This document shows, one piece after another, positions 1-64,000 of a stretch of DNA of 64,000 nucleotides; within the stretch, counting starts at the first letter, position 1; every line of letters starts with the position of its first letter. The stretch lies in NCBI GenBank assembly GCA_050949565.1, contig JBMNFY010000017.1:224001-288000 (forward strand), written 5' to 3'. The translations under genes were made by a program, and so were the position numbers. Source of the stretch: Kiritimatiellia bacterium. GTDB lineage: Bacteria; Verrucomicrobiota; Kiritimatiellia; RFP12; UBA1067. Under the pieces are notes generated by a model. The model was not told the DNA's origin, made no database searches, and was given only the letters and a program-made list of their open reading frames with translations.

Positions 1-2
1 GT

Positions 3-713
3 AGCTTCAGCCTCGACGGCGCCAACGCCGCCGACCACGATGCCTTTCGTGGCATCGCCGGCGCCTTCGACAACGTGACGCGCGCCATGCGCATCGCGCA
101 AGAGATCGGCATGCCCTTTCAAGTGAACACCACCGTCTCGCGACTCACACGCGACGCGCTGCCGGCCATCCGCGAACAGGCCATCGCGCACGGCGCGCGT
201 ACGCTCGACCTCTTCTTTCTGGTGCCGGTCGGACGCGGGGTCGGGCTGCGCGACCTCGCGCTCTCCCCCGATGAAACCGAAGCCGTCCTGCGCTGGGCCT
301 TCGAGATGGATCGCGCAGGCCCGATCCGCGTGCGCGAAACCTGCGCACCGCAAGCCGTGCGCATCTGGCACGCGCTGGGCAAGCCCGGCCAGCATCCGGC
401 AGGCTGCATGGGCGGACGCGGCTTCGTCTTCATCTCCCACACCGGCATCCTGCAACCGTGCGGCTTCCTTGACGTGCCCAGCGGCGACCTGCGTCAGCAC
501 GGATTTGACTTCCGCCGCGCCTACGAGACCTCGCCGGTCTTCAACGACCTGCGCCAGCCCGACCGCTACGGCGGCGCGTGCGGCACCTGCGGTTTCCGCC
601 AAACGTGCGGCGGCTGCCGCGCACGCGCCTACGCCGCCACCGGCGACTACATGGCCGCTGAAACGAGCTGCCCGCTCGCCGCGCCGTGCGCGGCAAGCGG
701 AGTTAAAATTTAG
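3..713 (+). CDS. Radical SAM/SPASM protein, AhbD/NirJ-like (5' truncated by window edge)
   Basis: Frame is open from the window start (SFSLDGANAADHDAFRG...FQVNTTV). SPASM motifs GCMGGRGFVFISHTG..QPCGFL and CGTCGFRQTCGGCRARAYA..GDY. Confidence 0.8.
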   Translation, partial: SFSLDGANAADHDAFRGIAGAFDNVTRAMRIAQEIGMPFQVNTTVSRLTRDALPAIREQAIAHGARTLDLFFLVPVGRGVGLRDLALSPDETEAVLRWAFEMDRAGPIRVRETCAPQAVRIWHALGKPGQHPAGCMGGRGFVFISHTGILQPCGFLDVPSGDLRQHGFDFRRAYETSPVFNDLRQPDRYGGACGTCGFRQTCGGCRARAYAATGDYMAAETSCPLAAPCAASGVKI

Positions 714-776
714 GATTTAGGAGTTAGGAGTTTCGGAGTTCTGCGTTGGGCGTTCTGCGTTCTGCGTTCGGCGTTC
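699..776 (+). repeat. Heptamer tandem repeats (GGAGTTA/GGATTTA, then TTCTGCG/TTGGGCG)
   Basis: Read directly from the sequence; the array supplies the TAG stop of the upstream gene. Confidence 0.85.
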
Positions 777-785
777 CTCTCCTTG

Positions 786-994
786 TTGCGACCACGCAGT
801 GGCTCGCAATGGTGAGTGTAAAAACGGACGGAGGATGGGCACCGAGCGCGCATAGGGCATGCAATAAAGGGGGCGCGGAAAGACAGCCCGGTAAAGAGCC
901 CGTAATGCTGCGAACGGTCACGGGCGGGGCGCGGCTGTGTGTGTGGTGCAAGGTTTTAACCTCATCTTTGTGACCACTGGGTGGTCACAAAAAA
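786..994. repeat. ~210-bp dispersed element with palindromic hairpins at both ends (copy 1)
   Basis: TTGCGACCACGCAGTGGCTCGCAA at 786-809 and TTTGTGACCACTGGGTGGTCACAAA at 967-991; inverted diverged copy at 10196-10400. Confidence 0.85.
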
Positions 995-1022
995 GTCGTC
1001 TAAATTCCTGTCCCTTGTTTAC
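995..1022 (+). repeat. 28-bp site, copy A (consensus GCCGTCTAAAYACCTGTCCCTTAGTTGC)
   Basis: GTCGTCTAAATTCCTGTCCCTTGTTTAC; other copies at 1438, 1719, 2993 and 17278 (reverse). Confidence 0.8.
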
Positions 1023-1060
1023 ATCGGCTCCGGCATTATGCTACATTCTTACTGGTAAGA
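1018..1060 (+). promoter_or_regulatory. Sigma70-like promoter and palindromic operator of the TA operon
   Basis: TTTACA-18 bp-TACATT (TG-extended), followed by palindrome TCTTAC-TG-GTAAGA at 1047-1060. Confidence 0.6.
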
Positions 1061-1083
1061 CAAAAAGAAAGGGATGAAACATC

Positions 1084-1347
1084 ATGGAAAGAGTTGCAAC
1101 CACACGAATGTCATCCAAGGGTCAGGTCGTGATCCCAGAGGAGGTACGTAATCGCTTGTGCCTTGAACCCGGCACACAGTTCATTGTGATGGGTGAAAAC
1201 GATGTCGTGATCCTGAAGACCATCACCCCCCCATCGATGTCGGAGTTCGATACCGTTGTGGCCCGTGCCCGTCGGCAGGCCAAGGCGGCTGGCATGAAGC
1301 CCTCTGACATCACCCGTGCCGTTGCCAAGGTGCGGGGGCGAGCGTGA
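1084..1347 (+). CDS. AbrB/MazE/SpoVT-family antitoxin
   Basis: TRMSSKGQVVIPEEVRNRLCLEPG signature, 87 aa, preceded by an RBS. Confidence 0.9.
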   Translation: MERVATTRMSSKGQVVIPEEVRNRLCLEPGTQFIVMGENDVVILKTITPPSMSEFDTVVARARRQAKAAGMKPSDITRAVAKVRGRA

Positions 1348-1420
1348 AAGTCGTTGCTACGCACATCTGGTTACCGAGGGATAAATGTGGTCACACCTCG
1401 TGCTTTCTTGAGCGACTTGT
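1344..1420 (+). pseudogene. Decayed N-terminus of a PIN-family toxin
   Basis: GTGA overlap with the antitoxin stop; MKVVATHIWLPR resembles PIN start MKVVxDTNIWISG with D/N lost, then runs into repeats. Confidence 0.55.
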
Positions 1421-1437
1421 AAGCCGTCCAAACACCA

Positions 1438-1465
1438 GCCGTCTAAATGCCTGTCCCTTAGTTGC
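1438..1465 (+). repeat. 28-bp site, copy B (preceded by half-site GCCGTCCAAACACC at 1423-1436)
   Basis: GCCGTCTAAATGCCTGTCCCTTAGTTGC. Confidence 0.9.
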
Positions 1466-1507
1466 TATGTACGGCAAAGTAGGGCGGGACGTCTCGGACC
1501 GCTCATC

Positions 1508-1714
1508 GGCCCAAAGGGCCGGATGCACCATAGCCCGGGGCAAGCGGAGCGCAGCCCCGGGTAGCGTCACCCCCATCCATGTGCCCTGAAAGGGCACTTC
1601 TATCCACGTCCTGTCATTTTTGAGGTGGCCCTTCAGGTCACAGAACTTCGGTTTTCTTGACCCAGGGCTGCGCTCCGCTTGCCCTGGGCTAAGGTGAGGC
1701 CGCCCCTTCAGGGC
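1508..1714. repeat. Long inverted repeat (REPIN-like)
   Basis: TAGCCCGGGGCAAGCGGAGCGCAGCCCCGGGT pairs with ACCCAGGGCTGCGCTCCGCTTGCCCTGGGCTA; inner hairpin GTGCCCTGAAAGGGCAC. Confidence 0.85.
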
Positions 1715-1718
1715 TTGG

Positions 1719-1746
1719 GCCGTCTAAATACCTGTCCCTTAGTTGC
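1719..1746 (+). repeat. 28-bp site, copy C
   Basis: GCCGTCTAAATACCTGTCCCTTAGTTGC. Confidence 0.9.
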
Positions 1747-1774
1747 TGAAGTTATAGGCAAGGAGTTGCATCCC

Positions 1775-1862
1775 TTCTGCGTTGGGCGTTCTGCGTTCAG
1801 AGTTCGGCGTTCTTCTCCTTGTTGCGACCACGCAGTGGCTCGCAACCGTGAGAGTAAAAACG
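1775..1862 (+). repeat. 88-bp direct repeat of 739-826 (heptamers + hairpin)
   Basis: Near-identical to 739-826. Confidence 0.9.
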
Positions 1863-1887
1863 TTGCTCTGTGTTTTCTCGCGAAGAG

Positions 1888-1923
1888 GGCGGCGTGACCG
1901 CCGCCGGTCAAGCAGACGCTTGA
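1888..1923 (+). repeat. 36-bp REP-like repeat, identical copy at 3066-3101, related inverted copy near 48772-48808
   Basis: GGCGGCGTGACCGCCGCCGGTCAAGCAGACGCTTGA. Confidence 0.9.
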
Positions 1924-2242
1924 CCCTCCCGGTGCTTCGCAAAAAACTTATTACATCTTACCTATTACTTCTCACCTCCGCCTGTCGCGACTCGCGCTTT
2001 GCGTTCGGTGTTGGGTGTGTTTTTTTCCTGCATGTCCAGCACCGAACTGAGCTGTTTTTCGAGAATTTTAAGTTGTTCTTTCCTGATTCTCACGACATCC
2101 TGAAGCAGCCCGATGATCGCTTCCTCCGGGGGCTTGCCCTTGAAATCCGAGAGAACGACCTTTGCACTTGGAACCTCCTTTTTTGCAACGTCAGCAACCG
2201 CCGTCCCGTAAGCCGAAGGCTGACGAGGGATGGTGTGTCGCC

Positions 2243-2935
2243 TTATTCACCTGTCTTTTTCTTCAGAATAATTAGCGTTGAGGGCTGTTGGTATCGGACG
2301 TTGACACGGAGTGGTTCAAAACCATCGGCTTCAACCCCGATGATGGACGTTCCGGTTTGATAGGCAATCCACTCCCCATCTTTATGCGCTTTCTCAAACG
2401 CTTTCATCTGAAAGTTATACCGAGCTTTTTGATAGGCGGTGCTGTCTTTACCAAAATCACTTTCACGGGGTTCCGGCACGTCCATGGTAAAAGAGCCTTT
2501 CTTACAACCGTAAGCGGCAAAGACATTGATAATGGCGTTAAAGTTGCCGTTCGTGTCTGTTGTGAAAGGCAGAACATTCTTTAATTTTTCGCCAAGCAAC
2601 ATGTCATCGTTTAGCTTAAAGAAGCGGGCTAAAGGAACCGGAACGATCTCACCTTCTTTTGCGATGTGGACAATTTTCCCCATAAACAAGACTTCTGTCC
2701 CACCATCCCCATGCCCCAGCTCCGGGTCGAGATTCAATTCGTCAAACTGCGCCTTCGGATGGGTGGTCGGATGAGTGTACGGATCAGGGGATGACTCACT
2801 AACGACGACAATAGGAGCTGCATTGGTCATAACGTACAGCTTTGGCTTCGAGCACAATTCTCCTTCGCAGGCCACCTCGGATTTTGAGCATCCGGAAACG
2901 AGCAAAAGAAGCAGTAACGTCGCGAACAATCTCAT
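2243..2935 (-). CDS. Hypothetical lipoprotein (lower GC than flanks)
   Basis: Start MRLFATLLLLLLVSG|C gives a lipobox; AT-richer codon usage. Confidence 0.75.
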   Translation of the reverse strand: MRLFATLLLLLLVSGCSKSEVACEGELCSKPKLYVMTNAAPIVVVSESSPDPYTHPTTHPKAQFDELNLDPELGHGDGGTEVLFMGKIVHIAKEGEIVPVPLARFFKLNDDMLLGEKLKNVLPFTTDTNGNFNAIINVFAAYGCKKGSFTMDVPEPRESDFGKDSTAYQKARYNFQMKAFEKAHKDGEWIAYQTGTSIIGVEADGFEPLRVNVRYQQPSTLIILKKKTGE

Positions 2936-2992
2936 TTTGTTATCGTTCTTACCTTTTTGTGTTTCATGCTTCATGGTCAGAAGTTGGCTCCA

Positions 2993-3020
2993 GCCGTCTA
3001 AACACCTGTCCCTTGGTTGC
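2993..3020 (+). repeat. 28-bp site, copy D
   Basis: GCCGTCTAAACACCTGTCCCTTGGTTGC. Confidence 0.9.
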
Positions 3021-3194
3021 GCAAGGCTGCTGCCGGACCGTGTGGCACGGGCATCTTGCCCGTGTGGCGGCGTGACCGCCGCCGGTCAAGCAGACGCTTG
3101 ATCCTCGTTAGATGCTCTCTTCAAAATAATCGGCATCAACTCTCTTAACCGGATATAGCGAAACCGTGGATACACCAACATCATGATCAATCAT

Positions 3195-4645
3195 CAAGGA
3201 CTTTCCCCAAAAAATCGGGGGCAATTATATCTAAGTCCTTGAAAACAAAGGGGATGCGTCTCTGACGGGCGTGCCTGAAAGTGAAAAAGTGGTTTTCCTC
3301 CGCCGGTTCTGCCAAAATGGCGGTTCAACCAAAAACCAAAAACCGGAAAGGAAAACCGACGTGAATCATAGCGCAACGGCGTTCAAAGCGCGAGAGCAAC
3401 TCAAGAATTTTTTGGGGGAACTTTCCCCCCGGTTTTCCAAGCCGCTCGGCAAGTTCGTGGGCGACATGGTCTACGGGATACAGGCGTCGCAGGACGTGAA
3501 GCTCAGCCGGATCGCCCGCGCGCTCGACGAGCCGATATCGATGAAGAAACTGGAGGACAGGCTGAGCCGGATGCTCGGGAGCGAGGGCATCGAGCAGGGG
3601 ATTTCCGACGCTGTCGCCCGTCTGGGCTCGCGTCACGTCCATCAGGACACGCTGATCGTCATCGACCCGACCGACATCCGTAAGCTGTACGCGAAGAAGA
3701 TGGAATATCTCGCCCGCGTCCGGGACGGGAGCACGGGGGAGATCGGCAACGGATACAGCGCCTGCCTGGCGGTCGCCTGCGAGAGCGGCGGCCGCCGGAT
3801 CACGCCGTTGCACATGCGGCTGTGGTCGAGCGAGGCGGAGGGCTTCATCGGCCAGAACGACGAGGTGCTCGGCGTCATCGACCAGATCAGCTCCCGCGCG
3901 AAGAAGCGCGGCATCTACGTCATCGGCCGCGGAGGCGACGGAGACTGGCTGTTCGACGGCCTGGACCGGCGCAAACTGGACTACATCGTGCGCCTCGTGG
4001 GCAACCGCAACCTGCTCCACGGCCGGCGGACCGCGCTGGCCGAAGAACTGGCGGCATCCTGCCCCATGAAGCACATCGAGATCGTCACGAGGGAGACGGG
4101 GGACGGGGTGAAAAGCTATAAGCTGGAGTTCGGCGCCATGACCGTCGCCCTGCCGCAGAGGCCCGACAAGCCCCTGCGCATGGTCGTGGTGAAGGGGTTC
4201 GGCGAGCGGCCGATGCTCCTGCTGACCACGCTGGCCGGGACGACGTCGCGCAAGTCCCTGTGGCAGGTCGTCGAGGGCTATCTGACGCGGTGGCGCGTCG
4301 AGGACGCGATCCGCTTCGTCAAGCAGAGCTACAACCTCGAGGACGTCCGGGTCCTGACGTACCGGCGCCTGAAAAACATGGTCGCTCTGCTGCTGGCCGT
4401 CATCTACTTCAACTGCGTCTGGCTGGCCGGACGGCTGCGCTGCGAGATCCTGACGACCAACATCACCCACGCCGCCAAGCGCATCTACGGCGTGGCCGAG
4501 TTCCTCCACTACGCCGTCGCCGACGGCCTCGGGAGGCTCTTCACGCGCCACGGGAAATGGTACGGCTACAAGCCGCCAGACCCCGAATCAAACCCGCTCG
4601 GACTGGTCTTTCTGGAATGACCAGATTTTTTGGGGAAACTCCTTA
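3195..4645 (+). mobile_element. IS4-family insertion sequence
   Basis: Terminal inverted repeats CAAGGACTTTCCCCAAAAAATC and (rc) TAAGGAGTTTCCCCAAAAAATC enclose the transposase; no target duplication visible. Confidence 0.9.
3361..4620 (+). CDS. IS4-family DDE transposase (second catalytic Asp appears replaced by Gly)
   Basis: VIDPTDI, VIGRGGD (expected VIDRGGD), YLTRWRVEDAIRFVKQ (YREK motif); GTG start after GAAAGGA. Confidence 0.9.
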   Translation: MNHSATAFKAREQLKNFLGELSPRFSKPLGKFVGDMVYGIQASQDVKLSRIARALDEPISMKKLEDRLSRMLGSEGIEQGISDAVARLGSRHVHQDTLIVIDPTDIRKLYAKKMEYLARVRDGSTGEIGNGYSACLAVACESGGRRITPLHMRLWSSEAEGFIGQNDEVLGVIDQISSRAKKRGIYVIGRGGDGDWLFDGLDRRKLDYIVRLVGNRNLLHGRRTALAEELAASCPMKHIEIVTRETGDGVKSYKLEFGAMTVALPQRPDKPLRMVVVKGFGERPMLLLTTLAGTTSRKSLWQVVEGYLTRWRVEDAIRFVKQSYNLEDVRVLTYRRLKNMVALLLAVIYFNCVWLAGRLRCEILTTNITHAAKRIYGVAEFLHYAVADGLGRLFTRHGKWYGYKPPDPESNPLGLVFLE

Positions 4646-4656
4646 ACTGTGTACGG

Positions 4657-4685
4657 TTGCATCATTGCCTGATGTACCGTATAAT
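4657..4685 (+). promoter_or_regulatory. Sigma70 promoter of rtcB
   Basis: TTGCAT-17 bp-TATAAT, 9 nt before GTG at 4695. Confidence 0.75.
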
Positions 4686-4694
4686 CCCCATAAA

Positions 4695-6089
4695 GTGAAG
4701 GCGAAAGACATACAGAAGGCCGGAGTGCAATCGGGGCCGTTGGTGAAGCTGGCCTTGAGTTTGATGGGGCCAGCGACGAAGGCAGGATTGAAGAAGAAGC
4801 AGATCACAGGACGTTTGCAGAACCTCGTCGCGGCGCCGGATGCGTTTCTTGATGATCCGCACTTCGGTGCTCTGGCGAAAGCGCTATTGGAACAGCGCGC
4901 CGCAGAATCATCCCCGGCGTTCGCCCCGTATGGCGAGCTGGAGTCAGACGCGCCGTGGCGCATGTGGGGCAGCGATATCGACCCGGCTGCGATTGAGCAG
5001 ATGCAGAACGCGTGCCGGTTGCCCGTGGCGGTTCAGGGGGCGCTGATGCCGGATGCGCATGTCGGCTATGGCCTCCCGATCGGCGGGGTGCTGGCCGTGG
5101 ACAATGCGGTCATCCCCTATGCCGTGGGTGTGGATATCGCCTGCCGCATGATGCTCACGGTGATCGATATGCCGGTCAATAGTCTTGAACGGCACCGGGA
5201 TGAGTTGATCCGCGTTCTGGAGTCCCAGACGCTCTTCGGTGCCGGCCGTGAATTCGCCAAGCCGCACGACCATCCGGTGATGCATGAGGATTGGGATTTC
5301 TGTCAGGCGGTCGCCAAAGCCAAGAGCAAAGCCCGAGGACAACTTGGAACCAGCGGCTCGGGCAATCACTTTGTGGACTACGGAACGCTGACGTTGCCGG
5401 AGGCTATGGACGATCTTCCGGCGGGCACCTATCTGGCGATTCTGTCGCACAGCGGCAGCCGTGGTGCCGGTTCGACCATCGCCGACCACTTCTCGAAGGT
5501 GGCGCGGGATTTACACAAGGGACTCCCGCGACAAATGCAGCATTTGGGCTGGCTCCCGTTGGATTGCGATGCCGGACGGGAGTATTGGCGCGCCATGCAC
5601 CTCATGGGCATGTACGCCGCAGCCAATCACGAGATCATCCACCGCAAACTCACACGGGCGTTGAAGAGTGAAGTGCTGTTTCAGATGGAGAACCACCACA
5701 ACTTTGCATGGCGGGAGACCCACGGCGGACGCGATGTGATCGTACACCGCAAGGGTGCCACACCGGCGGGTATCGGCGTCTTGGGCATGATCCCCGGATC
5801 GATGGCCAGCCCCGGCTTTTTGGTACGCGGCAAGGGCGAGGCGGCATCGCTGAACAGCGCGGCCCACGGCGCGGGACGGTTGATGTCGCGCAGCGAGGCG
5901 AAAAACCGGTTTGCATGGTCAAATGTGAAGCGCGAACTCGATGCGGCCGGCATCACGGTTCTCAGCGCAGGCACCGACGAAGTTCCGGGCGCCTACAAGG
6001 ACATCCACAAAGTCATGCGTGAGCAAGTTGATCTCGTGGAGATCATCGCCCGGTTTGATCCGAAGATCGTGAAGATGGCGCGGGATTAG
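4695..6089 (+). CDS. rtcB: RtcB-family RNA ligase
   Basis: MPDAHVGYGLPIGG, VGVDIAC, LGTSGSGNHF, HSGSRG, NHHNFA, HRKGAT, HGAGR, DEVPGAYK motifs. Confidence 0.95.
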   Translation: MKAKDIQKAGVQSGPLVKLALSLMGPATKAGLKKKQITGRLQNLVAAPDAFLDDPHFGALAKALLEQRAAESSPAFAPYGELESDAPWRMWGSDIDPAAIEQMQNACRLPVAVQGALMPDAHVGYGLPIGGVLAVDNAVIPYAVGVDIACRMMLTVIDMPVNSLERHRDELIRVLESQTLFGAGREFAKPHDHPVMHEDWDFCQAVAKAKSKARGQLGTSGSGNHFVDYGTLTLPEAMDDLPAGTYLAILSHSGSRGAGSTIADHFSKVARDLHKGLPRQMQHLGWLPLDCDAGREYWRAMHLMGMYAAANHEIIHRKLTRALKSEVLFQMENHHNFAWRETHGGRDVIVHRKGATPAGIGVLGMIPGSMASPGFLVRGKGEAASLNSAAHGAGRLMSRSEAKNRFAWSNVKRELDAAGITVLSAGTDEVPGAYKDIHKVMREQVDLVEIIARFDPKIVKMARD

Positions 6090-8466
6090 CGGCTCTCTCC
6101 GGCAGTCCCCCCTCTTTCAGACGTCGCTTGAGCCCCATGCCCTCCATCACCCGGCCTGCATCCATGTAGAGATTGGCGAGACCGTACGCAAACTCGCGGT
6201 TTTGCCATCCCGTCTCGCGGCAAGCCCGCTCAGCCAGCGTCAGCGCCCGCGCCATATTCCGGTCGGTTCGTTCCTTGGTCGCCAGGCAGGTGGCATAGCG
6301 GTAGAGGGCTTCCGCGTGATCGGGCTTCCGTCGCAGAATCTCCTCGTACTGCCGGTCGGCCTCCGCGTATTCACCGACCGTCACCGCCACCTGCGCCAAC
6401 TCCATCCGGTAGCCGATCTGCTCGGGTGCCGCCGCCACCGCGCGCGCGAAGTGCAGATAGGCGGTTTCCGGCTCGCCGCTCGCCCGCAGACAGAAGCCCA
6501 TACCGTAGTGCGAGTGCGCAGAGCCCGGCGAGAAAGAGAGCAGGTTTTCATAGCACTTGAGTCCGCCCTTAAATTCACCGATCGCGATGCGCCGCCGCCC
6601 CTCTAGCTCCAAGCTCTCGGCAAGGCGCGTCAACAGCGGATCACGCACATTGAGCTTGGCCGCCGCGCGCGCGTCGGCCAGACCGGCATCGCCCTGACCC
6701 GCCGTTGTCTGCGCCAAAGCGCGGGCGGCCAGCGTACGCGCATCGGCACAGACGAGGGTTCGGTCGCGGATCGTTTGATAGACGCCCACATCCATCTCAC
6801 CCGGCACCAGCCACTCCAACGTCTTCTGCCGCATCGGCTCAAGCGCATGCGGCGTCAGCAACTCCTCCGATGCTTCCTGACTGCTGAACACGATCTGCGG
6901 CACGCGCCGCGCGTTGACGCGCCAGCTTTCAAAACCGGTACGCTCCAGCCACGGCACCACGCCCGCGCCATCGCAGACCATGCAGGCCAGCGCTTCCGGC
7001 AAGGCGAGCACGCGTGCCCTGACAAAATCGCGCATGACCGCCTGCCGCTCGAAACAGGCCAGCATCTGATCGGCCGGGCTCTGAATCATGCCGTTGGACC
7101 CCACCAGCAGCCAGTCGTACGCACCGGTACACCAGAGCTGCATGTGGGGAAAAACACACGCAAAGTCACGGACGACCGTTGCGAAGCGCCGGGCCGACAG
7201 TGCACGTCCGTCCACATGCAGCGCCACCAGCCCACCGGACGCAAGCGCGGAGCGACACCGAGCGAACAATCGAGAACTGTACGCCTTGCGCGTGCCACGC
7301 ATCCACATCGGTTCGCCGGCCAATACGATCAGATCGTAGTTTTGACGCGGCGTGAGCCGTGCGCGGCGCGGCACAGGCGCTGTCTCCGCCTGCGTGCCGG
7401 TGATGTGGTCATCTGCGGCAAGCGTCAGTTTCAGCAGTGCCGTGTCGCATCCGCCGACCGCAAGGTCCTCCACGCCAGCACGCGCCAAGAACGGCAGATA
7501 GCGCCCCGCCTCGGGACCGAACACAGCCGCCCGCGCACACGACGGACGCAGCAGCAGCGGCACGTAAGCCGTCAACGTACGCGCCGTGTGGAAGCGGTTA
7601 CCGAACAGCAACGGCCGACCATCCTGCGCAAAGACAAACCCGTAGTCCGGATCCTCATAGGCCGCGACGCCATGGTGCCGCGTTTGGTGCGTAAACACCG
7701 GATGACCGTACGCGAATCCGCTGTCACGGTGTACCAGACGGCTGAAGACCCCGGCGGACAGTCCCGCGTCCGTCGTTGTCGGACCGGCCAAGATCAAGAC
7801 AAGGCAGACCGCCAGCGGCGGCAGCAACGACCATGCACCACGCGCCAACGCCAGACCGGCAAGCACGCCGAACCACAGCGCCGCCACACGCAACACCCCA
7901 AAGCCCAACCATGGGATCAATACACGCGAACCGACACCCGCCCCGATACTGACCGGCAACAGAACCAGCAACACGCCCAACGTGAGCAACGCCCCCGCAC
8001 TGCTTTCGCGCACGTCTTGACGGACCATCTGCAACGCGACCCGTACAGCCGCCCCCATCACTAGCGCCGGTAGCGCTGCAAAGAGCAGGCCGGTACGGAA
8101 CAACAGCGATAGATACTGCGTCTCGCGCCGCGTCAGCGCATTCAGCACCGCCTGCCAGGCCATGGCTAGTCGAGGTGCGCAGACCCCCTGCACGATCACG
8201 CTGGCGGCCAGCATCAACAAAAGCAGGCTCATCAATACCGCGCCGCTACGCAGCAGACTCCGGCGGAAGGCGAGCATCACCGCCACATAGCCCAGCGTGA
8301 GCCCACCGCCTACACAGCCCCAAAACATCAGTCCCGTGTGAAGTGTCCGGCCAGCCACCGCATCCATCATGCGCAGCCCCGCCGCCAGCAAAACTCCCAT
8401 CATCAGACCGGCCGCCACACAGATGGCCACACGCCAGCTAGCCTGATCCACCCGGATTCCTCTCAT
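6043..8466 (-). CDS. Membrane protein with degenerate spermidine-synthase-like domain and C-terminal TPRs
   Basis: N-terminal TM helices; YDLIV...LASGGLV...FACVFPHMQLW...LLVGS motifs; TPR-like repeats near the C-terminus. Confidence 0.7.
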   Translation of the reverse strand: MRGIRVDQASWRVAICVAAGLMMGVLLAAGLRMMDAVAGRTLHTGLMFWGCVGGGLTLGYVAVMLAFRRSLLRSGAVLMSLLLLMLAASVIVQGVCAPRLAMAWQAVLNALTRRETQYLSLLFRTGLLFAALPALVMGAAVRVALQMVRQDVRESSAGALLTLGVLLVLLPVSIGAGVGSRVLIPWLGFGVLRVAALWFGVLAGLALARGAWSLLPPLAVCLVLILAGPTTTDAGLSAGVFSRLVHRDSGFAYGHPVFTHQTRHHGVAAYEDPDYGFVFAQDGRPLLFGNRFHTARTLTAYVPLLLRPSCARAAVFGPEAGRYLPFLARAGVEDLAVGGCDTALLKLTLAADDHITGTQAETAPVPRRARLTPRQNYDLIVLAGEPMWMRGTRKAYSSRLFARCRSALASGGLVALHVDGRALSARRFATVVRDFACVFPHMQLWCTGAYDWLLVGSNGMIQSPADQMLACFERQAVMRDFVRARVLALPEALACMVCDGAGVVPWLERTGFESWRVNARRVPQIVFSSQEASEELLTPHALEPMRQKTLEWLVPGEMDVGVYQTIRDRTLVCADARTLAARALAQTTAGQGDAGLADARAAAKLNVRDPLLTRLAESLELEGRRRIAIGEFKGGLKCYENLLSFSPGSAHSHYGMGFCLRASGEPETAYLHFARAVAAAPEQIGYRMELAQVAVTVGEYAEADRQYEEILRRKPDHAEALYRYATCLATKERTDRNMARALTLAERACRETGWQNREFAYGLANLYMDAGRVMEGMGLKRRLKEGGLPERAANPAPSSRSSDQTGR

Positions 8467-8482
8467 GAACGCCCTCATTCCT

Positions 8483-9304
8483 TCACAGATCCCTATGCAC
8501 TGCGTCCGCACGCTGCGCCACTGCGACACGTCCATACGGCAAGGCGATGCCCTCTTGATCAAACCGCACCTTGATGTCCCGCAACAGCGATGTGCGCGTC
8601 GCGAAAAATTCTTGGTTATCGGCCCAGACCCCCACCAGAAAATCCAGTGACGTCTCATCCAGACCTCGCAAGGCAATCACCGGCTCTGGATCGTTGAAAC
8701 ACGCCGGATTCGCGATAATCACCTCGCGCAGCACCGTCATCACGCGCTCTGGGTTCTCCCTGCACGCCACACGGAGATCCAGATCAATACGCCGGATCGG
8801 ATAACGGGTCAGGTTAATCAGCTTGGATTTGGCGAGCATCTCATTCGGAAAACGGATGACCCGGTTATCGTAGGCACGGATATACGTGGAGAGCATTTCA
8901 ATGCTATGGACATAGCCCCTCGACCCGTCGACCTCGATCAAGTCGCCGATCTTAAACGGGCGCTCCACCACCAGAAAGAGGCCGCTGATCAGATTTGACA
9001 GGCCGGTCTGCGAAGCAAAGCCGATAGCCACACCGGCGAGCCCCGCCGCGCCCAACAGTGCCGTGATGTCCACCCCGGTACTGTGGATCAGCGCAAGCAC
9101 AAACGGCAGGATCACGAGGAATTTGACCCCTTTGGAAAACGCGCGCGCCTTGTCCGCGCCCAGTTTGCGTAAAAGTCCGGCATAGGTCAGGCGTGCCAGC
9201 AGCGAAGAGATCCAATATCCGAGAATCAACCAGGCGCAGGCACCCAGAAAGGGCAGCGCATAATCGCTCAACACCGTACTCAGTTTGGAGTTTTTCACAG
9301 TCAC
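8483..9304 (-). CDS. mscS: Small-conductance mechanosensitive channel
   Basis: GAAGLAGVAIGFASQ..LSNLISG...ERPFKIGDLIEV..G.V...T.IR...IRFPN. Confidence 0.92.
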   Translation of the reverse strand: MTVKNSKLSTVLSDYALPFLGACAWLILGYWISSLLARLTYAGLLRKLGADKARAFSKGVKFLVILPFVLALIHSTGVDITALLGAAGLAGVAIGFASQTGLSNLISGLFLVVERPFKIGDLIEVDGSRGYVHSIEMLSTYIRAYDNRVIRFPNEMLAKSKLINLTRYPIRRIDLDLRVACRENPERVMTVLREVIIANPACFNDPEPVIALRGLDETSLDFLVGVWADNQEFFATRTSLLRDIKVRFDQEGIALPYGRVAVAQRADAVHRDL

Positions 9305-9319
9305 GGCTCCGTCGTCCTG

Positions 9320-10105
9320 TTAATAGGGTTGTTTAAAAATAGTGCCAGCGATCACACGCGCCGTGAGGCGGCCCGAAGGCACCACGCGCGGCCCGGAGAG
9401 GAGCTTCGCCCCTCTGGCCTGCTTGGGTGCCTTGCGTCCGAACGTGACCGACGCCGGAAAGACGCTACCGGTATAACCTAGGTTGCATTCATTGGTCCAC
9501 AGTTTGCCATCGGCGGTCTGGTACACGCTCATGTGGCGCACGCTCAGCAGAAGCTGCGCAAAGACCAAGGCTTCGTCAGTATGGTTTTCGATCAACACCG
9601 GGCAGATGGCGCGTCCTTCTATATCGGTCAACGCCGCCATTTCCTGCCGCGCCCGCGTGGTCAGCGCATAGCCGATCTCGCCCTCCTCCGACGGATGGCC
9701 GAACCAAGTTTTGGAGAGCAGGACTGTCGGATAGTCGCCCAACGCAACACTGGGGGATGCTCCAGTCTGCACGCGCATCCACACGGGAATCGTCACCAAA
9801 AAGAGACCTTGGTGGCGCGGCGCGATCTCGATGCGACCCTCCGGGCGGCTCACCACCGAGCGATCCGGCAACACCGGCACCAAGCGCACGGCGGCGGTAT
9901 TGAGCGGCGTGACAAAACGTTGCCACTCAAGGTCAGGCGGCACCTCGTTACATACCTGCAGCGGCGTAAATCCCTCCTGCGCCTCGTGGCGGAACGCCGT
10001 TTGCCACCCCTGCGATGTCCGCTGTAACCACAACCGCAACTGCGCCATCTCGCAGGCGTAAGTCACGCCCATCTCGCACGTATACTGCTCCCATCCCGCT
10101 TTCAT
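9320..10105 (-). CDS. Conserved hypothetical protein (DUF432-like), usually next to mscS
   Basis: PVLPDRSVVSRP, LSKTWFG, ICPVLIEN motifs; TATACT -10 box 6 nt upstream of ATG. Confidence 0.6.
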   Translation of the reverse strand: MKAGWEQYTCEMGVTYACEMAQLRLWLQRTSQGWQTAFRHEAQEGFTPLQVCNEVPPDLEWQRFVTPLNTAAVRLVPVLPDRSVVSRPEGRIEIAPRHQGLFLVTIPVWMRVQTGASPSVALGDYPTVLLSKTWFGHPSEEGEIGYALTTRARQEMAALTDIEGRAICPVLIENHTDEALVFAQLLLSVRHMSVYQTADGKLWTNECNLGYTGSVFPASVTFGRKAPKQARGAKLLSGPRVVPSGRLTARVIAGTIFKQPY

Positions 10106-10195
10106 GCCGCAAGTATAGCAAGAGAGGACGAAGAGTGAATAGCGAATAACGAACACGGGCGGAGCCCCAAGTTGGTTAGTTAATTAGTGAGCCAC

Positions 10196-10400
10196 TTTTT
10201 GCGACCACCCAGTGGTCGCAAAGATGAGGTTAAAACCTTACACCATGCAGCCGCGCCCCGCCCGTGACCATTCACAGCATTTTGGGCACTTTTCTGGGCT
10301 GTCTCCCCGCACGCCCTTCATTGCATGCTCTTCGTGCGCCCGGCACCCATCCTCCCGACCATTTTTACACTCATCATTGTGACCACCCAGTGGTCACAAT
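10196..10400. repeat. ~210-bp hairpin-ended element (copy 2, inverted relative to 786-994)
   Basis: Colinear reverse-complement match by eye, with palindromes at 10198-10222 and 10376-10400. Confidence 0.85.
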
Positions 10401-10535
10401 AACTTGCGGCCAGCCCTGCCCTCCTAAAAAAACTCTGCGTCTCTGCGCCTCTGCGTTAAAAAACCCGAGCAATGCCCAAAAAAATCTGCGTAATCTTGCA
10501 ATCTGTGGATGTAAAAAACCGCAGCCCTGCCCCCA
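10401..10535. repeat. Composite short-repeat module (ACTTGCGGCCAGCCCTGCCC, CTCTGCG repeats, ATCTGCGTAATC-type repeats)
   Basis: Shares blocks with 17477-17505 and 21292-21405. Confidence 0.7.
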
Positions 10536-11579
10536 TCAGGTGCGCACACATCGATACGCGTCAGCCAGGGAGATTGATTCGGTGGGCGAGATCAGAAAAC
10601 GTTCAAAGCCCGCCTCGTAAAGCAACATCCGACAGGCGTTGACGTCCCGCCCGCGGCGTCCCAGAGTCTCTTTTTCCAAGTCGCGCGGGTTTGCCCCGCT
10701 CTCGGCGCAGATCGCGTTCGCCCCGGCCGTGAGACCGAGCAGATTCGGCTCATGTACCGCGATGGTTTTTGTCTCGGGACAGGTCAGCGTCGCCAGCGTG
10801 ACCACGGCGGTCACCTGCGCAAGCCGAAGTTCTGAAATCTGGCCGCGAGGAGCCAATGGCGTCGACGGCACGTACACGCGCCGCATGGCGGCATGCTGAA
10901 AGCATCCGTACTCGACCCCGATGAAAATCTGGTCCGCCAGCTCCTCCGCGCTATGCTCTGGCCCGATGGGTTCGCAACAATAGTACCAGTCCAGCCCGGC
11001 CTCCTTGATGATGCGGATCGTCGCCTTGCGCTGCTCGGGATCGAGTGCGGTATCGCTCCCCTCTCTGAGCCGACAGACGTGGTAAGCGCCGCTGACGCCC
11101 GCCGCCTTCAAGTCCCGCACTTGCGCCGCGTCTAAATCCCCGATGTTGACGACAAGCTGAGTGTGCCGCGGTATCCGCTCCAACGCCTTTTGTACGATGC
11201 GCGTCAACCGCTCGAAGTCGAACGTGTGCATGGTCATGAGAAAGAGGGCGTAAAGCTCCCCCGTGTTCGTAAAGTCGTCAACGCCGTGCAGAATCTCCTC
11301 GTCGCTCATCACGCTCGGCTCGAACGTCGTATGTCCTTCTCCGAAAGCACAGAACTTGCATTTGCCCGGACAGGCCGCGATATCGACGCCGATCTGCCCG
11401 AAGAGAATTCCGCTGTTGTTGAAGCGTCGCCTGGTGCTCGCGTCCGCAACAGCGCGCAGAAGCGCGGCCTCCAGAGATGTCTCAGGAAACTGCAGCAGAA
11501 AAACACACTCGTCACGATTGGGGGCGACACCCTCCTGCGCCGCCTCAAGAATCCCCAGCACTCTCTTATCAACGTTCAT
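10536..11579 (-). CDS. Radical SAM protein, biotin-synthase-like (BioB/HmdB-related)
   Basis: CPGKCKFC cluster motif, YHVCRLREG, YYCCEPIGPEH, AGANAICAESGANPRD; GGAGG RBS before MNVDKR. Confidence 0.8.
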   Translation of the reverse strand: MNVDKRVLGILEAAQEGVAPNRDECVFLLQFPETSLEAALLRAVADASTRRRFNNSGILFGQIGVDIAACPGKCKFCAFGEGHTTFEPSVMSDEEILHGVDDFTNTGELYALFLMTMHTFDFERLTRIVQKALERIPRHTQLVVNIGDLDAAQVRDLKAAGVSGAYHVCRLREGSDTALDPEQRKATIRIIKEAGLDWYYCCEPIGPEHSAEELADQIFIGVEYGCFQHAAMRRVYVPSTPLAPRGQISELRLAQVTAVVTLATLTCPETKTIAVHEPNLLGLTAGANAICAESGANPRDLEKETLGRRGRDVNACRMLLYEAGFERFLISPTESISLADAYRCVRT

Positions 11580-11677
11580 CTTAGCCCTCCATCCATTGCC
11601 GTTACTATGGTTGCCAGCATAGCAAAAAAGCGCCCCCGCGTCATCGGCAAGTGATCTACCCGTAATTCGGTAACGGG

Positions 11678-11763
11678 AACCCTCGTGGCATGGGCGTTCC
11701 CCGTGGGACACGGGCAAGATGCCCGTGCCACACCTGCAAGCAAAAGAGTTGGCAAGCGCCTTC
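11678..11763. repeat. GTGG-type REP doublet; degenerate copy of the MITE at 55970-56070
   Basis: GTGGCATGGGCGTT...CACGGGCAAGATGCCCGTGCCACACCTGCAAGCAA...TTGGCAAGCGCCTTC. Confidence 0.75.
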
Positions 11764-11840
11764 AACGAAAAAGCAGCACTGTGCCTTTTTAATATTTTGT
11801 GTTTTCGTGGCAAGAACCTGGGTTGTGGGCTCCGCCCGCG

Positions 11841-12599
11841 TTAGAATGAAGCGCGCAAAGCAACCCCTCCGTAGAACATGCTGCGTAGCCCCTCATCGTC
11901 AGCGTATTTGTCGGCATTATCATTGATCGCAAACGAATAGGCGATGTTCCCTGACAGTTCGAGCCCCGTCTTGAGCGGTACCGCCGCCTCCAGCACCAGC
12001 GCAAAGTGGTTCGCGCCGTCGTGGCCGTCGGCCATGTAGCCCGCGTTCCAACCCATCACCGCTGCCGGTGTGAGGGTGAGCCAATCCGCAACCTCGCACT
12101 CCCTGTTGATGTATGTTTCAAAAAATGCGCCTTCGGCATCGAAGGAGTAGTAGCCGTCAACTCCGGCGGCGAACCCGGCTGGCAGTCCCGAATACGAGAG
12201 GCCAGCGCCGATTTCATTGTCGTTCTCTTTGTCGCTCAAAAAACGCAGGAACGTGTACGAGACGTAAGCCTCCCAGTCGTTCCATTCGAGGGTGTAGGCT
12301 GTGCCGACGTTCACCTCGCGGTAGTCCGTATCGGGGCTTGATGCGTACCACACGTTGACCGAAAGCCCCTCATAGGTGGCCTCGATCGTCGTGCCCGCCA
12401 GACTGTCACCGGCAAGGTTGTCGCGGCCTTCGCTGACGTAGCGGCTGTCCCATGCGGCACTGATGTCGAAGTCGAGAACATCTAAAAGACCCGCCTCTTC
12501 CTCGGCAAGCACGCCCGTTGCGGTCGTTGAAGCGACCGCCATGAGAAGTGCCAATGTGATGTTCCGCCTACGTCCATTTGTTTTGCTCACGACCTGCAT
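11841..12599 (-). CDS. Outer-membrane beta-barrel protein (TorF/gcw_chp-like porin)
   Basis: Signal peptide, DSRYVSEGRD motif, alternating beta strands, C-terminal FYGGVALRASF ending in Phe. Confidence 0.7.
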   Translation of the reverse strand: MQVVSKTNGRRRNITLALLMAVASTTATGVLAEEEAGLLDVLDFDISAAWDSRYVSEGRDNLAGDSLAGTTIEATYEGLSVNVWYASSPDTDYREVNVGTAYTLEWNDWEAYVSYTFLRFLSDKENDNEIGAGLSYSGLPAGFAAGVDGYYSFDAEGAFFETYINRECEVADWLTLTPAAVMGWNAGYMADGHDGANHFALVLEAAVPLKTGLELSGNIAYSFAINDNADKYADDEGLRSMFYGGVALRASF

Positions 12600-12784
12600 G
12601 TCATTTTCCTTTCCCGTTGTTTTTCTTTCTTACCTCCGGCAGTCGCCAGACACACAGATGCCTGACAACATCCGGCACATCCTTCGCAATATCCATCCTT
12701 CGACATCATGAACCGCACGAGCGGGCGCACTGTGAAGAACAGCGCCGCACCGACGATGACGACAATGACCACACTCTCCCACAT
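12587..12784 (-). CDS. FeoB-associated Cys-rich membrane protein
   Basis: Single TM helix then CEGCAGC; directly downstream of feoB with GGAGG RBS. Confidence 0.75.
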   Translation of the reverse strand: MWESVVIVVIVGAALFFTVRPLVRFMMSKDGYCEGCAGCCQASVCLATAGGKKEKQRERKMTCRS

Positions 12785-12799
12785 AGCATCCTCCTCGAC

Positions 12800-14866
12800 T
12801 TACGCCCCGATCCCGAGGGCCGATCCCACCTGATACACGACCAGCGTCACCCCGTAGGCCAGCAGCGTCAGACCGACCAACTGAAACAAGGCCCACTTCC
12901 ACGAGTTGCTTTCGCGCTTGGTGACCGCGATCGTCGCCATGCACGGCGCGGAGATCAGCATGAAGAGCATGATGCAGAAGCCCGCCAGCGGCGAGTAGTT
13001 GGCTCTCAGCTTGTCGCGCAGCGGCTCCGACTCCTCGTCGGCCTCGCCCACGGAGTAGACGATGCCCATCTGCGCCACGAAGACTTCTTTCGCCGCGAAC
13101 GCGCCGATCATGGCCGTACCGATACGCCAGTCGAAGCCCATCGGCTTGATGAGCGGCTCCATGGCGTGGCCGATCCGCCCGGCGATGGAGTACGAAAGTT
13201 CGGCGGCCTGCTGATCCTCGGCGGAGAGATTGGGGTCCACATCCTTCGGCTTCGGGAAGCTGGTCATCACCCACAAGAGAACTGAAATGGCCAGAATCAA
13301 CGTACCGGCCTTCTTGAGATAAACACCGCCGCGCTCCCACATGTGGATCAAGACGCTCTTGAGTGTGGGCACGCGGTAAGGCGGCAGCTCCATGACGAAC
13401 GGCACCGACTCCCCCTTGAAGATCGTCGAGCGCAGCAACTTGGCGCAGACGATGGCCAGCACAATGCCGATCATGTAGATGATCCACAGCATGGGCGCAT
13501 GCCAGGCTTCCGGGAAGAAAGCCGGAATGATCAACGCGTAGATCGGCAGCCGCGCGCCGCAGCTCATCAGCGGCAGCACCAGCATCGTGGTCAGCCGGTC
13601 GCGCCGGCTCTCCAGTGTGCGCGTGGCCATGATGCCGGGGATCGAACAGCCGAAGCCCGTCAGCATGGGAATGAAGCTCTTGCCGTGAAGACCGATCTTG
13701 TTCATGAGCCGGTCCATCATGAAGGCCGCCCGCGCCATGTAGCCGGAGTCCTCCAGCACGGCAATCGCCAGAAACAGCAGCAGGATATTCGGCAGGAACA
13801 CGAGCACCCCGCCGACGCCGCCGATGATGCCGTCCACCAGCAGCGACTTGAGCAGGCTCTCCGATCCCTCCGGCCACCAGCCACCAACAAACTCGCCCAG
13901 CCACCCGAAGAATCCTTCGATCCAGTCCATGGGCGGGGTGCCCACGGTAAAGGTGAGCCAAAAGACCAGATACATCAACCCCAGAAAGATCGGCAGTCCC
14001 CAAAAGCGGTGGATAACAATCTCGTCAATGCGATCCGAGCGCGTGCGTCGCGCTTCGACCGTCGAACGTACGGCTTGGCGGCACACGCCGGAGATGAAGC
14101 CGTAGCGGCGGTCGGCGATGATCATCTCCGCCGTGTCGCCCAAAAGTTTCTCGATCCGCGCCTGTTCGGCTCCGACCGTCTCCAGTACCTCCGGTGCAAA
14201 AAACTGCTTGGCCACTTCCGGGTCGTTTTCGAGGAGCTTTACGGCTGTCCAGCGGGCTTCCGCGTCGTTGACGAAGTCGGTGTGGTGCTGCACCTGCTGT
14301 CGGACAGCGGCAATAGCACGCTCAATGTCGGTGCCGTAGTTGATTTCGAGTGCGTCAACGGGCTGACCCGCATCAGCGACGCGGACCGCCGCATCCAGCA
14401 ATTCCCGCATGCCGATGTTCTTGTTACCGACCGTCGGGATAATCGGTGCCCCGAGCAACAAGGCGAGTGTGTCGAGATCGAAGTCCAGTCCCCGCGACTT
14501 GGCCACATCGCTCATGTTGAAGGCAAAGACGACGGGAACGCCGAGTTCCAAAAGCTGGACTCCGAGATACAGGTTGCGCTCAAGGTTCGAGGCGTCTACA
14601 ACATCGATGACCACGTCCGGCTTCTCATCGATGATGGAGTTGCGCGCCACCAGCTCCTCAACGGAGTATGCGGTCAGGCTGTAGGTGCCCGGCAGATCCA
14701 CAACCTTCAGTTCCCGCTCTCCATGGCGGCAGGTGCCCTCCTTCTTCTCGACCGTCACGCCGGGATAGTTTCCGACGTGTTGGCGGGAGCCCGTGATATT
14801 ATTGAACAATGTTGTCTTGCCGGAGTTCGGATTGCCGGCCAGTGCAACCATGATCGGTTTTTTCAT
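12800..14866 (-). CDS. feoB: Ferrous iron transporter B
   Basis: GNPNSGKT, GNYPGVTVEKK, DLPGTYSL, LEDSGYMARAAF, GFGC, MSCGARLP. Confidence 0.97.
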   Translation of the reverse strand: MKKPIMVALAGNPNSGKTTLFNNITGSRQHVGNYPGVTVEKKEGTCRHGERELKVVDLPGTYSLTAYSVEELVARNSIIDEKPDVVIDVVDASNLERNLYLGVQLLELGVPVVFAFNMSDVAKSRGLDFDLDTLALLLGAPIIPTVGNKNIGMRELLDAAVRVADAGQPVDALEINYGTDIERAIAAVRQQVQHHTDFVNDAEARWTAVKLLENDPEVAKQFFAPEVLETVGAEQARIEKLLGDTAEMIIADRRYGFISGVCRQAVRSTVEARRTRSDRIDEIVIHRFWGLPIFLGLMYLVFWLTFTVGTPPMDWIEGFFGWLGEFVGGWWPEGSESLLKSLLVDGIIGGVGGVLVFLPNILLLFLAIAVLEDSGYMARAAFMMDRLMNKIGLHGKSFIPMLTGFGCSIPGIMATRTLESRRDRLTTMLVLPLMSCGARLPIYALIIPAFFPEAWHAPMLWIIYMIGIVLAIVCAKLLRSTIFKGESVPFVMELPPYRVPTLKSVLIHMWERGGVYLKKAGTLILAISVLLWVMTSFPKPKDVDPNLSAEDQQAAELSYSIAGRIGHAMEPLIKPMGFDWRIGTAMIGAFAAKEVFVAQMGIVYSVGEADEESEPLRDKLRANYSPLAGFCIMLFMLISAPCMATIAVTKRESNSWKWALFQLVGLTLLAYGVTLVVYQVGSALGIGA

Positions 14867-14972
14867 TCAGTTCCTTTCCCGCGTCGTGCGCCCCAAAGTG
14901 CGGCGACGCAATGAATGTTCGTCTTGCCAAACTTTTATTGCAAAAAAAGAGAAGGTGCCGGTTTTCCGAGGA

Positions 14973-15242
14973 TTACGACCGGGTTTCCCCATCATCCTCT
15001 ACCGACACCTTCTCCGCCATCCCGCGCCCCAACATCAGCCGACTGCCGTTGATCCCGAGAATCACCGGGCCGTCATGATCGTTATGGTACACCTGCACCT
15101 GCGCCCCGGGCAACAGCCCCATCGCAGTCAACCGCGCGGCCAGACCTTCACCAGCCTGCACGCGGCGCAGCCGCACCGAGCGTCCTTCCGGAACCAGACT
15201 CAAAGGCATCCACATTGCCGGGTTCATGGTTGCGCACCTCAC
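14973..15242 (-). CDS. feoA: Ferrous iron transport protein A
   Basis: RLTAMGLLPG...GPVIL...SRLMLGRGMAEKV. Confidence 0.9.
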   Translation of the reverse strand: MRCATMNPAMWMPLSLVPEGRSVRLRRVQAGEGLAARLTAMGLLPGAQVQVYHNDHDGPVILGINGSRLMLGRGMAEKVSVEDDGETRS

Positions 15243-15997
15243 GCTTTGACCCTTTTCACGCTGATGTCCGCCGCTTCCTCTTTGCGGAGCGACAGGTGGT
15301 AACCCTTGATCTTCACGTCGATTGGATCTCCAAGAGGAGCCACGCGCACCACCTCGACCAGGCTCCCCGTAGTCACCCCCATGTCGCGGATACGCCGCTT
15401 CACGGCGCCCTCGCCGGCGACCTTCTCAATCTGCGCCTTCTCGCCGGGCTTTAGCTCACTGAGTGGAATACTCATCTCGCCGTCTGTTCCTTTCTTTGGT
15501 TTTTTTCTGACATCTTCGAGACACAGTTCAATGCACCGCTCGCAGTTCTGCGGCTCGACCGCCGCCTCTTCGCAGCGGTACCCGAAACCGCGTACCCACT
15601 TCGCGCCCGCTCTGGGACAGGTCTTGACGAAATCCGCAAACTCGGTAAAGCGCTCCACAATGTGCGACGACACGCCGTGCTCCATGTGGCAGGCAGCCTT
15701 ATCAGCCTCGGCCTCGTCGATAGAGAGCACATGCACCATGAAATCGCGCAACGCCTCATGCCGCCGCACGACGCGGCTGGCGACCTTCTCCCCCTCATCA
15801 GTCAGCGTGACAAAACCGTAGCGCTCATAATTCACCAGCCCGCGGTCGCGCAAGGCTTGCAACATCCCGGTGACAGACGACCGGTTCACCTTGAGGCGTT
15901 CCGCGATATCCTTCGACCGGGCGACCGTATTCTCGCGGACGAGGTGAAAGATCGCCTCCAAATAATCCTCGATGCTGACACTCAGCGCTTCTGTCAT
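15239..15997 (-). CDS. DtxR/MntR-family metal-dependent repressor with C-terminal FeoA domain
   Basis: EDYLEAI, wHTH, RRHEALRDF, AC.MEH; C-terminal RRIRDMGV...APLGDPI FeoA domain. Confidence 0.92.
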   Translation of the reverse strand: MTEALSVSIEDYLEAIFHLVRENTVARSKDIAERLKVNRSSVTGMLQALRDRGLVNYERYGFVTLTDEGEKVASRVVRRHEALRDFMVHVLSIDEAEADKAACHMEHGVSSHIVERFTEFADFVKTCPRAGAKWVRGFGYRCEEAAVEPQNCERCIELCLEDVRKKPKKGTDGEMSIPLSELKPGEKAQIEKVAGEGAVKRRIRDMGVTTGSLVEVVRVAPLGDPIDVKIKGYHLSLRKEEAADISVKRVKA

Positions 15998-16032
15998 GAC
16001 TATGGCCTCTCCAAATCCTTTTCCTCTCAAAG

Positions 16033-16073
16033 TTCGGAGTGCCGAATATACTACGCCAAACCGTACATATCAA
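16033..16073 (-). promoter_or_regulatory. feo operon promoter with DtxR-like operator
   Basis: Minus strand TTGATA-17 bp-TATATT, overlapped by palindrome TTCGG-N4-CCGAA at 16033-16046. Confidence 0.7.
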
Positions 16074-16120
16074 CGGGGAAGATTCGTTTTTTCGTCATTT
16101 TTTTTCGTAATTCCGTTTTC

Positions 16121-16294
16121 CACTTAGTCCCCCACACTTAGTCGCCACACCTAGTCGAGTACACTTAGTCCCCTACACTTAGTCGATTGCGCCGGAGACG
16201 AAGTGTGTGGATTAAGTGTGAGTGACGAAGTGTAAACGACGAAGTGTTGGGATCAAGTGTAGGGACTAAGTGCGGCTCGCGGGGACGCTCGCCC
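16121..16294. repeat. ~13-bp tandem array (CACTTAGTCCCCA-like) with inverted counterpart array and REP-like hairpin
   Basis: About 5 units ACACTTAGTC.. at 16121-16186, mirrored GAC/GAT-(T/G/C)AAGTGT units at 16197-16272, then GGCTCGCGGGGACGCTCGCCC. Confidence 0.8.
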
Positions 16295-16655
16295 CCCGCC
16301 GGCCTAAAGGGCCGGATGCCCAAGCCACAGGGGCACGGACATTCCTGTCCGTGCCACGGGTTGGAAAACCCGTGCTCCTTTCGCCGCGCGTAGAGCGGCC
16401 GGTCAAGCGGAAATCCACTGGACGATCTGACGCAGGGTGGTGTATGCTGTTTTTGCTGGCCTCGTGGTTGTGCGGTCACGCGCCTTGGTCGATCTTTTTT
16501 TCATAATGCCTGTAGGTTACAGGCAGACGGCCACGAGGCCAACGTTTTTTAAGTTGTCAGCGAACCCTATGGGATGCTAGTGAACAAGGATAGCATTTCG
16601 CGATTTTTAGGCAGAAATTTTACACGCTTGAATAGTAGTCAAGGAGTGCGTTATT

Positions 16656-17258
16656 ATGGAAAAAAAATGTTTCTTACTGTTTTTCTTTCTTTTATGCAGG
16701 ACATTGGACGCGCAAGCTCAAACCAACACATGTTTTGTGGATATTTTTGAACAAACGTATTGGACGCCGTCCGTTCCTGACAACGTTAGGACAAATTTTA
16801 TCACATGGCTTTCTGATATCCCTAAGAGCGAAGCCGAGGCATTCCACAGAATTAAAGGGAAGTATGAATCACTCATTAAGCGGTGGAGCGCACTCTATCT
16901 TGTAGAATTGGGACTAACCGCACCGAGAACGCTTTACATCGGGTCATTTACTGAAAAATCGGCAAACGTCCTGATTTACGATCAAACGGGGCAATCATTC
17001 TGGACGGTTGGAAACGTCTCATCGTTTGAGAAGCCCCATGAAATCCAGCCTGCACTCGTAACCAGAATCGAGTCATTTGATTTTCTTCTTGGACAAACAG
17101 AAGGGCTAAATGCACGGGCATACCAGCTTTTTTTAATCAAATGGCGGATCGCCAACTGTGTCATGGATGGGATACGTATTGATGTTTCAGAAGAGGATAT
17201 CATGGGCGCGAGAGCATGTTTGAACTCATGCCGGGGTGCGCAAGAAAAGGGATCGTAA
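16656..17258 (+). CDS. Hypothetical secreted protein (low GC)
   Basis: AGGAG RBS, signal peptide MEKKCFLLFFFLLCRTLDAQA, AT-rich composition. Confidence 0.7.
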   Translation: MEKKCFLLFFFLLCRTLDAQAQTNTCFVDIFEQTYWTPSVPDNVRTNFITWLSDIPKSEAEAFHRIKGKYESLIKRWSALYLVELGLTAPRTLYIGSFTEKSANVLIYDQTGQSFWTVGNVSSFEKPHEIQPALVTRIESFDFLLGQTEGLNARAYQLFLIKWRIANCVMDGIRIDVSEEDIMGARACLNSCRGAQEKGS

Positions 17259-17277
17259 TTTGACATTGGACACAGTG

Positions 17278-17305
17278 GCAACTAAGAGACAGGTGTTTTG
17301 ACGAC
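17278..17305 (-). repeat. 28-bp site, copy E
   Basis: Reverse complement is GTCGTCAAAACACCTGTCTCTTAGTTGC. Confidence 0.8.
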
Positions 17306-17397
17306 TGTGTGTAAACGACGAAGTGTTGGGATCAAGTGTCGAGAGGAGTGCGGCTCGCGGGGACACTCGCCCTTCAGCCTTCGCGTGAAACAACCGG

Positions 17398-17525
17398 GCA
17401 GCGCTTTTACTCTCAAGATTGCGAGCCACTGCGTGGTCGCAATAAGAGAGGTTGACTCGCGACCCGCGACTTGCGACTTGCGGCCAGCCCTGCCCCCAAA
17501 AAACCTCGTGGCATGGGCGTCCCGC
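17398..17525 (+). repeat. ~125-bp composite repeat, direct copy at 21221-21343
   Basis: GCAGCGCTTTTACTCTCAAG.TTGCGAGCCACTGCGTGGTCGCAATAAGAGAGGTTGA...GACTTGCGGCCAGCCC...GTGGCATGGGCGTCCCGC. Confidence 0.9.
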
Positions 17526-17759
17526 ATCGTCAACAACTGCCGGGAACCGGCCCGCGAAACTGACTATCTGAATGAGGCCAAAGGAGCCGCTCACGTCGAT
17601 CACGCCGCCCAGCGGATCTCGGTTATGTCGGGTTCGCGAAGATCCACCGCATAGCCGACGCGGCGCAGCGAGTCGGCGACGACCCACAGCGTGGGGAGAT
17701 CGGCATTAACGCCCAGATCGATGCGGAACCATGCAACACTCAACTTTCAGTTGCGTTCT

Positions 17760-20700
17760 TCATTGTAGCGTGAACAGGATGCCGCGCGCTGTATCGCGGA
17801 TGTAGCCGTCTGCGGTCTGCCAGGCGCACCGTCCGGAGGGCGTGACAAAGCAACCGAGTTGCGTGGACGTGAGCTGCTGCTGGAAGCGCAGGGTGTCGGT
17901 CTCAAGATTGCCGGTCAGCGTGACGGTCGCGTCGGGGTCGAAGAGTGCCGGGCCGATGGCCAGCGGGGTCTCGCCGAAATCGAGCACTGACGTACCGGTG
18001 AAGAGCGTCTCTCCAGCAAGATTGAGTACGGCGGGCATTTGCGGACGGACGATGGCACTGTCGAGCGTGAGTGCGATATCACCCGTGAAGGCGTCGGCTG
18101 TAGCAAGCGTCAGCACGGCGTTGGTCGAGAGGCTCACCGTGAGCGGCACGTTCTGCGTGGCGGTGATGCGCAGCTCGGCACCTGACAGAACGGCGAGCGT
18201 GTTTGTGCCGGCGAGGGCGTTCGGCGCTTCGAGGCACAGCGCGCCACCGCGCACGGTGATCGGTCCGCCGAACGTACTGCCGGAAGCGGCGAGGATCATG
18301 GACGCCGGGCCGGCCTTGACCAGCGGCTGGTCGTAAAGTCCGATCTGCGGGTAATCGCGCATGGATGCGGTGACAGCGAAGTCAACATGGCACTCGACAG
18401 TAAAGGGGGCTTTTTGCGCATTATTGACGAGGGTGAAGCCTGCGGCGTTTGTGGAAGCCGCTGGCCCGAGAATCAGCCAGTGGGCGGCGCCCGCATTGCC
18501 GACGCGCACACGGTTGCCGACGAGGCGGGCTCCGTTCTGCAGCGTCATGTTGTTGGCGTATTGACCAGAATCGCCGATGTCGAAGGAATAGAGCCGACAC
18601 TCGGAGGCATTGAGCGTGATCGGGCGGGACATGCCGAGCGTGAAGAGACCGTTCGGGTACAGGATCGAGTCGCCAGAGAGCACAAGCGGACAGCCATTCC
18701 CGAGGCCCCCGGCATCGGGTGAACGGTGGAGCGCGGTAACGAGAGTAGCACCGTCTCGTACTTGGATAGAGGTGGGCGCGGGACTGGAAATGATGGGGGC
18801 GCTGATGTAGGCCGTGCGCCGCTCCACGGTAATCGGCCCGGCAAAGGCAGTGCCGCCGGAGAGCGTGGCCGGCAGCGGCGTGCCGCCTTGGATTAGGGCG
18901 AGCGACATCACGCCATAGCCTTCCGCTGTATTGTTGGTAGCGATAGAGGTGGTCGTCGCGCCGGGGTTAGTATCGAAATCAAAACCGGTCAGAAAGCGAC
19001 TGAGGACGTAGCTCGCATACTCGCAGGAGGCGACAATGTCAGAGCCCTGCTGCGCGAGGCGGACTTTCACGCACTTGGTGTGAACGTCGTCAAAAACTTG
19101 CGCTTGGAAGGCGACGGTACCATCCTCGGCGACACGCCAGTGATAGACGTTGGCTGGAACAGGGCTGCCCCGTCCGTCGCTGATCCACAACCCTCCCAAT
19201 GTGACGACCGCATCGGTGATCTCGGAAAGGTTCACGCCGGTCAGGACGGTGTCGGCGGCCGGCGCTTTCGGCAGAGGCACATTGTGAACCGGATTAGTGA
19301 CCGCCGACTGCGGGGCACCGGCGGGAGCAGCGATGCGCAGGGCGCCTCTGCCGACCGGCGCGACGGGGAGTGTGACGGGATCGAGCGTGTCCAAGGCGAG
19401 CAGCGATGCGACACCGGAGAGTGCGACACGCGCGGGGAACTGCTGTACGGGAGAGAAGGCGGCATTGCCCAGCGTGACGCGTCCCGGCAGATCGACAGGC
19501 TGTCGCGCGGTCAAGCCAACGGTTGTCAGGCTAGCCTGTAGACGGACGATATTGACGCCGTTGGCCGTGTCGGAACCGGTGGCCAGCGGCAACTCATCGC
19601 CTGCAAGGTCGAAGTCGATGCCGCGGCGATCTTGATGCGGGCTTTCGGGCAATACCAAGGACTTGGCGTAAAGCGCACGGGCGGAGAGTCCTGCCGCGTC
19701 CTCAGTGAGTTCGACCTTGACGCAATAGGTGGCGTTGGCCTCGGCAGCCTGAAACTGGACCGTGGCGGTCGTGGGCGAGGTGCGCTGCCAATGGAAGGGC
19801 TGAGCGGGCAGAAGATCCCGGTTGTTGACACCGCTGCCACCGATATACGCCTCAAAGTCGGTGACTCGATCAAGTTTCGCGTTGTCACCGGTCGCCAGTG
19901 TCGCAGCGGGTGTTTCGGTCGGCAGATAAGAACTGGTTGCGTGAGCCGGAAGAAGCATGAAGGCAGGGCAGCCGTACCCGCCTGCGGTGAGATTGGGAGC
20001 GATCGAACCCATGTCCCCGCCTGAGTCGAAATCGAAGCCGACCTGATATGCATCGCGGTGGTATTTCGCATACACGGCACGGCCATAAATGCCGTCCGGC
20101 TGCTGCGTCAGTTCGATCTTGAGGCATTTCGTGTGTATGCCCCTGTCGCGGCGCTGGAGTTGGAAGGATGCGGTGGCGCCGTCGTTCACAAAGTAGAAGA
20201 TGTGCGCGTCCGCATAATCGTCATCGAACGACCCACCGGCCATCAGAGCGGCGGCGGAGTGATAGTTCGCGAGCGTGGCTCCGGGGAAGAGCAACGTGGA
20301 CGAGGCTGTTATGAAGCTCGTGTGGATGAGCGGCTGCGGCGCGGGCGTATCCGCCACGCTCAGTTCTGGTGCGCGGAAGAGCATCAGGCTGGAAGCAAAA
20401 TAGTTGGTGCCGTTATCCGTGCCGGTAGTATCAAAATCGATGCGTCCGGCCATGTCATAGAACGTTTGGGCGTAACGAGCATAGACGGCGCGACCGTAAA
20501 TGCCGTCCGGCTGCTGTGCCAGCGCAACCTTCACGCACTTGACGAATTTTCCTTCGCGTGCACCGTTCTCGAAGAATTGCAGTTGGAAGGTGGCGTTCGC
20601 GCCATCGTTAGTGAAAAACAGGGCACGCGAATAGCTGTCTCTGTAAGCCAGTGCCACGCTCGACCCGGCGACGGTCCCCTCGGCACCAGTCACATCCGCC

Positions 20701-21077
20701 AGCGCGGCATCGGGGAAGAGCAGTACGCTATTGGTAGGAATTGCGCCGCCCTTCCAAGTGAGTGTCGGCAGAGACGCTTCAGACGCTGCCATGCCGCCCT
20801 CGACGGCGATATCCCGCGCACTGGGGCGGATCATGGTTTCGGCGGAGAGCCTGATCGCCGCCGCGATATCCTGCGACACGGTGATGACGGAGGGGTTGGT
20901 GACGGATGCGGTGTCGCCTACACCGGGCACGGCAGCCGGCGACCAGGCGGCGGGATCGTGGAAATCACCTGTACCGGCAGTGAAGACATTCGTCTCTCCG
21001 GCAGCGCAGACGGCCAACGGCACGACGAGCGCGAGAACTTGCAACATGACGGCATACGAGAAGATTCTGATTTTCAT
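17760..21077 (-). CDS. Large secreted surface protein with four copies of an unrecognised ~125-aa domain and an autotransporter-associated beta-strand repeat
   Basis: Signal peptide; repeats ATFQLQ..KC(V/L)K(V/I).L.QQPDGIYGRAVYA..DFD; LVKAGPASMIL...TFGG repeat; ends GILFTLQ. Confidence 0.8.
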   Translation of the reverse strand: MKIRIFSYAVMLQVLALVVPLAVCAAGETNVFTAGTGDFHDPAAWSPAAVPGVGDTASVTNPSVITVSQDIAAAIRLSAETMIRPSARDIAVEGGMAASEASLPTLTWKGGAIPTNSVLLFPDAALADVTGAEGTVAGSSVALAYRDSYSRALFFTNDGANATFQLQFFENGAREGKFVKCVKVALAQQPDGIYGRAVYARYAQTFYDMAGRIDFDTTGTDNGTNYFASSLMLFRAPELSVADTPAPQPLIHTSFITASSTLLFPGATLANYHSAAALMAGGSFDDDYADAHIFYFVNDGATASFQLQRRDRGIHTKCLKIELTQQPDGIYGRAVYAKYHRDAYQVGFDFDSGGDMGSIAPNLTAGGYGCPAFMLLPAHATSSYLPTETPAATLATGDNAKLDRVTDFEAYIGGSGVNNRDLLPAQPFHWQRTSPTTATVQFQAAEANATYCVKVELTEDAAGLSARALYAKSLVLPESPHQDRRGIDFDLAGDELPLATGSDTANGVNIVRLQASLTTVGLTARQPVDLPGRVTLGNAAFSPVQQFPARVALSGVASLLALDTLDPVTLPVAPVGRGALRIAAPAGAPQSAVTNPVHNVPLPKAPAADTVLTGVNLSEITDAVVTLGGLWISDGRGSPVPANVYHWRVAEDGTVAFQAQVFDDVHTKCVKVRLAQQGSDIVASCEYASYVLSRFLTGFDFDTNPGATTTSIATNNTAEGYGVMSLALIQGGTPLPATLSGGTAFAGPITVERRTAYISAPIISSPAPTSIQVRDGATLVTALHRSPDAGGLGNGCPLVLSGDSILYPNGLFTLGMSRPITLNASECRLYSFDIGDSGQYANNMTLQNGARLVGNRVRVGNAGAAHWLILGPAASTNAAGFTLVNNAQKAPFTVECHVDFAVTASMRDYPQIGLYDQPLVKAGPASMILAASGSTFGGPITVRGGALCLEAPNALAGTNTLAVLSGAELRITATQNVPLTVSLSTNAVLTLATADAFTGDIALTLDSAIVRPQMPAVLNLAGETLFTGTSVLDFGETPLAIGPALFDPDATVTLTGNLETDTLRFQQQLTSTQLGCFVTPSGRCAWQTADGYIRDTARGILFTLQ

Positions 21078-21220
21078 AGTCATCCCTTCTTCTGAGGCCT
21101 TTACAACGCAGGTTATCACTCCATCACGGTTGGTTTACAGTGCCGAAATCTGGGGAAAAAGTCAAGCCCATGGCGCGTTATTTTGTGGCCGGATTTGCCG
21201 CTTCGCGGCGAAAGGGCAGA

Positions 21221-21405
21221 GCAGCGCTTTTACTCTCAAGGTTGCGAGCCACTGCGTGGTCGCAATAAGAGAGGTTGATCCGCGACTCGCGACTTGCGGC
21301 CAGCCCAGCCCCCCAAAAAAACCTTGTGGCATGGGCGTCCCGCCCATGAAACACGGGCAAGATGCCCGTGCCACACCTCTGCGTTGAAAAAACCCGAGCT
21401 GTGCC
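21221..21405 (+). repeat. Composite repeat including a complete GTGG REP doublet
   Basis: Matches 17398-17525; REP doublet at 21326-21374; tail matches 10448-10470. Confidence 0.85.
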
Positions 21406-21430
21406 ATCCCCCAAGTCGAGCCGTAAGGCA

Positions 21431-22697
21431 CTAGTGAATAAAAGTCACGCGATCCAGTGTCAGCCGCCGTAGGCCCTTGATGTTGAAGGCACCTTTGCCG
21501 CCCGGCTGCATTTCAAACCGCACGTTGCTCAAGAGGATGTCGCTGACATCATCGTCCGGGCGCAGCGTGAACGAGGGATACTCCGGTGAGCGGATCGTCA
21601 TGTTTGAAAAGGTCAGGTTGCGGATGCGGCTGACCTTGGTGTCTTCTGAGAACCTGACGCGGATCGGTGCATTGCGGCATTCGAGATTGATGTCGCTGAA
21701 ATGCACATTCTCGACCCCGAAGGGATGCACGGTTTCCGGCAGGGGCGGCACCCCTTCTCCGCGCGGCGGGTCGTTCGGCACATGCTTCATATCCGGCATA
21801 TCGATGTTGATGCCGGTATGAGACTCGCGGATCACCAGATTGCTAATACGGCAATCCTTGATCAGATAGTCGTGGGTCCAGCCGATGCGGATGGCCGCAG
21901 AGTTGCTCTGCAAAACGCAGTTCGCCACCACCACCCGCTCGCACGCTACAGGTCCGTGCAACTGATGCTGGTAAGCGCGCAGGATCAGCGCGTCATCGCC
22001 GCTGCGCACGATGCAGTCGCTGACCGTCACGTCGCGGCACGACCCGATGTGAATGCCGTCGCCGTTCGGAAAGCGCAGATCCATTTCGATTTTCAGGCCG
22101 CGGACCTGCACGAACTCGCAATCCAGCAGCCACATGCTCCAGCCCGACGGGTTCAGGATCGTGACATCATCCAAGCCGGACGTTCTTGCACCCGACCAGA
22201 AAGATGTTGCGCCCGGTGATCAACTGATCGTGCTTGCGACGCCACCAATGCGTCCCTTCGGTCTTTTCATGAAACAGCTCCGCGCGCCCGTTGATCGTGC
22301 CCCGGCCGCAGATCGCGATATTGGTCTGCGCCACGGCGTAGAACATCGCACGCTTGTTGCGGCGCAGGCTGTACTCGACCCGCCAGTGCGGCGAGGGTTC
22401 AAATTCCGGATAGAGGAGCGGATCGGGACCGCCTTCCAGCGAGGCACCGGCCTCGATTTCCAAGCGCGTGTTCGAGCGCGGGTAGAGCGTGTAGGTCATA
22501 AAGGCCCCGCCCGCGACCCGCACCGTGCCGCCGCCGGCCGCCGCCGCTGCGTCGATCGCCTTCTGGATCGCCGCCGTGTTGTCAGTTTTGCCGTCCGGCA
22601 CCGCACCGAAATCCGTGACACAGAACACTCCGTCCTTGCCCGCGCCCTGCGCAACCGCCGCCGCTACCACCAGCAACCACCCGACCATCCTTCTCAT
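21431..22697 (-). pseudogene. GH28/pectin-lyase-fold glycoside hydrolase split by a 1-nt frameshift near 22175
   Basis: DFGAVPDGKTDNTAAIQKAID and PNGDGIH..GDDAL motifs lie in different frames; removing 1 nt gives CKNVRLDDVTILN. Confidence 0.8.
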
Positions 22698-22830
22698 TGT
22701 TTTCTCCTTTCGCCGTATGCTCGCACACGGGCAACCCGCACGCCCTTATCACGTCACCGGTATAGTACCCACATTCCCCTCATTCCCGCAATCTTCATTT
22801 GATGTGGTGCGCGCATCAATGCCCTCCTGC

Positions 22831-22859
22831 TTGACGGGGACGTGGCGGAAGGATACGAT
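22831..22859 (+). promoter_or_regulatory. Sigma70 promoter
   Basis: TTGACG-17 bp-TACGAT. Confidence 0.65.
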
Positions 22860-22940
22860 AAAAACACTGGCGATTATCATGAGTTGCAGGTTACACGGCT
22901 GGGCTGTTGCGGTTTCAGCCGCTTGATAGGAGAGTCCCAC

Positions 22941-25900
22941 ATGAACGTACGGCTTCTGGGTATGAGTTCTTTCACTGCGGCGTCACTGCGTGTCGGCACC
23001 GTTCTTCTCACTTGCTTGCTTCTTGAGGCCTCAGCCGCTCCAACCGGTGCGGGCTATCGCGAAACGGTCATTGCCCCCGTACCGGCCGGCGAGACATCGA
23101 ATCTCGTGGACCGCCTTTTTATCTCGGAGGGGACATACAACAAGACCGAGGCCGGGACGCTTGCCCTGGCGGCCTCCAATTTGGTGCAACAGGGAGAAGG
23201 GCGCCTCGTTGTCCGAGAAGGGGCGCTGCGCATTCAAGGCGATACGCGTACGCTCGCCGCACCGGCACCCTGTCCATACGAGATTCTCGCCAGTGCCGCC
23301 TTTTGGGTCGACGCCACGACCAACCTCGTCACCGTTTCCTCCAACGACAACACCTATGTCGACGCCTGGCTCGACGTGCGCGAACCCGACACCGGAGCCC
23401 CCTTCCTGTATCCGCGCGCTGTCGCCAACTGGACATACACCAACATCTCCCCCCAATGTATTTTGAATGCCGGCACCGACGGCACCATGCCCTCCGTCTG
23501 GTTCGGCCGCTACGGCTCGTTGCGCACCATGACGTGGACCACGCCGGAAAACACGGTCGCTAACTTCACCAAGATCTACCACGTCTTTGCCGTCCACGGC
23601 GTTTTCCAGTCTTATGGCTACGTTTTCGGTAGCATGTCTGACGGCATGCCCGACTTCCACATCACTGATTTTACCACCGGATCACCCACCGCAATGATCT
23701 GGCATCCAAATGAATGGTCGACCACAGCCGTCCGTCAAGGGCGCACCTATCTGGACGGCGTGCGTATCGACGGCACCGCACTCCCGCCGAAGCGAGGCTG
23801 GCAATTGCTGGAAGTGGCCATGGCCGGCAAGCTGTCACAGGCCGCCAATTTTTTCAATGACCGCGGCATCATGTCTTCCGGCAAGCGGGCCGGTGGCGAC
23901 AACCTGTGCGAGGTGGCCGTCTTCACCAACCGCCTCAGTGAAACCGAGCGCATGCTGGTCCAGTCTTACCTGATGCAGAAGTGGCTTGGGACGAAAGCCC
24001 AGATTCCCCCGATCGTCCATGCCAGCGCTTCTGGAACCGTGATTGCCGACGCGGCCGAAAACAACACCCTGGCCCTCCGTCTGAACGGCGACGGCACCAT
24101 CCAGAAGCAGGGGGCGGGACTTGCGGTCCTTGAAGCCACGCCTGCATCCTCCAGCATCTTTCGTTCCGCCGTCGTGCAATCCGGCACGCTTGACGCGCGG
24201 CTCCCCGTTCCGCTGTCTTTGACAGCGGGGGACCGAGTGACCACGTCAAACACCGCGATCAGCGTGACCCAAGACGCCGGCGCTGGACAACTCGCCAAGG
24301 ACGGCCCCGGCACTGTGACGCTGTCATCTGTGCCCGACGGCGTCACGCAGGTCAATGTGAACGGCGGCACCGTGGTCCTTGCAACGCCCGCGAACTCCGT
24401 TTCCGTCACGGCGGTCATCACCGGCAGTGTCCCCAACGCCACGTTCGAATCGGAGCAACTTACCTCCGACAACCGCCGCATCGCCGACGGCGAGACCTAT
24501 CACGGCTGGACAGCCTACGTTCCTCCCCCGTACCCGGGTGCTGACAACGCGGTTTTCATTTTCAACCGCCAGCGCGCGGCCGAAGCCTCCAAGTGGCCCT
24601 GTGACTACGATGCGCCCGAGGGCCTGCAAGTCCTCGCGCTCAAGCAAGATGCCTCTGTGTCCACGTCGCTCTCATTGCCTGTCGCAGGTCTTTACGACGT
24701 GTCTTTTTACACCTCCGCGCGCTCGTTCCGCACGGGAAGACACGAAATCGACCTTTGTCTTGTCGAAGGCGCAACAACCAACGCGGTCACGACCGTCCAA
24801 ACGGTCAACCAAGCCTATGCCCGACAATCCTTCCGCCTGCCGTGGCTGGAGGCCGGTACCCACACGCTGCTCTTCCACCGCAACGTCGCCGCCGTCGACA
24901 CGCTGGGTACGATTGATGACATCAAGGTGACGCTGGTCTCGACGGTCAACCCCAACACTGTCAAAATTCCGAACGGGGACTTTGAACTGACCGACTATCC
25001 GCGCGACCCGACAACTTTCACGACCTCCAACGTGGCCCGTGGCTGGACGTTTACTGCAGTCACGAACGGGGAAATCTCCGCCGGGATTACGATGCCGGCA
25101 TCGTCTGTTTACGCCTACACGCCCTCCACGCCGTACGGTGTGGTCATGCTCTGCCTGGCCAGCAACGGGTGCGCACGAAGCGCGTCGTTCGCGTTGCCGG
25201 CCGGCACCTATGCCCTGCAGGGAGCTGTTTGCAAGTGGCCCTGCCGGATCGGCAACAAATATCTCCAGGCAACCCAATCGATCAAAGCCACTGTCGCACG
25301 CGCGACGGGGGACAGCATCGAACTGGGCACTCTGGAAACTTCCGGAAGCATCCTCACGACGAGACGCTGGCCCACCGCCTTCACCGTGACCGACAACGAA
25401 ACCATCACGCTGACGCTGGCGGGCACGGGCACATCAGGCGTCGGACTGATCGACAACCTCGAGTTGATCCCGCAGACAAGTAGCATCATCCAGAACGGCG
25501 GCTTCGAGAGCGCCGCAGGCTGGTCGTTTTTCGCTGACAAAGTGAGCCAGCCGAAGGCGGCGGCGTGGTACAACGAACTGTCGTCGTCGAACCACTACGG
25601 AACGGCGATTTATGACGGTGTGCGGCGTCTGCTTCTAGTTCAAACCGGTGCAGCCTTCCAAGACATTCAAATTCCCGCACCGGGCCTCTACCGGCTGGTA
25701 TTCCACGCCGCCCAGCGGTGTCCGCTGACCTACGGCAATGTCTACGGACACAACCCCGTGCGGGCGTGGCTGGCCCGTGACGGTGCGACCAACGTGATCG
25801 GCTGGACGCGTGTTGACGACAATGCCATCGTCCGACGGGAGTTCCTGTTCAACGTGGCGGTGGCAGGAACGTATCGCTTCGGTCTGCAAGGCATGAGCGA

Positions 25901-26195
25901 CAACTCACCCCAGTATCCGGGAACCGACCAGAATGCTTTGATCGACGGCGTCTCAATCGAGCCCGCATCCGATCTCGCGCCGGCCGACATCCCGCTACCC
26001 AAAAACCTGTCGATCAATGTCGCCGAAGGCGCATATCTTCAGCTTTCCTTCGCGAGTACGCAAAAGGTCGAGCGCGTCAAGCTAGGTGGACATTTCGCCG
26101 TGGGTGTCATCAGTCAGGAGACATATCCCGACGCGATCATTGGCCCCGGTGCCTTGTATACCACGCCTAAAGGATCGCTCATGATGCTTCGTTGA
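22941..26195 (+). CDS. Large secreted protein with LamG-like domain and three galactose-binding-like (CBM) domains
   Basis: AGGAG RBS, signal peptide; EVAVFTNRLSETER..VQSYLMQKW; three NxxFE...IDxI/L/V modules; KDGPGTVTL repeats; ends GSLMMLR. Confidence 0.8.
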   Translation: MNVRLLGMSSFTAASLRVGTVLLTCLLLEASAAPTGAGYRETVIAPVPAGETSNLVDRLFISEGTYNKTEAGTLALAASNLVQQGEGRLVVREGALRIQGDTRTLAAPAPCPYEILASAAFWVDATTNLVTVSSNDNTYVDAWLDVREPDTGAPFLYPRAVANWTYTNISPQCILNAGTDGTMPSVWFGRYGSLRTMTWTTPENTVANFTKIYHVFAVHGVFQSYGYVFGSMSDGMPDFHITDFTTGSPTAMIWHPNEWSTTAVRQGRTYLDGVRIDGTALPPKRGWQLLEVAMAGKLSQAANFFNDRGIMSSGKRAGGDNLCEVAVFTNRLSETERMLVQSYLMQKWLGTKAQIPPIVHASASGTVIADAAENNTLALRLNGDGTIQKQGAGLAVLEATPASSSIFRSAVVQSGTLDARLPVPLSLTAGDRVTTSNTAISVTQDAGAGQLAKDGPGTVTLSSVPDGVTQVNVNGGTVVLATPANSVSVTAVITGSVPNATFESEQLTSDNRRIADGETYHGWTAYVPPPYPGADNAVFIFNRQRAAEASKWPCDYDAPEGLQVLALKQDASVSTSLSLPVAGLYDVSFYTSARSFRTGRHEIDLCLVEGATTNAVTTVQTVNQAYARQSFRLPWLEAGTHTLLFHRNVAAVDTLGTIDDIKVTLVSTVNPNTVKIPNGDFELTDYPRDPTTFTTSNVARGWTFTAVTNGEISAGITMPASSVYAYTPSTPYGVVMLCLASNGCARSASFALPAGTYALQGAVCKWPCRIGNKYLQATQSIKATVARATGDSIELGTLETSGSILTTRRWPTAFTVTDNETITLTLAGTGTSGVGLIDNLELIPQTSSIIQNGGFESAAGWSFFADKVSQPKAAAWYNELSSSNHYGTAIYDGVRRLLLVQTGAAFQDIQIPAPGLYRLVFHAAQRCPLTYGNVYGHNPVRAWLARDGATNVIGWTRVDDNAIVRREFLFNVAVAGTYRFGLQGMSDNSPQYPGTDQNALIDGVSIEPASDLAPADIPLPKNLSINVAEGAYLQLSFASTQKVERVKLGGHFAVGVISQETYPDAIIGPGALYTTPKGSLMMLR

Positions 26196-26209
26196 CGCGT
26201 GTTCGGGTA

Positions 26210-28930
26210 TTATGGACGCAGCACCTGCTCAAGGAAGCGGTAGATCTGCTCGTTGGATTCGGCGTTGGGTGCGTGTTTCGGGCGGTTGGTCATGGCCACG
26301 CGATTCGTCGCACCGAGCAGCGTGTTGACTTGGATTGCATGGCGCAGCGCGTTCCAGCGCTCGGGCGGATCCTCCGCGCCGCCGGAAACCAAGAAAGGCC
26401 GGGGCGCCATCAAGGCGTGCAGGTCGGTCAGGTCGAGCCCCTCTTCGCGCAATTTGAGATAGAGACCGCGCCCGGGGTTTTCCGGCGTCATCATGCCGCG
26501 CTTGCGCCACGGCTTCGGATGGTAGCCCAGATACCACGGTTCCCAATAGTTGATCGAGGGGCGGTCCTCCCTGAAGACAATACCCGGATCGGACCAGACG
26601 CCGCAAGCGAAACGGTCGTACAGGCACGAGGCGAACATCGCCCACTTGCCGCCGAATGAGTGCCCGACGATCCCGACGCGCGCGGGATCGACACACGCCT
26701 CTTTCACCAGCGCTTGATACGCATTGGCCGCTGCATAGGCCAGCATTGAGAGCGGCTGCACCGTCGCCTCTTGCAGCGAAGGCCAGTAGAGCGCGAACTC
26801 GTTGCGCTTGGAAGCTTCGCGCGTACCGATCGAGAGCGTCACGAAACCGCGCCGCGCAAGCTGGATCGCAAAATCGCGATAGGGCTTGCCGTCGATCCCC
26901 ACCGCCGTCTCAGGCTCATAAAACACCGTCACAACCGCCGCGCGCGGTCCCTCGCCATCGGGCACCAGCAGATACCCGTCCGTGCTCTCTTGCGGCAGCC
27001 AGTTGAAGCGCACGGCGTGCCGTACAAAACCCTCGCAACGCTCGCTCCCCTGCACGCGCAACGTCTGATTGGTGATCAGCGACGGCCACACACCCATGCG
27101 CCCATGCCACGTACGCAGAATTTCTTCACGGCGACGCGACCACGCCGCCGCATCGCGTACCGGCGTGCCATCGTCGAAGCGCAGCGGCGAGCGATAGGCG
27201 TCTGACGCATCGACTAAATCCGGCGGCGGCGCAAAGGCCGATGGCGGCAAGCCCGGCCCGTGCAACGCGGCGAAGGCCAAGTCAAGCGCCTCAAACCCCT
27301 GCGTATCGAGATCCAGAGCCAGCGGCACGAGCGACGGTTTTTCGTTGGTCCAGAGATACGGATAGACGGCATAGGTCGGCAGATACGCGACAGTCGGCGC
27401 GGCCTTGGGCCACGCGGCGCCGACCACATGCGCCGTCTCTTGATCGTAGAGCGTAACCAGCGGCGCGATCCACTCCACAGCTTCGGGCGTGAAGAGGGTC
27501 GTATTACTGGGAATGTGCCACCCCGCTTCAAAGCAGGGGTCGCGCGCCAGACGCCGGCGCGGCCACGCTCCGGCCTGCAACGAAAGCGTTGCATATGCGT
27601 TGGTGGCGACGGGCAGGCGTGTCCATGAGTACCAGAGCTTGCCGGGATCGTAACGCTTCACCGCCTGCGCCGGGAAGTCGCAGAGACGGCGGTCGGGCGG
27701 CGCACCGCCCACCCAAACGATCTTGCCGCCGGCCTTGCGGTACGCTACCAACTGATCCGTCAGCACCGACGGTTTCAGTGTGAAATAGGTGGCGGTCCGT
27801 TTCGCGAAAACAATCACCTGCGGGATACGCGCCGCGTCGATCCCTTCCGCCATCACCATGCGTACGTCAACCAATGCGGCGTTCTTGAACTGACGGCGCA
27901 AATGATGGACCGTCTGTGCCGCCAACACGCGATCGTTGAAGCCGAACATCCCCTCGTCCATGCGCCACGTGGGCTCGACAACCACGCCGATAAACGGACG
28001 GTCTTGGTGCTGCGGCTCCATCAAGCCCTCTGTCAGCGAGTCATCCTGCAGACGGCGTGTGACCGTGAAAGCCGAACAGGCGTCGCGGTAGCGTTGCCGG
28101 ATCGCATCCGTGACATCGGGGAGTTCTCCGTCGGCCGCGGCCAAGCGTTGCGCCGCCATGAAATCGCCCAGTATGCGCTCCACCGCCCAGCAACCGAGCA
28201 CGGCAAACTGCGCGGCGAGCGCATCGCGGCTGGCAGTATCTTTTTTTTCGATCCACGTGCACGCATGTTGCAGGATCGGCACACCGCGCGGCGCGCACAC
28301 CTCAACCCCGTGAATCCCCGACAGCATGACCTCCAGCACTGCGTCGGCTGCGGAACGCCCAGCATCGGCCACGGTCACCTTGTCAAGATGCGCCTGCCAG
28401 ATGGCGCGTGTCTCGGGCGTCGAGTCAACCCAGCTCAAATCCAGACCGCCGATGGGCTTGCCGTTCGGCAGGCGGAACGCCCAGTCGCGGTCGCTCCAGC
28501 CGTAGGTGGCCAGATGCACAATGGGATCGTGGTTGCAGGCGACCATGTCGGCGGTGGAGTGCGCCAGCGCACCCAGCCAGAGAGAGACGCTGTCGGCGCG
28601 ATTTTCGCGCAACGCCCGCGTCAGCAGCACGAAAGCCACAGCACGGCCCTCGTCCGCGTGGAACGCCCCGCTGTCCCGCATGTTGTGCGCCGCGAGGAAC
28701 GTCAGCTCTTCGGGCGTCACACGCGGGTTCTCCGCAAAGGCCGTGCGCACGTCCGGATAAAAGTTGTCGCGACAGAACTGCTCCAGCCGCTCGCCCTGCA
28801 AGGTCGTGCGCCACGGCTCGGGCAGACGCGCCGCGACCGCGCGGGCCACAACATTGTGACCCGCGCCCCAGCCGCAAGCGAGCCACGGCAACGTCAGCCA
28901 GCCGGCTGCAATCCACCACAGACTCTTCAT
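26210..28930 (-). CDS. Secreted fusion: Zn phospholipase C/P1-nuclease-like N-terminus + alpha/beta-hydrolase esterase
   Basis: Mature start WGAGH...PD...H...LAHSTAD; C-terminal RVGIVGHSFGGKWA, LHALMAPRPFLVSGG.ED. Confidence 0.7.
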   Translation of the reverse strand: MKSLWWIAAGWLTLPWLACGWGAGHNVVARAVAARLPEPWRTTLQGERLEQFCRDNFYPDVRTAFAENPRVTPEELTFLAAHNMRDSGAFHADEGRAVAFVLLTRALRENRADSVSLWLGALAHSTADMVACNHDPIVHLATYGWSDRDWAFRLPNGKPIGGLDLSWVDSTPETRAIWQAHLDKVTVADAGRSAADAVLEVMLSGIHGVEVCAPRGVPILQHACTWIEKKDTASRDALAAQFAVLGCWAVERILGDFMAAQRLAAADGELPDVTDAIRQRYRDACSAFTVTRRLQDDSLTEGLMEPQHQDRPFIGVVVEPTWRMDEGMFGFNDRVLAAQTVHHLRRQFKNAALVDVRMVMAEGIDAARIPQVIVFAKRTATYFTLKPSVLTDQLVAYRKAGGKIVWVGGAPPDRRLCDFPAQAVKRYDPGKLWYSWTRLPVATNAYATLSLQAGAWPRRRLARDPCFEAGWHIPSNTTLFTPEAVEWIAPLVTLYDQETAHVVGAAWPKAAPTVAYLPTYAVYPYLWTNEKPSLVPLALDLDTQGFEALDLAFAALHGPGLPPSAFAPPPDLVDASDAYRSPLRFDDGTPVRDAAAWSRRREEILRTWHGRMGVWPSLITNQTLRVQGSERCEGFVRHAVRFNWLPQESTDGYLLVPDGEGPRAAVVTVFYEPETAVGIDGKPYRDFAIQLARRGFVTLSIGTREASKRNEFALYWPSLQEATVQPLSMLAYAAANAYQALVKEACVDPARVGIVGHSFGGKWAMFASCLYDRFACGVWSDPGIVFREDRPSINYWEPWYLGYHPKPWRKRGMMTPENPGRGLYLKLREEGLDLTDLHALMAPRPFLVSGGAEDPPERWNALRHAIQVNTLLGATNRVAMTNRPKHAPNAESNEQIYRFLEQVLRP

Positions 28931-28960
28931 TCCGTACTCCGTCGCAGCAACGCTACGCGG

Positions 28961-31219
28961 TTACTTTCCAAACAGCACGCGCGTCAGTTCCGCCAGTTGC
29001 TCGGCCGGGATTTTGATCTTTTTCCGGTCGTAGGTTATGAGGCCGTTGATTTCGCCCTCGACATCGGTGGTCTGCGTGTAGACGCCGCCGGCGATACCTT
29101 GAGTGCGCAATTCATTCAGCATACGGATCGAGGTGGCCACGCGCTCCTTGTACTCCTCCTCGCTCTTCGGCAGACCGCCGTACCCCCAGTTATCCCGGTC
29201 GGCATCCCACAGATGCCCCTTCACCGGATAACCGTGCCCGCCGAACTCGCCGACGACCTTGATGAACCCATCGAAGCGTCCGCCCTGCCCCTGATCAAAG
29301 GGGAAGCCCGGATGCGGATAGCGATGGGCGTCCACAACGTCTCCCACCGGCCAGAAGTTACCGCCGCTGGCGATATTGACGAGACGCGTCGGGTCGCGCT
29401 GCACCACCCACTTGCCCACTTCGAGCGTGCGGTGCTGTCCCCACGCCTCGTTAAAGGGCACCCAGCAGACGATCGACGGATGACTTTCCAAGGTGTTAAT
29501 CATGCGCGCCAACTCCAGCATGAACTGGACGTGGTGCTCATCCGGCCACTCTGCATCTACCGGATCGGGCTTGAGGAAGGTCCATTTCGCGCCCTTGCCA
29601 CCGCTCACGTGATCCTGCCAGACCATGATCCCCAACCGGTCGCAGTGGTAATAGTAGAGGCGCGGCTCGACCTTGATGTGCTTGCGGATCATGTTGAAGC
29701 CCGCGCGTTTCAGCCAGTCGATCTCAAACACCATCGCCTCTTCAGAAGGCGGCGTGAGCAATCCGTCCGGCCACCATCCTTGATCCAGCGGCCCCCAGTG
29801 GAACAGCGTCTCGCCATTCAGCGTAAAGCGCAGGTGGCCTTGAGCATCCTTGGCCTTGCCGACCGTGCGGATGCCGGCATACGACGCGACGCTATCCACC
29901 ACCCGGCCGCCATCGTCCAGCAAGTCCAACTCAAGCGCATAGAGGTGCGGAGAACGCGGCGACCACAGCTTGGCGTTCGCGACGGTCAGCAACACTTCCT
30001 GACCGGCGCGCCCCACGCTGTTCGCCACTTGGCGATCACCATCCTTGACGCGCACGGCAAGTGCCTGAGCGCCGCCCTCCACGGCGGCAGTGATCTTGAT
30101 CGCGCCGGTGGCCGCATCGGTGCGGATCAACAGATTCCGGATGTAGCTGGCACCGACCTGTTCCAGCCACACGGTCTGCCAGATACCGGAAACCTGAGTG
30201 TACCAGATGCCGCGCGGGTCCAGCGTCTGCTTGCCGCGCAGTTGGAATCCTTCCTGCTCGTCCTCCACGCGCACCACCACCTCATTCTCGCCGACCCGCA
30301 CCCTGTCCGTGATGTCCAGCGTGAACGGCGTGTTGCCGCCGCGGTGTCCGCCGGCCTGTTTGCCGTTGACCATCACTTGGCACCGATAATCAACCGCCTC
30401 GAAATTCAGCAGCGTGCGCTCGGCCGCCGCCACGGTGAACGTGCGCCGGTACCAGAGCGCCTGATCCTTGCGCAACGCCTTCTGAACACCGCCCAGCTTG
30501 GACTCCAGACAGAACGGCACGCGGATACGTCCCTGCCACTGCTTGGGCGGCTCGCGTTGCGCGACCGGCGTGATGGCATACTCCCACAATCCATTTAGAT
30601 TCTGCCACTGCTTACGTTGCAGTTGCGGGCGCGGATAGCTCTGCCAGGCATTCTGATCGGTCACCTTCTCACCCCACGGCGTGATCAGGTCGCTGCGAAA
30701 AACCTCGCGTTCCGGCGTCGGCAGGACTGGCACCTGATCGGCCTCGATCAGATGCACGTCGATGAACTGACCACCTACCTCTTGTTTGCAAAAGACCGCC
30801 AGCAAATTCTCGCCCTGCTTAACGAGCGCCCGGTGCTCATCTGCCAGCGGAAACACGCCGTAGTCCGTGCGATAGCCTGTGAGCGCCATCACACGTTGAC
30901 CGTTGAGATAAATCTCGGCATCTTCGTCGTGATGAACCAGCAGCGCGGGCTTTTTCAGAGCAGCGGCCAGAGGCACGCGCTTGCGCAGCCAAATCGTCTT
31001 CGTGCGCCACACCGTGCCCACGCGCGCGCCCGGCGTGCCGACCGTACCAAATCCACCATTGCCCTTCTTCCAGGAGGCGTCATCATACGCGGCGGTCTGC
31101 CACGGCCCCTGGGGCGCCTCAAGCGTATAGCGCCACTGATCCACGATCTGCGCCGAAAGCGCGACCGGCAACGCTACACAGAGCGCCAACCCGATACCAC
31201 GACCCTTTTGTAAACACAT
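28961..31219 (-). CDS. Glycoside hydrolase family 2 (beta-galactosidase/glucuronidase-like)
   Basis: YPRPQ..R..W.NLNGLWEY, LNFEAVDY, SGIWQTVWLE, LDQGWWPDG, WVPFNEAWG, GEFGG, YTQTTDVEGEINGL. Confidence 0.92.
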   Translation of the reverse strand: MCLQKGRGIGLALCVALPVALSAQIVDQWRYTLEAPQGPWQTAAYDDASWKKGNGGFGTVGTPGARVGTVWRTKTIWLRKRVPLAAALKKPALLVHHDEDAEIYLNGQRVMALTGYRTDYGVFPLADEHRALVKQGENLLAVFCKQEVGGQFIDVHLIEADQVPVLPTPEREVFRSDLITPWGEKVTDQNAWQSYPRPQLQRKQWQNLNGLWEYAITPVAQREPPKQWQGRIRVPFCLESKLGGVQKALRKDQALWYRRTFTVAAAERTLLNFEAVDYRCQVMVNGKQAGGHRGGNTPFTLDITDRVRVGENEVVVRVEDEQEGFQLRGKQTLDPRGIWYTQVSGIWQTVWLEQVGASYIRNLLIRTDAATGAIKITAAVEGGAQALAVRVKDGDRQVANSVGRAGQEVLLTVANAKLWSPRSPHLYALELDLLDDGGRVVDSVASYAGIRTVGKAKDAQGHLRFTLNGETLFHWGPLDQGWWPDGLLTPPSEEAMVFEIDWLKRAGFNMIRKHIKVEPRLYYYHCDRLGIMVWQDHVSGGKGAKWTFLKPDPVDAEWPDEHHVQFMLELARMINTLESHPSIVCWVPFNEAWGQHRTLEVGKWVVQRDPTRLVNIASGGNFWPVGDVVDAHRYPHPGFPFDQGQGGRFDGFIKVVGEFGGHGYPVKGHLWDADRDNWGYGGLPKSEEEYKERVATSIRMLNELRTQGIAGGVYTQTTDVEGEINGLITYDRKKIKIPAEQLAELTRVLFGK

Positions 31220-31340
31220 ATATGCCCCTTTCCTGCGCGGCACCTTGCCCGTGTCTCCATACGCCAACAGACAAAATGTCCACGTGTTTTTAGTGTGTGT
31301 TTGGACGTTAACACATTCCGCGTGTCAGATCAACTGGCGA

Positions 31341-34115
31341 CTATTCCCCAAACTTCGGCATCAGCGCACGCGATACCGCCACCGGCGACCCGTGCTCATC
31401 CAGCAACTCGTCGAGCACCGGGCGTGTGTCGCCCCAGAACGCGTCGTAATCATCCGCGAGCGCTTGGCGCACCGACTCCGGCTGATCTAGCCCGTGGTGC
31501 AGTGCAAAGGCCTGCGCCAGCAACAACACAGCCTGTTCGAGCGGTTCACGTGCGGCATCGAAGGCGAGCGCCGCGATCAACTGGCGCGCCCGACGGTAGG
31601 CCAGCAACGCCTCGCGCCGCAACACTTGGGCCTGCGCCTTGTCGCTTCCCAGTTCGAGCCGGGGTTGCGCCAGCCCTCCGGCGCGGGAGAAGAGCGTGCG
31701 CCTCTCGCCGCCCGCATGCTCCAGCACACCATGCGTCAACAACCGCTTGAGCGCTTCGTAGGCGGCGCGTCCGGCCACCTCCACCACCGGCACGTGGTGC
31801 GCATCCACATTGCCGAACCAGTCTGCGCGCACCCGTTCGACGTAGGCCGTGACTGCGCGCAAATCGCCTTCCGCAACGACCCACAGCACGGGGCGCGGCT
31901 GCGACGCCGGACAGACGCGCTCACAAAGCCAAAGCGCGTCTCCCAGCCGTTCCACAAGCATCGCCGCAAAGCCCAGTTCGGGATCAACCGCGCGTAACGC
32001 CTCGCTCGAAGGCATCGTCGCCACACGCACCGACCGCGTCGGCACCGGCACCAGCGACGCGAGACGACGCAAAAAGCCCTGACGCCCCGTGCCGATGAGT
32101 TGCTCATCAAGCGCGGCATCGCCGCCCAGCACGCCGTCCGTCAGCAAGCGTTTGCGCGCCAGCGTCTCGATCATGCGCGCTTCGATACTGTCTCCCGTGA
32201 CCAGATTGACGACCGTCACACTGCGCATCTGATGTTTGCGCCACGCCCGCGATATCCGTTGTTCCAAGCGCGCCGGATTCCACGGCAAGTCACAGTTGAT
32301 CACAACACTCGCCTGTTGCAGATTCAACCCCTGCCCGCCGATGTCGGTGGAGAGGAAAACGCGGCAGTCCGCATCATTTTTGAAGCGCTGAATCTCCCGA
32401 CGCCTGTTTTTCTGCGGTACCGATCCCGTATGCCACGCCGTCTCCACACCCATTTGCGTGCAACGCGTCCGCACAAGCTGCAGCATGCGCTCCCACTCTG
32501 AAAAGACCAGCACTTTCACGCCGGGCGTGGAAAGCGCACTCTCCAGCAGGTCTTGAATTTCGTTGAGTTTCGGGCAAATACGGCAGGTCTCATCCAAGAT
32601 GTACGGCGTGTCACACAGCATGCGCATCATCGACAGCTCGCGCTGCAAGCGGTCGGCTTCAGCTTTCGAAAGCGTCCGTGTACGTGACTGCGCCAACAGC
32701 CGCGCCACGCGCTCCTCATGCACCGTGTATCGCGCGCGCTGTTCCGGATCCATCGCCACGAACACCGTGCGGTCGGTCCGGTCCGGCAGTTCCTTCTCGA
32801 CATCGACCTTGCGCCGGCGCAACAAAAACGGCTGGATGCGCTCGCGCAGGAGTTGCAGATTCTTGTACCCCACCGGCCGGCCGTTCTCGTCGAGCACGTA
32901 AAAATCGCGGTTAAAGCGGAAGAGCGGTCCGAGCACCTGCGGGTCCAGCATCGACATCAACGAGTAGATATCGTCAATCCGGTTCTCCAGCGGCGTGCCG
33001 GTCAACACAAAGGCGTAACGGCTCCGGATTTTTTTCACCGACTGCGCGGTCTTGGTGTTCCAGTTTTTGACACGTTGCGCTTCGTCCAGAATCACGCAGT
33101 CGGGCTTCAGCACCGTATTGATCAGTTCGATGTCACGCACGACCTGCTCGTAGTTGGTCAGCATGAAGAAGGCCGGTTGCTCATACGCCTCCTTGCGTGC
33201 GGAGCGGTCACCGAACACGGGCAGGTAAGAGAGATCGGAAAAGAGCCGGATCTGCTCCTCCCACTCGGTTTTCACAGAGGCGGGTGCCACCACCAGCACG
33301 CGCTGGACATGTCCCAGTCGATGGAGCAACGCGGCCGCAGCCACAGCTTGCGCGGTTTTGCCAAGCCCCATCTCGTCAGCCAGCAATGCGCGCTCGGTGA
33401 AGGCCAGATGCAACATGCCTTCGCGCTGATACGGCAACAGCGGCAGCTTGGTCTCCTGCGTCGGATAGCGGCCACTGCGAACCTGCTGTTCGTAGTCACG
33501 TCGCCGTCTGATCCGTTCCTCGTTACGCTGGCGCTGAGCGCGCCAAGCGGCAACCTCCTGCGAGATGCGCAGGGCGGAACGGCCATTCCTCTGAAAGACG
33601 TCCAGAACCTCCTGCTCGCCGTACTCCGGCAGGGCCAATCCGGTGATGTCGAAAAATCCACGGAGCGTCGGCGGCAACAGATTCAGGTTGCGCTCCACCA
33701 TCAGGCGTCCGGTGGCCGTATCCGGCACAAGGTCGATGCGCGTCGAGCCCCACTCCTCGGCCTGAACCAGCGCAAGCGACTCCTCGCGCAGCCACCGCAA
33801 CACCCCTTCGACATGCTTGCAGGTACCGAGCCCGTTCACACGGAAATCCACGCAGGTGCAGGCACTGACCAAGGGCGTCAGGCTGCGCAGTTCCACCTGA
33901 TAGGTCTGGCCGCTCGCCGACGCCACGCTGAAGTTAGAAAAGACCGGATGCGCGGGCGTCAGGTTGCTGAAACGCATCGGCTCCTGCGCCGCGCGTACCC
34001 TGCGCCGGTTGATCTCATCCTGATCGGTCGTGCGCCAATTACTACCTGACGGGACGTCAGGCAGATTCTCGTCAGCCACGCTCTTCGGTCGTTCCTGATT
34101 GGGGATATTGCTCAC
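31341..34115 (-). CDS. SWIM zinc finger + SNF2-family helicase
   Basis: CTCVDF...CKH; LLADEMGLGKT; LDEAQRVKN; LTGTPLEN; GLNLQQA..DLPWNPARLEQR. Confidence 0.92.
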   Translation of the reverse strand: MSNIPNQERPKSVADENLPDVPSGSNWRTTDQDEINRRRVRAAQEPMRFSNLTPAHPVFSNFSVASASGQTYQVELRSLTPLVSACTCVDFRVNGLGTCKHVEGVLRWLREESLALVQAEEWGSTRIDLVPDTATGRLMVERNLNLLPPTLRGFFDITGLALPEYGEQEVLDVFQRNGRSALRISQEVAAWRAQRQRNEERIRRRRDYEQQVRSGRYPTQETKLPLLPYQREGMLHLAFTERALLADEMGLGKTAQAVAAAALLHRLGHVQRVLVVAPASVKTEWEEQIRLFSDLSYLPVFGDRSARKEAYEQPAFFMLTNYEQVVRDIELINTVLKPDCVILDEAQRVKNWNTKTAQSVKKIRSRYAFVLTGTPLENRIDDIYSLMSMLDPQVLGPLFRFNRDFYVLDENGRPVGYKNLQLLRERIQPFLLRRRKVDVEKELPDRTDRTVFVAMDPEQRARYTVHEERVARLLAQSRTRTLSKAEADRLQRELSMMRMLCDTPYILDETCRICPKLNEIQDLLESALSTPGVKVLVFSEWERMLQLVRTRCTQMGVETAWHTGSVPQKNRRREIQRFKNDADCRVFLSTDIGGQGLNLQQASVVINCDLPWNPARLEQRISRAWRKHQMRSVTVVNLVTGDSIEARMIETLARKRLLTDGVLGGDAALDEQLIGTGRQGFLRRLASLVPVPTRSVRVATMPSSEALRAVDPELGFAAMLVERLGDALWLCERVCPASQPRPVLWVVAEGDLRAVTAYVERVRADWFGNVDAHHVPVVEVAGRAAYEALKRLLTHGVLEHAGGERRTLFSRAGGLAQPRLELGSDKAQAQVLRREALLAYRRARQLIAALAFDAAREPLEQAVLLLAQAFALHHGLDQPESVRQALADDYDAFWGDTRPVLDELLDEHGSPVAVSRALMPKFGE

Positions 34116-34269
34116 GGTCCCTCACTTTCATGGGTTCGATGGTAGCAGAGCAGCCGGGCAAGCGCAAGACTCGTCAATCTTCGCGATTTGCGATTTGAGA
34201 TTCCATTTCCACCCGTAGCGTGATATTCTTCGTGACACTGACGAAAACGCCTTACGATTGGAGTCCAAC

Positions 34270-37200
34270 ATGAACGTCCTGCGAATCGTGACTGTGTGTG
34301 CCTGTTTTGCCCTGGTACAGAATGCATGGCGCGCGTGCGCCCAGACCCTCACTTGGAACTCGAATGCGCCGGACGCGGTATGGGACTCCACATCGCTCAA
34401 CTGGCTCGAAAACGGTACGCCTACCGCCTGGACGGCCGGCGCGCATGCCGTCTTTCCGGCCGCCGCATCAAGCACGTTGATCGAAGTCACCGAGGAACTC
34501 ACCGTCTCTTCGATCTCTTTTGATGTCGGCGCTTCGGGTATCACGTTGGCCGGTGTGGGACGCCTGTGGGCCACGGCCATCACGGTTACCGACGCCGCCA
34601 CCACCAATGCCGTCGCCACCGAGTTGTCCGCGCTGAGCGGACTCACGGTCACCGGCCCCGGTGCACTCGCCTTGGGCCGCGTGTCCGGCCGCGTGACGCT
34701 GGTATCCGGCACTCTTCTGGCCACAGCCTCGGATTTCGCTACCGCGATCGTCCATGTCGAAGGCGGTACGTTGCAGACGCTCGGCGCGCCAGACCGCGCC
34801 CACAATCTGTTGGCCAACGACTCGTTCGAAGAGCCTTCGCTGGATGCCAACTCCTACAAGTACGTCGCCGCCGGCGGGAACGGCGTCATTGCATCATGGG
34901 GGACCACCCTCGGGGGATTCATCGCACGTTGCTACCCGACAACGCCGACGTCCACCTGGATCTCGGGCGGTTCGGTCCCCGACGGCAACCACGTCCTGAT
35001 CGTCCAGCGCCACGGCTCAGTCACCCAGTCCTTCCATGTGGCCACGTCCGGCTTCTATCAGCTTGCATTCGACCATTTCCGGCGTCGCGGCTTTCCGCCG
35101 CACCTGATCACGCCCTCCATCGACGGCAAACGCCTCCCTCCGATCCTGACAGTCAATGACCAATTCGACACCGCCCACTACACCTCGGTGCCGGTCTACC
35201 TGAACGCTGGCACGCATATCGTCGGCTTCAAGGGTTGTGGCACCTGGTACGACTCATCCACCATGATCGACCTCGCGATTATTGCCCCGCTTTCGACCAC
35301 CCAACCCTGCCGCGCACTCGGCGTGGACTCCTCGGTCACGCTGGCGACCGGCGGCGCCGCGCTGCTCAATCACGCCGGCAACCTGCCGCTGACGTTCTTG
35401 GATGTCGCCGGCAACGTGACAGGCCCCGGCACCTGGTCCGCCTCGACCCATGCCTACGCCTATGACAGTGCTTGGTCGCCGTCGGCACCAGTCGATGACG
35501 TCTCCGCGACACTCGCGTTCCACGGCGATGCATCGGTCCCCTCCGCACTCGCCCGTCATTTACTGATTGCCGAGCCCGCCACGATCAGTGGAGCGGGTGT
35601 CACGCTTTCCAATCTCGTGGCCACTTTCGATGCCACGCCCCGCCTCACCGCATTCGCGCCGGCCACCTTCTCGCTCCCGCTGGCAGTGCCGGTGGTCGCG
35701 TCAGGCGACCCGGACATCACCAGCGAGGCGAACACACACCCGTTCTCGCTCTTCATCGATGCCGCAGCGCCGGTGACCCTCAACGCTCTCACCAACCACC
35801 GCTATGCGGCCTTCGTCAAGACCGGTCCCGCCGCTGTCACCTTAAAGCAGCCGCTCAATAGCGCCCCCAACACGGACCGACCGCAAGCCGGATTCACTGT
35901 TTTCGACGGCGAACTGATCTTGCCTGCGTTTGTCACCAGTAGCGCCACACCCAATGAAACCTTCATCCACGCATTGCCGGCCCGCCGCGCCGCCCTGACG
36001 CTCACGCAGGACTCGCAGTTCCGCGGCGGCAATATTGTGCTGGGCGGCGACGGCGTTCCGTCGCTGAACATCCTTGCCCCCGTACACAACACTGGACGCA
36101 CCCTGCTGCATGCCACCTTGAACACGCTGCAGATCGCCGACGGTGTCCTCTATTCGACTGCCTGCCTCGCGCGCAACATCTATGTCTCCGACATCACCGG
36201 CAAAGGCGCATTGCTCAAAACCGGTACCGGCATCTTGGAGGTGCGCGGCGTGCCGCCAGGCTCCAGTATCCCCGGCTATCTCGGACAAACCATCATCCGC
36301 GCCGGGACGCTCCGCATCTTGGCGGATGACAACCCGGCCGGCAACGGCGGTGCGCTCGGCCAGACCCCGGCTTCTGTCCCGATCCTGCTCGGCGACGCGC
36401 TCACCGGTGCCGGTGACGCCCCGACACTGGAACTGGCCGGCAATGCTTCGCTCGTCGCCCACGACATCACCGTTACCGACGTACCACCCGCACAGGCCAC
36501 GCTGGCACTGGACGCCGTGCCTGCCGCTCGTTATACCGGTTCTGTGACCCTGCACGGCGCGCTCCGACTCCGCGCCCCCGCAAACGCCTCGATCACCTTC
36601 AATACGCTTTCCGCGCCCACCGCGCCGCAGCCGTTGCTTCTCGACGGCGTCGCCAGCCTGACCGTGAACAACGCCTCCGGCGTCACGCTGAACCTCGCCG
36701 ACCGCAACCTGACCCTTTCACCCGGTACCGCCGCACCCACTGCGTTTCACACGCTGACCGCCGACCGCGCCGATTTCACCTTTGAGTTCTCCGCCACCAA
36801 CGACACCGTGGTCGCCAACGCGCTGGTCTTGTCCAACGTGACCGTCAAAGCGATGTATGCCGGTACCGACCTGCCGTTTTCGGAGCCCGGCACGTATCTC
36901 CTTTTCACGGCCCCCAGCCTTACCGCCAATCCGGACGCATTCACGGTCAGCAATCCGGTTGAAGGGTTCACCTACGCGTTCAACCGCGCAGGCGACAACA
37001 TCATGCTGACAATCAACGCCGATGCCGGCAACCCCGCCACCTTCTGGACTCATCCGACATCCGGCGATTTCGCCACCGCCGCCAACTGGAGCGGCGGTAC
37101 CGTGCCCGACGCCGCTGCCGACGCCACGCTCGGCTCGGCGATCACAAACGACGCCGTCGTGACGCTCACTGCGCCCGCCGCTGTCAACTCTTTGCGCATC

Positions 37201-40200
37201 GTGCATCCCGACGCCCGTTACACAGTGGCCGGTAGCGCCGCAACGCCGCTCACGCTCGGCAGCCTTGCCATCGATGACGGCAGCCACACCATCAGCGCGC
37301 ACCTCCAGCCGTCCGGCACCGGACCGCTCCCCATCACCCAGACACCAGGTGCCTCGCTGACCTTCTCGGACACCGTCTTACACGGTGGACTGGCAGGCAC
37401 GCCCACAATCACGCTCGCAGGAACCACGGCGCTTACTCTGACCGGCAGCGGCTTCTCCGCCACCCATGACGGACCGCTCGCGGGAACGGGCACACTGACC
37501 CTCGACGCCTCCGGTGCGACCCAGACACTGGCCAACCGCTCCGCGCTCGCGCAAACGCCGCTCGCGGTCAACGCGGGCACGCTCGCGCTGGACGCATCGC
37601 AGTTCAACGCGCCAGCCACGCTGGCGTCCGGCACCACCCTTGCCGCCGCATCCCCCACGACCAACGGTCTGACCGCCTTCTGGTACAACGGCAACTACAC
37701 TAACGCCGTGCTCAGCCGCGCGGCGCTTGAAGCGGCCGCCGCAGGCACGCCAGCCGCCGTCTCCATCCTTTCGGGCACAGACGGCATCTTCACCTTCTCC
37801 GACCTGCGTCCATTGGCCCCGCGCAATGATTGGTGGCTGCTGGTGCTGCGCGGCACCCTTCACATCCCCGAAGCCGGTGATTATCTGTTCCATCTTGAGA
37901 CCGATGACTACGGTTACCTCGGAATCGACGGACGCGACATTGCCACCAAGACACCCTGCGGCCTCTCCCACGCGCATGCCGGTCACCTTACGGCCGGTTC
38001 TCACGACATCCTCATTGGCCTCTCACAAATGACGGGCAACGCTTATCTGCGCATCCAGACCTCGCGCATGTTCACGTCCAAGACCGCGCTCCCGACCGCT
38101 TGGCTCACACCGCTCTCGTCGCTTTCGACTGTCAGCGGCGCGAGTTCACTCAATATCGCGAACGACGCGCACCTGCGCCTCACCTACGGCGGTGCCGGCT
38201 ATCCGCAGACAGGCGGCGTAGGCTCGGCGATCCCGTACTTCTCCGCTGTGCGCCCCCTCCTCTCCGGCAATGCAACCACCGTGTTCAATAAGCAGGGCAC
38301 GCTGGATATCGTCACCCTCGCCGCAGCCGCCGCAGACGGTTTCGCGGGACGCTTCGTAAACGGCGCGGGACGCACCACACTCGCGGCGCCCGCCATTCTG
38401 GCCCCATCCGCCCGAATCTCGCTGTACGACGACACCACGTTCACGCTGACCGCCGACCAAACTGCGGCCTCCCTCTCCGGCACGGGCGGTCTCTCCTTCG
38501 GCGCACCGGCTACGATCACGATCATCCACAATGACGATGACTGCGACATCTCAGCAGACAAGACTTACACGCACGCCATCGATTTCGGCACTAACAGCGG
38601 TCTCGCGGTGGGCGACATCAACGGTGTTCCTTTCCTCTCCACGTCCGCTACCTCTGGCACCTGCACCGGCACGGACGGTCGTACCTACGGATTCAAAGGC
38701 ATGCCGTCGCTCGGCCACGCAGGTAACGACCGCACCGCCGCCTCCGGCAAGCTGCACAAGCTCCTCTATGATATGAACATAGAGGGGCGAAACTTGACCT
38801 GTGAACTCAACGGTCTCGCACCGGACAAGACCTACGAACTGCGCATCTACCAGCGCTCGTGGAACGGGGTCAGTGTCAACGATAGCCGTAATCAACTCCT
38901 CGGCTTCATCGTCAACGATATCGGCCGGATCGATCACCAGTTCTCGTTCAGCGCCGACCTGACAAACACCGCCTACTATGTGGCCTACCGCTACCGCCCG
39001 TCGCCCTCCGGTGCACTGCGCGTGCGGCTCACGCCTCATATGCACAACAACACCTTGCACCTTTACGGGCTCACGAACGAAGAGGTGCCGAGCCGGCATC
39101 GCGTCTCCCGACGCCGACCGCCACGCTCACGCTCGCGCCGCCCGCCGACGAGTCGGCCCATTATGCCGGCGCGGTCGTCGGCAACGGCGCGGTCACGGTG
39201 GCCGGCCCCGGCACCCAGATCTTCTCCGGCCCCAACATCTCCTCCGGCGGCCTCACCATCACCGGCGGTGCTGCCGCGCTACATGCCGGCGCCATCATCG
39301 ACAGCTCTGCCTCCGTCCAAACTCCGGGCGCGTTGCATACTGCGGGTCCGGTCGAGATCAACGGACTCAGCGGCAACGGCGCGCTCGCCCTCGGCCTGCC
39401 AGCCCCCGGTGACACCGCCCCCTCGACACCCTATCTCGTCTTTCTCTCGACGGACGCCTCCACCGGCATTTCGACGGACAAGACCTACACCCACCTCTAC
39501 GATCTAGGCAGCGCGAATCCCGCCACCATCAACGGCGTCGCGTTCACCAAGGTGACCGGCAATACAGGCACCTTCTCGGCGTCTCCGGCCCTCCAGTCGC
39601 ACAGCGGCGCCTCGTTCACCGGTTCAGCACGAGGCCCCGTCCCGGCCGACTCCGCCCTTTACACACTGCTGTTCGACATGTGCTATGTAGGCGGGGCTGA
39701 TCCCGCACCCAAGAATACGACACTGACCATCGCCGGACTCACACCGGGACGTCCGTACGAGTTGCGCATCTATAACCGTTCGTGGGGCTGGAACAGCAAC
39801 CGCCAGCAGTTTATCGACTTCTGCAGCACACTGGATGGAAGTTACCGCGACAGCTTCTTCTTCAACCCGGACGCGCTGGCACCCAACGCGCTGGTTTACC
39901 GCTACGTTCCGCAAAGTACCACGCTGAGCATCCGTGTCTCGAACACGACCAATAACAACGGCTGGCACCTCTACGCATTGACCAACGAAGACCTCAGCGA
40001 CTCGGACGCGACGGACGGTGGCCTGACGGTCGCTATCCCGGCAGACCGCACCGATACCTTCGCGGGCACGTTGGCCGGTCCCGCCCCGTTGACAAAGAGC
40101 GGCGCAGGCGGCCTGATGTTGACCGGCTCCTCGACTGCAAACGGTCCGATGACCATCGCCGCAGGCGGATTCGGCACAGCATTCACGAACGACGCCCCGC

Positions 40201-40508
40201 TCACGACCGGCCCGGTCACATTCGCGGCCGGCACCGCGTATCTCTGGGACTGGAACGCCGTCGGCGCGGGCGGCACGTTGACCGCAGGCAGAATCGTCCT
40301 GCCGGACGCCTTCACGATCATGGCGGCGCAGGGCGGCCAACCGCCCGCCCGCTGGCCGGTCTTGGTTTCGGAAGACGCGCCCCTCGGGACGCCCCTCGAA
40401 TCGATCACGCTCGTCGGTTTCCCGAACTCCGTAAAGGCCGAATATTCCGCCGACGGACGCACCCTTCTCCTGACCAATCAGCGCGGCACCGTCATGACTA
40501 TTCAATAG
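34270..40508 (+). CDS. ~2070-aa secreted surface protein (beta-strand repeats, CBM-like, PA14, duplicated domain), frameshifted near 39090-39120
   Basis: Protein-like sequence stops at LTNEEVP and resumes in another frame as TATLTLAPPADESAHYAG; ends GTVMTIQ. Confidence 0.75.
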
Positions 40509-40665
40509 CCGGACGGCAAAGATTCGTCTTTCTCCTTTGGGGAGGGCGAGCGTCCTTACGAGTCGCCTGAGCAAACGACCAAGGGGGACCCCTGATTTTC
40601 ATGGAGTTTCATGTGTTTCATGGTCCACTTGGACGTTGAACATTTCGACATCCAGCGTTCTATCC

Positions 40666-40694
40666 TTGCAAATTTCCTCTTCTTATCTTACCAT
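40666..40694 (+). promoter_or_regulatory. Sigma70 promoter
   Basis: TTGCAA-17 bp-TACCAT. Confidence 0.55.
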
Positions 40695-40743
40695 GCCCGC
40701 AAATTCTTTGTTTGCTGTATGACTACTCACCGAAAGGACGGCC

Positions 40744-43613
40744 ATGAACTACGTTGTTTCTCTCTTCACGTGCTCGCCCCGCTCACTGCGTCTCCGCGTT
40801 TTCGCGCTCGCGTACGCTTTTCTGCTATTCCCCCTCGTCTTGTCCGCCGACACCTACGGTGACTACACCTACACTGTCAGCGGTGGAAAGGCCACCATCA
40901 CCGGCTACAGCGGCCCCGGCGGTACCGTCACCATCCCTTCCACCATCGGTTCCGGCAACTATCCCGTCACCGCCATCGGCGACATGGCTTTCTTCTGGAA
41001 ATCATCCCTGACATCCGTCACCATCCCCAATAGCGTCACACACATCGGCGAACACGCCTTCGCCCTGTGTGAATCCCTGACATCCGTCGATATCCCAAAC
41101 AGCGTCACACACATCGGCGGAAGCGCCTTCTCCAGTTGCGCGTCACTCGCCTCCGTCTTCATCCCCGCCAGCGTCACATCCATCGGCGACGATGCCTTCA
41201 CCAGTTGCGCGTCCCTCACAAGCATCTCCGTCTCCCCAAGCAACGATGACTACGCCAGCGTCGACGGCGTCCTGCTCAACAAAGCCTGCACCGAACTGAT
41301 CCGGTGTCCCAATGCGTATTCCGGCCCCTTCACCATCCCCAACAGCGTCATCCATATCCGGGACGGTGCCTTCGGTGGATGCAGATTCCTCACCTCTGTT
41401 ACTATGGGCGGCAGTGTCAGGTATATCGGCAAATCCGCTTTCTCCGGCACCTACTCCCTCACCTCCGTTACCACCATTCCCGCCAGCGTCGTCGACATCG
41501 GCGAATACGCTTTCTATGACTGTCGCTCACTCACAGCCATCGACGTCGCTCCGGCCAACCAGCACTACGCCAGCATTGACGGCGTTCTGCTCAACAAAGC
41601 CCGCTCCCAACTGATCCAGTGCCCCGGTGCCTATTCCGGCTTTTTCACCATCCCCAACACGACCACCGATATCGGTCGGTACGCATTCCATGAGTGCGCC
41701 GACCTCACCTCGGTCTCCATCCCTAACAGCGTCGTCGACATCGGCTTCAGAGCCTTCTACCACTGCACCTCGCTCACAGCCGTCGCCATCCCCAGCAGCG
41801 TCACCAACATCGGCGAGAAAGCCTTCTACGACTGTACCTCGCTCACCGCCATCGACGTCGCCTCAGCGAACTTGCACTACGCCAGCGCAAGCGGCGTCCT
41901 CTTCAACAAAACCCGCACCGAACTGATCCAATGCCCCGGTGCTTTCTCCGGCCCTTTCGACATTCCCAGTAGCGTCACCCATGTCGTCGCGGAAGCCTTC
42001 TACAACTGCGCCTCGCTCACCGCCATCTACGTCGATCCGGCCAACCAGCACTACGCCAGCACAAGCGGCGTCCTGCTCAACAAGGCCCGCACCGAATTGA
42101 TCACATGCCCTGGCGCTTACTCCGGCCCCTTCAACATTCCCGGCAGCGTCACCAATATCGGCCGGTGCGCCTTCTACAACTGCTCCGGCCTCTCTTCGGT
42201 CAACATCGGCAGTAGTGTCACCAATATCGGCTCATACGCCTTCTTCGGTTGTACATCCCTCACCTCCGCCGCCATCCCCGACAGTGTCACAAGCATCGGC
42301 TTCAGTACTTTCTCCGGCTGTTCATCCCTCACCACCGTCACCATCGGCAGCGGCGTTATATCTACGACGCCACCTTCACCGACTGCGCCTCCCTCTCATC
42401 CGTCATCTTCACCGGCAACGCCCCGGTACTTGGCGAAGGCTATGCCTTCCCTGGGACTCCCGACACGCTCATGATCTACTACCTTTCCGAAACCACCGGA
42501 TGGTCGCCGACTTTCGCCGGCGTCCCGACCAAAGAGATCCCGCTCTCGTACGAACACACCCATTCCGACACACAAATCAGGATCACGGACCTCGCCGACT
42601 GGTATGCCGGCCATCTCCCCCTGCCGCCAACCTTGAGCGGCCGTCCCGTCACCGCCATCGCCGCCTACGCCTTCTACAACTGCACCAACCTCACCTCCGT
42701 CACCATCCCGGCCAGCGTCGCATCCATCGGCAACGACGCCTTCTTCAGTTGTTCGTCCCTCACAAGCATCGGCGTTGCGGCGCACAATGACACCTACGCC
42801 AGCATCGACGGCGTCCTGTTCGACAAGCCCCTTGAGACGCTGATCGTATGCCCCGGCGGGTTTTCCGGCTCCTTCACCCTCCCCGACAGCACCGCCAACA
42901 TCGGCGAATTCGCCTTCACCTACTGCAAGGCACTGACCGCCGTCACCATCGGCCGCAGCGTCACCGGCATCGACGAAAACGCCTTCGGTGGCAACCCATC
43001 CCTCACAAGCATCAACGTCCACGCCGCGAACCAGCACTATGCCAGTATCGACGGCGTCCTGTTCGACAAGGCTCTTGAGACGCTGATCACATGCCCCGGA
43101 GGGCGCATCGGCTCCTACACCATCCCCGACGGCACCACCCATATCGGCGAAGACGCCTTCGAATCCTGTGAGTTCCTCTCCTCCGTCACCGTCCCCGCCA
43201 GCGTCACATCCATCGGCGGCGACGCTTTCCAACGGTGTCCCATCCTCACCGCCGTCCTCTTCACCGGCGACGCCCCGACCCCCGGCTACTCCGTCTTCTA
43301 CGACACGCCCGCCACGGTCTACTACCTGCCCGGCAAAAACGGCTGGACATCTTCCACCTTCGCCGGCCGCCCCGCCGTCTGCTGGAACCCCGTCTTCAGT
43401 TCGGCGACGCCCGCCTCCGGCGCGTTCAGCTTAACCCTCAGCGGCAACGCCAACGCTTCCCTTACCGTCTACATCGAAGCCAGCGAAAGCCTCACGTCCC
43501 CGGACTGGGTCATCCTTGATCGCATCACCATCCCCGCCGGCGGCACCGTCACCTTCACCGACACCGATTTCGGTACCTATCCCGCGCGCTTCTACCGCGT
43601 CACTTTGCCGTAG
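40744..43613 (+). CDS. BspA-type leucine-rich repeat (LRR_5) surface protein with C-terminal RFYRV domain, frameshifted near 42360
   Basis: Many C.SLTSVTIPNSVT.IG..AF repeats and YAS.DGVL(L/F)NK spacers across two frames; ends YIEASESLTSPDW...FTD......RFYRVTLP. Confidence 0.85.
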
Positions 43614-43663
43614 TAACTTGGGCGTTGAAGCGCACGGCACGTTATGGCAGAATACGCGCCCAA

Positions 43664-44569
43664 ATGGTCAGAGCAGGGTCTGTCATCAAATTGGAAGCGT
43701 ATGCCAAGATCAACCTGACGCTGGAGATCTTGGGCAAGCGGCCGGACGGTTACCACGAGCTGCGCAGCATCGTGATGCCCGTCACGTTGTCCGATACCAT
43801 CGCGCTCACCTCCACCTACGCGCAGACCGCGATGACGATCACCGCCGGGCCGGGAGTGGACCTCAGCAAGATCGGTTCGATGGAGCACAATCTGGCGGTG
43901 CGCGCCGCGCGTCTGATGCAGCTTCGCTATCAGGTCAATGCTGGCGCGCGCATCCACATTCACAAACGCATCCCGATCGGCGGCGGACTGGGAGGCGGCA
44001 GCGCGGATGCCGCCGGAGTGATCGTGGGGCTGGACCGCCTCTGGGAACTGGGACGCCCGCGCACGGAGCTGATGGCGCTGGGCGCGGAGCTGGGCAGCGA
44101 CATTCCTGCGCTGATCCACGGTGGCGCCGTACTGATGGAGGGGCGCGGCGAGCGCGTGCGGGGGCTCTTCGAGGGCACGCCGACGCCGTCCTGCCAAGGC
44201 TTCTGGCTGGTCATCGCCAACCCCGGGATCATGTGTTCCACGCCCGAGGTTTTCAGAAAATGGAGAGGAGGCTTGACTGCAAGCCCCCTCCTTCTCCATA
44301 ATATGACCTCTTCTATCCGTACCAGCGACGTCTCGGCTGCGGCGCTGGCGCTTCATAACGGTTTGCAACCGGCGGTCTACGAAAGTTACCCCGGTGTTGC
44401 CCAGACGGCCGCCCGGCTTCAGGAGGCGGGCTGCTTGGGTGTTTTGCTTTCCGGTAGCGGGGCGTCGGTGTTCGGGCTGGCAAGGGACGAGGCGCACGGG
44501 CGGGAGATCAGCCGGCGGCTGGGCGCCGGCATGTGGCACGTTGTGGCACAAACCTGCCCGGTGGTGTAA
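43664..44569 (+). CDS. ispE: 4-diphosphocytidyl-2-C-methyl-D-erythritol kinase
   Basis: AYAKINLTL..LGKRPDGYHEL, KRIPIGGGLGGGSADAA, LGSDIP, LSGSGASVFG. Confidence 0.96.
   Translation: MVRAGSVIKLEAYAKINLTLEILGKRPDGYHELRSIVMPVTLSDTIALTSTYAQTAMTITAGPGVDLSKIGSMEHNLAVRAARLMQLRYQVNAGARIHIHKRIPIGGGLGGGSADAAGVIVGLDRLWELGRPRTELMALGAELGSDIPALIHGGAVLMEGRGERVRGLFEGTPTPSCQGFWLVIANPGIMCSTPEVFRKWRGGLTASPLLLHNMTSSIRTSDVSAAALALHNGLQPAVYESYPGVAQTAARLQEAGCLGVLLSGSGASVFGLARDEAHGREISRRLGAGMWHVVAQTCPVV
44273..44302 (+). promoter_or_regulatory. Internal promoter in ispE, probably driving tRNA-Gln/prs
   Basis: TTGACT-18 bp-CATAAT. Confidence 0.6.
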
Positions 44570-44628
44570 TGGCAGCACAAGAGACTTTGACTCTCTCGGA
44601 GGTGGTTCGAATCCACCCCGGGCAACCA
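44555..44628 (+). tRNA. tRNA-Gln(UUG)
   Basis: Cloverleaf TGCCCGG...CCGGGCA-ACCA, anticodon loop CTTTGAC, GGTTCGAATCC T-arm; usual ispE-tRNA-Gln-prs position. Confidence 0.97.
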
Positions 44629-44657
44629 GTTTTGTGTTTGGGAAAGTGTGTGCGAGC

Positions 44658-45602
44658 ATGATTGTTTTTTCAGGAACTGCGAACCTACCGCTGGCCGAGC
44701 GGATAATGGCGTACCTCGAGGGCCGACTGGGCGACATCAACATCCGTCGTTTTCCGGACGGTGAAATTCATGTCAAGATTGTCGACAATGTGCGCGGCAG
44801 GGACGTTTTCATCGTTCAGCCGATCTGTACGCAGCCCAACGAGATGCTGATGGAGCTGCTGATTATGATCGATGCCGCGCGCCGGGGTTCGGCGACGCGC
44901 ATCACGGCCGTGCTCCCCTATTACGGCTATGCGCGCCAAGACCGCAAAGACCAGCCGCGTGTGCCGATCACCGCGAAACTCGTGGCCAACCTGCTGGTGG
45001 CCGCCGGTGCCAATCGCGTGCTGACTATGGACCTGCACGCCCAGCAAATCCAAGGATTTTTTGATATTCCCGTCGACCACCTGCACGCCGCGCCGGTAAT
45101 GGTGAAATACCTGCGCGAGATGGAGCTAAAAAAGCCGCTCGTCGTGTCGCCCGATACCGGAGGGGCAAAAGCGGCCTACGCTTACTCACAAATGCTGGGC
45201 ACGGGCCTGGCGATTGTGGCGAAGCAGCGCATGGGAGACGCGGAGGTGGACGCCTTCAGCGTCGTTGGTGACGTAGAAGGATGCGACGTGATCATGGTCG
45301 ATGACATGACCACGACGTGCGGTACGCTGTGCGCAGCCGCCAAGCTCTTGAAGGAGAAGGGGGCCTCGTCCATCCGGGCGGCGGTCACCCACATTCCCCT
45401 GACGGAGAAGGGCATTGAACGCTTGCAGGCGGACGCCTCGCTTACCGAGCTGGTCGTGACAGATACGGTCCCCTTACGGGCCGATCTGCCCACGGATAAG
45501 CTGCCGGTGAAGCTGACGGTGCTTTCCGTCGCCGAGCTGCTGGGTGAAGCGATCCGTAGAATCCACCAAGACCAGTCCGTGAGTTCGCTGTTCAGGTATT
45601 GA
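44658..45602 (+). CDS. prs: Ribose-phosphate pyrophosphokinase
   Basis: FPDGE, PYYGYARQDRK, DLHAQQIQGFF, SPDTGG, VDDM. Confidence 0.97.
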   Translation: MIVFSGTANLPLAERIMAYLEGRLGDINIRRFPDGEIHVKIVDNVRGRDVFIVQPICTQPNEMLMELLIMIDAARRGSATRITAVLPYYGYARQDRKDQPRVPITAKLVANLLVAAGANRVLTMDLHAQQIQGFFDIPVDHLHAAPVMVKYLREMELKKPLVVSPDTGGAKAAYAYSQMLGTGLAIVAKQRMGDAEVDAFSVVGDVEGCDVIMVDDMTTTCGTLCAAAKLLKEKGASSIRAAVTHIPLTEKGIERLQADASLTELVVTDTVPLRADLPTDKLPVKLTVLSVAELLGEAIRRIHQDQSVSSLFRY

Positions 45603-45755
45603 TGGGCGGCAGCACGGAAGAGAATGAGAAGCCAAAGCGGCATGCAGCGGGCACGGTGAACGGGCTCCTTCCGAACTTGGGTTGTGTTCGGTTCCGGGGC
45701 GGGTTGATCCGTGCTGTCGGTGCAGGCTGTAACGGCATGAGTGACAGAGGAAAAA

Positions 45756-46433
45756 ATGGCGAATGATACAATCAGAATGAAGGCCGAACCGCGTACGGAA
45801 CAGGGTTCCGTGGCTGCGGGCCGGCTGCGCCGCGCCGGGAGCATTCCCGCTGCGGTGAACCGTATCGGGGGCGACACGACGCTGGTGAAACTCGACGCAC
45901 ATGCGTTCACCAATATGTTGCGTCACCACGCGGCCGAGCAGATGCTCGTGACGCTCGACCTCGACGGCCAAGAGGTGTCCGCGCTGATGCGCGAGGTGCA
46001 GTACGACGTGATGACGGGTGCCCCGATCCATGTGGATTTCGGCGAGATCTCGCTGAGCGAGGTCGTCCGCGTCTCAATCCCGCTGCATCTGAAGGGCGAG
46101 CCCGAGGGCGTCAAGACCGGTGGCGGTATCCTGCAACAGATGCTGCGTTCGGTGGAAGTCGAGTGCCTGCCGAACGAGATCATCGACGCCTTCAATGTCG
46201 ATGTCTCGAAACTCAAAGTGGGGCAGTCGATTTTCGTGCGCGACCTCACGCTGGGCGATGCCTACACGCTCTTCACCGGCGAGGACGACGTCATCGCAAC
46301 GGTCGCCGCGCCTGCTGGTGCGGAAGAGGAAGCAGATAAGGCCGGCGAGGAGACTGAAGGCTCCCCCGAGGTAATCACCAAGGGCAAGAAGGAAGAGGGC
46401 GCCGAAGACGCCGCTCACGCCGCCAAAAAGTAA
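45756..46433 (+). CDS. rplY: 50S ribosomal protein L25/Ctc
   Basis: RLRRAGSIPA, EVQYD....PIHVDF, GVKTGGGIL, ECLP. Confidence 0.95.
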   Translation: MANDTIRMKAEPRTEQGSVAAGRLRRAGSIPAAVNRIGGDTTLVKLDAHAFTNMLRHHAAEQMLVTLDLDGQEVSALMREVQYDVMTGAPIHVDFGEISLSEVVRVSIPLHLKGEPEGVKTGGGILQQMLRSVEVECLPNEIIDAFNVDVSKLKVGQSIFVRDLTLGDAYTLFTGEDDVIATVAAPAGAEEEADKAGEETEGSPEVITKGKKEEGAEDAAHAAKK

Positions 46434-46451
46434 CCCGGAGGACACCACCGC

Positions 46452-47048
46452 GTGAAAATGATTGCGGGACTGGGAAACCCCGGCAAGGCCTACGTGAACA
46501 CGCCGCACAACGTCGGCTTCGATGTTGTCGACCTGTTGGCGGAACGCGCCGAGGCTGGCTGGAAGAACAGTTCCGGATTTCGTGCACGCGTTGCGCGCGT
46601 CGCCGGCGCAGGCGGCCCGCTGCTGCTGGTCAAGCCTCAGACCTTCATGAATCTGAGCGGGACCAGCGTGGCACCGTTGCTGCGCTACTACGGCGGCCTG
46701 CCGACCGACCTGACGGTGATTCTGGATGATGCGGACCTGCCACTTGGCACACTGCGCATCCGAGCATCAGGAGGTAGCGGCGGACATCGCGGACTGGCCT
46801 CGATCATCGAGGCGTTGGGAACCGAAGGGTTCCCGCGGGTCCGGCTGGGCGTGGGACGCAACGCATGCGGCGACTTGGTCGGGCATGTGCTCGGCCGCTT
46901 GGACGACGAACGCATGCGCCTGATACAGGCGACGATCGAGACGGCTGCCGACGCGGTGCAGTGCCTGACCGAAAACGGATTGAACGAAGCAATGAACCGG
47001 TACAACGGCTGGCGTGCCGAAGAGGCGCCAGCGAATGACCCCAAGTGA
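46452..47048 (+). CDS. pth: Peptidyl-tRNA hydrolase
   Basis: GLGNPG..Y..TPHNVGF, KPQTFMNLSG, DDADLP, GGHRGL. Confidence 0.97.
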   Translation: MKMIAGLGNPGKAYVNTPHNVGFDVVDLLAERAEAGWKNSSGFRARVARVAGAGGPLLLVKPQTFMNLSGTSVAPLLRYYGGLPTDLTVILDDADLPLGTLRIRASGGSGGHRGLASIIEALGTEGFPRVRLGVGRNACGDLVGHVLGRLDDERMRLIQATIETAADAVQCLTENGLNEAMNRYNGWRAEEAPANDPK

Positions 47049-47055
47049 GAGCAGT

Positions 47056-47472
47056 ATGAAAAAATACGATGGTTTGTACATCTTCGTCGGCACGGCGAAA
47101 GATGACGTTTTGGACCAACAGATCGACAAGGTGTGCGGCGAAATCACACGCCTGGACGGCAACGTGTTGACCACCGAGGTGCTCGGCAAGCGTACCTTTG
47201 CACGCCCGATGCAGAAGCGTGACAACGGCATCTATGTAAAGATCCGCTTCGAGCTGGATCCCAGCCAAGTCAGCGTGCTCCTCGGCCGTTATCGGCTTGC
47301 CGAGGACGTCTTCCGCGTACAGATCCTTGCCGTGGACGATCGCCGCGAGGCGGTCTTGGCCCGGCAGGCTGAAGAGCGCAAAGTCCGTGAGGCCGCGCGT
47401 GCCGCAGCCGAAGAGGCGACTACCGAAGATGAGGACAACGAAAACCAGGACGAGTTCGGGGACGACGAGTAA
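47056..47472 (+). CDS. rpsF: 30S ribosomal protein S6
   Basis: MKKYDGLYI...LGKRTFARPM.K...G.Y; operon position. Confidence 0.92.
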   Translation: MKKYDGLYIFVGTAKDDVLDQQIDKVCGEITRLDGNVLTTEVLGKRTFARPMQKRDNGIYVKIRFELDPSQVSVLLGRYRLAEDVFRVQILAVDDRREAVLARQAEERKVREAARAAAEEATTEDEDNENQDEFGDDE

Positions 47473-47508
47473 GTCCGACTGGATACTGGAATAAAAGGAC
47501 GGTAAACC

Positions 47509-47988
47509 ATGGCTTCCTACAACAAAGTAATCATCGCCGGCAATCTCACGCGTGATCCGGACATCCGTACCGCGGGGAGCGCCAAAGTGGCGGATATCCG
47601 CCTCGCGATCTCCGAGGCGTGGCGCGACAAGGCCTCGGGGCAACGCAGGGAGGTGACCTGTTTTGTTGACGTGGTCGCATGGGAGAGACTGGCGGAGTTC
47701 TGCCAGCAGTACTTCTTCAAAGGCAAAGGCATGCTCGTAGAGGGCCGCCTGCAGTTGGATGAATGGACTGACAAGCAGACCAACGAAAAGCGCAGCAAGC
47801 TGCGTGTGCGGGCCGACCGCATCATGTTCTGGGGCGCACCGCCGCGACAGGACGATGCCCCCGCTACACCGCAGCGCGCACCCGCCGCGTCCAGCGCGCC
47901 TAGCGCACCCGCCGCGAAGGATGAGCCGCCCGCTTTCGACGACGACTCTGGGAACCTCGCACAGGATGACGAGGATTTACCGTTTTAA
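47509..47988 (+). CDS. ssb: Single-stranded DNA-binding protein
   Basis: NKVIIAGNLTRDP, VEGRL, C-terminal DLPF. Confidence 0.97.
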   Translation: MASYNKVIIAGNLTRDPDIRTAGSAKVADIRLAISEAWRDKASGQRREVTCFVDVVAWERLAEFCQQYFFKGKGMLVEGRLQLDEWTDKQTNEKRSKLRVRADRIMFWGAPPRQDDAPATPQRAPAASSAPSAPAAKDEPPAFDDDSGNLAQDDEDLPF

Positions 47989-48023
47989 GACAACGTTTGA
48001 ATTGAACAAGAGGAATCAAGCTA

Positions 48024-48275
48024 ATGGCTAAGCAAAAACGAAGCAACCGACCGGGTCGGGACAGCCGCAGCCGCGACTTCACGCCCACCCGTAAACGTAC
48101 GCGTGTTCTGGATCCGAATGACATCGTGGATATCAACGATGTCGAGTTTCTCCGCCGGTTCGTCACCGAATACGGCAAAATTATTCCGGCACGCCTCACC
48201 GGCGTCACCGCTGCCCAGCAGCGCCAGATCAAACAGGGTGTGCGCCGCGCCCGTAACATGGGCCTGATGGCCTAA
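48024..48275 (+). CDS. rpsR: 30S ribosomal protein S18
   Basis: FVTEYGKIIPARLTG..A..QR......RAR. Confidence 0.96.
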   Translation: MAKQKRSNRPGRDSRSRDFTPTRKRTRVLDPNDIVDINDVEFLRRFVTEYGKIIPARLTGVTAAQQRQIKQGVRRARNMGLMA

Positions 48276-48297
48276 GACCGGAAAGGATTGAACCGTT

Positions 48298-48750
48298 ATG
48301 TCAACTGAACTCCTTTTACTGTCGGACGTCGAGCATCTCGGCAAGGCCGGCGATGTCGTGAAAGTGGCGGATGGCTACGCCCGTAACTACCTGCTGCCAA
48401 AAGACCTCGCGGCACCAGTCTCGAAGCAGGCGTTGCGCCGTCTCGAGAAACTGCGCAAAGAACGCGAGGAGGTCGCGCGCATCCAGCTCGCCGAAGCCAA
48501 AGAAAAGGCCTCGAAACTGGACAATGCGTCGGTCACCTTGCGCGCCAAGACGGTCGACGGCACCCGTCTCTATGGCTCGATCCAAGCAGCGGACATCGTG
48601 GACGCGCTTGAGGTGGGTCAGAAGATCACCGTCGACAGGTCTCAGATCGTACTCGCCGAGCCGATCAAAGAGACCGGCACGTTCGACATTGACGTGAAGC
48701 TGCATCCCGAACTGACCTGCACCATCAAGGTGTGGGTTGTCGAGGAGTAA
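48298..48750 (+). CDS. rplI: 50S ribosomal protein L9
   Basis: LGKAGDVVKVADGYARNYLLP, LYGSI, IKETG, KLHPE. Confidence 0.97.
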   Translation: MSTELLLLSDVEHLGKAGDVVKVADGYARNYLLPKDLAAPVSKQALRRLEKLRKEREEVARIQLAEAKEKASKLDNASVTLRAKTVDGTRLYGSIQAADIVDALEVGQKITVDRSQIVLAEPIKETGTFDIDVKLHPELTCTIKVWVVEE

Positions 48751-48760
48751 AAGAAGCAGG

Positions 48761-49043
48761 GCAAGCGTCGGGCAAGCGTCTGCTTGCCCGGCGGCGTAAA
48801 CGCCGCCCACCGAACAGGACGCATTTTGGAGTGCGGTGACAAGAACCGCGCCACGCGCGAATCGCGGCACCGCTTTCCGGTTCATCCGCGTCAACGCGGC
48901 GTCGCGCAGAATACTGCTTGCCGCCGCACTCCAAATCCTTTCTTCAGGCTTGCGAGTGCCGGAAAAGGATGGAGCCAAGGACAAGCAGATGCTCGTCCCT
49001 GTGTATTTGAAAGTTGAACGTTGAAAGTTAAGCGTTGAGCGTT
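48761..49043. repeat. Intergenic repeat cluster (REP-like palindromes + TTGAA(A/C)G heptamers)
   Basis: GCAAGCGTCTGCTTGCCCGGCGGCGTAAACGCCGCC; TTTGGAGTGCGG...CCGCACTCCAAA; heptamers at 49007-49043. Confidence 0.75.
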
Positions 49044-49053
49044 ACTGTCGATT

Positions 49054-50541
49054 ATGCAGACAACCCCATCAGCCCCCGCCGCGCCCCTGCGCACCATTCC
49101 GCACAGCGTCGAAGCTGAACGCGGTGTCCTCGGCTCGATCCTGCTGGACGCGGCCGGTGACAGCCGCGTGTTGGATCTGTGTACCGAAAACGGCATCGTC
49201 CCCGAATCGTTCTATACCCCCGCGCACAGCCTGCTTTTCGAAACCCTGTCCGAGATGTCGCGCGCCGCGCTCGCCATCGACCCCCTTACTCTCACCGAAC
49301 GGCTGCGTGCGCTGAACCGCCTTGATGAAATTGGCGGTGCCGCCACCATTCAGGCGTTGATTGATGAGACCCCCACTGCCGCCCATGCGGAGTACTACAT
49401 CAACATCGTGCGCCAGAAGCACCTGCTGCGCGCCGTCATCTCTTGTGCCCGCGACGCCGAACGCCGCTGCTTCGATGAAGCGGTCAGCGCCGACCTGATC
49501 CTCGGTGAGGTCGAACAGCAGTTCCTTAGTATTGCCGACCATCGGCGCGAGGGCACTGGTCTCTCCTGGCCCCAGGCCATCACCAATACGATGGGGCACA
49601 TCGACCGGCTCTTTTCTCTCGGCCCCGGCAGTGTGGCCGGTCTGCCCACCGGACTCAAAAACCTCGACAGGCAACTCAAAGGGCTGCGCAACGGCGAAAT
49701 GATCGTACTGGCCGCCCGTCCCTCAATGGGAAAAACCTCGCTCGCCATGAACATCGCCGAGTGCGTCGCGCTTGGCAAGGACATCTACGGGCGTCCGATG
49801 AAAGGTGACCATGACCGTCCCCACGCTGTCGGCGTCTTCTCGCTTGAAATGTCCACCGAGTCCCTCGCCATGCGCATGCTCTGCGGCTTTGCGGGTGTGC
49901 CCAGCTTTAGGATCTCTCAAGGGCTCGGCAACATCAAAAACATCAATCAGCAACTCACCCGCGCCGCCTCTGAACTCGGCAAAGCGCCGATCTATGTGGA
50001 TGACACCGGCGGCCTTGATGTCATGGATATGCGCGCCCGCGCCCGTCGCATGAAGAAGCGTTACAAGATCGAGCTGATCGTAATCGATTACCTCCAACTC
50101 TGCAATTGTCGCGAATTCGCCAGACAGGGCCGTCAGATTGAAACCTCGCAGATATCCGGCCAGATCAAGGCCATGGCCAAAGAGCTGAACCTACCGGTCG
50201 TCGTGCTCAGCCAGCTTAGCCGTGCCCCAGAACAGCGCGGCGATAAAACCAACAAACCCAAACTCTCCGACCTGCGCGACTCCGGCGCCATCGAGCAGGA
50301 CGCCGACGTCGTACTGCTGTTGCGCCGTCCCTGCAAAGCCCCCGGCGATCCTGAATTTGAAGACACGCGTTTGGCCATCGTCGATGTTGCCAAACACCGT
50401 AACGGTCCCACCGGTGAGGTCCGGCTTGATTTCGACGACGCCCTCACGCGTTTCGGTGACCGCGCCGACCCCGGCACCAGTGAAACTGCCGGCCTTGAGC
50501 CCGACCCCTATCCCTCTGTCGACCTCCCCGAGGATCAGTGA
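49054..50541 (+). CDS. dnaB: Replicative DNA helicase
   Basis: PHSVEAE, AARPSMGKT, FSLEM, IDYLQL, LSQLSR, SDLRDSGAIEQDAD, KHRNGPTG. Confidence 0.98.
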   Translation: MQTTPSAPAAPLRTIPHSVEAERGVLGSILLDAAGDSRVLDLCTENGIVPESFYTPAHSLLFETLSEMSRAALAIDPLTLTERLRALNRLDEIGGAATIQALIDETPTAAHAEYYINIVRQKHLLRAVISCARDAERRCFDEAVSADLILGEVEQQFLSIADHRREGTGLSWPQAITNTMGHIDRLFSLGPGSVAGLPTGLKNLDRQLKGLRNGEMIVLAARPSMGKTSLAMNIAECVALGKDIYGRPMKGDHDRPHAVGVFSLEMSTESLAMRMLCGFAGVPSFRISQGLGNIKNINQQLTRAASELGKAPIYVDDTGGLDVMDMRARARRMKKRYKIELIVIDYLQLCNCREFARQGRQIETSQISGQIKAMAKELNLPVVVLSQLSRAPEQRGDKTNKPKLSDLRDSGAIEQDADVVLLLRRPCKAPGDPEFEDTRLAIVDVAKHRNGPTGEVRLDFDDALTRFGDRADPGTSETAGLEPDPYPSVDLPEDQ

Positions 50542-50553
50542 CAACCCGTCGCC

Positions 50554-51948
50554 ATGCGAAAAACGGCTAAGCACGAAAAAGTTTCGCATCCCCTGAGCCC
50601 GCAGGTGCCCATGGCCCTCGCCTTTTTATTGGCGATCCTCATCGGAGCCTTCCTGCTTGCGCTGCCGGCAGCCAACACCAACGGTCAATGGCGCGATGCT
50701 GTCTCGGCGCTCTTCACCGCCACCAGTGCCACCTGCGTCACTGGGCTTTCGGTGATCGACGTCGGCAGTGAACTCACGCGCTTCGGCCAGATTGTGCTCA
50801 TCACGCTGATCCAATTGGGCGGCCTCGGTGTCACAACTTTCGGCACCTTCCTGCTGGTGCTCATCGGCCGCCGCCTCAGCGTGCAGAACGAGTTTGTGCT
50901 GATGGACGCCTACGGCGTGGAAGCGGTGAAAGGCATCCGTGCCCTGCTGCTCTGGACCATAGGTTTCACCCTGCTCTTCGAAGGCATCGGCACCCTGTTG
51001 CTCTGGGCGCGCTACATGGCACCTCACCCCTCCCTTCCCCTCCCCTACGACCCGTGGACTGCCTTGTATTACGCCGTCTTCCACGCGGTCAGCGCCTTCT
51101 GCAACGCCGGTTTTTCGCTACACCGCGACAGCCTAATCGCCTTCCAGCACGACCCCGTTTATTTATTCACCATCAGTATTCTGGTTGTCGCGGGTGGGCT
51201 CGGCTTCCTCGTCCACTACAATCTGGTGACCATCAAGTTTTGGCGGCGTAACCGCATGACGCGCGGGCGCATCACCCTGCACACCAAAGTCGTTCTGATC
51301 GCCACCTCAGTGCTGATCCTGCTCGGCTTCGTGTTTACACTGCTGTTGGAAACGCCCCATACGCTGAAAGACCTCCCCTTCGCCGACAAATTGGTCTGTG
51401 CATTCTCGCACGGTATCTCCGCACGAACTGCCGGCTTCAACGTCGTGCCGATGGGTGACATCCAAGAGGCCACCCGCTTCATCACTGCCCTGCTCATGTT
51501 GATCGGCGGCTCGCCCGGTTCCGCTGCGGGTGGCATCAAGACCACCACGCTGGTGGTACTGATCATGACAGTGATCGCCATGTGCCGCAACCGCCGCGAC
51601 ACCGTCCTCTTCAACCGCACGTTGCCCTACACGGTTGTGCGCGAGGCGGTCGTGATTTTTCTGCTTATGTTGTCTCTGATCGCCGTGGCCTATGGCGTGT
51701 TGCTGCTCACCGAATATCCGCAGCAAGGCGACGACGCATCGAAACTTTTCTTCGAAGCCGTCTCTGCCGTAGGCACCGTGGGACTCTCCATTGACCACAC
51801 GGGAAGGTTGTCGAATGCCGGCCGATGGGTTATCATCATAGGCATGTACGTCGGACGCTTAGGCCCTCTCGCGGTCGCGCTATTGATCGGCAGCCGCGAT
51901 GAATGCCAACGTATCCGTTACCCCGAAGAGGAAGTCATCGTCGGCTAA
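50554..51948 (+). CDS. trkH: Trk/Ktr potassium uptake membrane subunit (KtrB/TrkH)
   Basis: FTATSATCVTGL, SAFCNAGF, RTAGF, GGIKTTT, SAVGTVGLS, GRLGP. Confidence 0.93.
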   Translation: MRKTAKHEKVSHPLSPQVPMALAFLLAILIGAFLLALPAANTNGQWRDAVSALFTATSATCVTGLSVIDVGSELTRFGQIVLITLIQLGGLGVTTFGTFLLVLIGRRLSVQNEFVLMDAYGVEAVKGIRALLLWTIGFTLLFEGIGTLLLWARYMAPHPSLPLPYDPWTALYYAVFHAVSAFCNAGFSLHRDSLIAFQHDPVYLFTISILVVAGGLGFLVHYNLVTIKFWRRNRMTRGRITLHTKVVLIATSVLILLGFVFTLLLETPHTLKDLPFADKLVCAFSHGISARTAGFNVVPMGDIQEATRFITALLMLIGGSPGSAAGGIKTTTLVVLIMTVIAMCRNRRDTVLFNRTLPYTVVREAVVIFLLMLSLIAVAYGVLLLTEYPQQGDDASKLFFEAVSAVGTVGLSIDHTGRLSNAGRWVIIIGMYVGRLGPLAVALLIGSRDECQRIRYPEEEVIVG

Positions 51949-51954
51949 CCAACC

Positions 51955-52005
51955 CCTAAATCCTAACTCCTAACTCCTAAATCCTAAATCCTAAATGCTA
52001 ACTCC
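51955..52005 (+). repeat. Heptamer tandem repeat CCTAA(A/C)T
   Basis: About 7 units; reverse complement of the array at 699-737. Confidence 0.85.
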
Positions 52006-52006
52006 C

Positions 52007-53284
52007 ATGTCCTTCCATCCAGACACCCTTTGCGTTCAGGCCGGCTGGCAGCCAAAAAATGGCGAGCCGCGCGTGTTGCCCATCTTTCAAAGTACGACCT
52101 TCAAGTACGACAGCAGCGAGCATGTCGGCGACCTCTTTGACCTGAAGGCGCCCGGCCACTTCTACACCCGGCTCAGCAACCCCACGGCAGAGGCGGTCGA
52201 GAACAAGATCGCCGCACTGGAAGGCGGCGTCGGCGCGTTGATGACCTCTTCGGGCCAGGCCGCAGAAATGATTGCAATTCTCAACCTCTGCAACAGCGGC
52301 GACCACCTTATCGCCTCGGGTGCCATCTACGGCGGCACCACCAACCTCTTCAGCGTCACGCTCAAGAAGCTGGGCATCGAGGTCACCTATGTCGACCCCT
52401 ACGCCTCCGACGACACCATCCAGGCCGCCTTCCGCCTCACCACCCGCGCGGTCTTCGGCGAGACCATCGCCAACCCCGCGCTGACGGTCTTCGACATTGA
52501 GCGTTTCGCGCGCGTGGCCCACGCCAACGGCGTCCCACTGATCGTCGACAACACCTTCCCGACCGCCGTGCTCTGCCGTCCCTTCGACTTCGGTGCGGAC
52601 ATCGTCACCTACTCAACCTCCAAGTACCTCGACGGGCATGCTATTTCACTCGGCGGCATGATCGTGGACAGCGGACGCTTCGACTGGCGAGCGAGTGGCA
52701 AGTTCCCTGGGCTCACCGAACCCGACCCCTCCTACCACGGCACCATCTATACCGATGCCTTCGGCCCGTCCGCCTTTATTGTCAAAGCCCGTGTCCAACT
52801 CATGCGCGACCTCGGCGCGACCCCTTCGCCAATGAACGCTTTTCTACTCAACCTCGGCATGGAAACACTGCACCTGCGCATGGAGCGCCACTGCCGCAAC
52901 GCCGAGGCGGTCGCCGCTTTTCTTGAAGGCCATCCCGCGGTCTCCTGGATCAACTACCCCGGACTGCCCTCTTCCAAGGATGCCGCGCTCGTCAAAAAAT
53001 ACCTGCCGCGCGGCACCTGCGGCGTGATCTCCTTCGGCGTCAAAGGCGGACGGGATGCCGCCGTGCGCTTCATGGACAGCCTCAAGCTCGCGGCCATCGT
53101 CGTGCATGTTGCTGATGCCCGTACTGGCGTGCTGCACCCCGCCAGCACCACCCACCGCCAACTCACGGATGAGCAACTCACCGCCGCCGGGATCAGCCCG
53201 GAACTCGTGCGCCTCTCCGTCGGCATTGAAAACGCGGCTGACATCATCGCCGACCTCGATCAAGCCTTAAGCGCGTGCGGCTAA
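52007..53284 (+). CDS. metY: O-acetylhomoserine aminocarboxypropyltransferase
   Basis: PIFQST, YTRLSNPT, SSGQAA, ETIANP, VDNT, STSKYLDGH (PLP Lys), HPASTTHRQL, RLSVGIE. Confidence 0.93.
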   Translation: MSFHPDTLCVQAGWQPKNGEPRVLPIFQSTTFKYDSSEHVGDLFDLKAPGHFYTRLSNPTAEAVENKIAALEGGVGALMTSSGQAAEMIAILNLCNSGDHLIASGAIYGGTTNLFSVTLKKLGIEVTYVDPYASDDTIQAAFRLTTRAVFGETIANPALTVFDIERFARVAHANGVPLIVDNTFPTAVLCRPFDFGADIVTYSTSKYLDGHAISLGGMIVDSGRFDWRASGKFPGLTEPDPSYHGTIYTDAFGPSAFIVKARVQLMRDLGATPSPMNAFLLNLGMETLHLRMERHCRNAEAVAAFLEGHPAVSWINYPGLPSSKDAALVKKYLPRGTCGVISFGVKGGRDAAVRFMDSLKLAAIVVHVADARTGVLHPASTTHRQLTDEQLTAAGISPELVRLSVGIENAADIIADLDQALSACG

Positions 53285-53311
53285 CCCCACCCAACAAACT
53301 CCAGACACACC

Positions 53312-53980
53312 ATGAAACGCATCGGCATCATCGGCGCAGGACGCTTCGGATCATCGCTCGCGGAAAGTCTCGCAGAACACGGCGCTGAGGTTTTACTGAT
53401 TGATCAAAACCGCGAAGTCATTCAGGAACTTTCCGAGTTCGTCACCCGCGCCGTCGAGGGCGACGTCACCAATCAGCGCACCTTGGAAGATGCCGGTTTC
53501 CAAGAGTGCGATGTCGTGGTCGTAGCCATCGGCAACAACCTCGAAGGCAGCATCATGGCCACCGTGAACTGCAAGGCGCTCGGCGTGCCGACTGTCGTGG
53601 CCAAAGCCAACTCCGACGTGCACGGCAAGATTCTCCAGCGCGTCGGTGCCGACATGGTGGTCTATCCCAACCGCGACTCGTCGCACCGCCTTGCGCGTAC
53701 CCTGCTCTCGAAAGGTTCCGTCGATCTCTTTGAGATTTCCGACGGTTTCAGCATCGCCGAGATCGACGTGCCGGAATCGCTGCGTAACAAGAGTCTGGCC
53801 CAAGCCGATGCGCGCAAGCATTTCGGTGTGACGGTCCTCTGCGTGCGACGCCTCGCCGAAGACCCGGCCCAACCGCGCACTGTCATCATCCCGACCGCCG
53901 ACGAGATCATCCAGCCCGACGACAAGCTGCTCATCTTCGGCACAGACAAGAAGATCGACGCGCTCGCGCAAGATACCTGA
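53312..53980 (+). CDS. trkA: Trk/Ktr potassium uptake NAD-binding subunit (KtrA/TrkA)
   Basis: IIGAGRFG, DVVVVAIG, GADMVVYP, C-terminal RCK-C domain. Confidence 0.93.
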   Translation: MKRIGIIGAGRFGSSLAESLAEHGAEVLLIDQNREVIQELSEFVTRAVEGDVTNQRTLEDAGFQECDVVVVAIGNNLEGSIMATVNCKALGVPTVVAKANSDVHGKILQRVGADMVVYPNRDSSHRLARTLLSKGSVDLFEISDGFSIAEIDVPESLRNKSLAQADARKHFGVTVLCVRRLAEDPAQPRTVIIPTADEIIQPDDKLLIFGTDKKIDALAQDT

Positions 53981-54034
53981 CGAGAACTAACAAGACGCTT
54001 GTCATCCCCGCCGCGCTACGCTATGGTCTCAGGT

Positions 54035-54715
54035 ATGCAAAACGACACGTCCGCACGTACATTCGTACTGACACCGATCGAAGCCCGCATCGTCGGTGCT
54101 TTGATCGAGAAAGCGCTCACCACGCCTGAGTATTATCCGCTCACGCTCAATGCGTTGCTCGCCGCCTGCAACCAGAGGAACAACCGTTCACCGGTCATGG
54201 CGCTTGATGAGCGCACCGTGCAGCAGGGCCTTTACGGCCTCCAAGAGAAACGACTCGCCGAGTGCTTTTCCGGCGCGACGGCGCGCGTCGTCAAATACCG
54301 CGAGCGCCTGATCGCCGAACTTGAACTGGACCCCGCCGAGCGTGCGCTGATTTGCGAGCTGCTGCTGCGCGGTCCCCAAACCCCCGGTGAGTTGCGCAGC
54401 CGCGCCTCGCGCATGCACCCTTTCGCCTCGCTGGACGAGGTCATGACTACGTTGCAACGCCTTGCAACGCGCGAAGACGGCGCGCTCGTCACCGAACTTC
54501 CGCGCCAGCCCGGCCACAAGGAGACGCGCTTCGCCCACCTGCTGGGCGACCAGCCGCCCGCTCTGGAAAAGCCCGATGTAACCGCCGACCCCGCGCCTGC
54601 CGCACCGGCGTCTCAGCAGTCTCAGCCGGACTCCCCTTCCCGTCTCGATGCGCTCGAAGCGCGCGTCGCCGCGCTGGAAGAGCAGCTCGCCGCCTTGACG
54701 GCAGAGCTGTCGTAA
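54035..54715 (+). CDS. yceH: YceH/DUF480 family protein
   Basis: EARIVGALIEK..TTPEYYPLTLNAL..ACNQ, LLLRGPQTPGELRSR; TTGTCA-17 bp-TATGGT ends 7 nt before ATG. Confidence 0.9.
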   Translation: MQNDTSARTFVLTPIEARIVGALIEKALTTPEYYPLTLNALLAACNQRNNRSPVMALDERTVQQGLYGLQEKRLAECFSGATARVVKYRERLIAELELDPAERALICELLLRGPQTPGELRSRASRMHPFASLDEVMTTLQRLATREDGALVTELPRQPGHKETRFAHLLGDQPPALEKPDVTADPAPAAPASQQSQPDSPSRLDALEARVAALEEQLAALTAELS

Positions 54716-54721
54716 GTCATC

Positions 54722-54746
54722 AGGGGGTTCGGGGGCGGAGCCCCCG
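54722..54746. repeat. GC hairpin/REP-like element between convergent genes (possible terminator)
   Basis: CGGGGGCGGAGCCCCCG. Confidence 0.5.
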
Positions 54747-54763
54747 TCTTTACCGTCCGCCGC

Positions 54764-56104
54764 CTACTTGCCAGACACCGGCGCAGCGGCGAGTTGCGCC
54801 TTGATCCAGCAGAAGATGGTGTCCCCTATCTGACGATAGCCCTCCGGAGCGGGATGAACACCGTTATTCAGGCGGCGTCCCTCCGCCTTCGTCTGGGAAT
54901 TCCACGGCGCGTTGACCGAAGGATAGTTGTGCAGGCAGTCGAGGTTGACGTTGGAAGGGATGAGAAAGATATTTTCCTTCTCGCGTTTGCCGTACTTTTC
55001 CATCGTCCGCTCGACCACCCGCTGCTGATTCCGTTTGTATTGCCAACGGGTCTGTCCGCACTTGTAGTTGGCACCAAAGCCGTCCTGTGTTCCCACGGGC
55101 GGCACGAGCAGCAGCATCCCGATCTTCGTGTCGGCGCGAGTCTGGCGGACCATCTCGATCAACATGTCGTAGTATTTGAACATGGTGTCGATGCTGGCTT
55201 CAATGGTCTCGTCGTTGGCCCCGAAGTTGTCATTGCACCCCAACAGGAAAGTGACGAAATCGGGCGCCTTGCCCCCATTGAATTCCCGACAGTAACGGGG
55301 AAAATCCAGCGCGGGCTTTCCCGTGCCATCCGCATACAGGAACGGGCTGCCGCTTGAATTCCACGTTTTCCAGTCCTCCGTTCCGTTCCGCCTTTCTCCT
55401 TCTTTGTAGAATGTGGCGAAACGATGCGCGGTCCATCCACCATACCCCTCGATACGGACATCCGGAGTTTTCGCGTTCGGGACATGCCCAACCAAAGTGA
55501 TTTTGGGGTTACCTTCGGCCTTGCACAACTCCAGCAGGTGCGCGGGATACACGGCGGCATGCGTCAGGCTGTCACCGATTGTCAAGACACTGATGGGCAA
55601 CCCCGCGCCGGCCGTTTTTGGGGCGACCTGCAGAACAGACTCCGCGCGGGCAATGACCGCATTTGTTTCGTTCCGGACTTCGATGACGAACGGGTATTGG
55701 CCCACATCCTCCTCCGTCGGAACAAATGTCCAACGCTCAGTCTGCTGGCTTCCTTTCGCACAGTTCACGTCGAACAGATAGTTTAAGGGATTGGCCACGA
55801 GGCAGATGTTATCGAAATACACATTCATCTCGATGCCGGGCGTAGCGTAAATACGCGGCGGCAACAGGAGACGAATGGTTCCCGGAAACTGTGCGGGCAC
55901 CGTGGCCTGCGCCAGCAGACTTGCGCACGACAACACGGCCAGCAGGACAACGTGAATGCGATGGATAGTGAGGGTCTTGCAAACCTCCTTGCTTACAGGT
56001 GTGGCACGGGCATCTTGCCCGTGTTTCATGGGCGGGACGCCCATGCCACGAGGGATTTTGCAAGAATCTCTAGTTTTAATCGTGAATCCGGCTTTCTGTG
56101 TCAT
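54764..56104 (-). CDS. Secreted SGNH/GDSL hydrolase
   Basis: IGDSLT, EGYGGW, LGCND, GVHP blocks; RBS before MTQKAG. Confidence 0.88.
   Translation of the reverse strand: MTQKAGFTIKTRDSCKIPRGMGVPPMKHGQDARATPVSKEVCKTLTIHRIHVVLLAVLSCASLLAQATVPAQFPGTIRLLLPPRIYATPGIEMNVYFDNICLVANPLNYLFDVNCAKGSQQTERWTFVPTEEDVGQYPFVIEVRNETNAVIARAESVLQVAPKTAGAGLPISVLTIGDSLTHAAVYPAHLLELCKAEGNPKITLVGHVPNAKTPDVRIEGYGGWTAHRFATFYKEGERRNGTEDWKTWNSSGSPFLYADGTGKPALDFPRYCREFNGGKAPDFVTFLLGCNDNFGANDETIEASIDTMFKYYDMLIEMVRQTRADTKIGMLLLVPPVGTQDGFGANYKCGQTRWQYKRNQQRVVERTMEKYGKREKENIFLIPSNVNLDCLHNYPSVNAPWNSQTKAEGRRLNNGVHPAPEGYRQIGDTIFCWIKAQLAAAPVSGK
55970..56070. mobile_element. 101-bp MITE carrying a REP doublet, 4-bp target duplication TAGT
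   Basis: TIRs GAGGGTCTTGCAAA and (rc) GAGATTCTTGCAAA; TAGT at 55966-55969 and 56071-56074. Confidence 0.85.
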
Positions 56105-56269
56105 ATTACCCCTCTCTTTGCTATTGAAAAAATCGACAGAACCGATTGAACCGAATCCATCGATTCCATCGATTCTGTCGACCATTCCCCCATCTGGGTT
56201 CAATCCGCGAACCAGACACCGACGGTCTCCGCAAAGGCCGTCAGATCGGGCAGACAGAGTCGCGTCCGG

Positions 56270-59200
56270 TTACCTCAGGAAGAGGATCGAGCCAAGGAGC
56301 GTATTGATCGTGAGCTTGCCGTTGCTGAGGAAGAGGTACTTGCTCTCATCCAACACGTTGCCCTGCGCGTCCATCAGCACCAGCGTCGGCTTGGCCCCTA
56401 CCCAGGTCGCTCCGGTGAAGTCGGCCAGAAGCGTCGAGCCGCGCGGTACGGGCGTCGGCACGACCACGGTCAGCACACCGCCAGGGGCAGCCACCGCACC
56501 GGTCACCACCAGCTTGGCACCGCTCCCGATCGTCAGGCGCTCCAGCCCCAGCACACCGGTACCGGTTCCGTTGGCTGCCACGTTCACCGTTGCTGTGCCC
56601 GCCGCAACCGTCACGTTGCTGGCCGCGACCTCATAATCCGCATTGTCCATCGATCCAGCGGCAGGTGACACGTTAAGGGTTGCGCCGTCCCCAAGATTGA
56701 ACCCGCCAAGCGAGAACGCGGCATTGTCTTCAATGAGTAGTGCCGTCAACGCGCCGCTCTGCCCATCCGCGACCGAGACCGTGTTGGCGTAGTCGGTCGA
56801 TGCCGGCACCGCGTCAACCATCGCGAAATCGCCGACGAACTGCTGGGCGGTTGCGCCGCCGGTCCCGCCGGTGAAGCCGACGTATGCACCACCTCCGCCG
56901 AACATCGCATACAGATCCACAATGCGCTCCGCCATGTAAACCTTTTCGCCTTGAGTCACGGTTACGATCAGTTTGATGCCGTCATAGACGACATCCACAT
57001 CCACACCAGCCACCAGATCGAGCCCGTTGATCGCGGTGGTGGCGTCCACTCGGGCGCCATTCTCGATCCAGCCGATGCTGTCGGCGTTGTAGATGTTGAA
57101 GAAGAGGCCGATCGAAGGCGTGATCCCATTCACACCGATTTCTCCGCCGCTCGCGCCCAGCGCCGTGAGGCCGCGCCCATCGTTCTGCAGAATGAAGGCG
57201 AAGCCGTCAGCCGGACTTGTCATCTTGTCGCCGGTTTCGTAGCGGAACGAGGCGTACCACGGCAGGTGCGGCGCCGCGACCTGCGTGTTGCAGTAGGCGC
57301 TGCCAGCCAGGCTGCCCGCATTCGCCGTGAGTTGCAGCCACTGGGCGTCGTAGCGTGTCGCCCATGTGGCCGACCCGTTGCGCGTCCACTCGGCCTGATC
57401 CAACGGATGCGCCAGTTCATTGGTGCCCGGCGTGACAGACGGTTGGATTGCGAGGGTTCCGCCGTCCAAGGCCACGTCACCGCCGCCGCCCAGCGCGGCC
57501 GGCGAGGCGACCCGCACGGTCGCGCCGCCCTCGACGCGCGTCGTGCCCGCATAGGTGTTGGCGTTATTCAGCACCAGCGTGCCGGTGCCGGAGACCACGA
57601 GCTCGCCGTCGCCGACCAGGTCATCCATCAGACCGCTCTGGTAGCGCGTTCCCGAGGTCTCGACCTCGACGGCCGCGGTGTTCGTCACAATCACCGCGTC
57701 GCCGAGCGTGGCGCCCGGGGCGAAGGTCAGCCGGCCGTTGTTGACCAGCACCGTGCCGGCGAAGACACTGGCTGACGTGACGTACACCTCGCCAGGGCCG
57801 TCCAGCACGATCAGACCGTTGCCCGAGATCATGCCGTCGACCGTCACCACGCCGGCGCGGTCAAAGGCCAACGTGCCGCCGGCGTCAACCGCCACGGCCG
57901 CGCCCGTCCCCAGTGCGCCGCTCAATCCGCCGTCGCCCACGCGCAGCGTGCCGCCGACCACCGCATAGCCGCCGGAATAGGCGGCATTGCCATCGGTCAG
58001 CGTCAATGTTCCCGGACCGTCCTTCTGGATGAACGCGCTCGCCGATCCGACGAAGCTGCCGGCGAAGAGCGTGTCGGCTTCCTGATCGATCACGACCGCC
58101 GCGTCGGTGCTCAGATTTACCACGCTGCCAGCTTCGCCCGCGAGCCCGCGTAACGCCGCACCGCTGAAGAGGATCGCCTGCGGCAGCAGGTTGGTCGTGC
58201 CGCCCGGGTAGGCGATGAAGGCGCGCAGCGCGTTGCCGCCGATGTTCTCGCGATAAAGGATATCAATATCGTGGAAGCCAGCCGTTAGCGCGATCGAGCC
58301 GTAGCGCGCGGTCACGCCCTGGTCGTAGCCGTTGTTCACGACCAACTGGCCGTTGATATAGAGCATGCTGCCGTCATCGCTGGCCGTGCCGAACGCATAG
58401 GTACCGGTCTGGCCGAGGAAAATCTTGCCGGACGCATGGAAGTCATAGAGGTCACCCTGCGCGCCGCCACTTTGCTTGTACCGATCAGGCCATTTTGAGC
58501 CGTCCGTGCCAGTGTCGAAATTGGTGCCGAGCATCAGCGAGTTGGTCACATAGTTGGGCCCGCCCGGGAAGGTCGATGCCAGATAGGTGTACCACGCGTC
58601 CAGCGATTGAAACTCACCGTACTCCGCGTCCGACGCCGAGCGGTTATAGAAGCGCATCTCAAGCCCCGTGCGCCCGAACACCTCGGCCGCAGTGCCGGTT
58701 GCCAGCGAAAGCGTGCCGAGCACGCCCGCGCCGTTGGTGAGCACCACGCCGCCGGCGCGCACATCCAGCACACCGAAGTAATCGCTATTGCCGGAGTCGA
58801 ACGTCAGGATTCCCGTGCCCTCTTTCACGACGCGTCCCAAGCGGTTCGATCCGAGGAAACCGCCGCAATAGGTCATGTCGGCGTCGTCGGTCACGCGCAG
58901 TGTGGCCGCGCCCAGGTCCGTGAAGCGCACCGCGCCATCCGCGCCGTCCAGCGTCCCGACCCGCGCCTCGCCCGAGTCTGTCCCGGTGTAGAGCAGATTG
59001 TTGGGAAGCTCCCGCAGCGCCACGGCGCCCGGCGGCCTGAACCACACGGTCAGCCCCTGGTCGCCGCTCGCCTCGAAAAAGGCGATGGCGATCTGGTGCA
59101 TGCCGGCCTCCAGTTCGACGTAAGTCACGACATTGCTGTCGCCCGGCGTATAACTCTGCATGGCGTTGTTGTCGACGACCATCTGCCCGTCGATGAAGAG

Positions 59201-62200
59201 CACGCTGCCGTCGTCGCTGGCTGTGGCAAAGCCGTAGCTCCCGCTCGTTTGCGCCGCGAAAAGTCCCTCCCACAACACGGCGAAGTTGCTGGTGTCCTTC
59301 ACATTATAGGGTGCCGGGAAGCGCGAGCCGGTATTCAGCGCGTTGAAGGTAGCGCCAAAGCCAGTGCTGTTATGGACGACATTCGGCGTCTTTCCGCTCA
59401 GGAAGTTGGTCACTGCGGCGTAGGACACGAAGTCGCTCACGGAAGGGACTGCAGCCAGCGTGTAGTATTCGCCGATCAGGCCTTGTGTGCCGAACGCCAC
59501 GCCCAGCGTGCCGCCGGCAGTCTCGACCACACCGGTGACCGCAGTATTGCCGAACAGCTCCAGCGTTCCCGCGCGGATCTCGGCGTTGGCAAAGGATCCG
59601 TCCGGATGGGTTAGCCTCTGCGTCCCGCCGCCGACTTTAATCACATCGAGCTGCGGATCGGTGGTGCCGGCGAACGAGGCCGTCACGTTGTCCGCGCCGA
59701 CATAGAGCGCCGTGGTGGTGCCCACGCTGTCCTTGACCTGTCCGGCACCGTTCAGGCCGCCGACCTGCAGATCGCGCCCATCGGTCTCCAGCGTCGCGCC
59801 GGCGGCGATCGTCACCGCCCCTTTGCCGGCCCCGCTGGGCAGGACATTGGTTGCGGTCACGCGCAACGTGCCGGCGTCGATGTAGGTGACGCCGCCGTAG
59901 CTGTTCTGTCCGGAGAGCGTGAGCGTGCCGCTCCCCTCTTTGCGCAGCGAACCCGCGCCGGAGAAGGGATAAGAGAGGGCCCAGTCGCTGTTGTAGTTGA
60001 GCGCAAGCGTTCCGTTGACCGCGAAGGTGCCGGCGGGCGACCAACTGAAATTTGCGCCGTCGCCGATCCTCAGGTTGCGTCCCGACGGGATGTCGAGCAG
60101 TCCGCTGTAACTGTTGTTCGCGCCGGCGAAGGTCACCCAGCCGCCGTCGGTGGCCGTGATTTTCCCTGACCCCGCCAGATTGCCGGCAACGGTCATGGCA
60201 AAGCTGCCCCACGGATGCAGCTCGAGTCCGCCCGGGCCCACCGTGACGCCGCGGTTGGCCGGCAGAGTGAAGTTGGCGTTGCCGCTGCGGATCACGCCGT
60301 TGTCCACATAGAGATTGTCCGGGTCGGGCGCGGCCGGCACGGCACCCAGTCCGTCCTCTTTGATGAAGAGCACCCCGCGGTTCGTCACCACCGTGCCGCC
60401 GGAGTAGGTGTTGCCGCTCTTCAGCTCCACGATGCCGGGCGTGCCGATGACCACGCCGGTCGCTTCGGCGCCGTCGGCCAGATTGCTCACGGAGAGCCCG
60501 CGGTTGGACGCACTGACGTAAACCTGATTGCCGCCGCCGAGCAGATAGGTGTCGGTCGCGGCCGCCGGCGTCAGCGTGCCAGCATAGTCGAGGCTCAGCT
60601 CGGCCGCGCCCACCGTGAGGCCGGGATGGTTGCTGAGGTCGATGTTCTGCGCCGCGTTGGCGCTGCCCAGCAGCAGCACGCCGGAGGAGCCAGACGTGAT
60701 GCGTCCGGTGACCAGCGCGTTCACGTCCATCGCCGCGGTCAGGCGCAGGACCGCGCCGTGGCTCAGGTCGATGTCCGGCACGCCGGGTGTCCCCTGCACG
60801 CCGAGCGCGTTAGCGTGAGCCAGCGTCACCGTCGCGCCATCGATCTCTGCGCCGCCGGTGAAGGTGTTGTTGCCCGCGAGCGTCATGCCGCTGCCGTTCG
60901 CGCCGATGACGGTCAAATGGCCGGGCGTGGCGCCGGCGTCGGCGATCACCGCGTCGTAGACGACTGTGCCGCCCTCGGTTTCAAAGGTGTAATCGCCCTG
61001 ATACGGGGTGAAGGTGCCGGTGTACGTCAGCGCCCCCACAAAGGCCAGCCGCAGATCCGGGAAGGACGAAAAATCGACGGCATCCGCGGCATTGGCCGGG
61101 AAGAGGGCGAGCGCGCCCTTGGATGCGGGATCCATGCGCGCCAGCAGCAGGGCCGGACCGCCCGCAGCGGCATAGCCGATCGCGGCATCCGCCGTGTTGG
61201 TCAGCGTGACCGTGCCCGCGTAGCCGGCCGGCAACCCGTTGGTGTGGCTGAAGAAGAGGTCGCCGGCCAAGACATCGATATCGCCGGTGAAGGTGTTGGC
61301 GCCGGCGAAGGTGATCCGTCCCGCGCCGCTCTTGGTCAGGCCGCCGCCGATGCTGGCCGGGTCTTCGGTCAGGGCCTGCGCCGCCGTAACCGCGACACCG
61401 GCGGGCACGCTGAAGGCCGCACCGCCGGCCTGCACGCGGGCCGCCGTCAGGTTGTACATGAAATCGGTGCGCGAATTCACGGCCTCGACCGTGCCGCCGT
61501 TCAGGAACAGCAGATTGGTGCCGGCCGTGGCAGACGCATAAAGCCGCTGCGCGCGGAGGATGCCGCCGTTCAGGGTGACTGCTCCGTACGCAGCGTTGGT
61601 GGCTGTGCCGGTGCTCCACACGAGGCTGTCGGTCGCGTTAACCAGACCGCCGTTGACCGTGATCTCACCGCGCGCGCCGTTGGCGTTGACGACAAGATTC
61701 TTGCCGGGCAGGCGGCAGCCGAGTTCGCCGCCGTTGACCGTGACGGTCGCCTGCGCGCCGAGGCTGCTCGCCGCATAGAACCAGCCGTTGGACACAAAGG
61801 CGCCGCCGCCGTCACCCACTGTCAGACTGCCGACACTGCCGGCGCTGGCAGCCACGATCAGGTCGCGGTCCACATCGATCACCGCCGGATCGCCGCTGCC
61901 GCCGACCGTCGCCGTGGCATCGCCGCCGCGCACGCCCATGTTGAGGTTGATCGCGCCGCTGCCGGGCACCCGAAGATGGCCGTTGGCGACCGTCAGGGCA
62001 AACGCCGCATTGTCCGCCAGCTCGACAGAGGCCAGCGCACCCAGCGTCAGCTTCGCGCCGCCGCTGATCGTCAGGCCGCCGGCGGCCGGAAACAGATGAT
62101 TGAGCATCAGGTCGCCGGAGAGCACCGCGATGCCGCCGTTGTTGATCCAGACCGTTTCGCCGTTCTCGCCGACATTGCCGCCTTGCCAGTTGGCCGGATC

Positions 62201-63028
62201 GGCCCACGGCAGCGGTGTGCCCGCCGCGCCGGCCCAGATCGTCTGATACTGGCTGTTCTCAAGCTGATAGTTGGCGACGACCTGCGCCTCGCTGAGCGTG
62301 CCGCTGTGCACGCGCACTTTGGAGATCGACCCGCTGAAGAGCATCTGCCAGTTCTTGGCCCCGCGGTCCCAGACCCCGCCCAGGGCAAAGGGTGCCCCGC
62401 CGCGCAGATTGCTCACCGCCGGGGTCTTGGCAATGCGCAGCGAACCGTCGGCATAGAGCCGCTCGACGCCGGCGGCGTCGCGCGTGATCACGATGTGGTG
62501 CCACAGCCCGGCCATCGGCGGCGTGCCGTTCCAAGGAATGTTGCAACTCCCGTTGTAGTGCTCCACGGCGTTCCCGGCATCCGAGCCGTAACGGATCTCC
62601 ATGCAGGTGCCGTCTGCCGAGCCTGTCCACAACCCGCGGTCGGTCCAAGACAGCAGGTTCTCGGCCCCCTGCTGAAGCACCGGGTTCAGCACCCAGATCT
62701 CGGCGCTCCACACCGTATTCTCACCCAGCAGCGAGGCCGCCGGCGCGACGGTGTTGGTCATGATTGAGTTGGCCGAGGCCGCAAAGGTCACAGCCGGTGC
62801 GCCGCTGACACTGGCCTGATACACTGCGCCCGTACCCGCCATCGCCGGCACAAAATTCCCGCCCAGCGAACCGGCGTTGGTCCAGGCGCTCACCGCCGTG
62901 TCCGGCGTCCAGGCAGACAGCGACGCCGCATCCACATCCACGAGCAAATCGCCCGCAACTTTGAGTTGCGCGTGCGCCGCACAAACCGACACCAACAGAA
63001 CAATACCTGCCCTCAACCCAATTCTCAT
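56270..63028 (-). CDS. ~2250-aa secreted adhesin/lectin-like protein (LamG, autotransporter-associated beta-strand repeats, two PA14, legume-lectin domain), no beta-barrel
   Basis: GGAGG RBS, signal peptide; WHHIVIT..LYADG; repeated K.G.GTL.L...NTY.G; two F.TASDDGS.L.I.G; PADGFAFILQ..AYVGFTGGTGG; ends GSILFLR. Confidence 0.88.
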   Translation of the reverse strand: MRIGLRAGIVLLVSVCAAHAQLKVAGDLLVDVDAASLSAWTPDTAVSAWTNAGSLGGNFVPAMAGTGAVYQASVSGAPAVTFAASANSIMTNTVAPAASLLGENTVWSAEIWVLNPVLQQGAENLLSWTDRGLWTGSADGTCMEIRYGSDAGNAVEHYNGSCNIPWNGTPPMAGLWHHIVITRDAAGVERLYADGSLRIAKTPAVSNLRGGAPFALGGVWDRGAKNWQMLFSGSISKVRVHSGTLSEAQVVANYQLENSQYQTIWAGAAGTPLPWADPANWQGGNVGENGETVWINNGGIAVLSGDLMLNHLFPAAGGLTISGGAKLTLGALASVELADNAAFALTVANGHLRVPGSGAINLNMGVRGGDATATVGGSGDPAVIDVDRDLIVAASAGSVGSLTVGDGGGAFVSNGWFYAASSLGAQATVTVNGGELGCRLPGKNLVVNANGARGEITVNGGLVNATDSLVWSTGTATNAAYGAVTLNGGILRAQRLYASATAGTNLLFLNGGTVEAVNSRTDFMYNLTAARVQAGGAAFSVPAGVAVTAAQALTEDPASIGGGLTKSGAGRITFAGANTFTGDIDVLAGDLFFSHTNGLPAGYAGTVTLTNTADAAIGYAAAGGPALLLARMDPASKGALALFPANAADAVDFSSFPDLRLAFVGALTYTGTFTPYQGDYTFETEGGTVVYDAVIADAGATPGHLTVIGANGSGMTLAGNNTFTGGAEIDGATVTLAHANALGVQGTPGVPDIDLSHGAVLRLTAAMDVNALVTGRITSGSSGVLLLGSANAAQNIDLSNHPGLTVGAAELSLDYAGTLTPAAATDTYLLGGGNQVYVSASNRGLSVSNLADGAEATGVVIGTPGIVELKSGNTYSGGTVVTNRGVLFIKEDGLGAVPAAPDPDNLYVDNGVIRSGNANFTLPANRGVTVGPGGLELHPWGSFAMTVAGNLAGSGKITATDGGWVTFAGANNSYSGLLDIPSGRNLRIGDGANFSWSPAGTFAVNGTLALNYNSDWALSYPFSGAGSLRKEGSGTLTLSGQNSYGGVTYIDAGTLRVTATNVLPSGAGKGAVTIAAGATLETDGRDLQVGGLNGAGQVKDSVGTTTALYVGADNVTASFAGTTDPQLDVIKVGGGTQRLTHPDGSFANAEIRAGTLELFGNTAVTGVVETAGGTLGVAFGTQGLIGEYYTLAAVPSVSDFVSYAAVTNFLSGKTPNVVHNSTGFGATFNALNTGSRFPAPYNVKDTSNFAVLWEGLFAAQTSGSYGFATASDDGSVLFIDGQMVVDNNAMQSYTPGDSNVVTYVELEAGMHQIAIAFFEASGDQGLTVWFRPPGAVALRELPNNLLYTGTDSGEARVGTLDGADGAVRFTDLGAATLRVTDDADMTYCGGFLGSNRLGRVVKEGTGILTFDSGNSDYFGVLDVRAGGVVLTNGAGVLGTLSLATGTAAEVFGRTGLEMRFYNRSASDAEYGEFQSLDAWYTYLASTFPGGPNYVTNSLMLGTNFDTGTDGSKWPDRYKQSGGAQGDLYDFHASGKIFLGQTGTYAFGTASDDGSMLYINGQLVVNNGYDQGVTARYGSIALTAGFHDIDILYRENIGGNALRAFIAYPGGTTNLLPQAILFSGAALRGLAGEAGSVVNLSTDAAVVIDQEADTLFAGSFVGSASAFIQKDGPGTLTLTDGNAAYSGGYAVVGGTLRVGDGGLSGALGTGAAVAVDAGGTLAFDRAGVVTVDGMISGNGLIVLDGPGEVYVTSASVFAGTVLVNNGRLTFAPGATLGDAVIVTNTAAVEVETSGTRYQSGLMDDLVGDGELVVSGTGTLVLNNANTYAGTTRVEGGATVRVASPAALGGGGDVALDGGTLAIQPSVTPGTNELAHPLDQAEWTRNGSATWATRYDAQWLQLTANAGSLAGSAYCNTQVAAPHLPWYASFRYETGDKMTSPADGFAFILQNDGRGLTALGASGGEIGVNGITPSIGLFFNIYNADSIGWIENGARVDATTAINGLDLVAGVDVDVVYDGIKLIVTVTQGEKVYMAERIVDLYAMFGGGGAYVGFTGGTGGATAQQFVGDFAMVDAVPASTDYANTVSVADGQSGALTALLIEDNAAFSLGGFNLGDGATLNVSPAAGSMDNADYEVAASNVTVAAGTATVNVAANGTGTGVLGLERLTIGSGAKLVVTGAVAAPGGVLTVVVPTPVPRGSTLLADFTGATWVGAKPTLVLMDAQGNVLDESKYLFLSNGKLTINTLLGSILFLR

Positions 63029-63073
63029 AATACGCCTCCACATCTGATTGGCCGTCTGCCAATTTAATCATGA

Positions 63074-64000
63074 GAGGCTCTTGCAAAACCCCCACACCGC
63101 AACGCCTGACGGCCTGCGGGCGGGACGTCTTGTCAGCGAACCATCCCACCGCCCGGCGCGGCCGGGCATGACGCTCCGCCCCACGCCGCGTCGCCTTCTG
63201 CACGGCACCATACCGCGCCCAAAACAAACAGGGGTATTGTCGCACATTCCGGGGTGTTTGTCTACCCCCCCCCCGATTTTTGTTGTATCTTGTTGCCGCG
63301 CAATATGTTACAATGCCTCCATCATCCGTAAGGACGGAAAAACAAACGCGGAAAGGAGACAAAAACGCATGAAGGAAACGCGACATCAACCCCCTCTGGG
63401 CCAGTTGTGGAACAGCATCCAGTCATGGCTCTTCCCGATGCTGGAGGACGAGATCGGGGAACTCGACGAGAAGCACCGCCAGTTCGTCGCGGTCTGCGAG
63501 CTGTGCGCCCCGCAGGATCACATGGGCGCCTACCGCTGGTGCGGCAACGGCTGCCCGCCGTGCGACCGGCTGGCGATGTGCAAGGCGTTCATAGGCAAGG
63601 CCGTCTGGAACTTCGACACCACGAGCGGCCTGATCGACGCCATCCGCCACCGTCCGGCCCTGCGCCGGCTGTGCGGCTGGGAGACGCTCGGCGAAGTGCC
63701 CTCGGCGTCGACCTTCTCGCGCGCCTTCGCCGAATTCGCCAAAAACGGGTGCCCGCAGGAAATCCACGAGGCGATGGTCAAGGCCCGCTATGGCGACAAG
63801 CTCGCCGGGCACGTCAGCCGCGACGCCACCGCGATCCGCGCCCGCGAGAAGGCCGCGGCCAAGCCGGAGACGGCCCCCGCCCCCGAGCGCGGCAAACGCG
63901 GCCGGCGCAGGAAGGGCGAGCCCCCGGCGCCGCCGCCGGATCCGACACGGCTGCAACTGCAGCTCAACCGCGGCTTGAAGGAAAACCTGGCCGACCTGCC
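63074..64000 (+). mobile_element. IS1182/IS5-like insertion sequence (left part)
   Basis: Putative left IR GAGGCTCTTGCAAAACC at 63074 followed by a transposase ORF. Confidence 0.75.
63369..64000 (+). CDS. Transposase, IS1182/IS5-like (3' truncated by window edge)
   Basis: MKETRHQPPLGQLWNSIQSWLFPMLEDEIG...LRRLCGW....VPSASTFSRAF...HVSRDATAI. Confidence 0.85.
   Translation, partial: MKETRHQPPLGQLWNSIQSWLFPMLEDEIGELDEKHRQFVAVCELCAPQDHMGAYRWCGNGCPPCDRLAMCKAFIGKAVWNFDTTSGLIDAIRHRPALRRLCGWETLGEVPSASTFSRAFAEFAKNGCPQEIHEAMVKARYGDKLAGHVSRDATAIRAREKAAAKPETAPAPERGKRGRRRKGEPPAPPPDPTRLQLQLNRGLKENLADL

Follow-up and report, generated by a model that had tools for sequence, protein, structure and literature searches.

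Why four large signal-peptide proteins of otherwise different domain content should end in the same type of heptapeptide is the question raised by this window, the whole stretch of 64,000 nucleotides of Kiritimatiellia DNA analysed here. The initial annotation proposed a C-terminal sorting or secretion signal. The features concerned are:

17760-21119, minus strand: tail protein 1, ~1,105 aa counted from the probable Met, with a signal peptide, repeated lectin-like modules and a weak beta-strand repeat
17763-17783, minus strand: heptapeptide GILFTLQ of protein 1; the translation ends in TARGILFTLQ and stop
22842-26195, plus strand: tail protein 2, ~1,084 aa from the Met at 22941; signal peptide and jelly-roll modules
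26172-26192, plus strand: heptapeptide GSLMMLR of protein 2; the translation ends in TPKGSLMMLR and stop
34258-40508, plus strand: tail protein 3, a 2,082-aa ORF ending in an autochaperone-like beta-helix cap and the tail
40485-40505, plus strand: heptapeptide GTVMTIQ of protein 3 (end NQRGTVMTIQ and stop), without secondary structure in the AlphaFold2 model
43386-43613, plus strand: 'FYR' FN3/Ig-like C-terminal module of a BspA-type LRR gene, an alternative to the tail
54764-56203, minus strand: SGNH hydrolase without the tail, located 67 bp downstream of protein 4
56270-63043, minus strand: tail protein 4, 2,257 aa; signal peptide, LamG-like domain, PATR repeats, two PA14, L-type lectin, cap and tail
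56273-56293, minus strand: heptapeptide GSILFLR of protein 4; the translation ends in TLLGSILFLR and stop

Translation bears out the four tails, with Gly at position -7 in all four and R or K before it in three. As annotated, the GH2, GH28, SGNH and esterase enzymes of the window do not end in the tail, and the four proteins have no C-terminal barrel (no PF03797 match). The passenger-type repeats ascribed to all four are strong in protein 4 only (PF12951, E 1e-27), being weak or under the cut-off in proteins 1 and 3 and without an HMM match in protein 2. The 'penultimate strand' noted ahead of the motif belongs to the preceding domain rather than the signal, as other tails come after LamG, Ig domains or Pro-rich linkers. 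The tail is kept in 45 of 48 homologues of protein 2. Protein 3 lies in two frames in the assembly (34258-39507 and 39198-40508); the contigs of all four public runs have one base fewer near 39090 and another fewer near 39110, and removal of these two bases gives the single ORF of 2,082 aa, which makes the split an assembly error.

Genome-wide, the regular expression of the initial annotation matches 54 of 3,279 predicted genes, against 9 of 22,220 shadow ORFs. At internal positions it has 33 matches in 1,300,231, which gives 0.08 expected at termini; 54 observed against 0.08 expected excludes chance. The genome holds about 90 tail proteins overall, of which the window is a sample; the census includes three repeated LamG-like ORFs and leaves out four chance matches. 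The consensus is G-[TSML]-h-h-h-h-[RKQ]-COOH, although some members have Ala, Ser, Pro or Arg instead of the -7 Gly; the hydrophobic fraction is 0.91, 0.99, 0.71, 0.99 and 0.00 from -5 to -1, and the I/V/F share is 41%. In related genomes, heuristic prediction assigns signal peptides to 25 of the 28 complete tail ORFs, and only two chance matches fall on ordinary genes of this genome; the tail thus goes with signal peptides and is not a feature of cytoplasmic proteins. Nor is it restricted to giants, as first supposed: carriers range from mini-proteins of 70-120 aa to giants of up to 4,800-6,400 aa. Glycan-binding and adhesin-like proteins make up most of the cargo, and a tail gene is often the first of a carbohydrate-enzyme operon, an order exemplified by protein 4 and the SGNH hydrolase.

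The tail is independent of the domain before it. The 91 tail proteins include 60 C-terminal groups without BLAST links, passenger-type repeats are limited to 31 of 90, and the tail comes after Pro-rich linkers, LamG, S8, PQQ and Ig domains as well as on 70-aa mini-proteins. The AlphaFold2 model places the last strand at residues 106-111 of 120, the tail past it being unstructured. The tail is thus confined neither to one paralogue family nor to a beta-helix cap. Sorting models of NCBIfam and Pfam gave no match to it.

Many members share a cap domain resembling autotransporter passenger ends (Ssp 8e7f, probability 1.00, TM 0.63, E 0.011; the match to the IcsA autochaperone is weaker). Among 29 loci with the same cap, five have tail ends, all from the tail's own order, four have PEP-CTERM, four a clear and two a degenerate FYR end; the rest are one barrel-like end, 12 that run off the locus edge and one misframed. 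The FYR module, which fills the tail's slot in other proteins and other taxa, was considered as a possible T9SS CTD; it has generic FN3/Ig matches only (best Z 7.8), with no T9SS CTD among those listed. In the own order, PEP-CTERM sits on few, small proteins and the large passengers have the tail. Thus, the tail occupies the slot where relatives have known surface-sorting signals, and since its carriers are, to judge from sequence, exported, it is probably a new export address label. A cap-plus-tail profile and sampled DNA place it in one order of Kiritimatiellia only among the genomes searched, narrower than the PVC-wide scope first proposed. The same cap is present without the tail in other orders, and a search of passenger-rich DNA from 12 Kiritimatiellia of other orders turned up no tail. 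Sampled DNA of reduced genomes yielded no tail in 200 kb of G242 and one in 125 kb of G125, too little for a negative set.

Only two secretin machines go with the tail throughout: a T2SS without detectable GspC and an Amuc_1098-1102-type pilus. The T2SS of this genome is complete (E-F-G-H-I-J-K-L-M-D) and single-copy. GspC was detected in none of five genomes (controls positive) and in none of 21 T2SS loci, and cargo would therefore need another handle. Of 65 own-order genomes, 64 have the GspD of this T2SS and the remaining one has GspK; the Amuc_1098-type secretin is present in 62, and contig breaks account for two of its misses. GspD is also present in all of 16 Kiritimatiellia from other orders in which no tail is seen; neither machine is specific to the tail, and the reader is therefore unproven. 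Instead of the dedicated translocator envisaged initially, the candidates are general secretin machines. No order-specific gene that might act as reader is present in the T2SS operon, and tail genes do not lie near it (one weak match in ~1.1 Mb of own-order T2SS-flanking DNA). The three other secretins (C18, C17:757k and C17:185k), considered as readers, are absent from tail-rich genomes, and the apparent secretin losses in G083, G201 and G174, considered as natural knock-outs, are assembly gaps. Among genomes with the FYR domain, G081 is without GspD and GspL orthologues and G131 without the Amuc system, hinting at a third route. In sum, the sorting-signal reading withstands all three refutation tests named in the initial annotation (frequency on cytoplasmic proteins, confinement to a paralogue family or cap, match to a described model), while its PVC scope, its restriction to giants and its dedicated translocator are not supported.

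We give even chances to the heptapeptide being a portable linear C-terminal export tag, read by the T2SS or the Amuc_1098-1102-type pilus. Sec would take the protein to the periplasm, as the heuristically predicted signal peptides suggest, where it would fold, in about one-third of cases into a PATR beta-helix with a predicted autochaperone-like cap. The tail would stay free: Gly or another small residue at -7 may form a turn, the four hydrophobic residues, rich in I, V and F, may dock by beta-strand addition into a groove of the reader that buries both their faces, and a polar or basic residue at -1 may shield the end from tail-specific proteases, given the preference of these enzymes concerning the C-terminal residue. 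The reader would be a secretin or type-4-filament machine. The single-copy GspC-less T2SS is the most likely option, if a tentative one; the pilus, which would work in the way the TcpF export signal binds to a tip pilin, is a more doubtful candidate.

The mini-proteins of 70-120 aa consist of a signal peptide and the tail, with little more than short strands between, and form a family of 284 clusters at 50% identity. They flank tail-less FGE-domain genes in 19 of 30 loci against 0 of 80 control loci, the pattern having been defined after the loci were viewed. This synteny suggests that they may bind the adjacent FGE proteins and so supply the tag in trans. The predicted complex of a 91-aa mini-protein and its FGE neighbour, both modelled without alignments, scored 0.00, which speaks neither for nor against binding, and a metagenome scan with a mini-protein as query found no relative. 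The fuller scheme, in which folded proteins of 70 to >4,000 aa would leave via the GspC-less T2SS or the Amuc_1098-type pilus with mini-proteins as adaptors for untagged enzymes, is plausible, though we hold it less probable than the tag itself. Folded rods of up to 4,800-6,400 aa would be hard to load from the periplasm, and the autochaperone cap beside the tail suits threading from the C-terminus better.

Several known systems offer parallels. According to the source cited, GlyGly-CTERM and MYXO-CTERM cargo needs T2SS (10.1101/2023.06.07.544157); the T2SS link of sorting signals found elsewhere in the same slot supports T2SS as the reader. Signals of T2SS are described on Ig/Fn3 folds, in the Fn3 loops of PelI/Pel3 and the Ig fold of VesB (PMC12369372, PMC7949064), on signal-peptide proteins exported in the same two steps, and a complete T2SS is present here. 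However, the signals these sources describe are conformational (PMC7949064), a point against the T2SS route, and partly GspC-dependent, whereas here the tail is linear and GspC undetectable. A short disordered terminal peptide of TcpF is described as sufficient for T4P export; like the tail, this TcpF/CofJ signal of type IVb pili sits on a Sec-exported protein, and it is transferable and read by a type-4-filament machine, but it is N-terminal with one substrate per system, whereas the tail is C-terminal on about 90 proteins (PMC10120004).

Among the alternatives, barrel-less autotransport survives best, although we consider it unlikely. BamA/TAM or an unrecognised outer-membrane translocon would take the tail, and the passenger would be threaded C-terminus first and fold from the cap. 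Type Va autotransporters share PATR repeats (PF12951) and the cap fold with about a third of the tail cargo (31/90); the likeness of the cap to 8e7f, the giant cargo size and the lack of a consistent secretin across FYR-domain genomes all favour such a route, as does the G-x-x-h-x-h spacing of the tail, which resembles the Omp85 beta-signal. However, the beta-signal is an amphipathic last strand with an aromatic end: 13 barrels of this genome have alternating last strands ending in an aromatic residue (hydrophobic fraction 0.08 at -4, 0.15 at -2 and 1.00 at -1), whereas both faces of the tail are hydrophobic and its last residue never is. Type Va autotransporters carry a barrel, and none is found in tail proteins or by PF03797 in the genome (92% complete, controls positive). 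A PF01103 search found one Omp85 protein, an ordinary BamA, and no extra paralogue to serve as reader; the barrel candidates scanned are TonB receptors, porins, OmpA or TPR-deacetylase-barrel proteins, a few being without a name. Moreover, PEP-CTERM and FYR ends come after the same cap, and passenger repeats are absent from two-thirds of tail proteins. The TPR-plus-barrel pair at C16:45-49k, considered as a translocon, has a polysaccharide-deacetylase-like middle and, from its sequence, reads as exopolysaccharide export. For two-partner secretion (type Vb), PF03865 (TpsB) had no match in the genome, its controls being silent too, and no Pfam TPS domain matched the 28 tail ORFs. T9SS cargo likewise combines a Sec signal with a C-terminal signal on many large surface proteins, but the T9SS C-terminal domain is a folded domain of about 70-80 aa as against seven residues; no CTD model matched the tail proteins, and PorV was not found in the genome (control positive), while in the SprA search the controls were silent.

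Slightly less probable still, the tail may be a donor strand completing an Ig-like fold on a scaffold or partner, in the periplasm or at the surface, and so assemble glycan-binding proteins and enzymes. Its I/V/F-rich composition and two hydrophobic faces would suit this role; mini-proteins of short strands adjoin Ig-FGE genes, and tail genes often lie upstream of signal-peptide enzymes (22 of 55 co-oriented neighbours, against 86 of 348 for signal-peptide genes). However, Ig-FGE partners were not found in the tail-rich genomes G179, G192, G236 and G241, the neighbourhoods of the 91 tail genes are enriched neither in a recurrent machinery gene nor in a scaffold family common to them, the slot is exchanged with sorting signals, and an exit would still be needed.

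Quite improbable, in our judgement, is a PEP-CTERM that has lost its membrane helix and is still cleaved or lipid-linked after Gly by exosortase or another membrane protease. In the PEP-CTERM/exosortase system (PMC1569441) and other tripartite CTERMs (PF07589, GlyGly-, MYXO-CTERM) a short C-terminal tag likewise marks numerous unrelated proteins that a single genome exports via Sec, and PEP-CTERM takes the same slot after the same cap. The presence of exosortase in 46 of 47 own-order genomes and the division of small and large proteins between PEP-CTERM and tail fit this origin, and the best register puts G-T/S on PEP+1/+2. However, the seven residues contain no PEP signature, transmembrane length or Arg cluster, and the Gly is replaceable. 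The tail matrix scores a mean of -2.5 on 41 PEP-CTERM ends (3/41 above 6) against 14.7 on tails. Exosortase can be accounted for by the real PEP-CTERM proteins that coexist with the tail (50 of 52 genomes), and no cognate protease of the tail was found. A structural strand that caps the beta-helix or completes the last domain, and that spread by paralogy, is disfavoured and very improbable: the cap is common to many members, but the unlinked groups, the variety of preceding contexts, the unstructured modelled tail and the folding of the same cap without it in other orders all speak against it. The tail is not a PEP-CTERM, not a beta-signal and not a structural cap.

Our literature search, limited to freely accessible papers without their supplements, found no description of the tail. 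The pattern puts a name to a sorting class so far lacking next to PEP-CTERM and the likewise unmodelled FYR domain, and it exposes an overlooked family of genes for proteins of 70-120 aa. Substrate choice by T2SS has long been an open question as no linear signal is known; with a heptapeptide that one can attach or delete, the question becomes directly testable, and the heptapeptide could find use as a secretion tag of minimal size. Should the fuller scheme with the mini-protein adaptors be true, T2SS-type export would gain its first linear, transferable signal. Irrespective of what reads the tail, the pattern predicts which proteins are exported by abundant uncultured polysaccharide degraders of the rumen, gut and digester.

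Translation confirmed the four C-termini reported in the initial annotation, and a proteome scan with its regular expression found the tail, a C-terminal heptapeptide with glycine at position -7, well beyond them: in the genome under study (G000; 4.66 Mb, 92% complete), 54 of 3,279 genes predicted with our own gene caller match, versus 9 of 22,220 shadow ORFs. Internally, the expression has 33 matches in 1,300,231 positions, which gives 0.08 terminal matches expected. The terminal tail is not due to chance and is a genome-wide feature. Scores of a 10-column tail matrix are bimodal (80 genes pass a score of 8 or of 10, and 81 pass 6), and moving the matrix 1-50 residues inward leaves 0-2 matches. 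With fragments and relaxed variants included, G000 has 91 tail proteins, with the consensus [PSA]-[RSG]-G-[TSLM]-[LVI]-[LIF]-h-[LIV]-[RKQ]-COOH and the glycine present in 89 of 91; the final census of 90 counts in three LamG-like ORFs and leaves out four chance matches recognised by eye (a phage head protein, a fumarase subunit, a shadow ORF and an amidase). Of 178 ORFs of at least 1,000 aa, 30 bear the tail. Another genome carries at least five tail proteins of 2,700-2,900 aa in tandem array (G192:C66:232000-275000; L314, L315).

The window spans G000:C17:224001-288000. Of its four tail proteins, all of which had been credited with passenger-type repeats, only protein 4 (56270-63043, - strand) has strong PATR repeats. 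Protein 3 (34258-40508, + strand) is split in the assembly; in contigs from four of four public runs a base is missing near 39090 and another near 39110, so that it is a single ORF of 2,082 aa. Unlike this split, that of the neighbouring BspA-type LRR gene (40744-42474 and 42249-43613, + strand), in two pieces through a frameshift, is real in the populations of runs X1 and X12, since their contigs show the same frameshift gap-free. A short intergenic element after protein 3 (40530-40625) is covered by reads at very high depth and varies between strains in its insertions, indicating a multicopy repeat. In the assembly, the GH28 gene (21431-22697, - strand) consists of two ORFs, 22167-22697 (with signal peptide) and 21431-22174.

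The tail is portable and is placed after differing domains. Examined for restriction to one paralog family, the C-terminal regions of the 91 tail proteins form 60 groups unlinked by BLAST. Pfam searches of 23 proteins (21 with tail) returned LamG, PATR, S8 peptidase, FAD oxidoreductase, PQQ propeller, InlB B-repeat and PD40; PATR-like repeats occur in 31 of 90 tail proteins, and Pro-rich linkers precede several tails. Among 48 homologues of protein 2, 45 retain the tail and the other three appear truncated or frameshifted. Signal peptides, called by our own heuristic (positive on 593 of 3,196 other G000 genes), were found on 54 of the 91 tail proteins with frameshifted pieces chained, most misses starting mid-domain. 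In eight cleaner genomes, they were found on 25 of 28 complete tail ORFs; one of the three without is a shadow ORF of 50 aa.

The slot after the cap, an autochaperone-like module preceding many tails, also receives another C-terminal module:

Window 43386-43613, + strand: FYR domain, also in about 35 genes of G000

This domain of about 70 aa, an FN3/Ig-like six-stranded sandwich with the terminus F-[FY]-[RK]-h, has no model in Pfam or NCBIfam, and its fold matches are generic only. It occurs on large secreted proteins throughout the phylum (other Verrucomicrobiota loci: L055, L058, L064, L327-L346) and is probably a second undescribed sorting domain. A cap-plus-tail profile matches 47 of 151 genomes of the phylum; within the order of G000, RFP12, it matches 42 of 111 genomes in 9 of 11 families (E 1e-7). 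Among the 150 matches listed (185 others apart), nearly all extend to profile positions 117-120. At 29 non-self cap loci, the ends are tails (5, all in this order), PEP-CTERM (4), the 70-aa FYR domain (4), degenerate FYR (2, one in this order) and, judged from sequence, a barrel-like end (1); 12 loci run off and one is misframed. Passenger-rich DNA totalling 372 kb, drawn from one other-class genome and 12 other-order Kiritimatiellia, yielded 0 tails, 18 PEP-CTERM ends and 13 matches to the FYR regex, of which two are shadow ORFs. All three types coexist in G000, where tails number about 90 and FYR domains about 35, with 2-3 PEP-CTERM. The tail thus occupies the slot of sorting signals and is limited, among the DNA examined, to one order. 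Giant passengers of other orders (L334, L345 (G029, G059), L336, L337) bear further distinct end modules, neither tail, PEP-CTERM nor FYR, common to G029 and G059.

The analysis shows a tail that is fixed in position and portable, goes with signal peptides, changes places with other modules in its slot, is restricted to one order and, on mini-proteins, is syntenic with FGE genes, and we infer with considerable confidence that the tail is an export or sorting tag. It would be added as a beta-strand to the machinery recognising it, with both faces buried. We see an even chance that this reader is a secretin machine. G000 has five secretin systems, three of which were rejected as readers, being missing from tail-rich genomes. 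A T2SS is a possible, still doubtful, reader. G000 encodes a complete one, whose GspD exceeds the TIGR02517 cut-off and has its closest relatives in Kiritimatiellia/Verrucomicrobia (Ca. Spyradenecus, 47-50% identity). GspD is present in 64 of 65 genomes of the order, and the remaining one has GspK. GspC was found in none of five genomes (controls positive) and in none of 21 T2SS loci. Kiritimatiellia keep this single-copy T2SS, GspC undetected, even at a genome size of 1.3 Mb (G000:C4:32264-45073, L111; L166-L185). An Amuc-type pilus is a somewhat unlikely reader: the Amuc_1098-1102-type cluster occurs in 62 of 65 genomes of the order, two misses being contig breaks and the third a genome (G242) 88% complete with 0 tails in 200 kb. 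This MUL2-type cluster (G000:C17:1465994-1473711; L114) is conserved across Kiritimatiellia, and assemblies break at a long Pro-Ala repeat in its secretin. The T2SS operon is alike inside and outside the order. Because GspD is also present in 16 of 16 other-order genomes and T2SS loci show no tail-gene clustering (one weak match), the secretin profile narrows the candidates without choosing among them.

Recognition by Omp85 or another translocon is unlikely. One BamA is encoded in G000, in which neither an autotransporter barrel nor PorV was found; searches for SprA and TpsB were blank, control queries being likewise silent. The beta-signal consensus, the size of the T9SS CTD, PATR function and tail-protease preference are general knowledge. 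As a beta-signal the tail was rejected: it is hydrophobic from -5 to -2, never at -1, and 13 of the genome's own barrels differ. That the tail is a docking strand is distinctly unlikely, and that it is a protease-processed remnant is improbable; exosortase is present in 46 of 47 genomes and own PEP-CTERM substrates in 50 of 52, and comparison of the tail matrix with PEP-CTERM ends ruled out a PEP-CTERM identity. A structural cap can be dismissed as highly improbable: in the AlphaFold2 model of the commonest pre-tail module, the cap (26-row alignment, pLDDT 84), which is similar to the autochaperone ends of autotransporters (8e7f, prob 1.00, TM 0.63, E 0.011), the last strand stops at residue 111 of 120 and the tail is unstructured, predicted to be free after the cap. 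Elsewhere in G000, a frameshifted TPR + deacetylase-like + beta-barrel gene (G000:C16:45180-48855; L356) resembles a fused PgaA/PgaB exopolysaccharide exporter.

For the preferred reading, an export or sorting tag read by a secretin machine, published work offers support by analogy. It is reported that GlyGly-CTERM and MYXO-CTERM cargo depend on T2SS (10.1101/2023.06.07.544157), that T2SS signals are borne by Ig and Fn3 folds (PMC12369372, PMC7949064), that TcpF owes its export, via a tip pilin, to a disordered terminal peptide (PMC10120004), that K. glycovorans has a T2SS (PMC5148204), that the Amuc cluster is the pilus-like MUL2 (PMC13174399) and that T2SS/T4P genes often flank Omnitrophota giant genes (10.64898/2026.06.07.730766).

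Some tails stand on very small proteins beside tail-less genes with an FGE-sulfatase domain:

C17:821905-822180: mini-protein ORF of 91 aa with signal peptide and tail, upstream of two tail-less FGE-sulfatase-domain genes
P0100, P0116, P0120, P0126, P0137, P0194 (loci L087, L091, L095, L098): mini-tail or FGE proteins, each in frame behind an N-terminal ECF sigma or anti-sigma-like domain

Three of nine FGE-like genes in G000 lie directly downstream of a tail gene. The FGE subfamily occurs in 48 genomes, all in this order; in the 20 inspected, 19 of 30 loci have an adjoining 70-120-aa ORF with signal peptide and tail, versus 0 of 80 controls (secretin, PEP-CTERM and cap loci), the pattern having been defined after the loci were viewed. 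None of the FGE protein ends inspected bears a tail. With a mini-protein profile, 284 clusters were retrieved. Among the 150 best, 116 have glycine at -7 and hydrophobic residues at -4 and -2; at least two of the matches are unrelated repeats. Named members are mostly hypothetical proteins of Kiritimatiellia. This synteny suggests that mini-proteins may act as adaptors for FGE proteins. In the ECF/anti-sigma-like fusions, the mini-tail or FGE part retains its own internal Met and signal peptide, suggestive of dual-start regulatory fusions.

C-terminal sorting tags are already a known kind, and the tail fails the defining test of every such family compared. In line with the comparison with CTERM models proposed initially, its modules match no NCBIfam or Pfam model, and no description was found in the open-access literature searched. 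What is new here is the controlled census, the four-way swap in the slot, the exclusion of several readers, the lead of a GspC-less T2SS and the mini-protein family.
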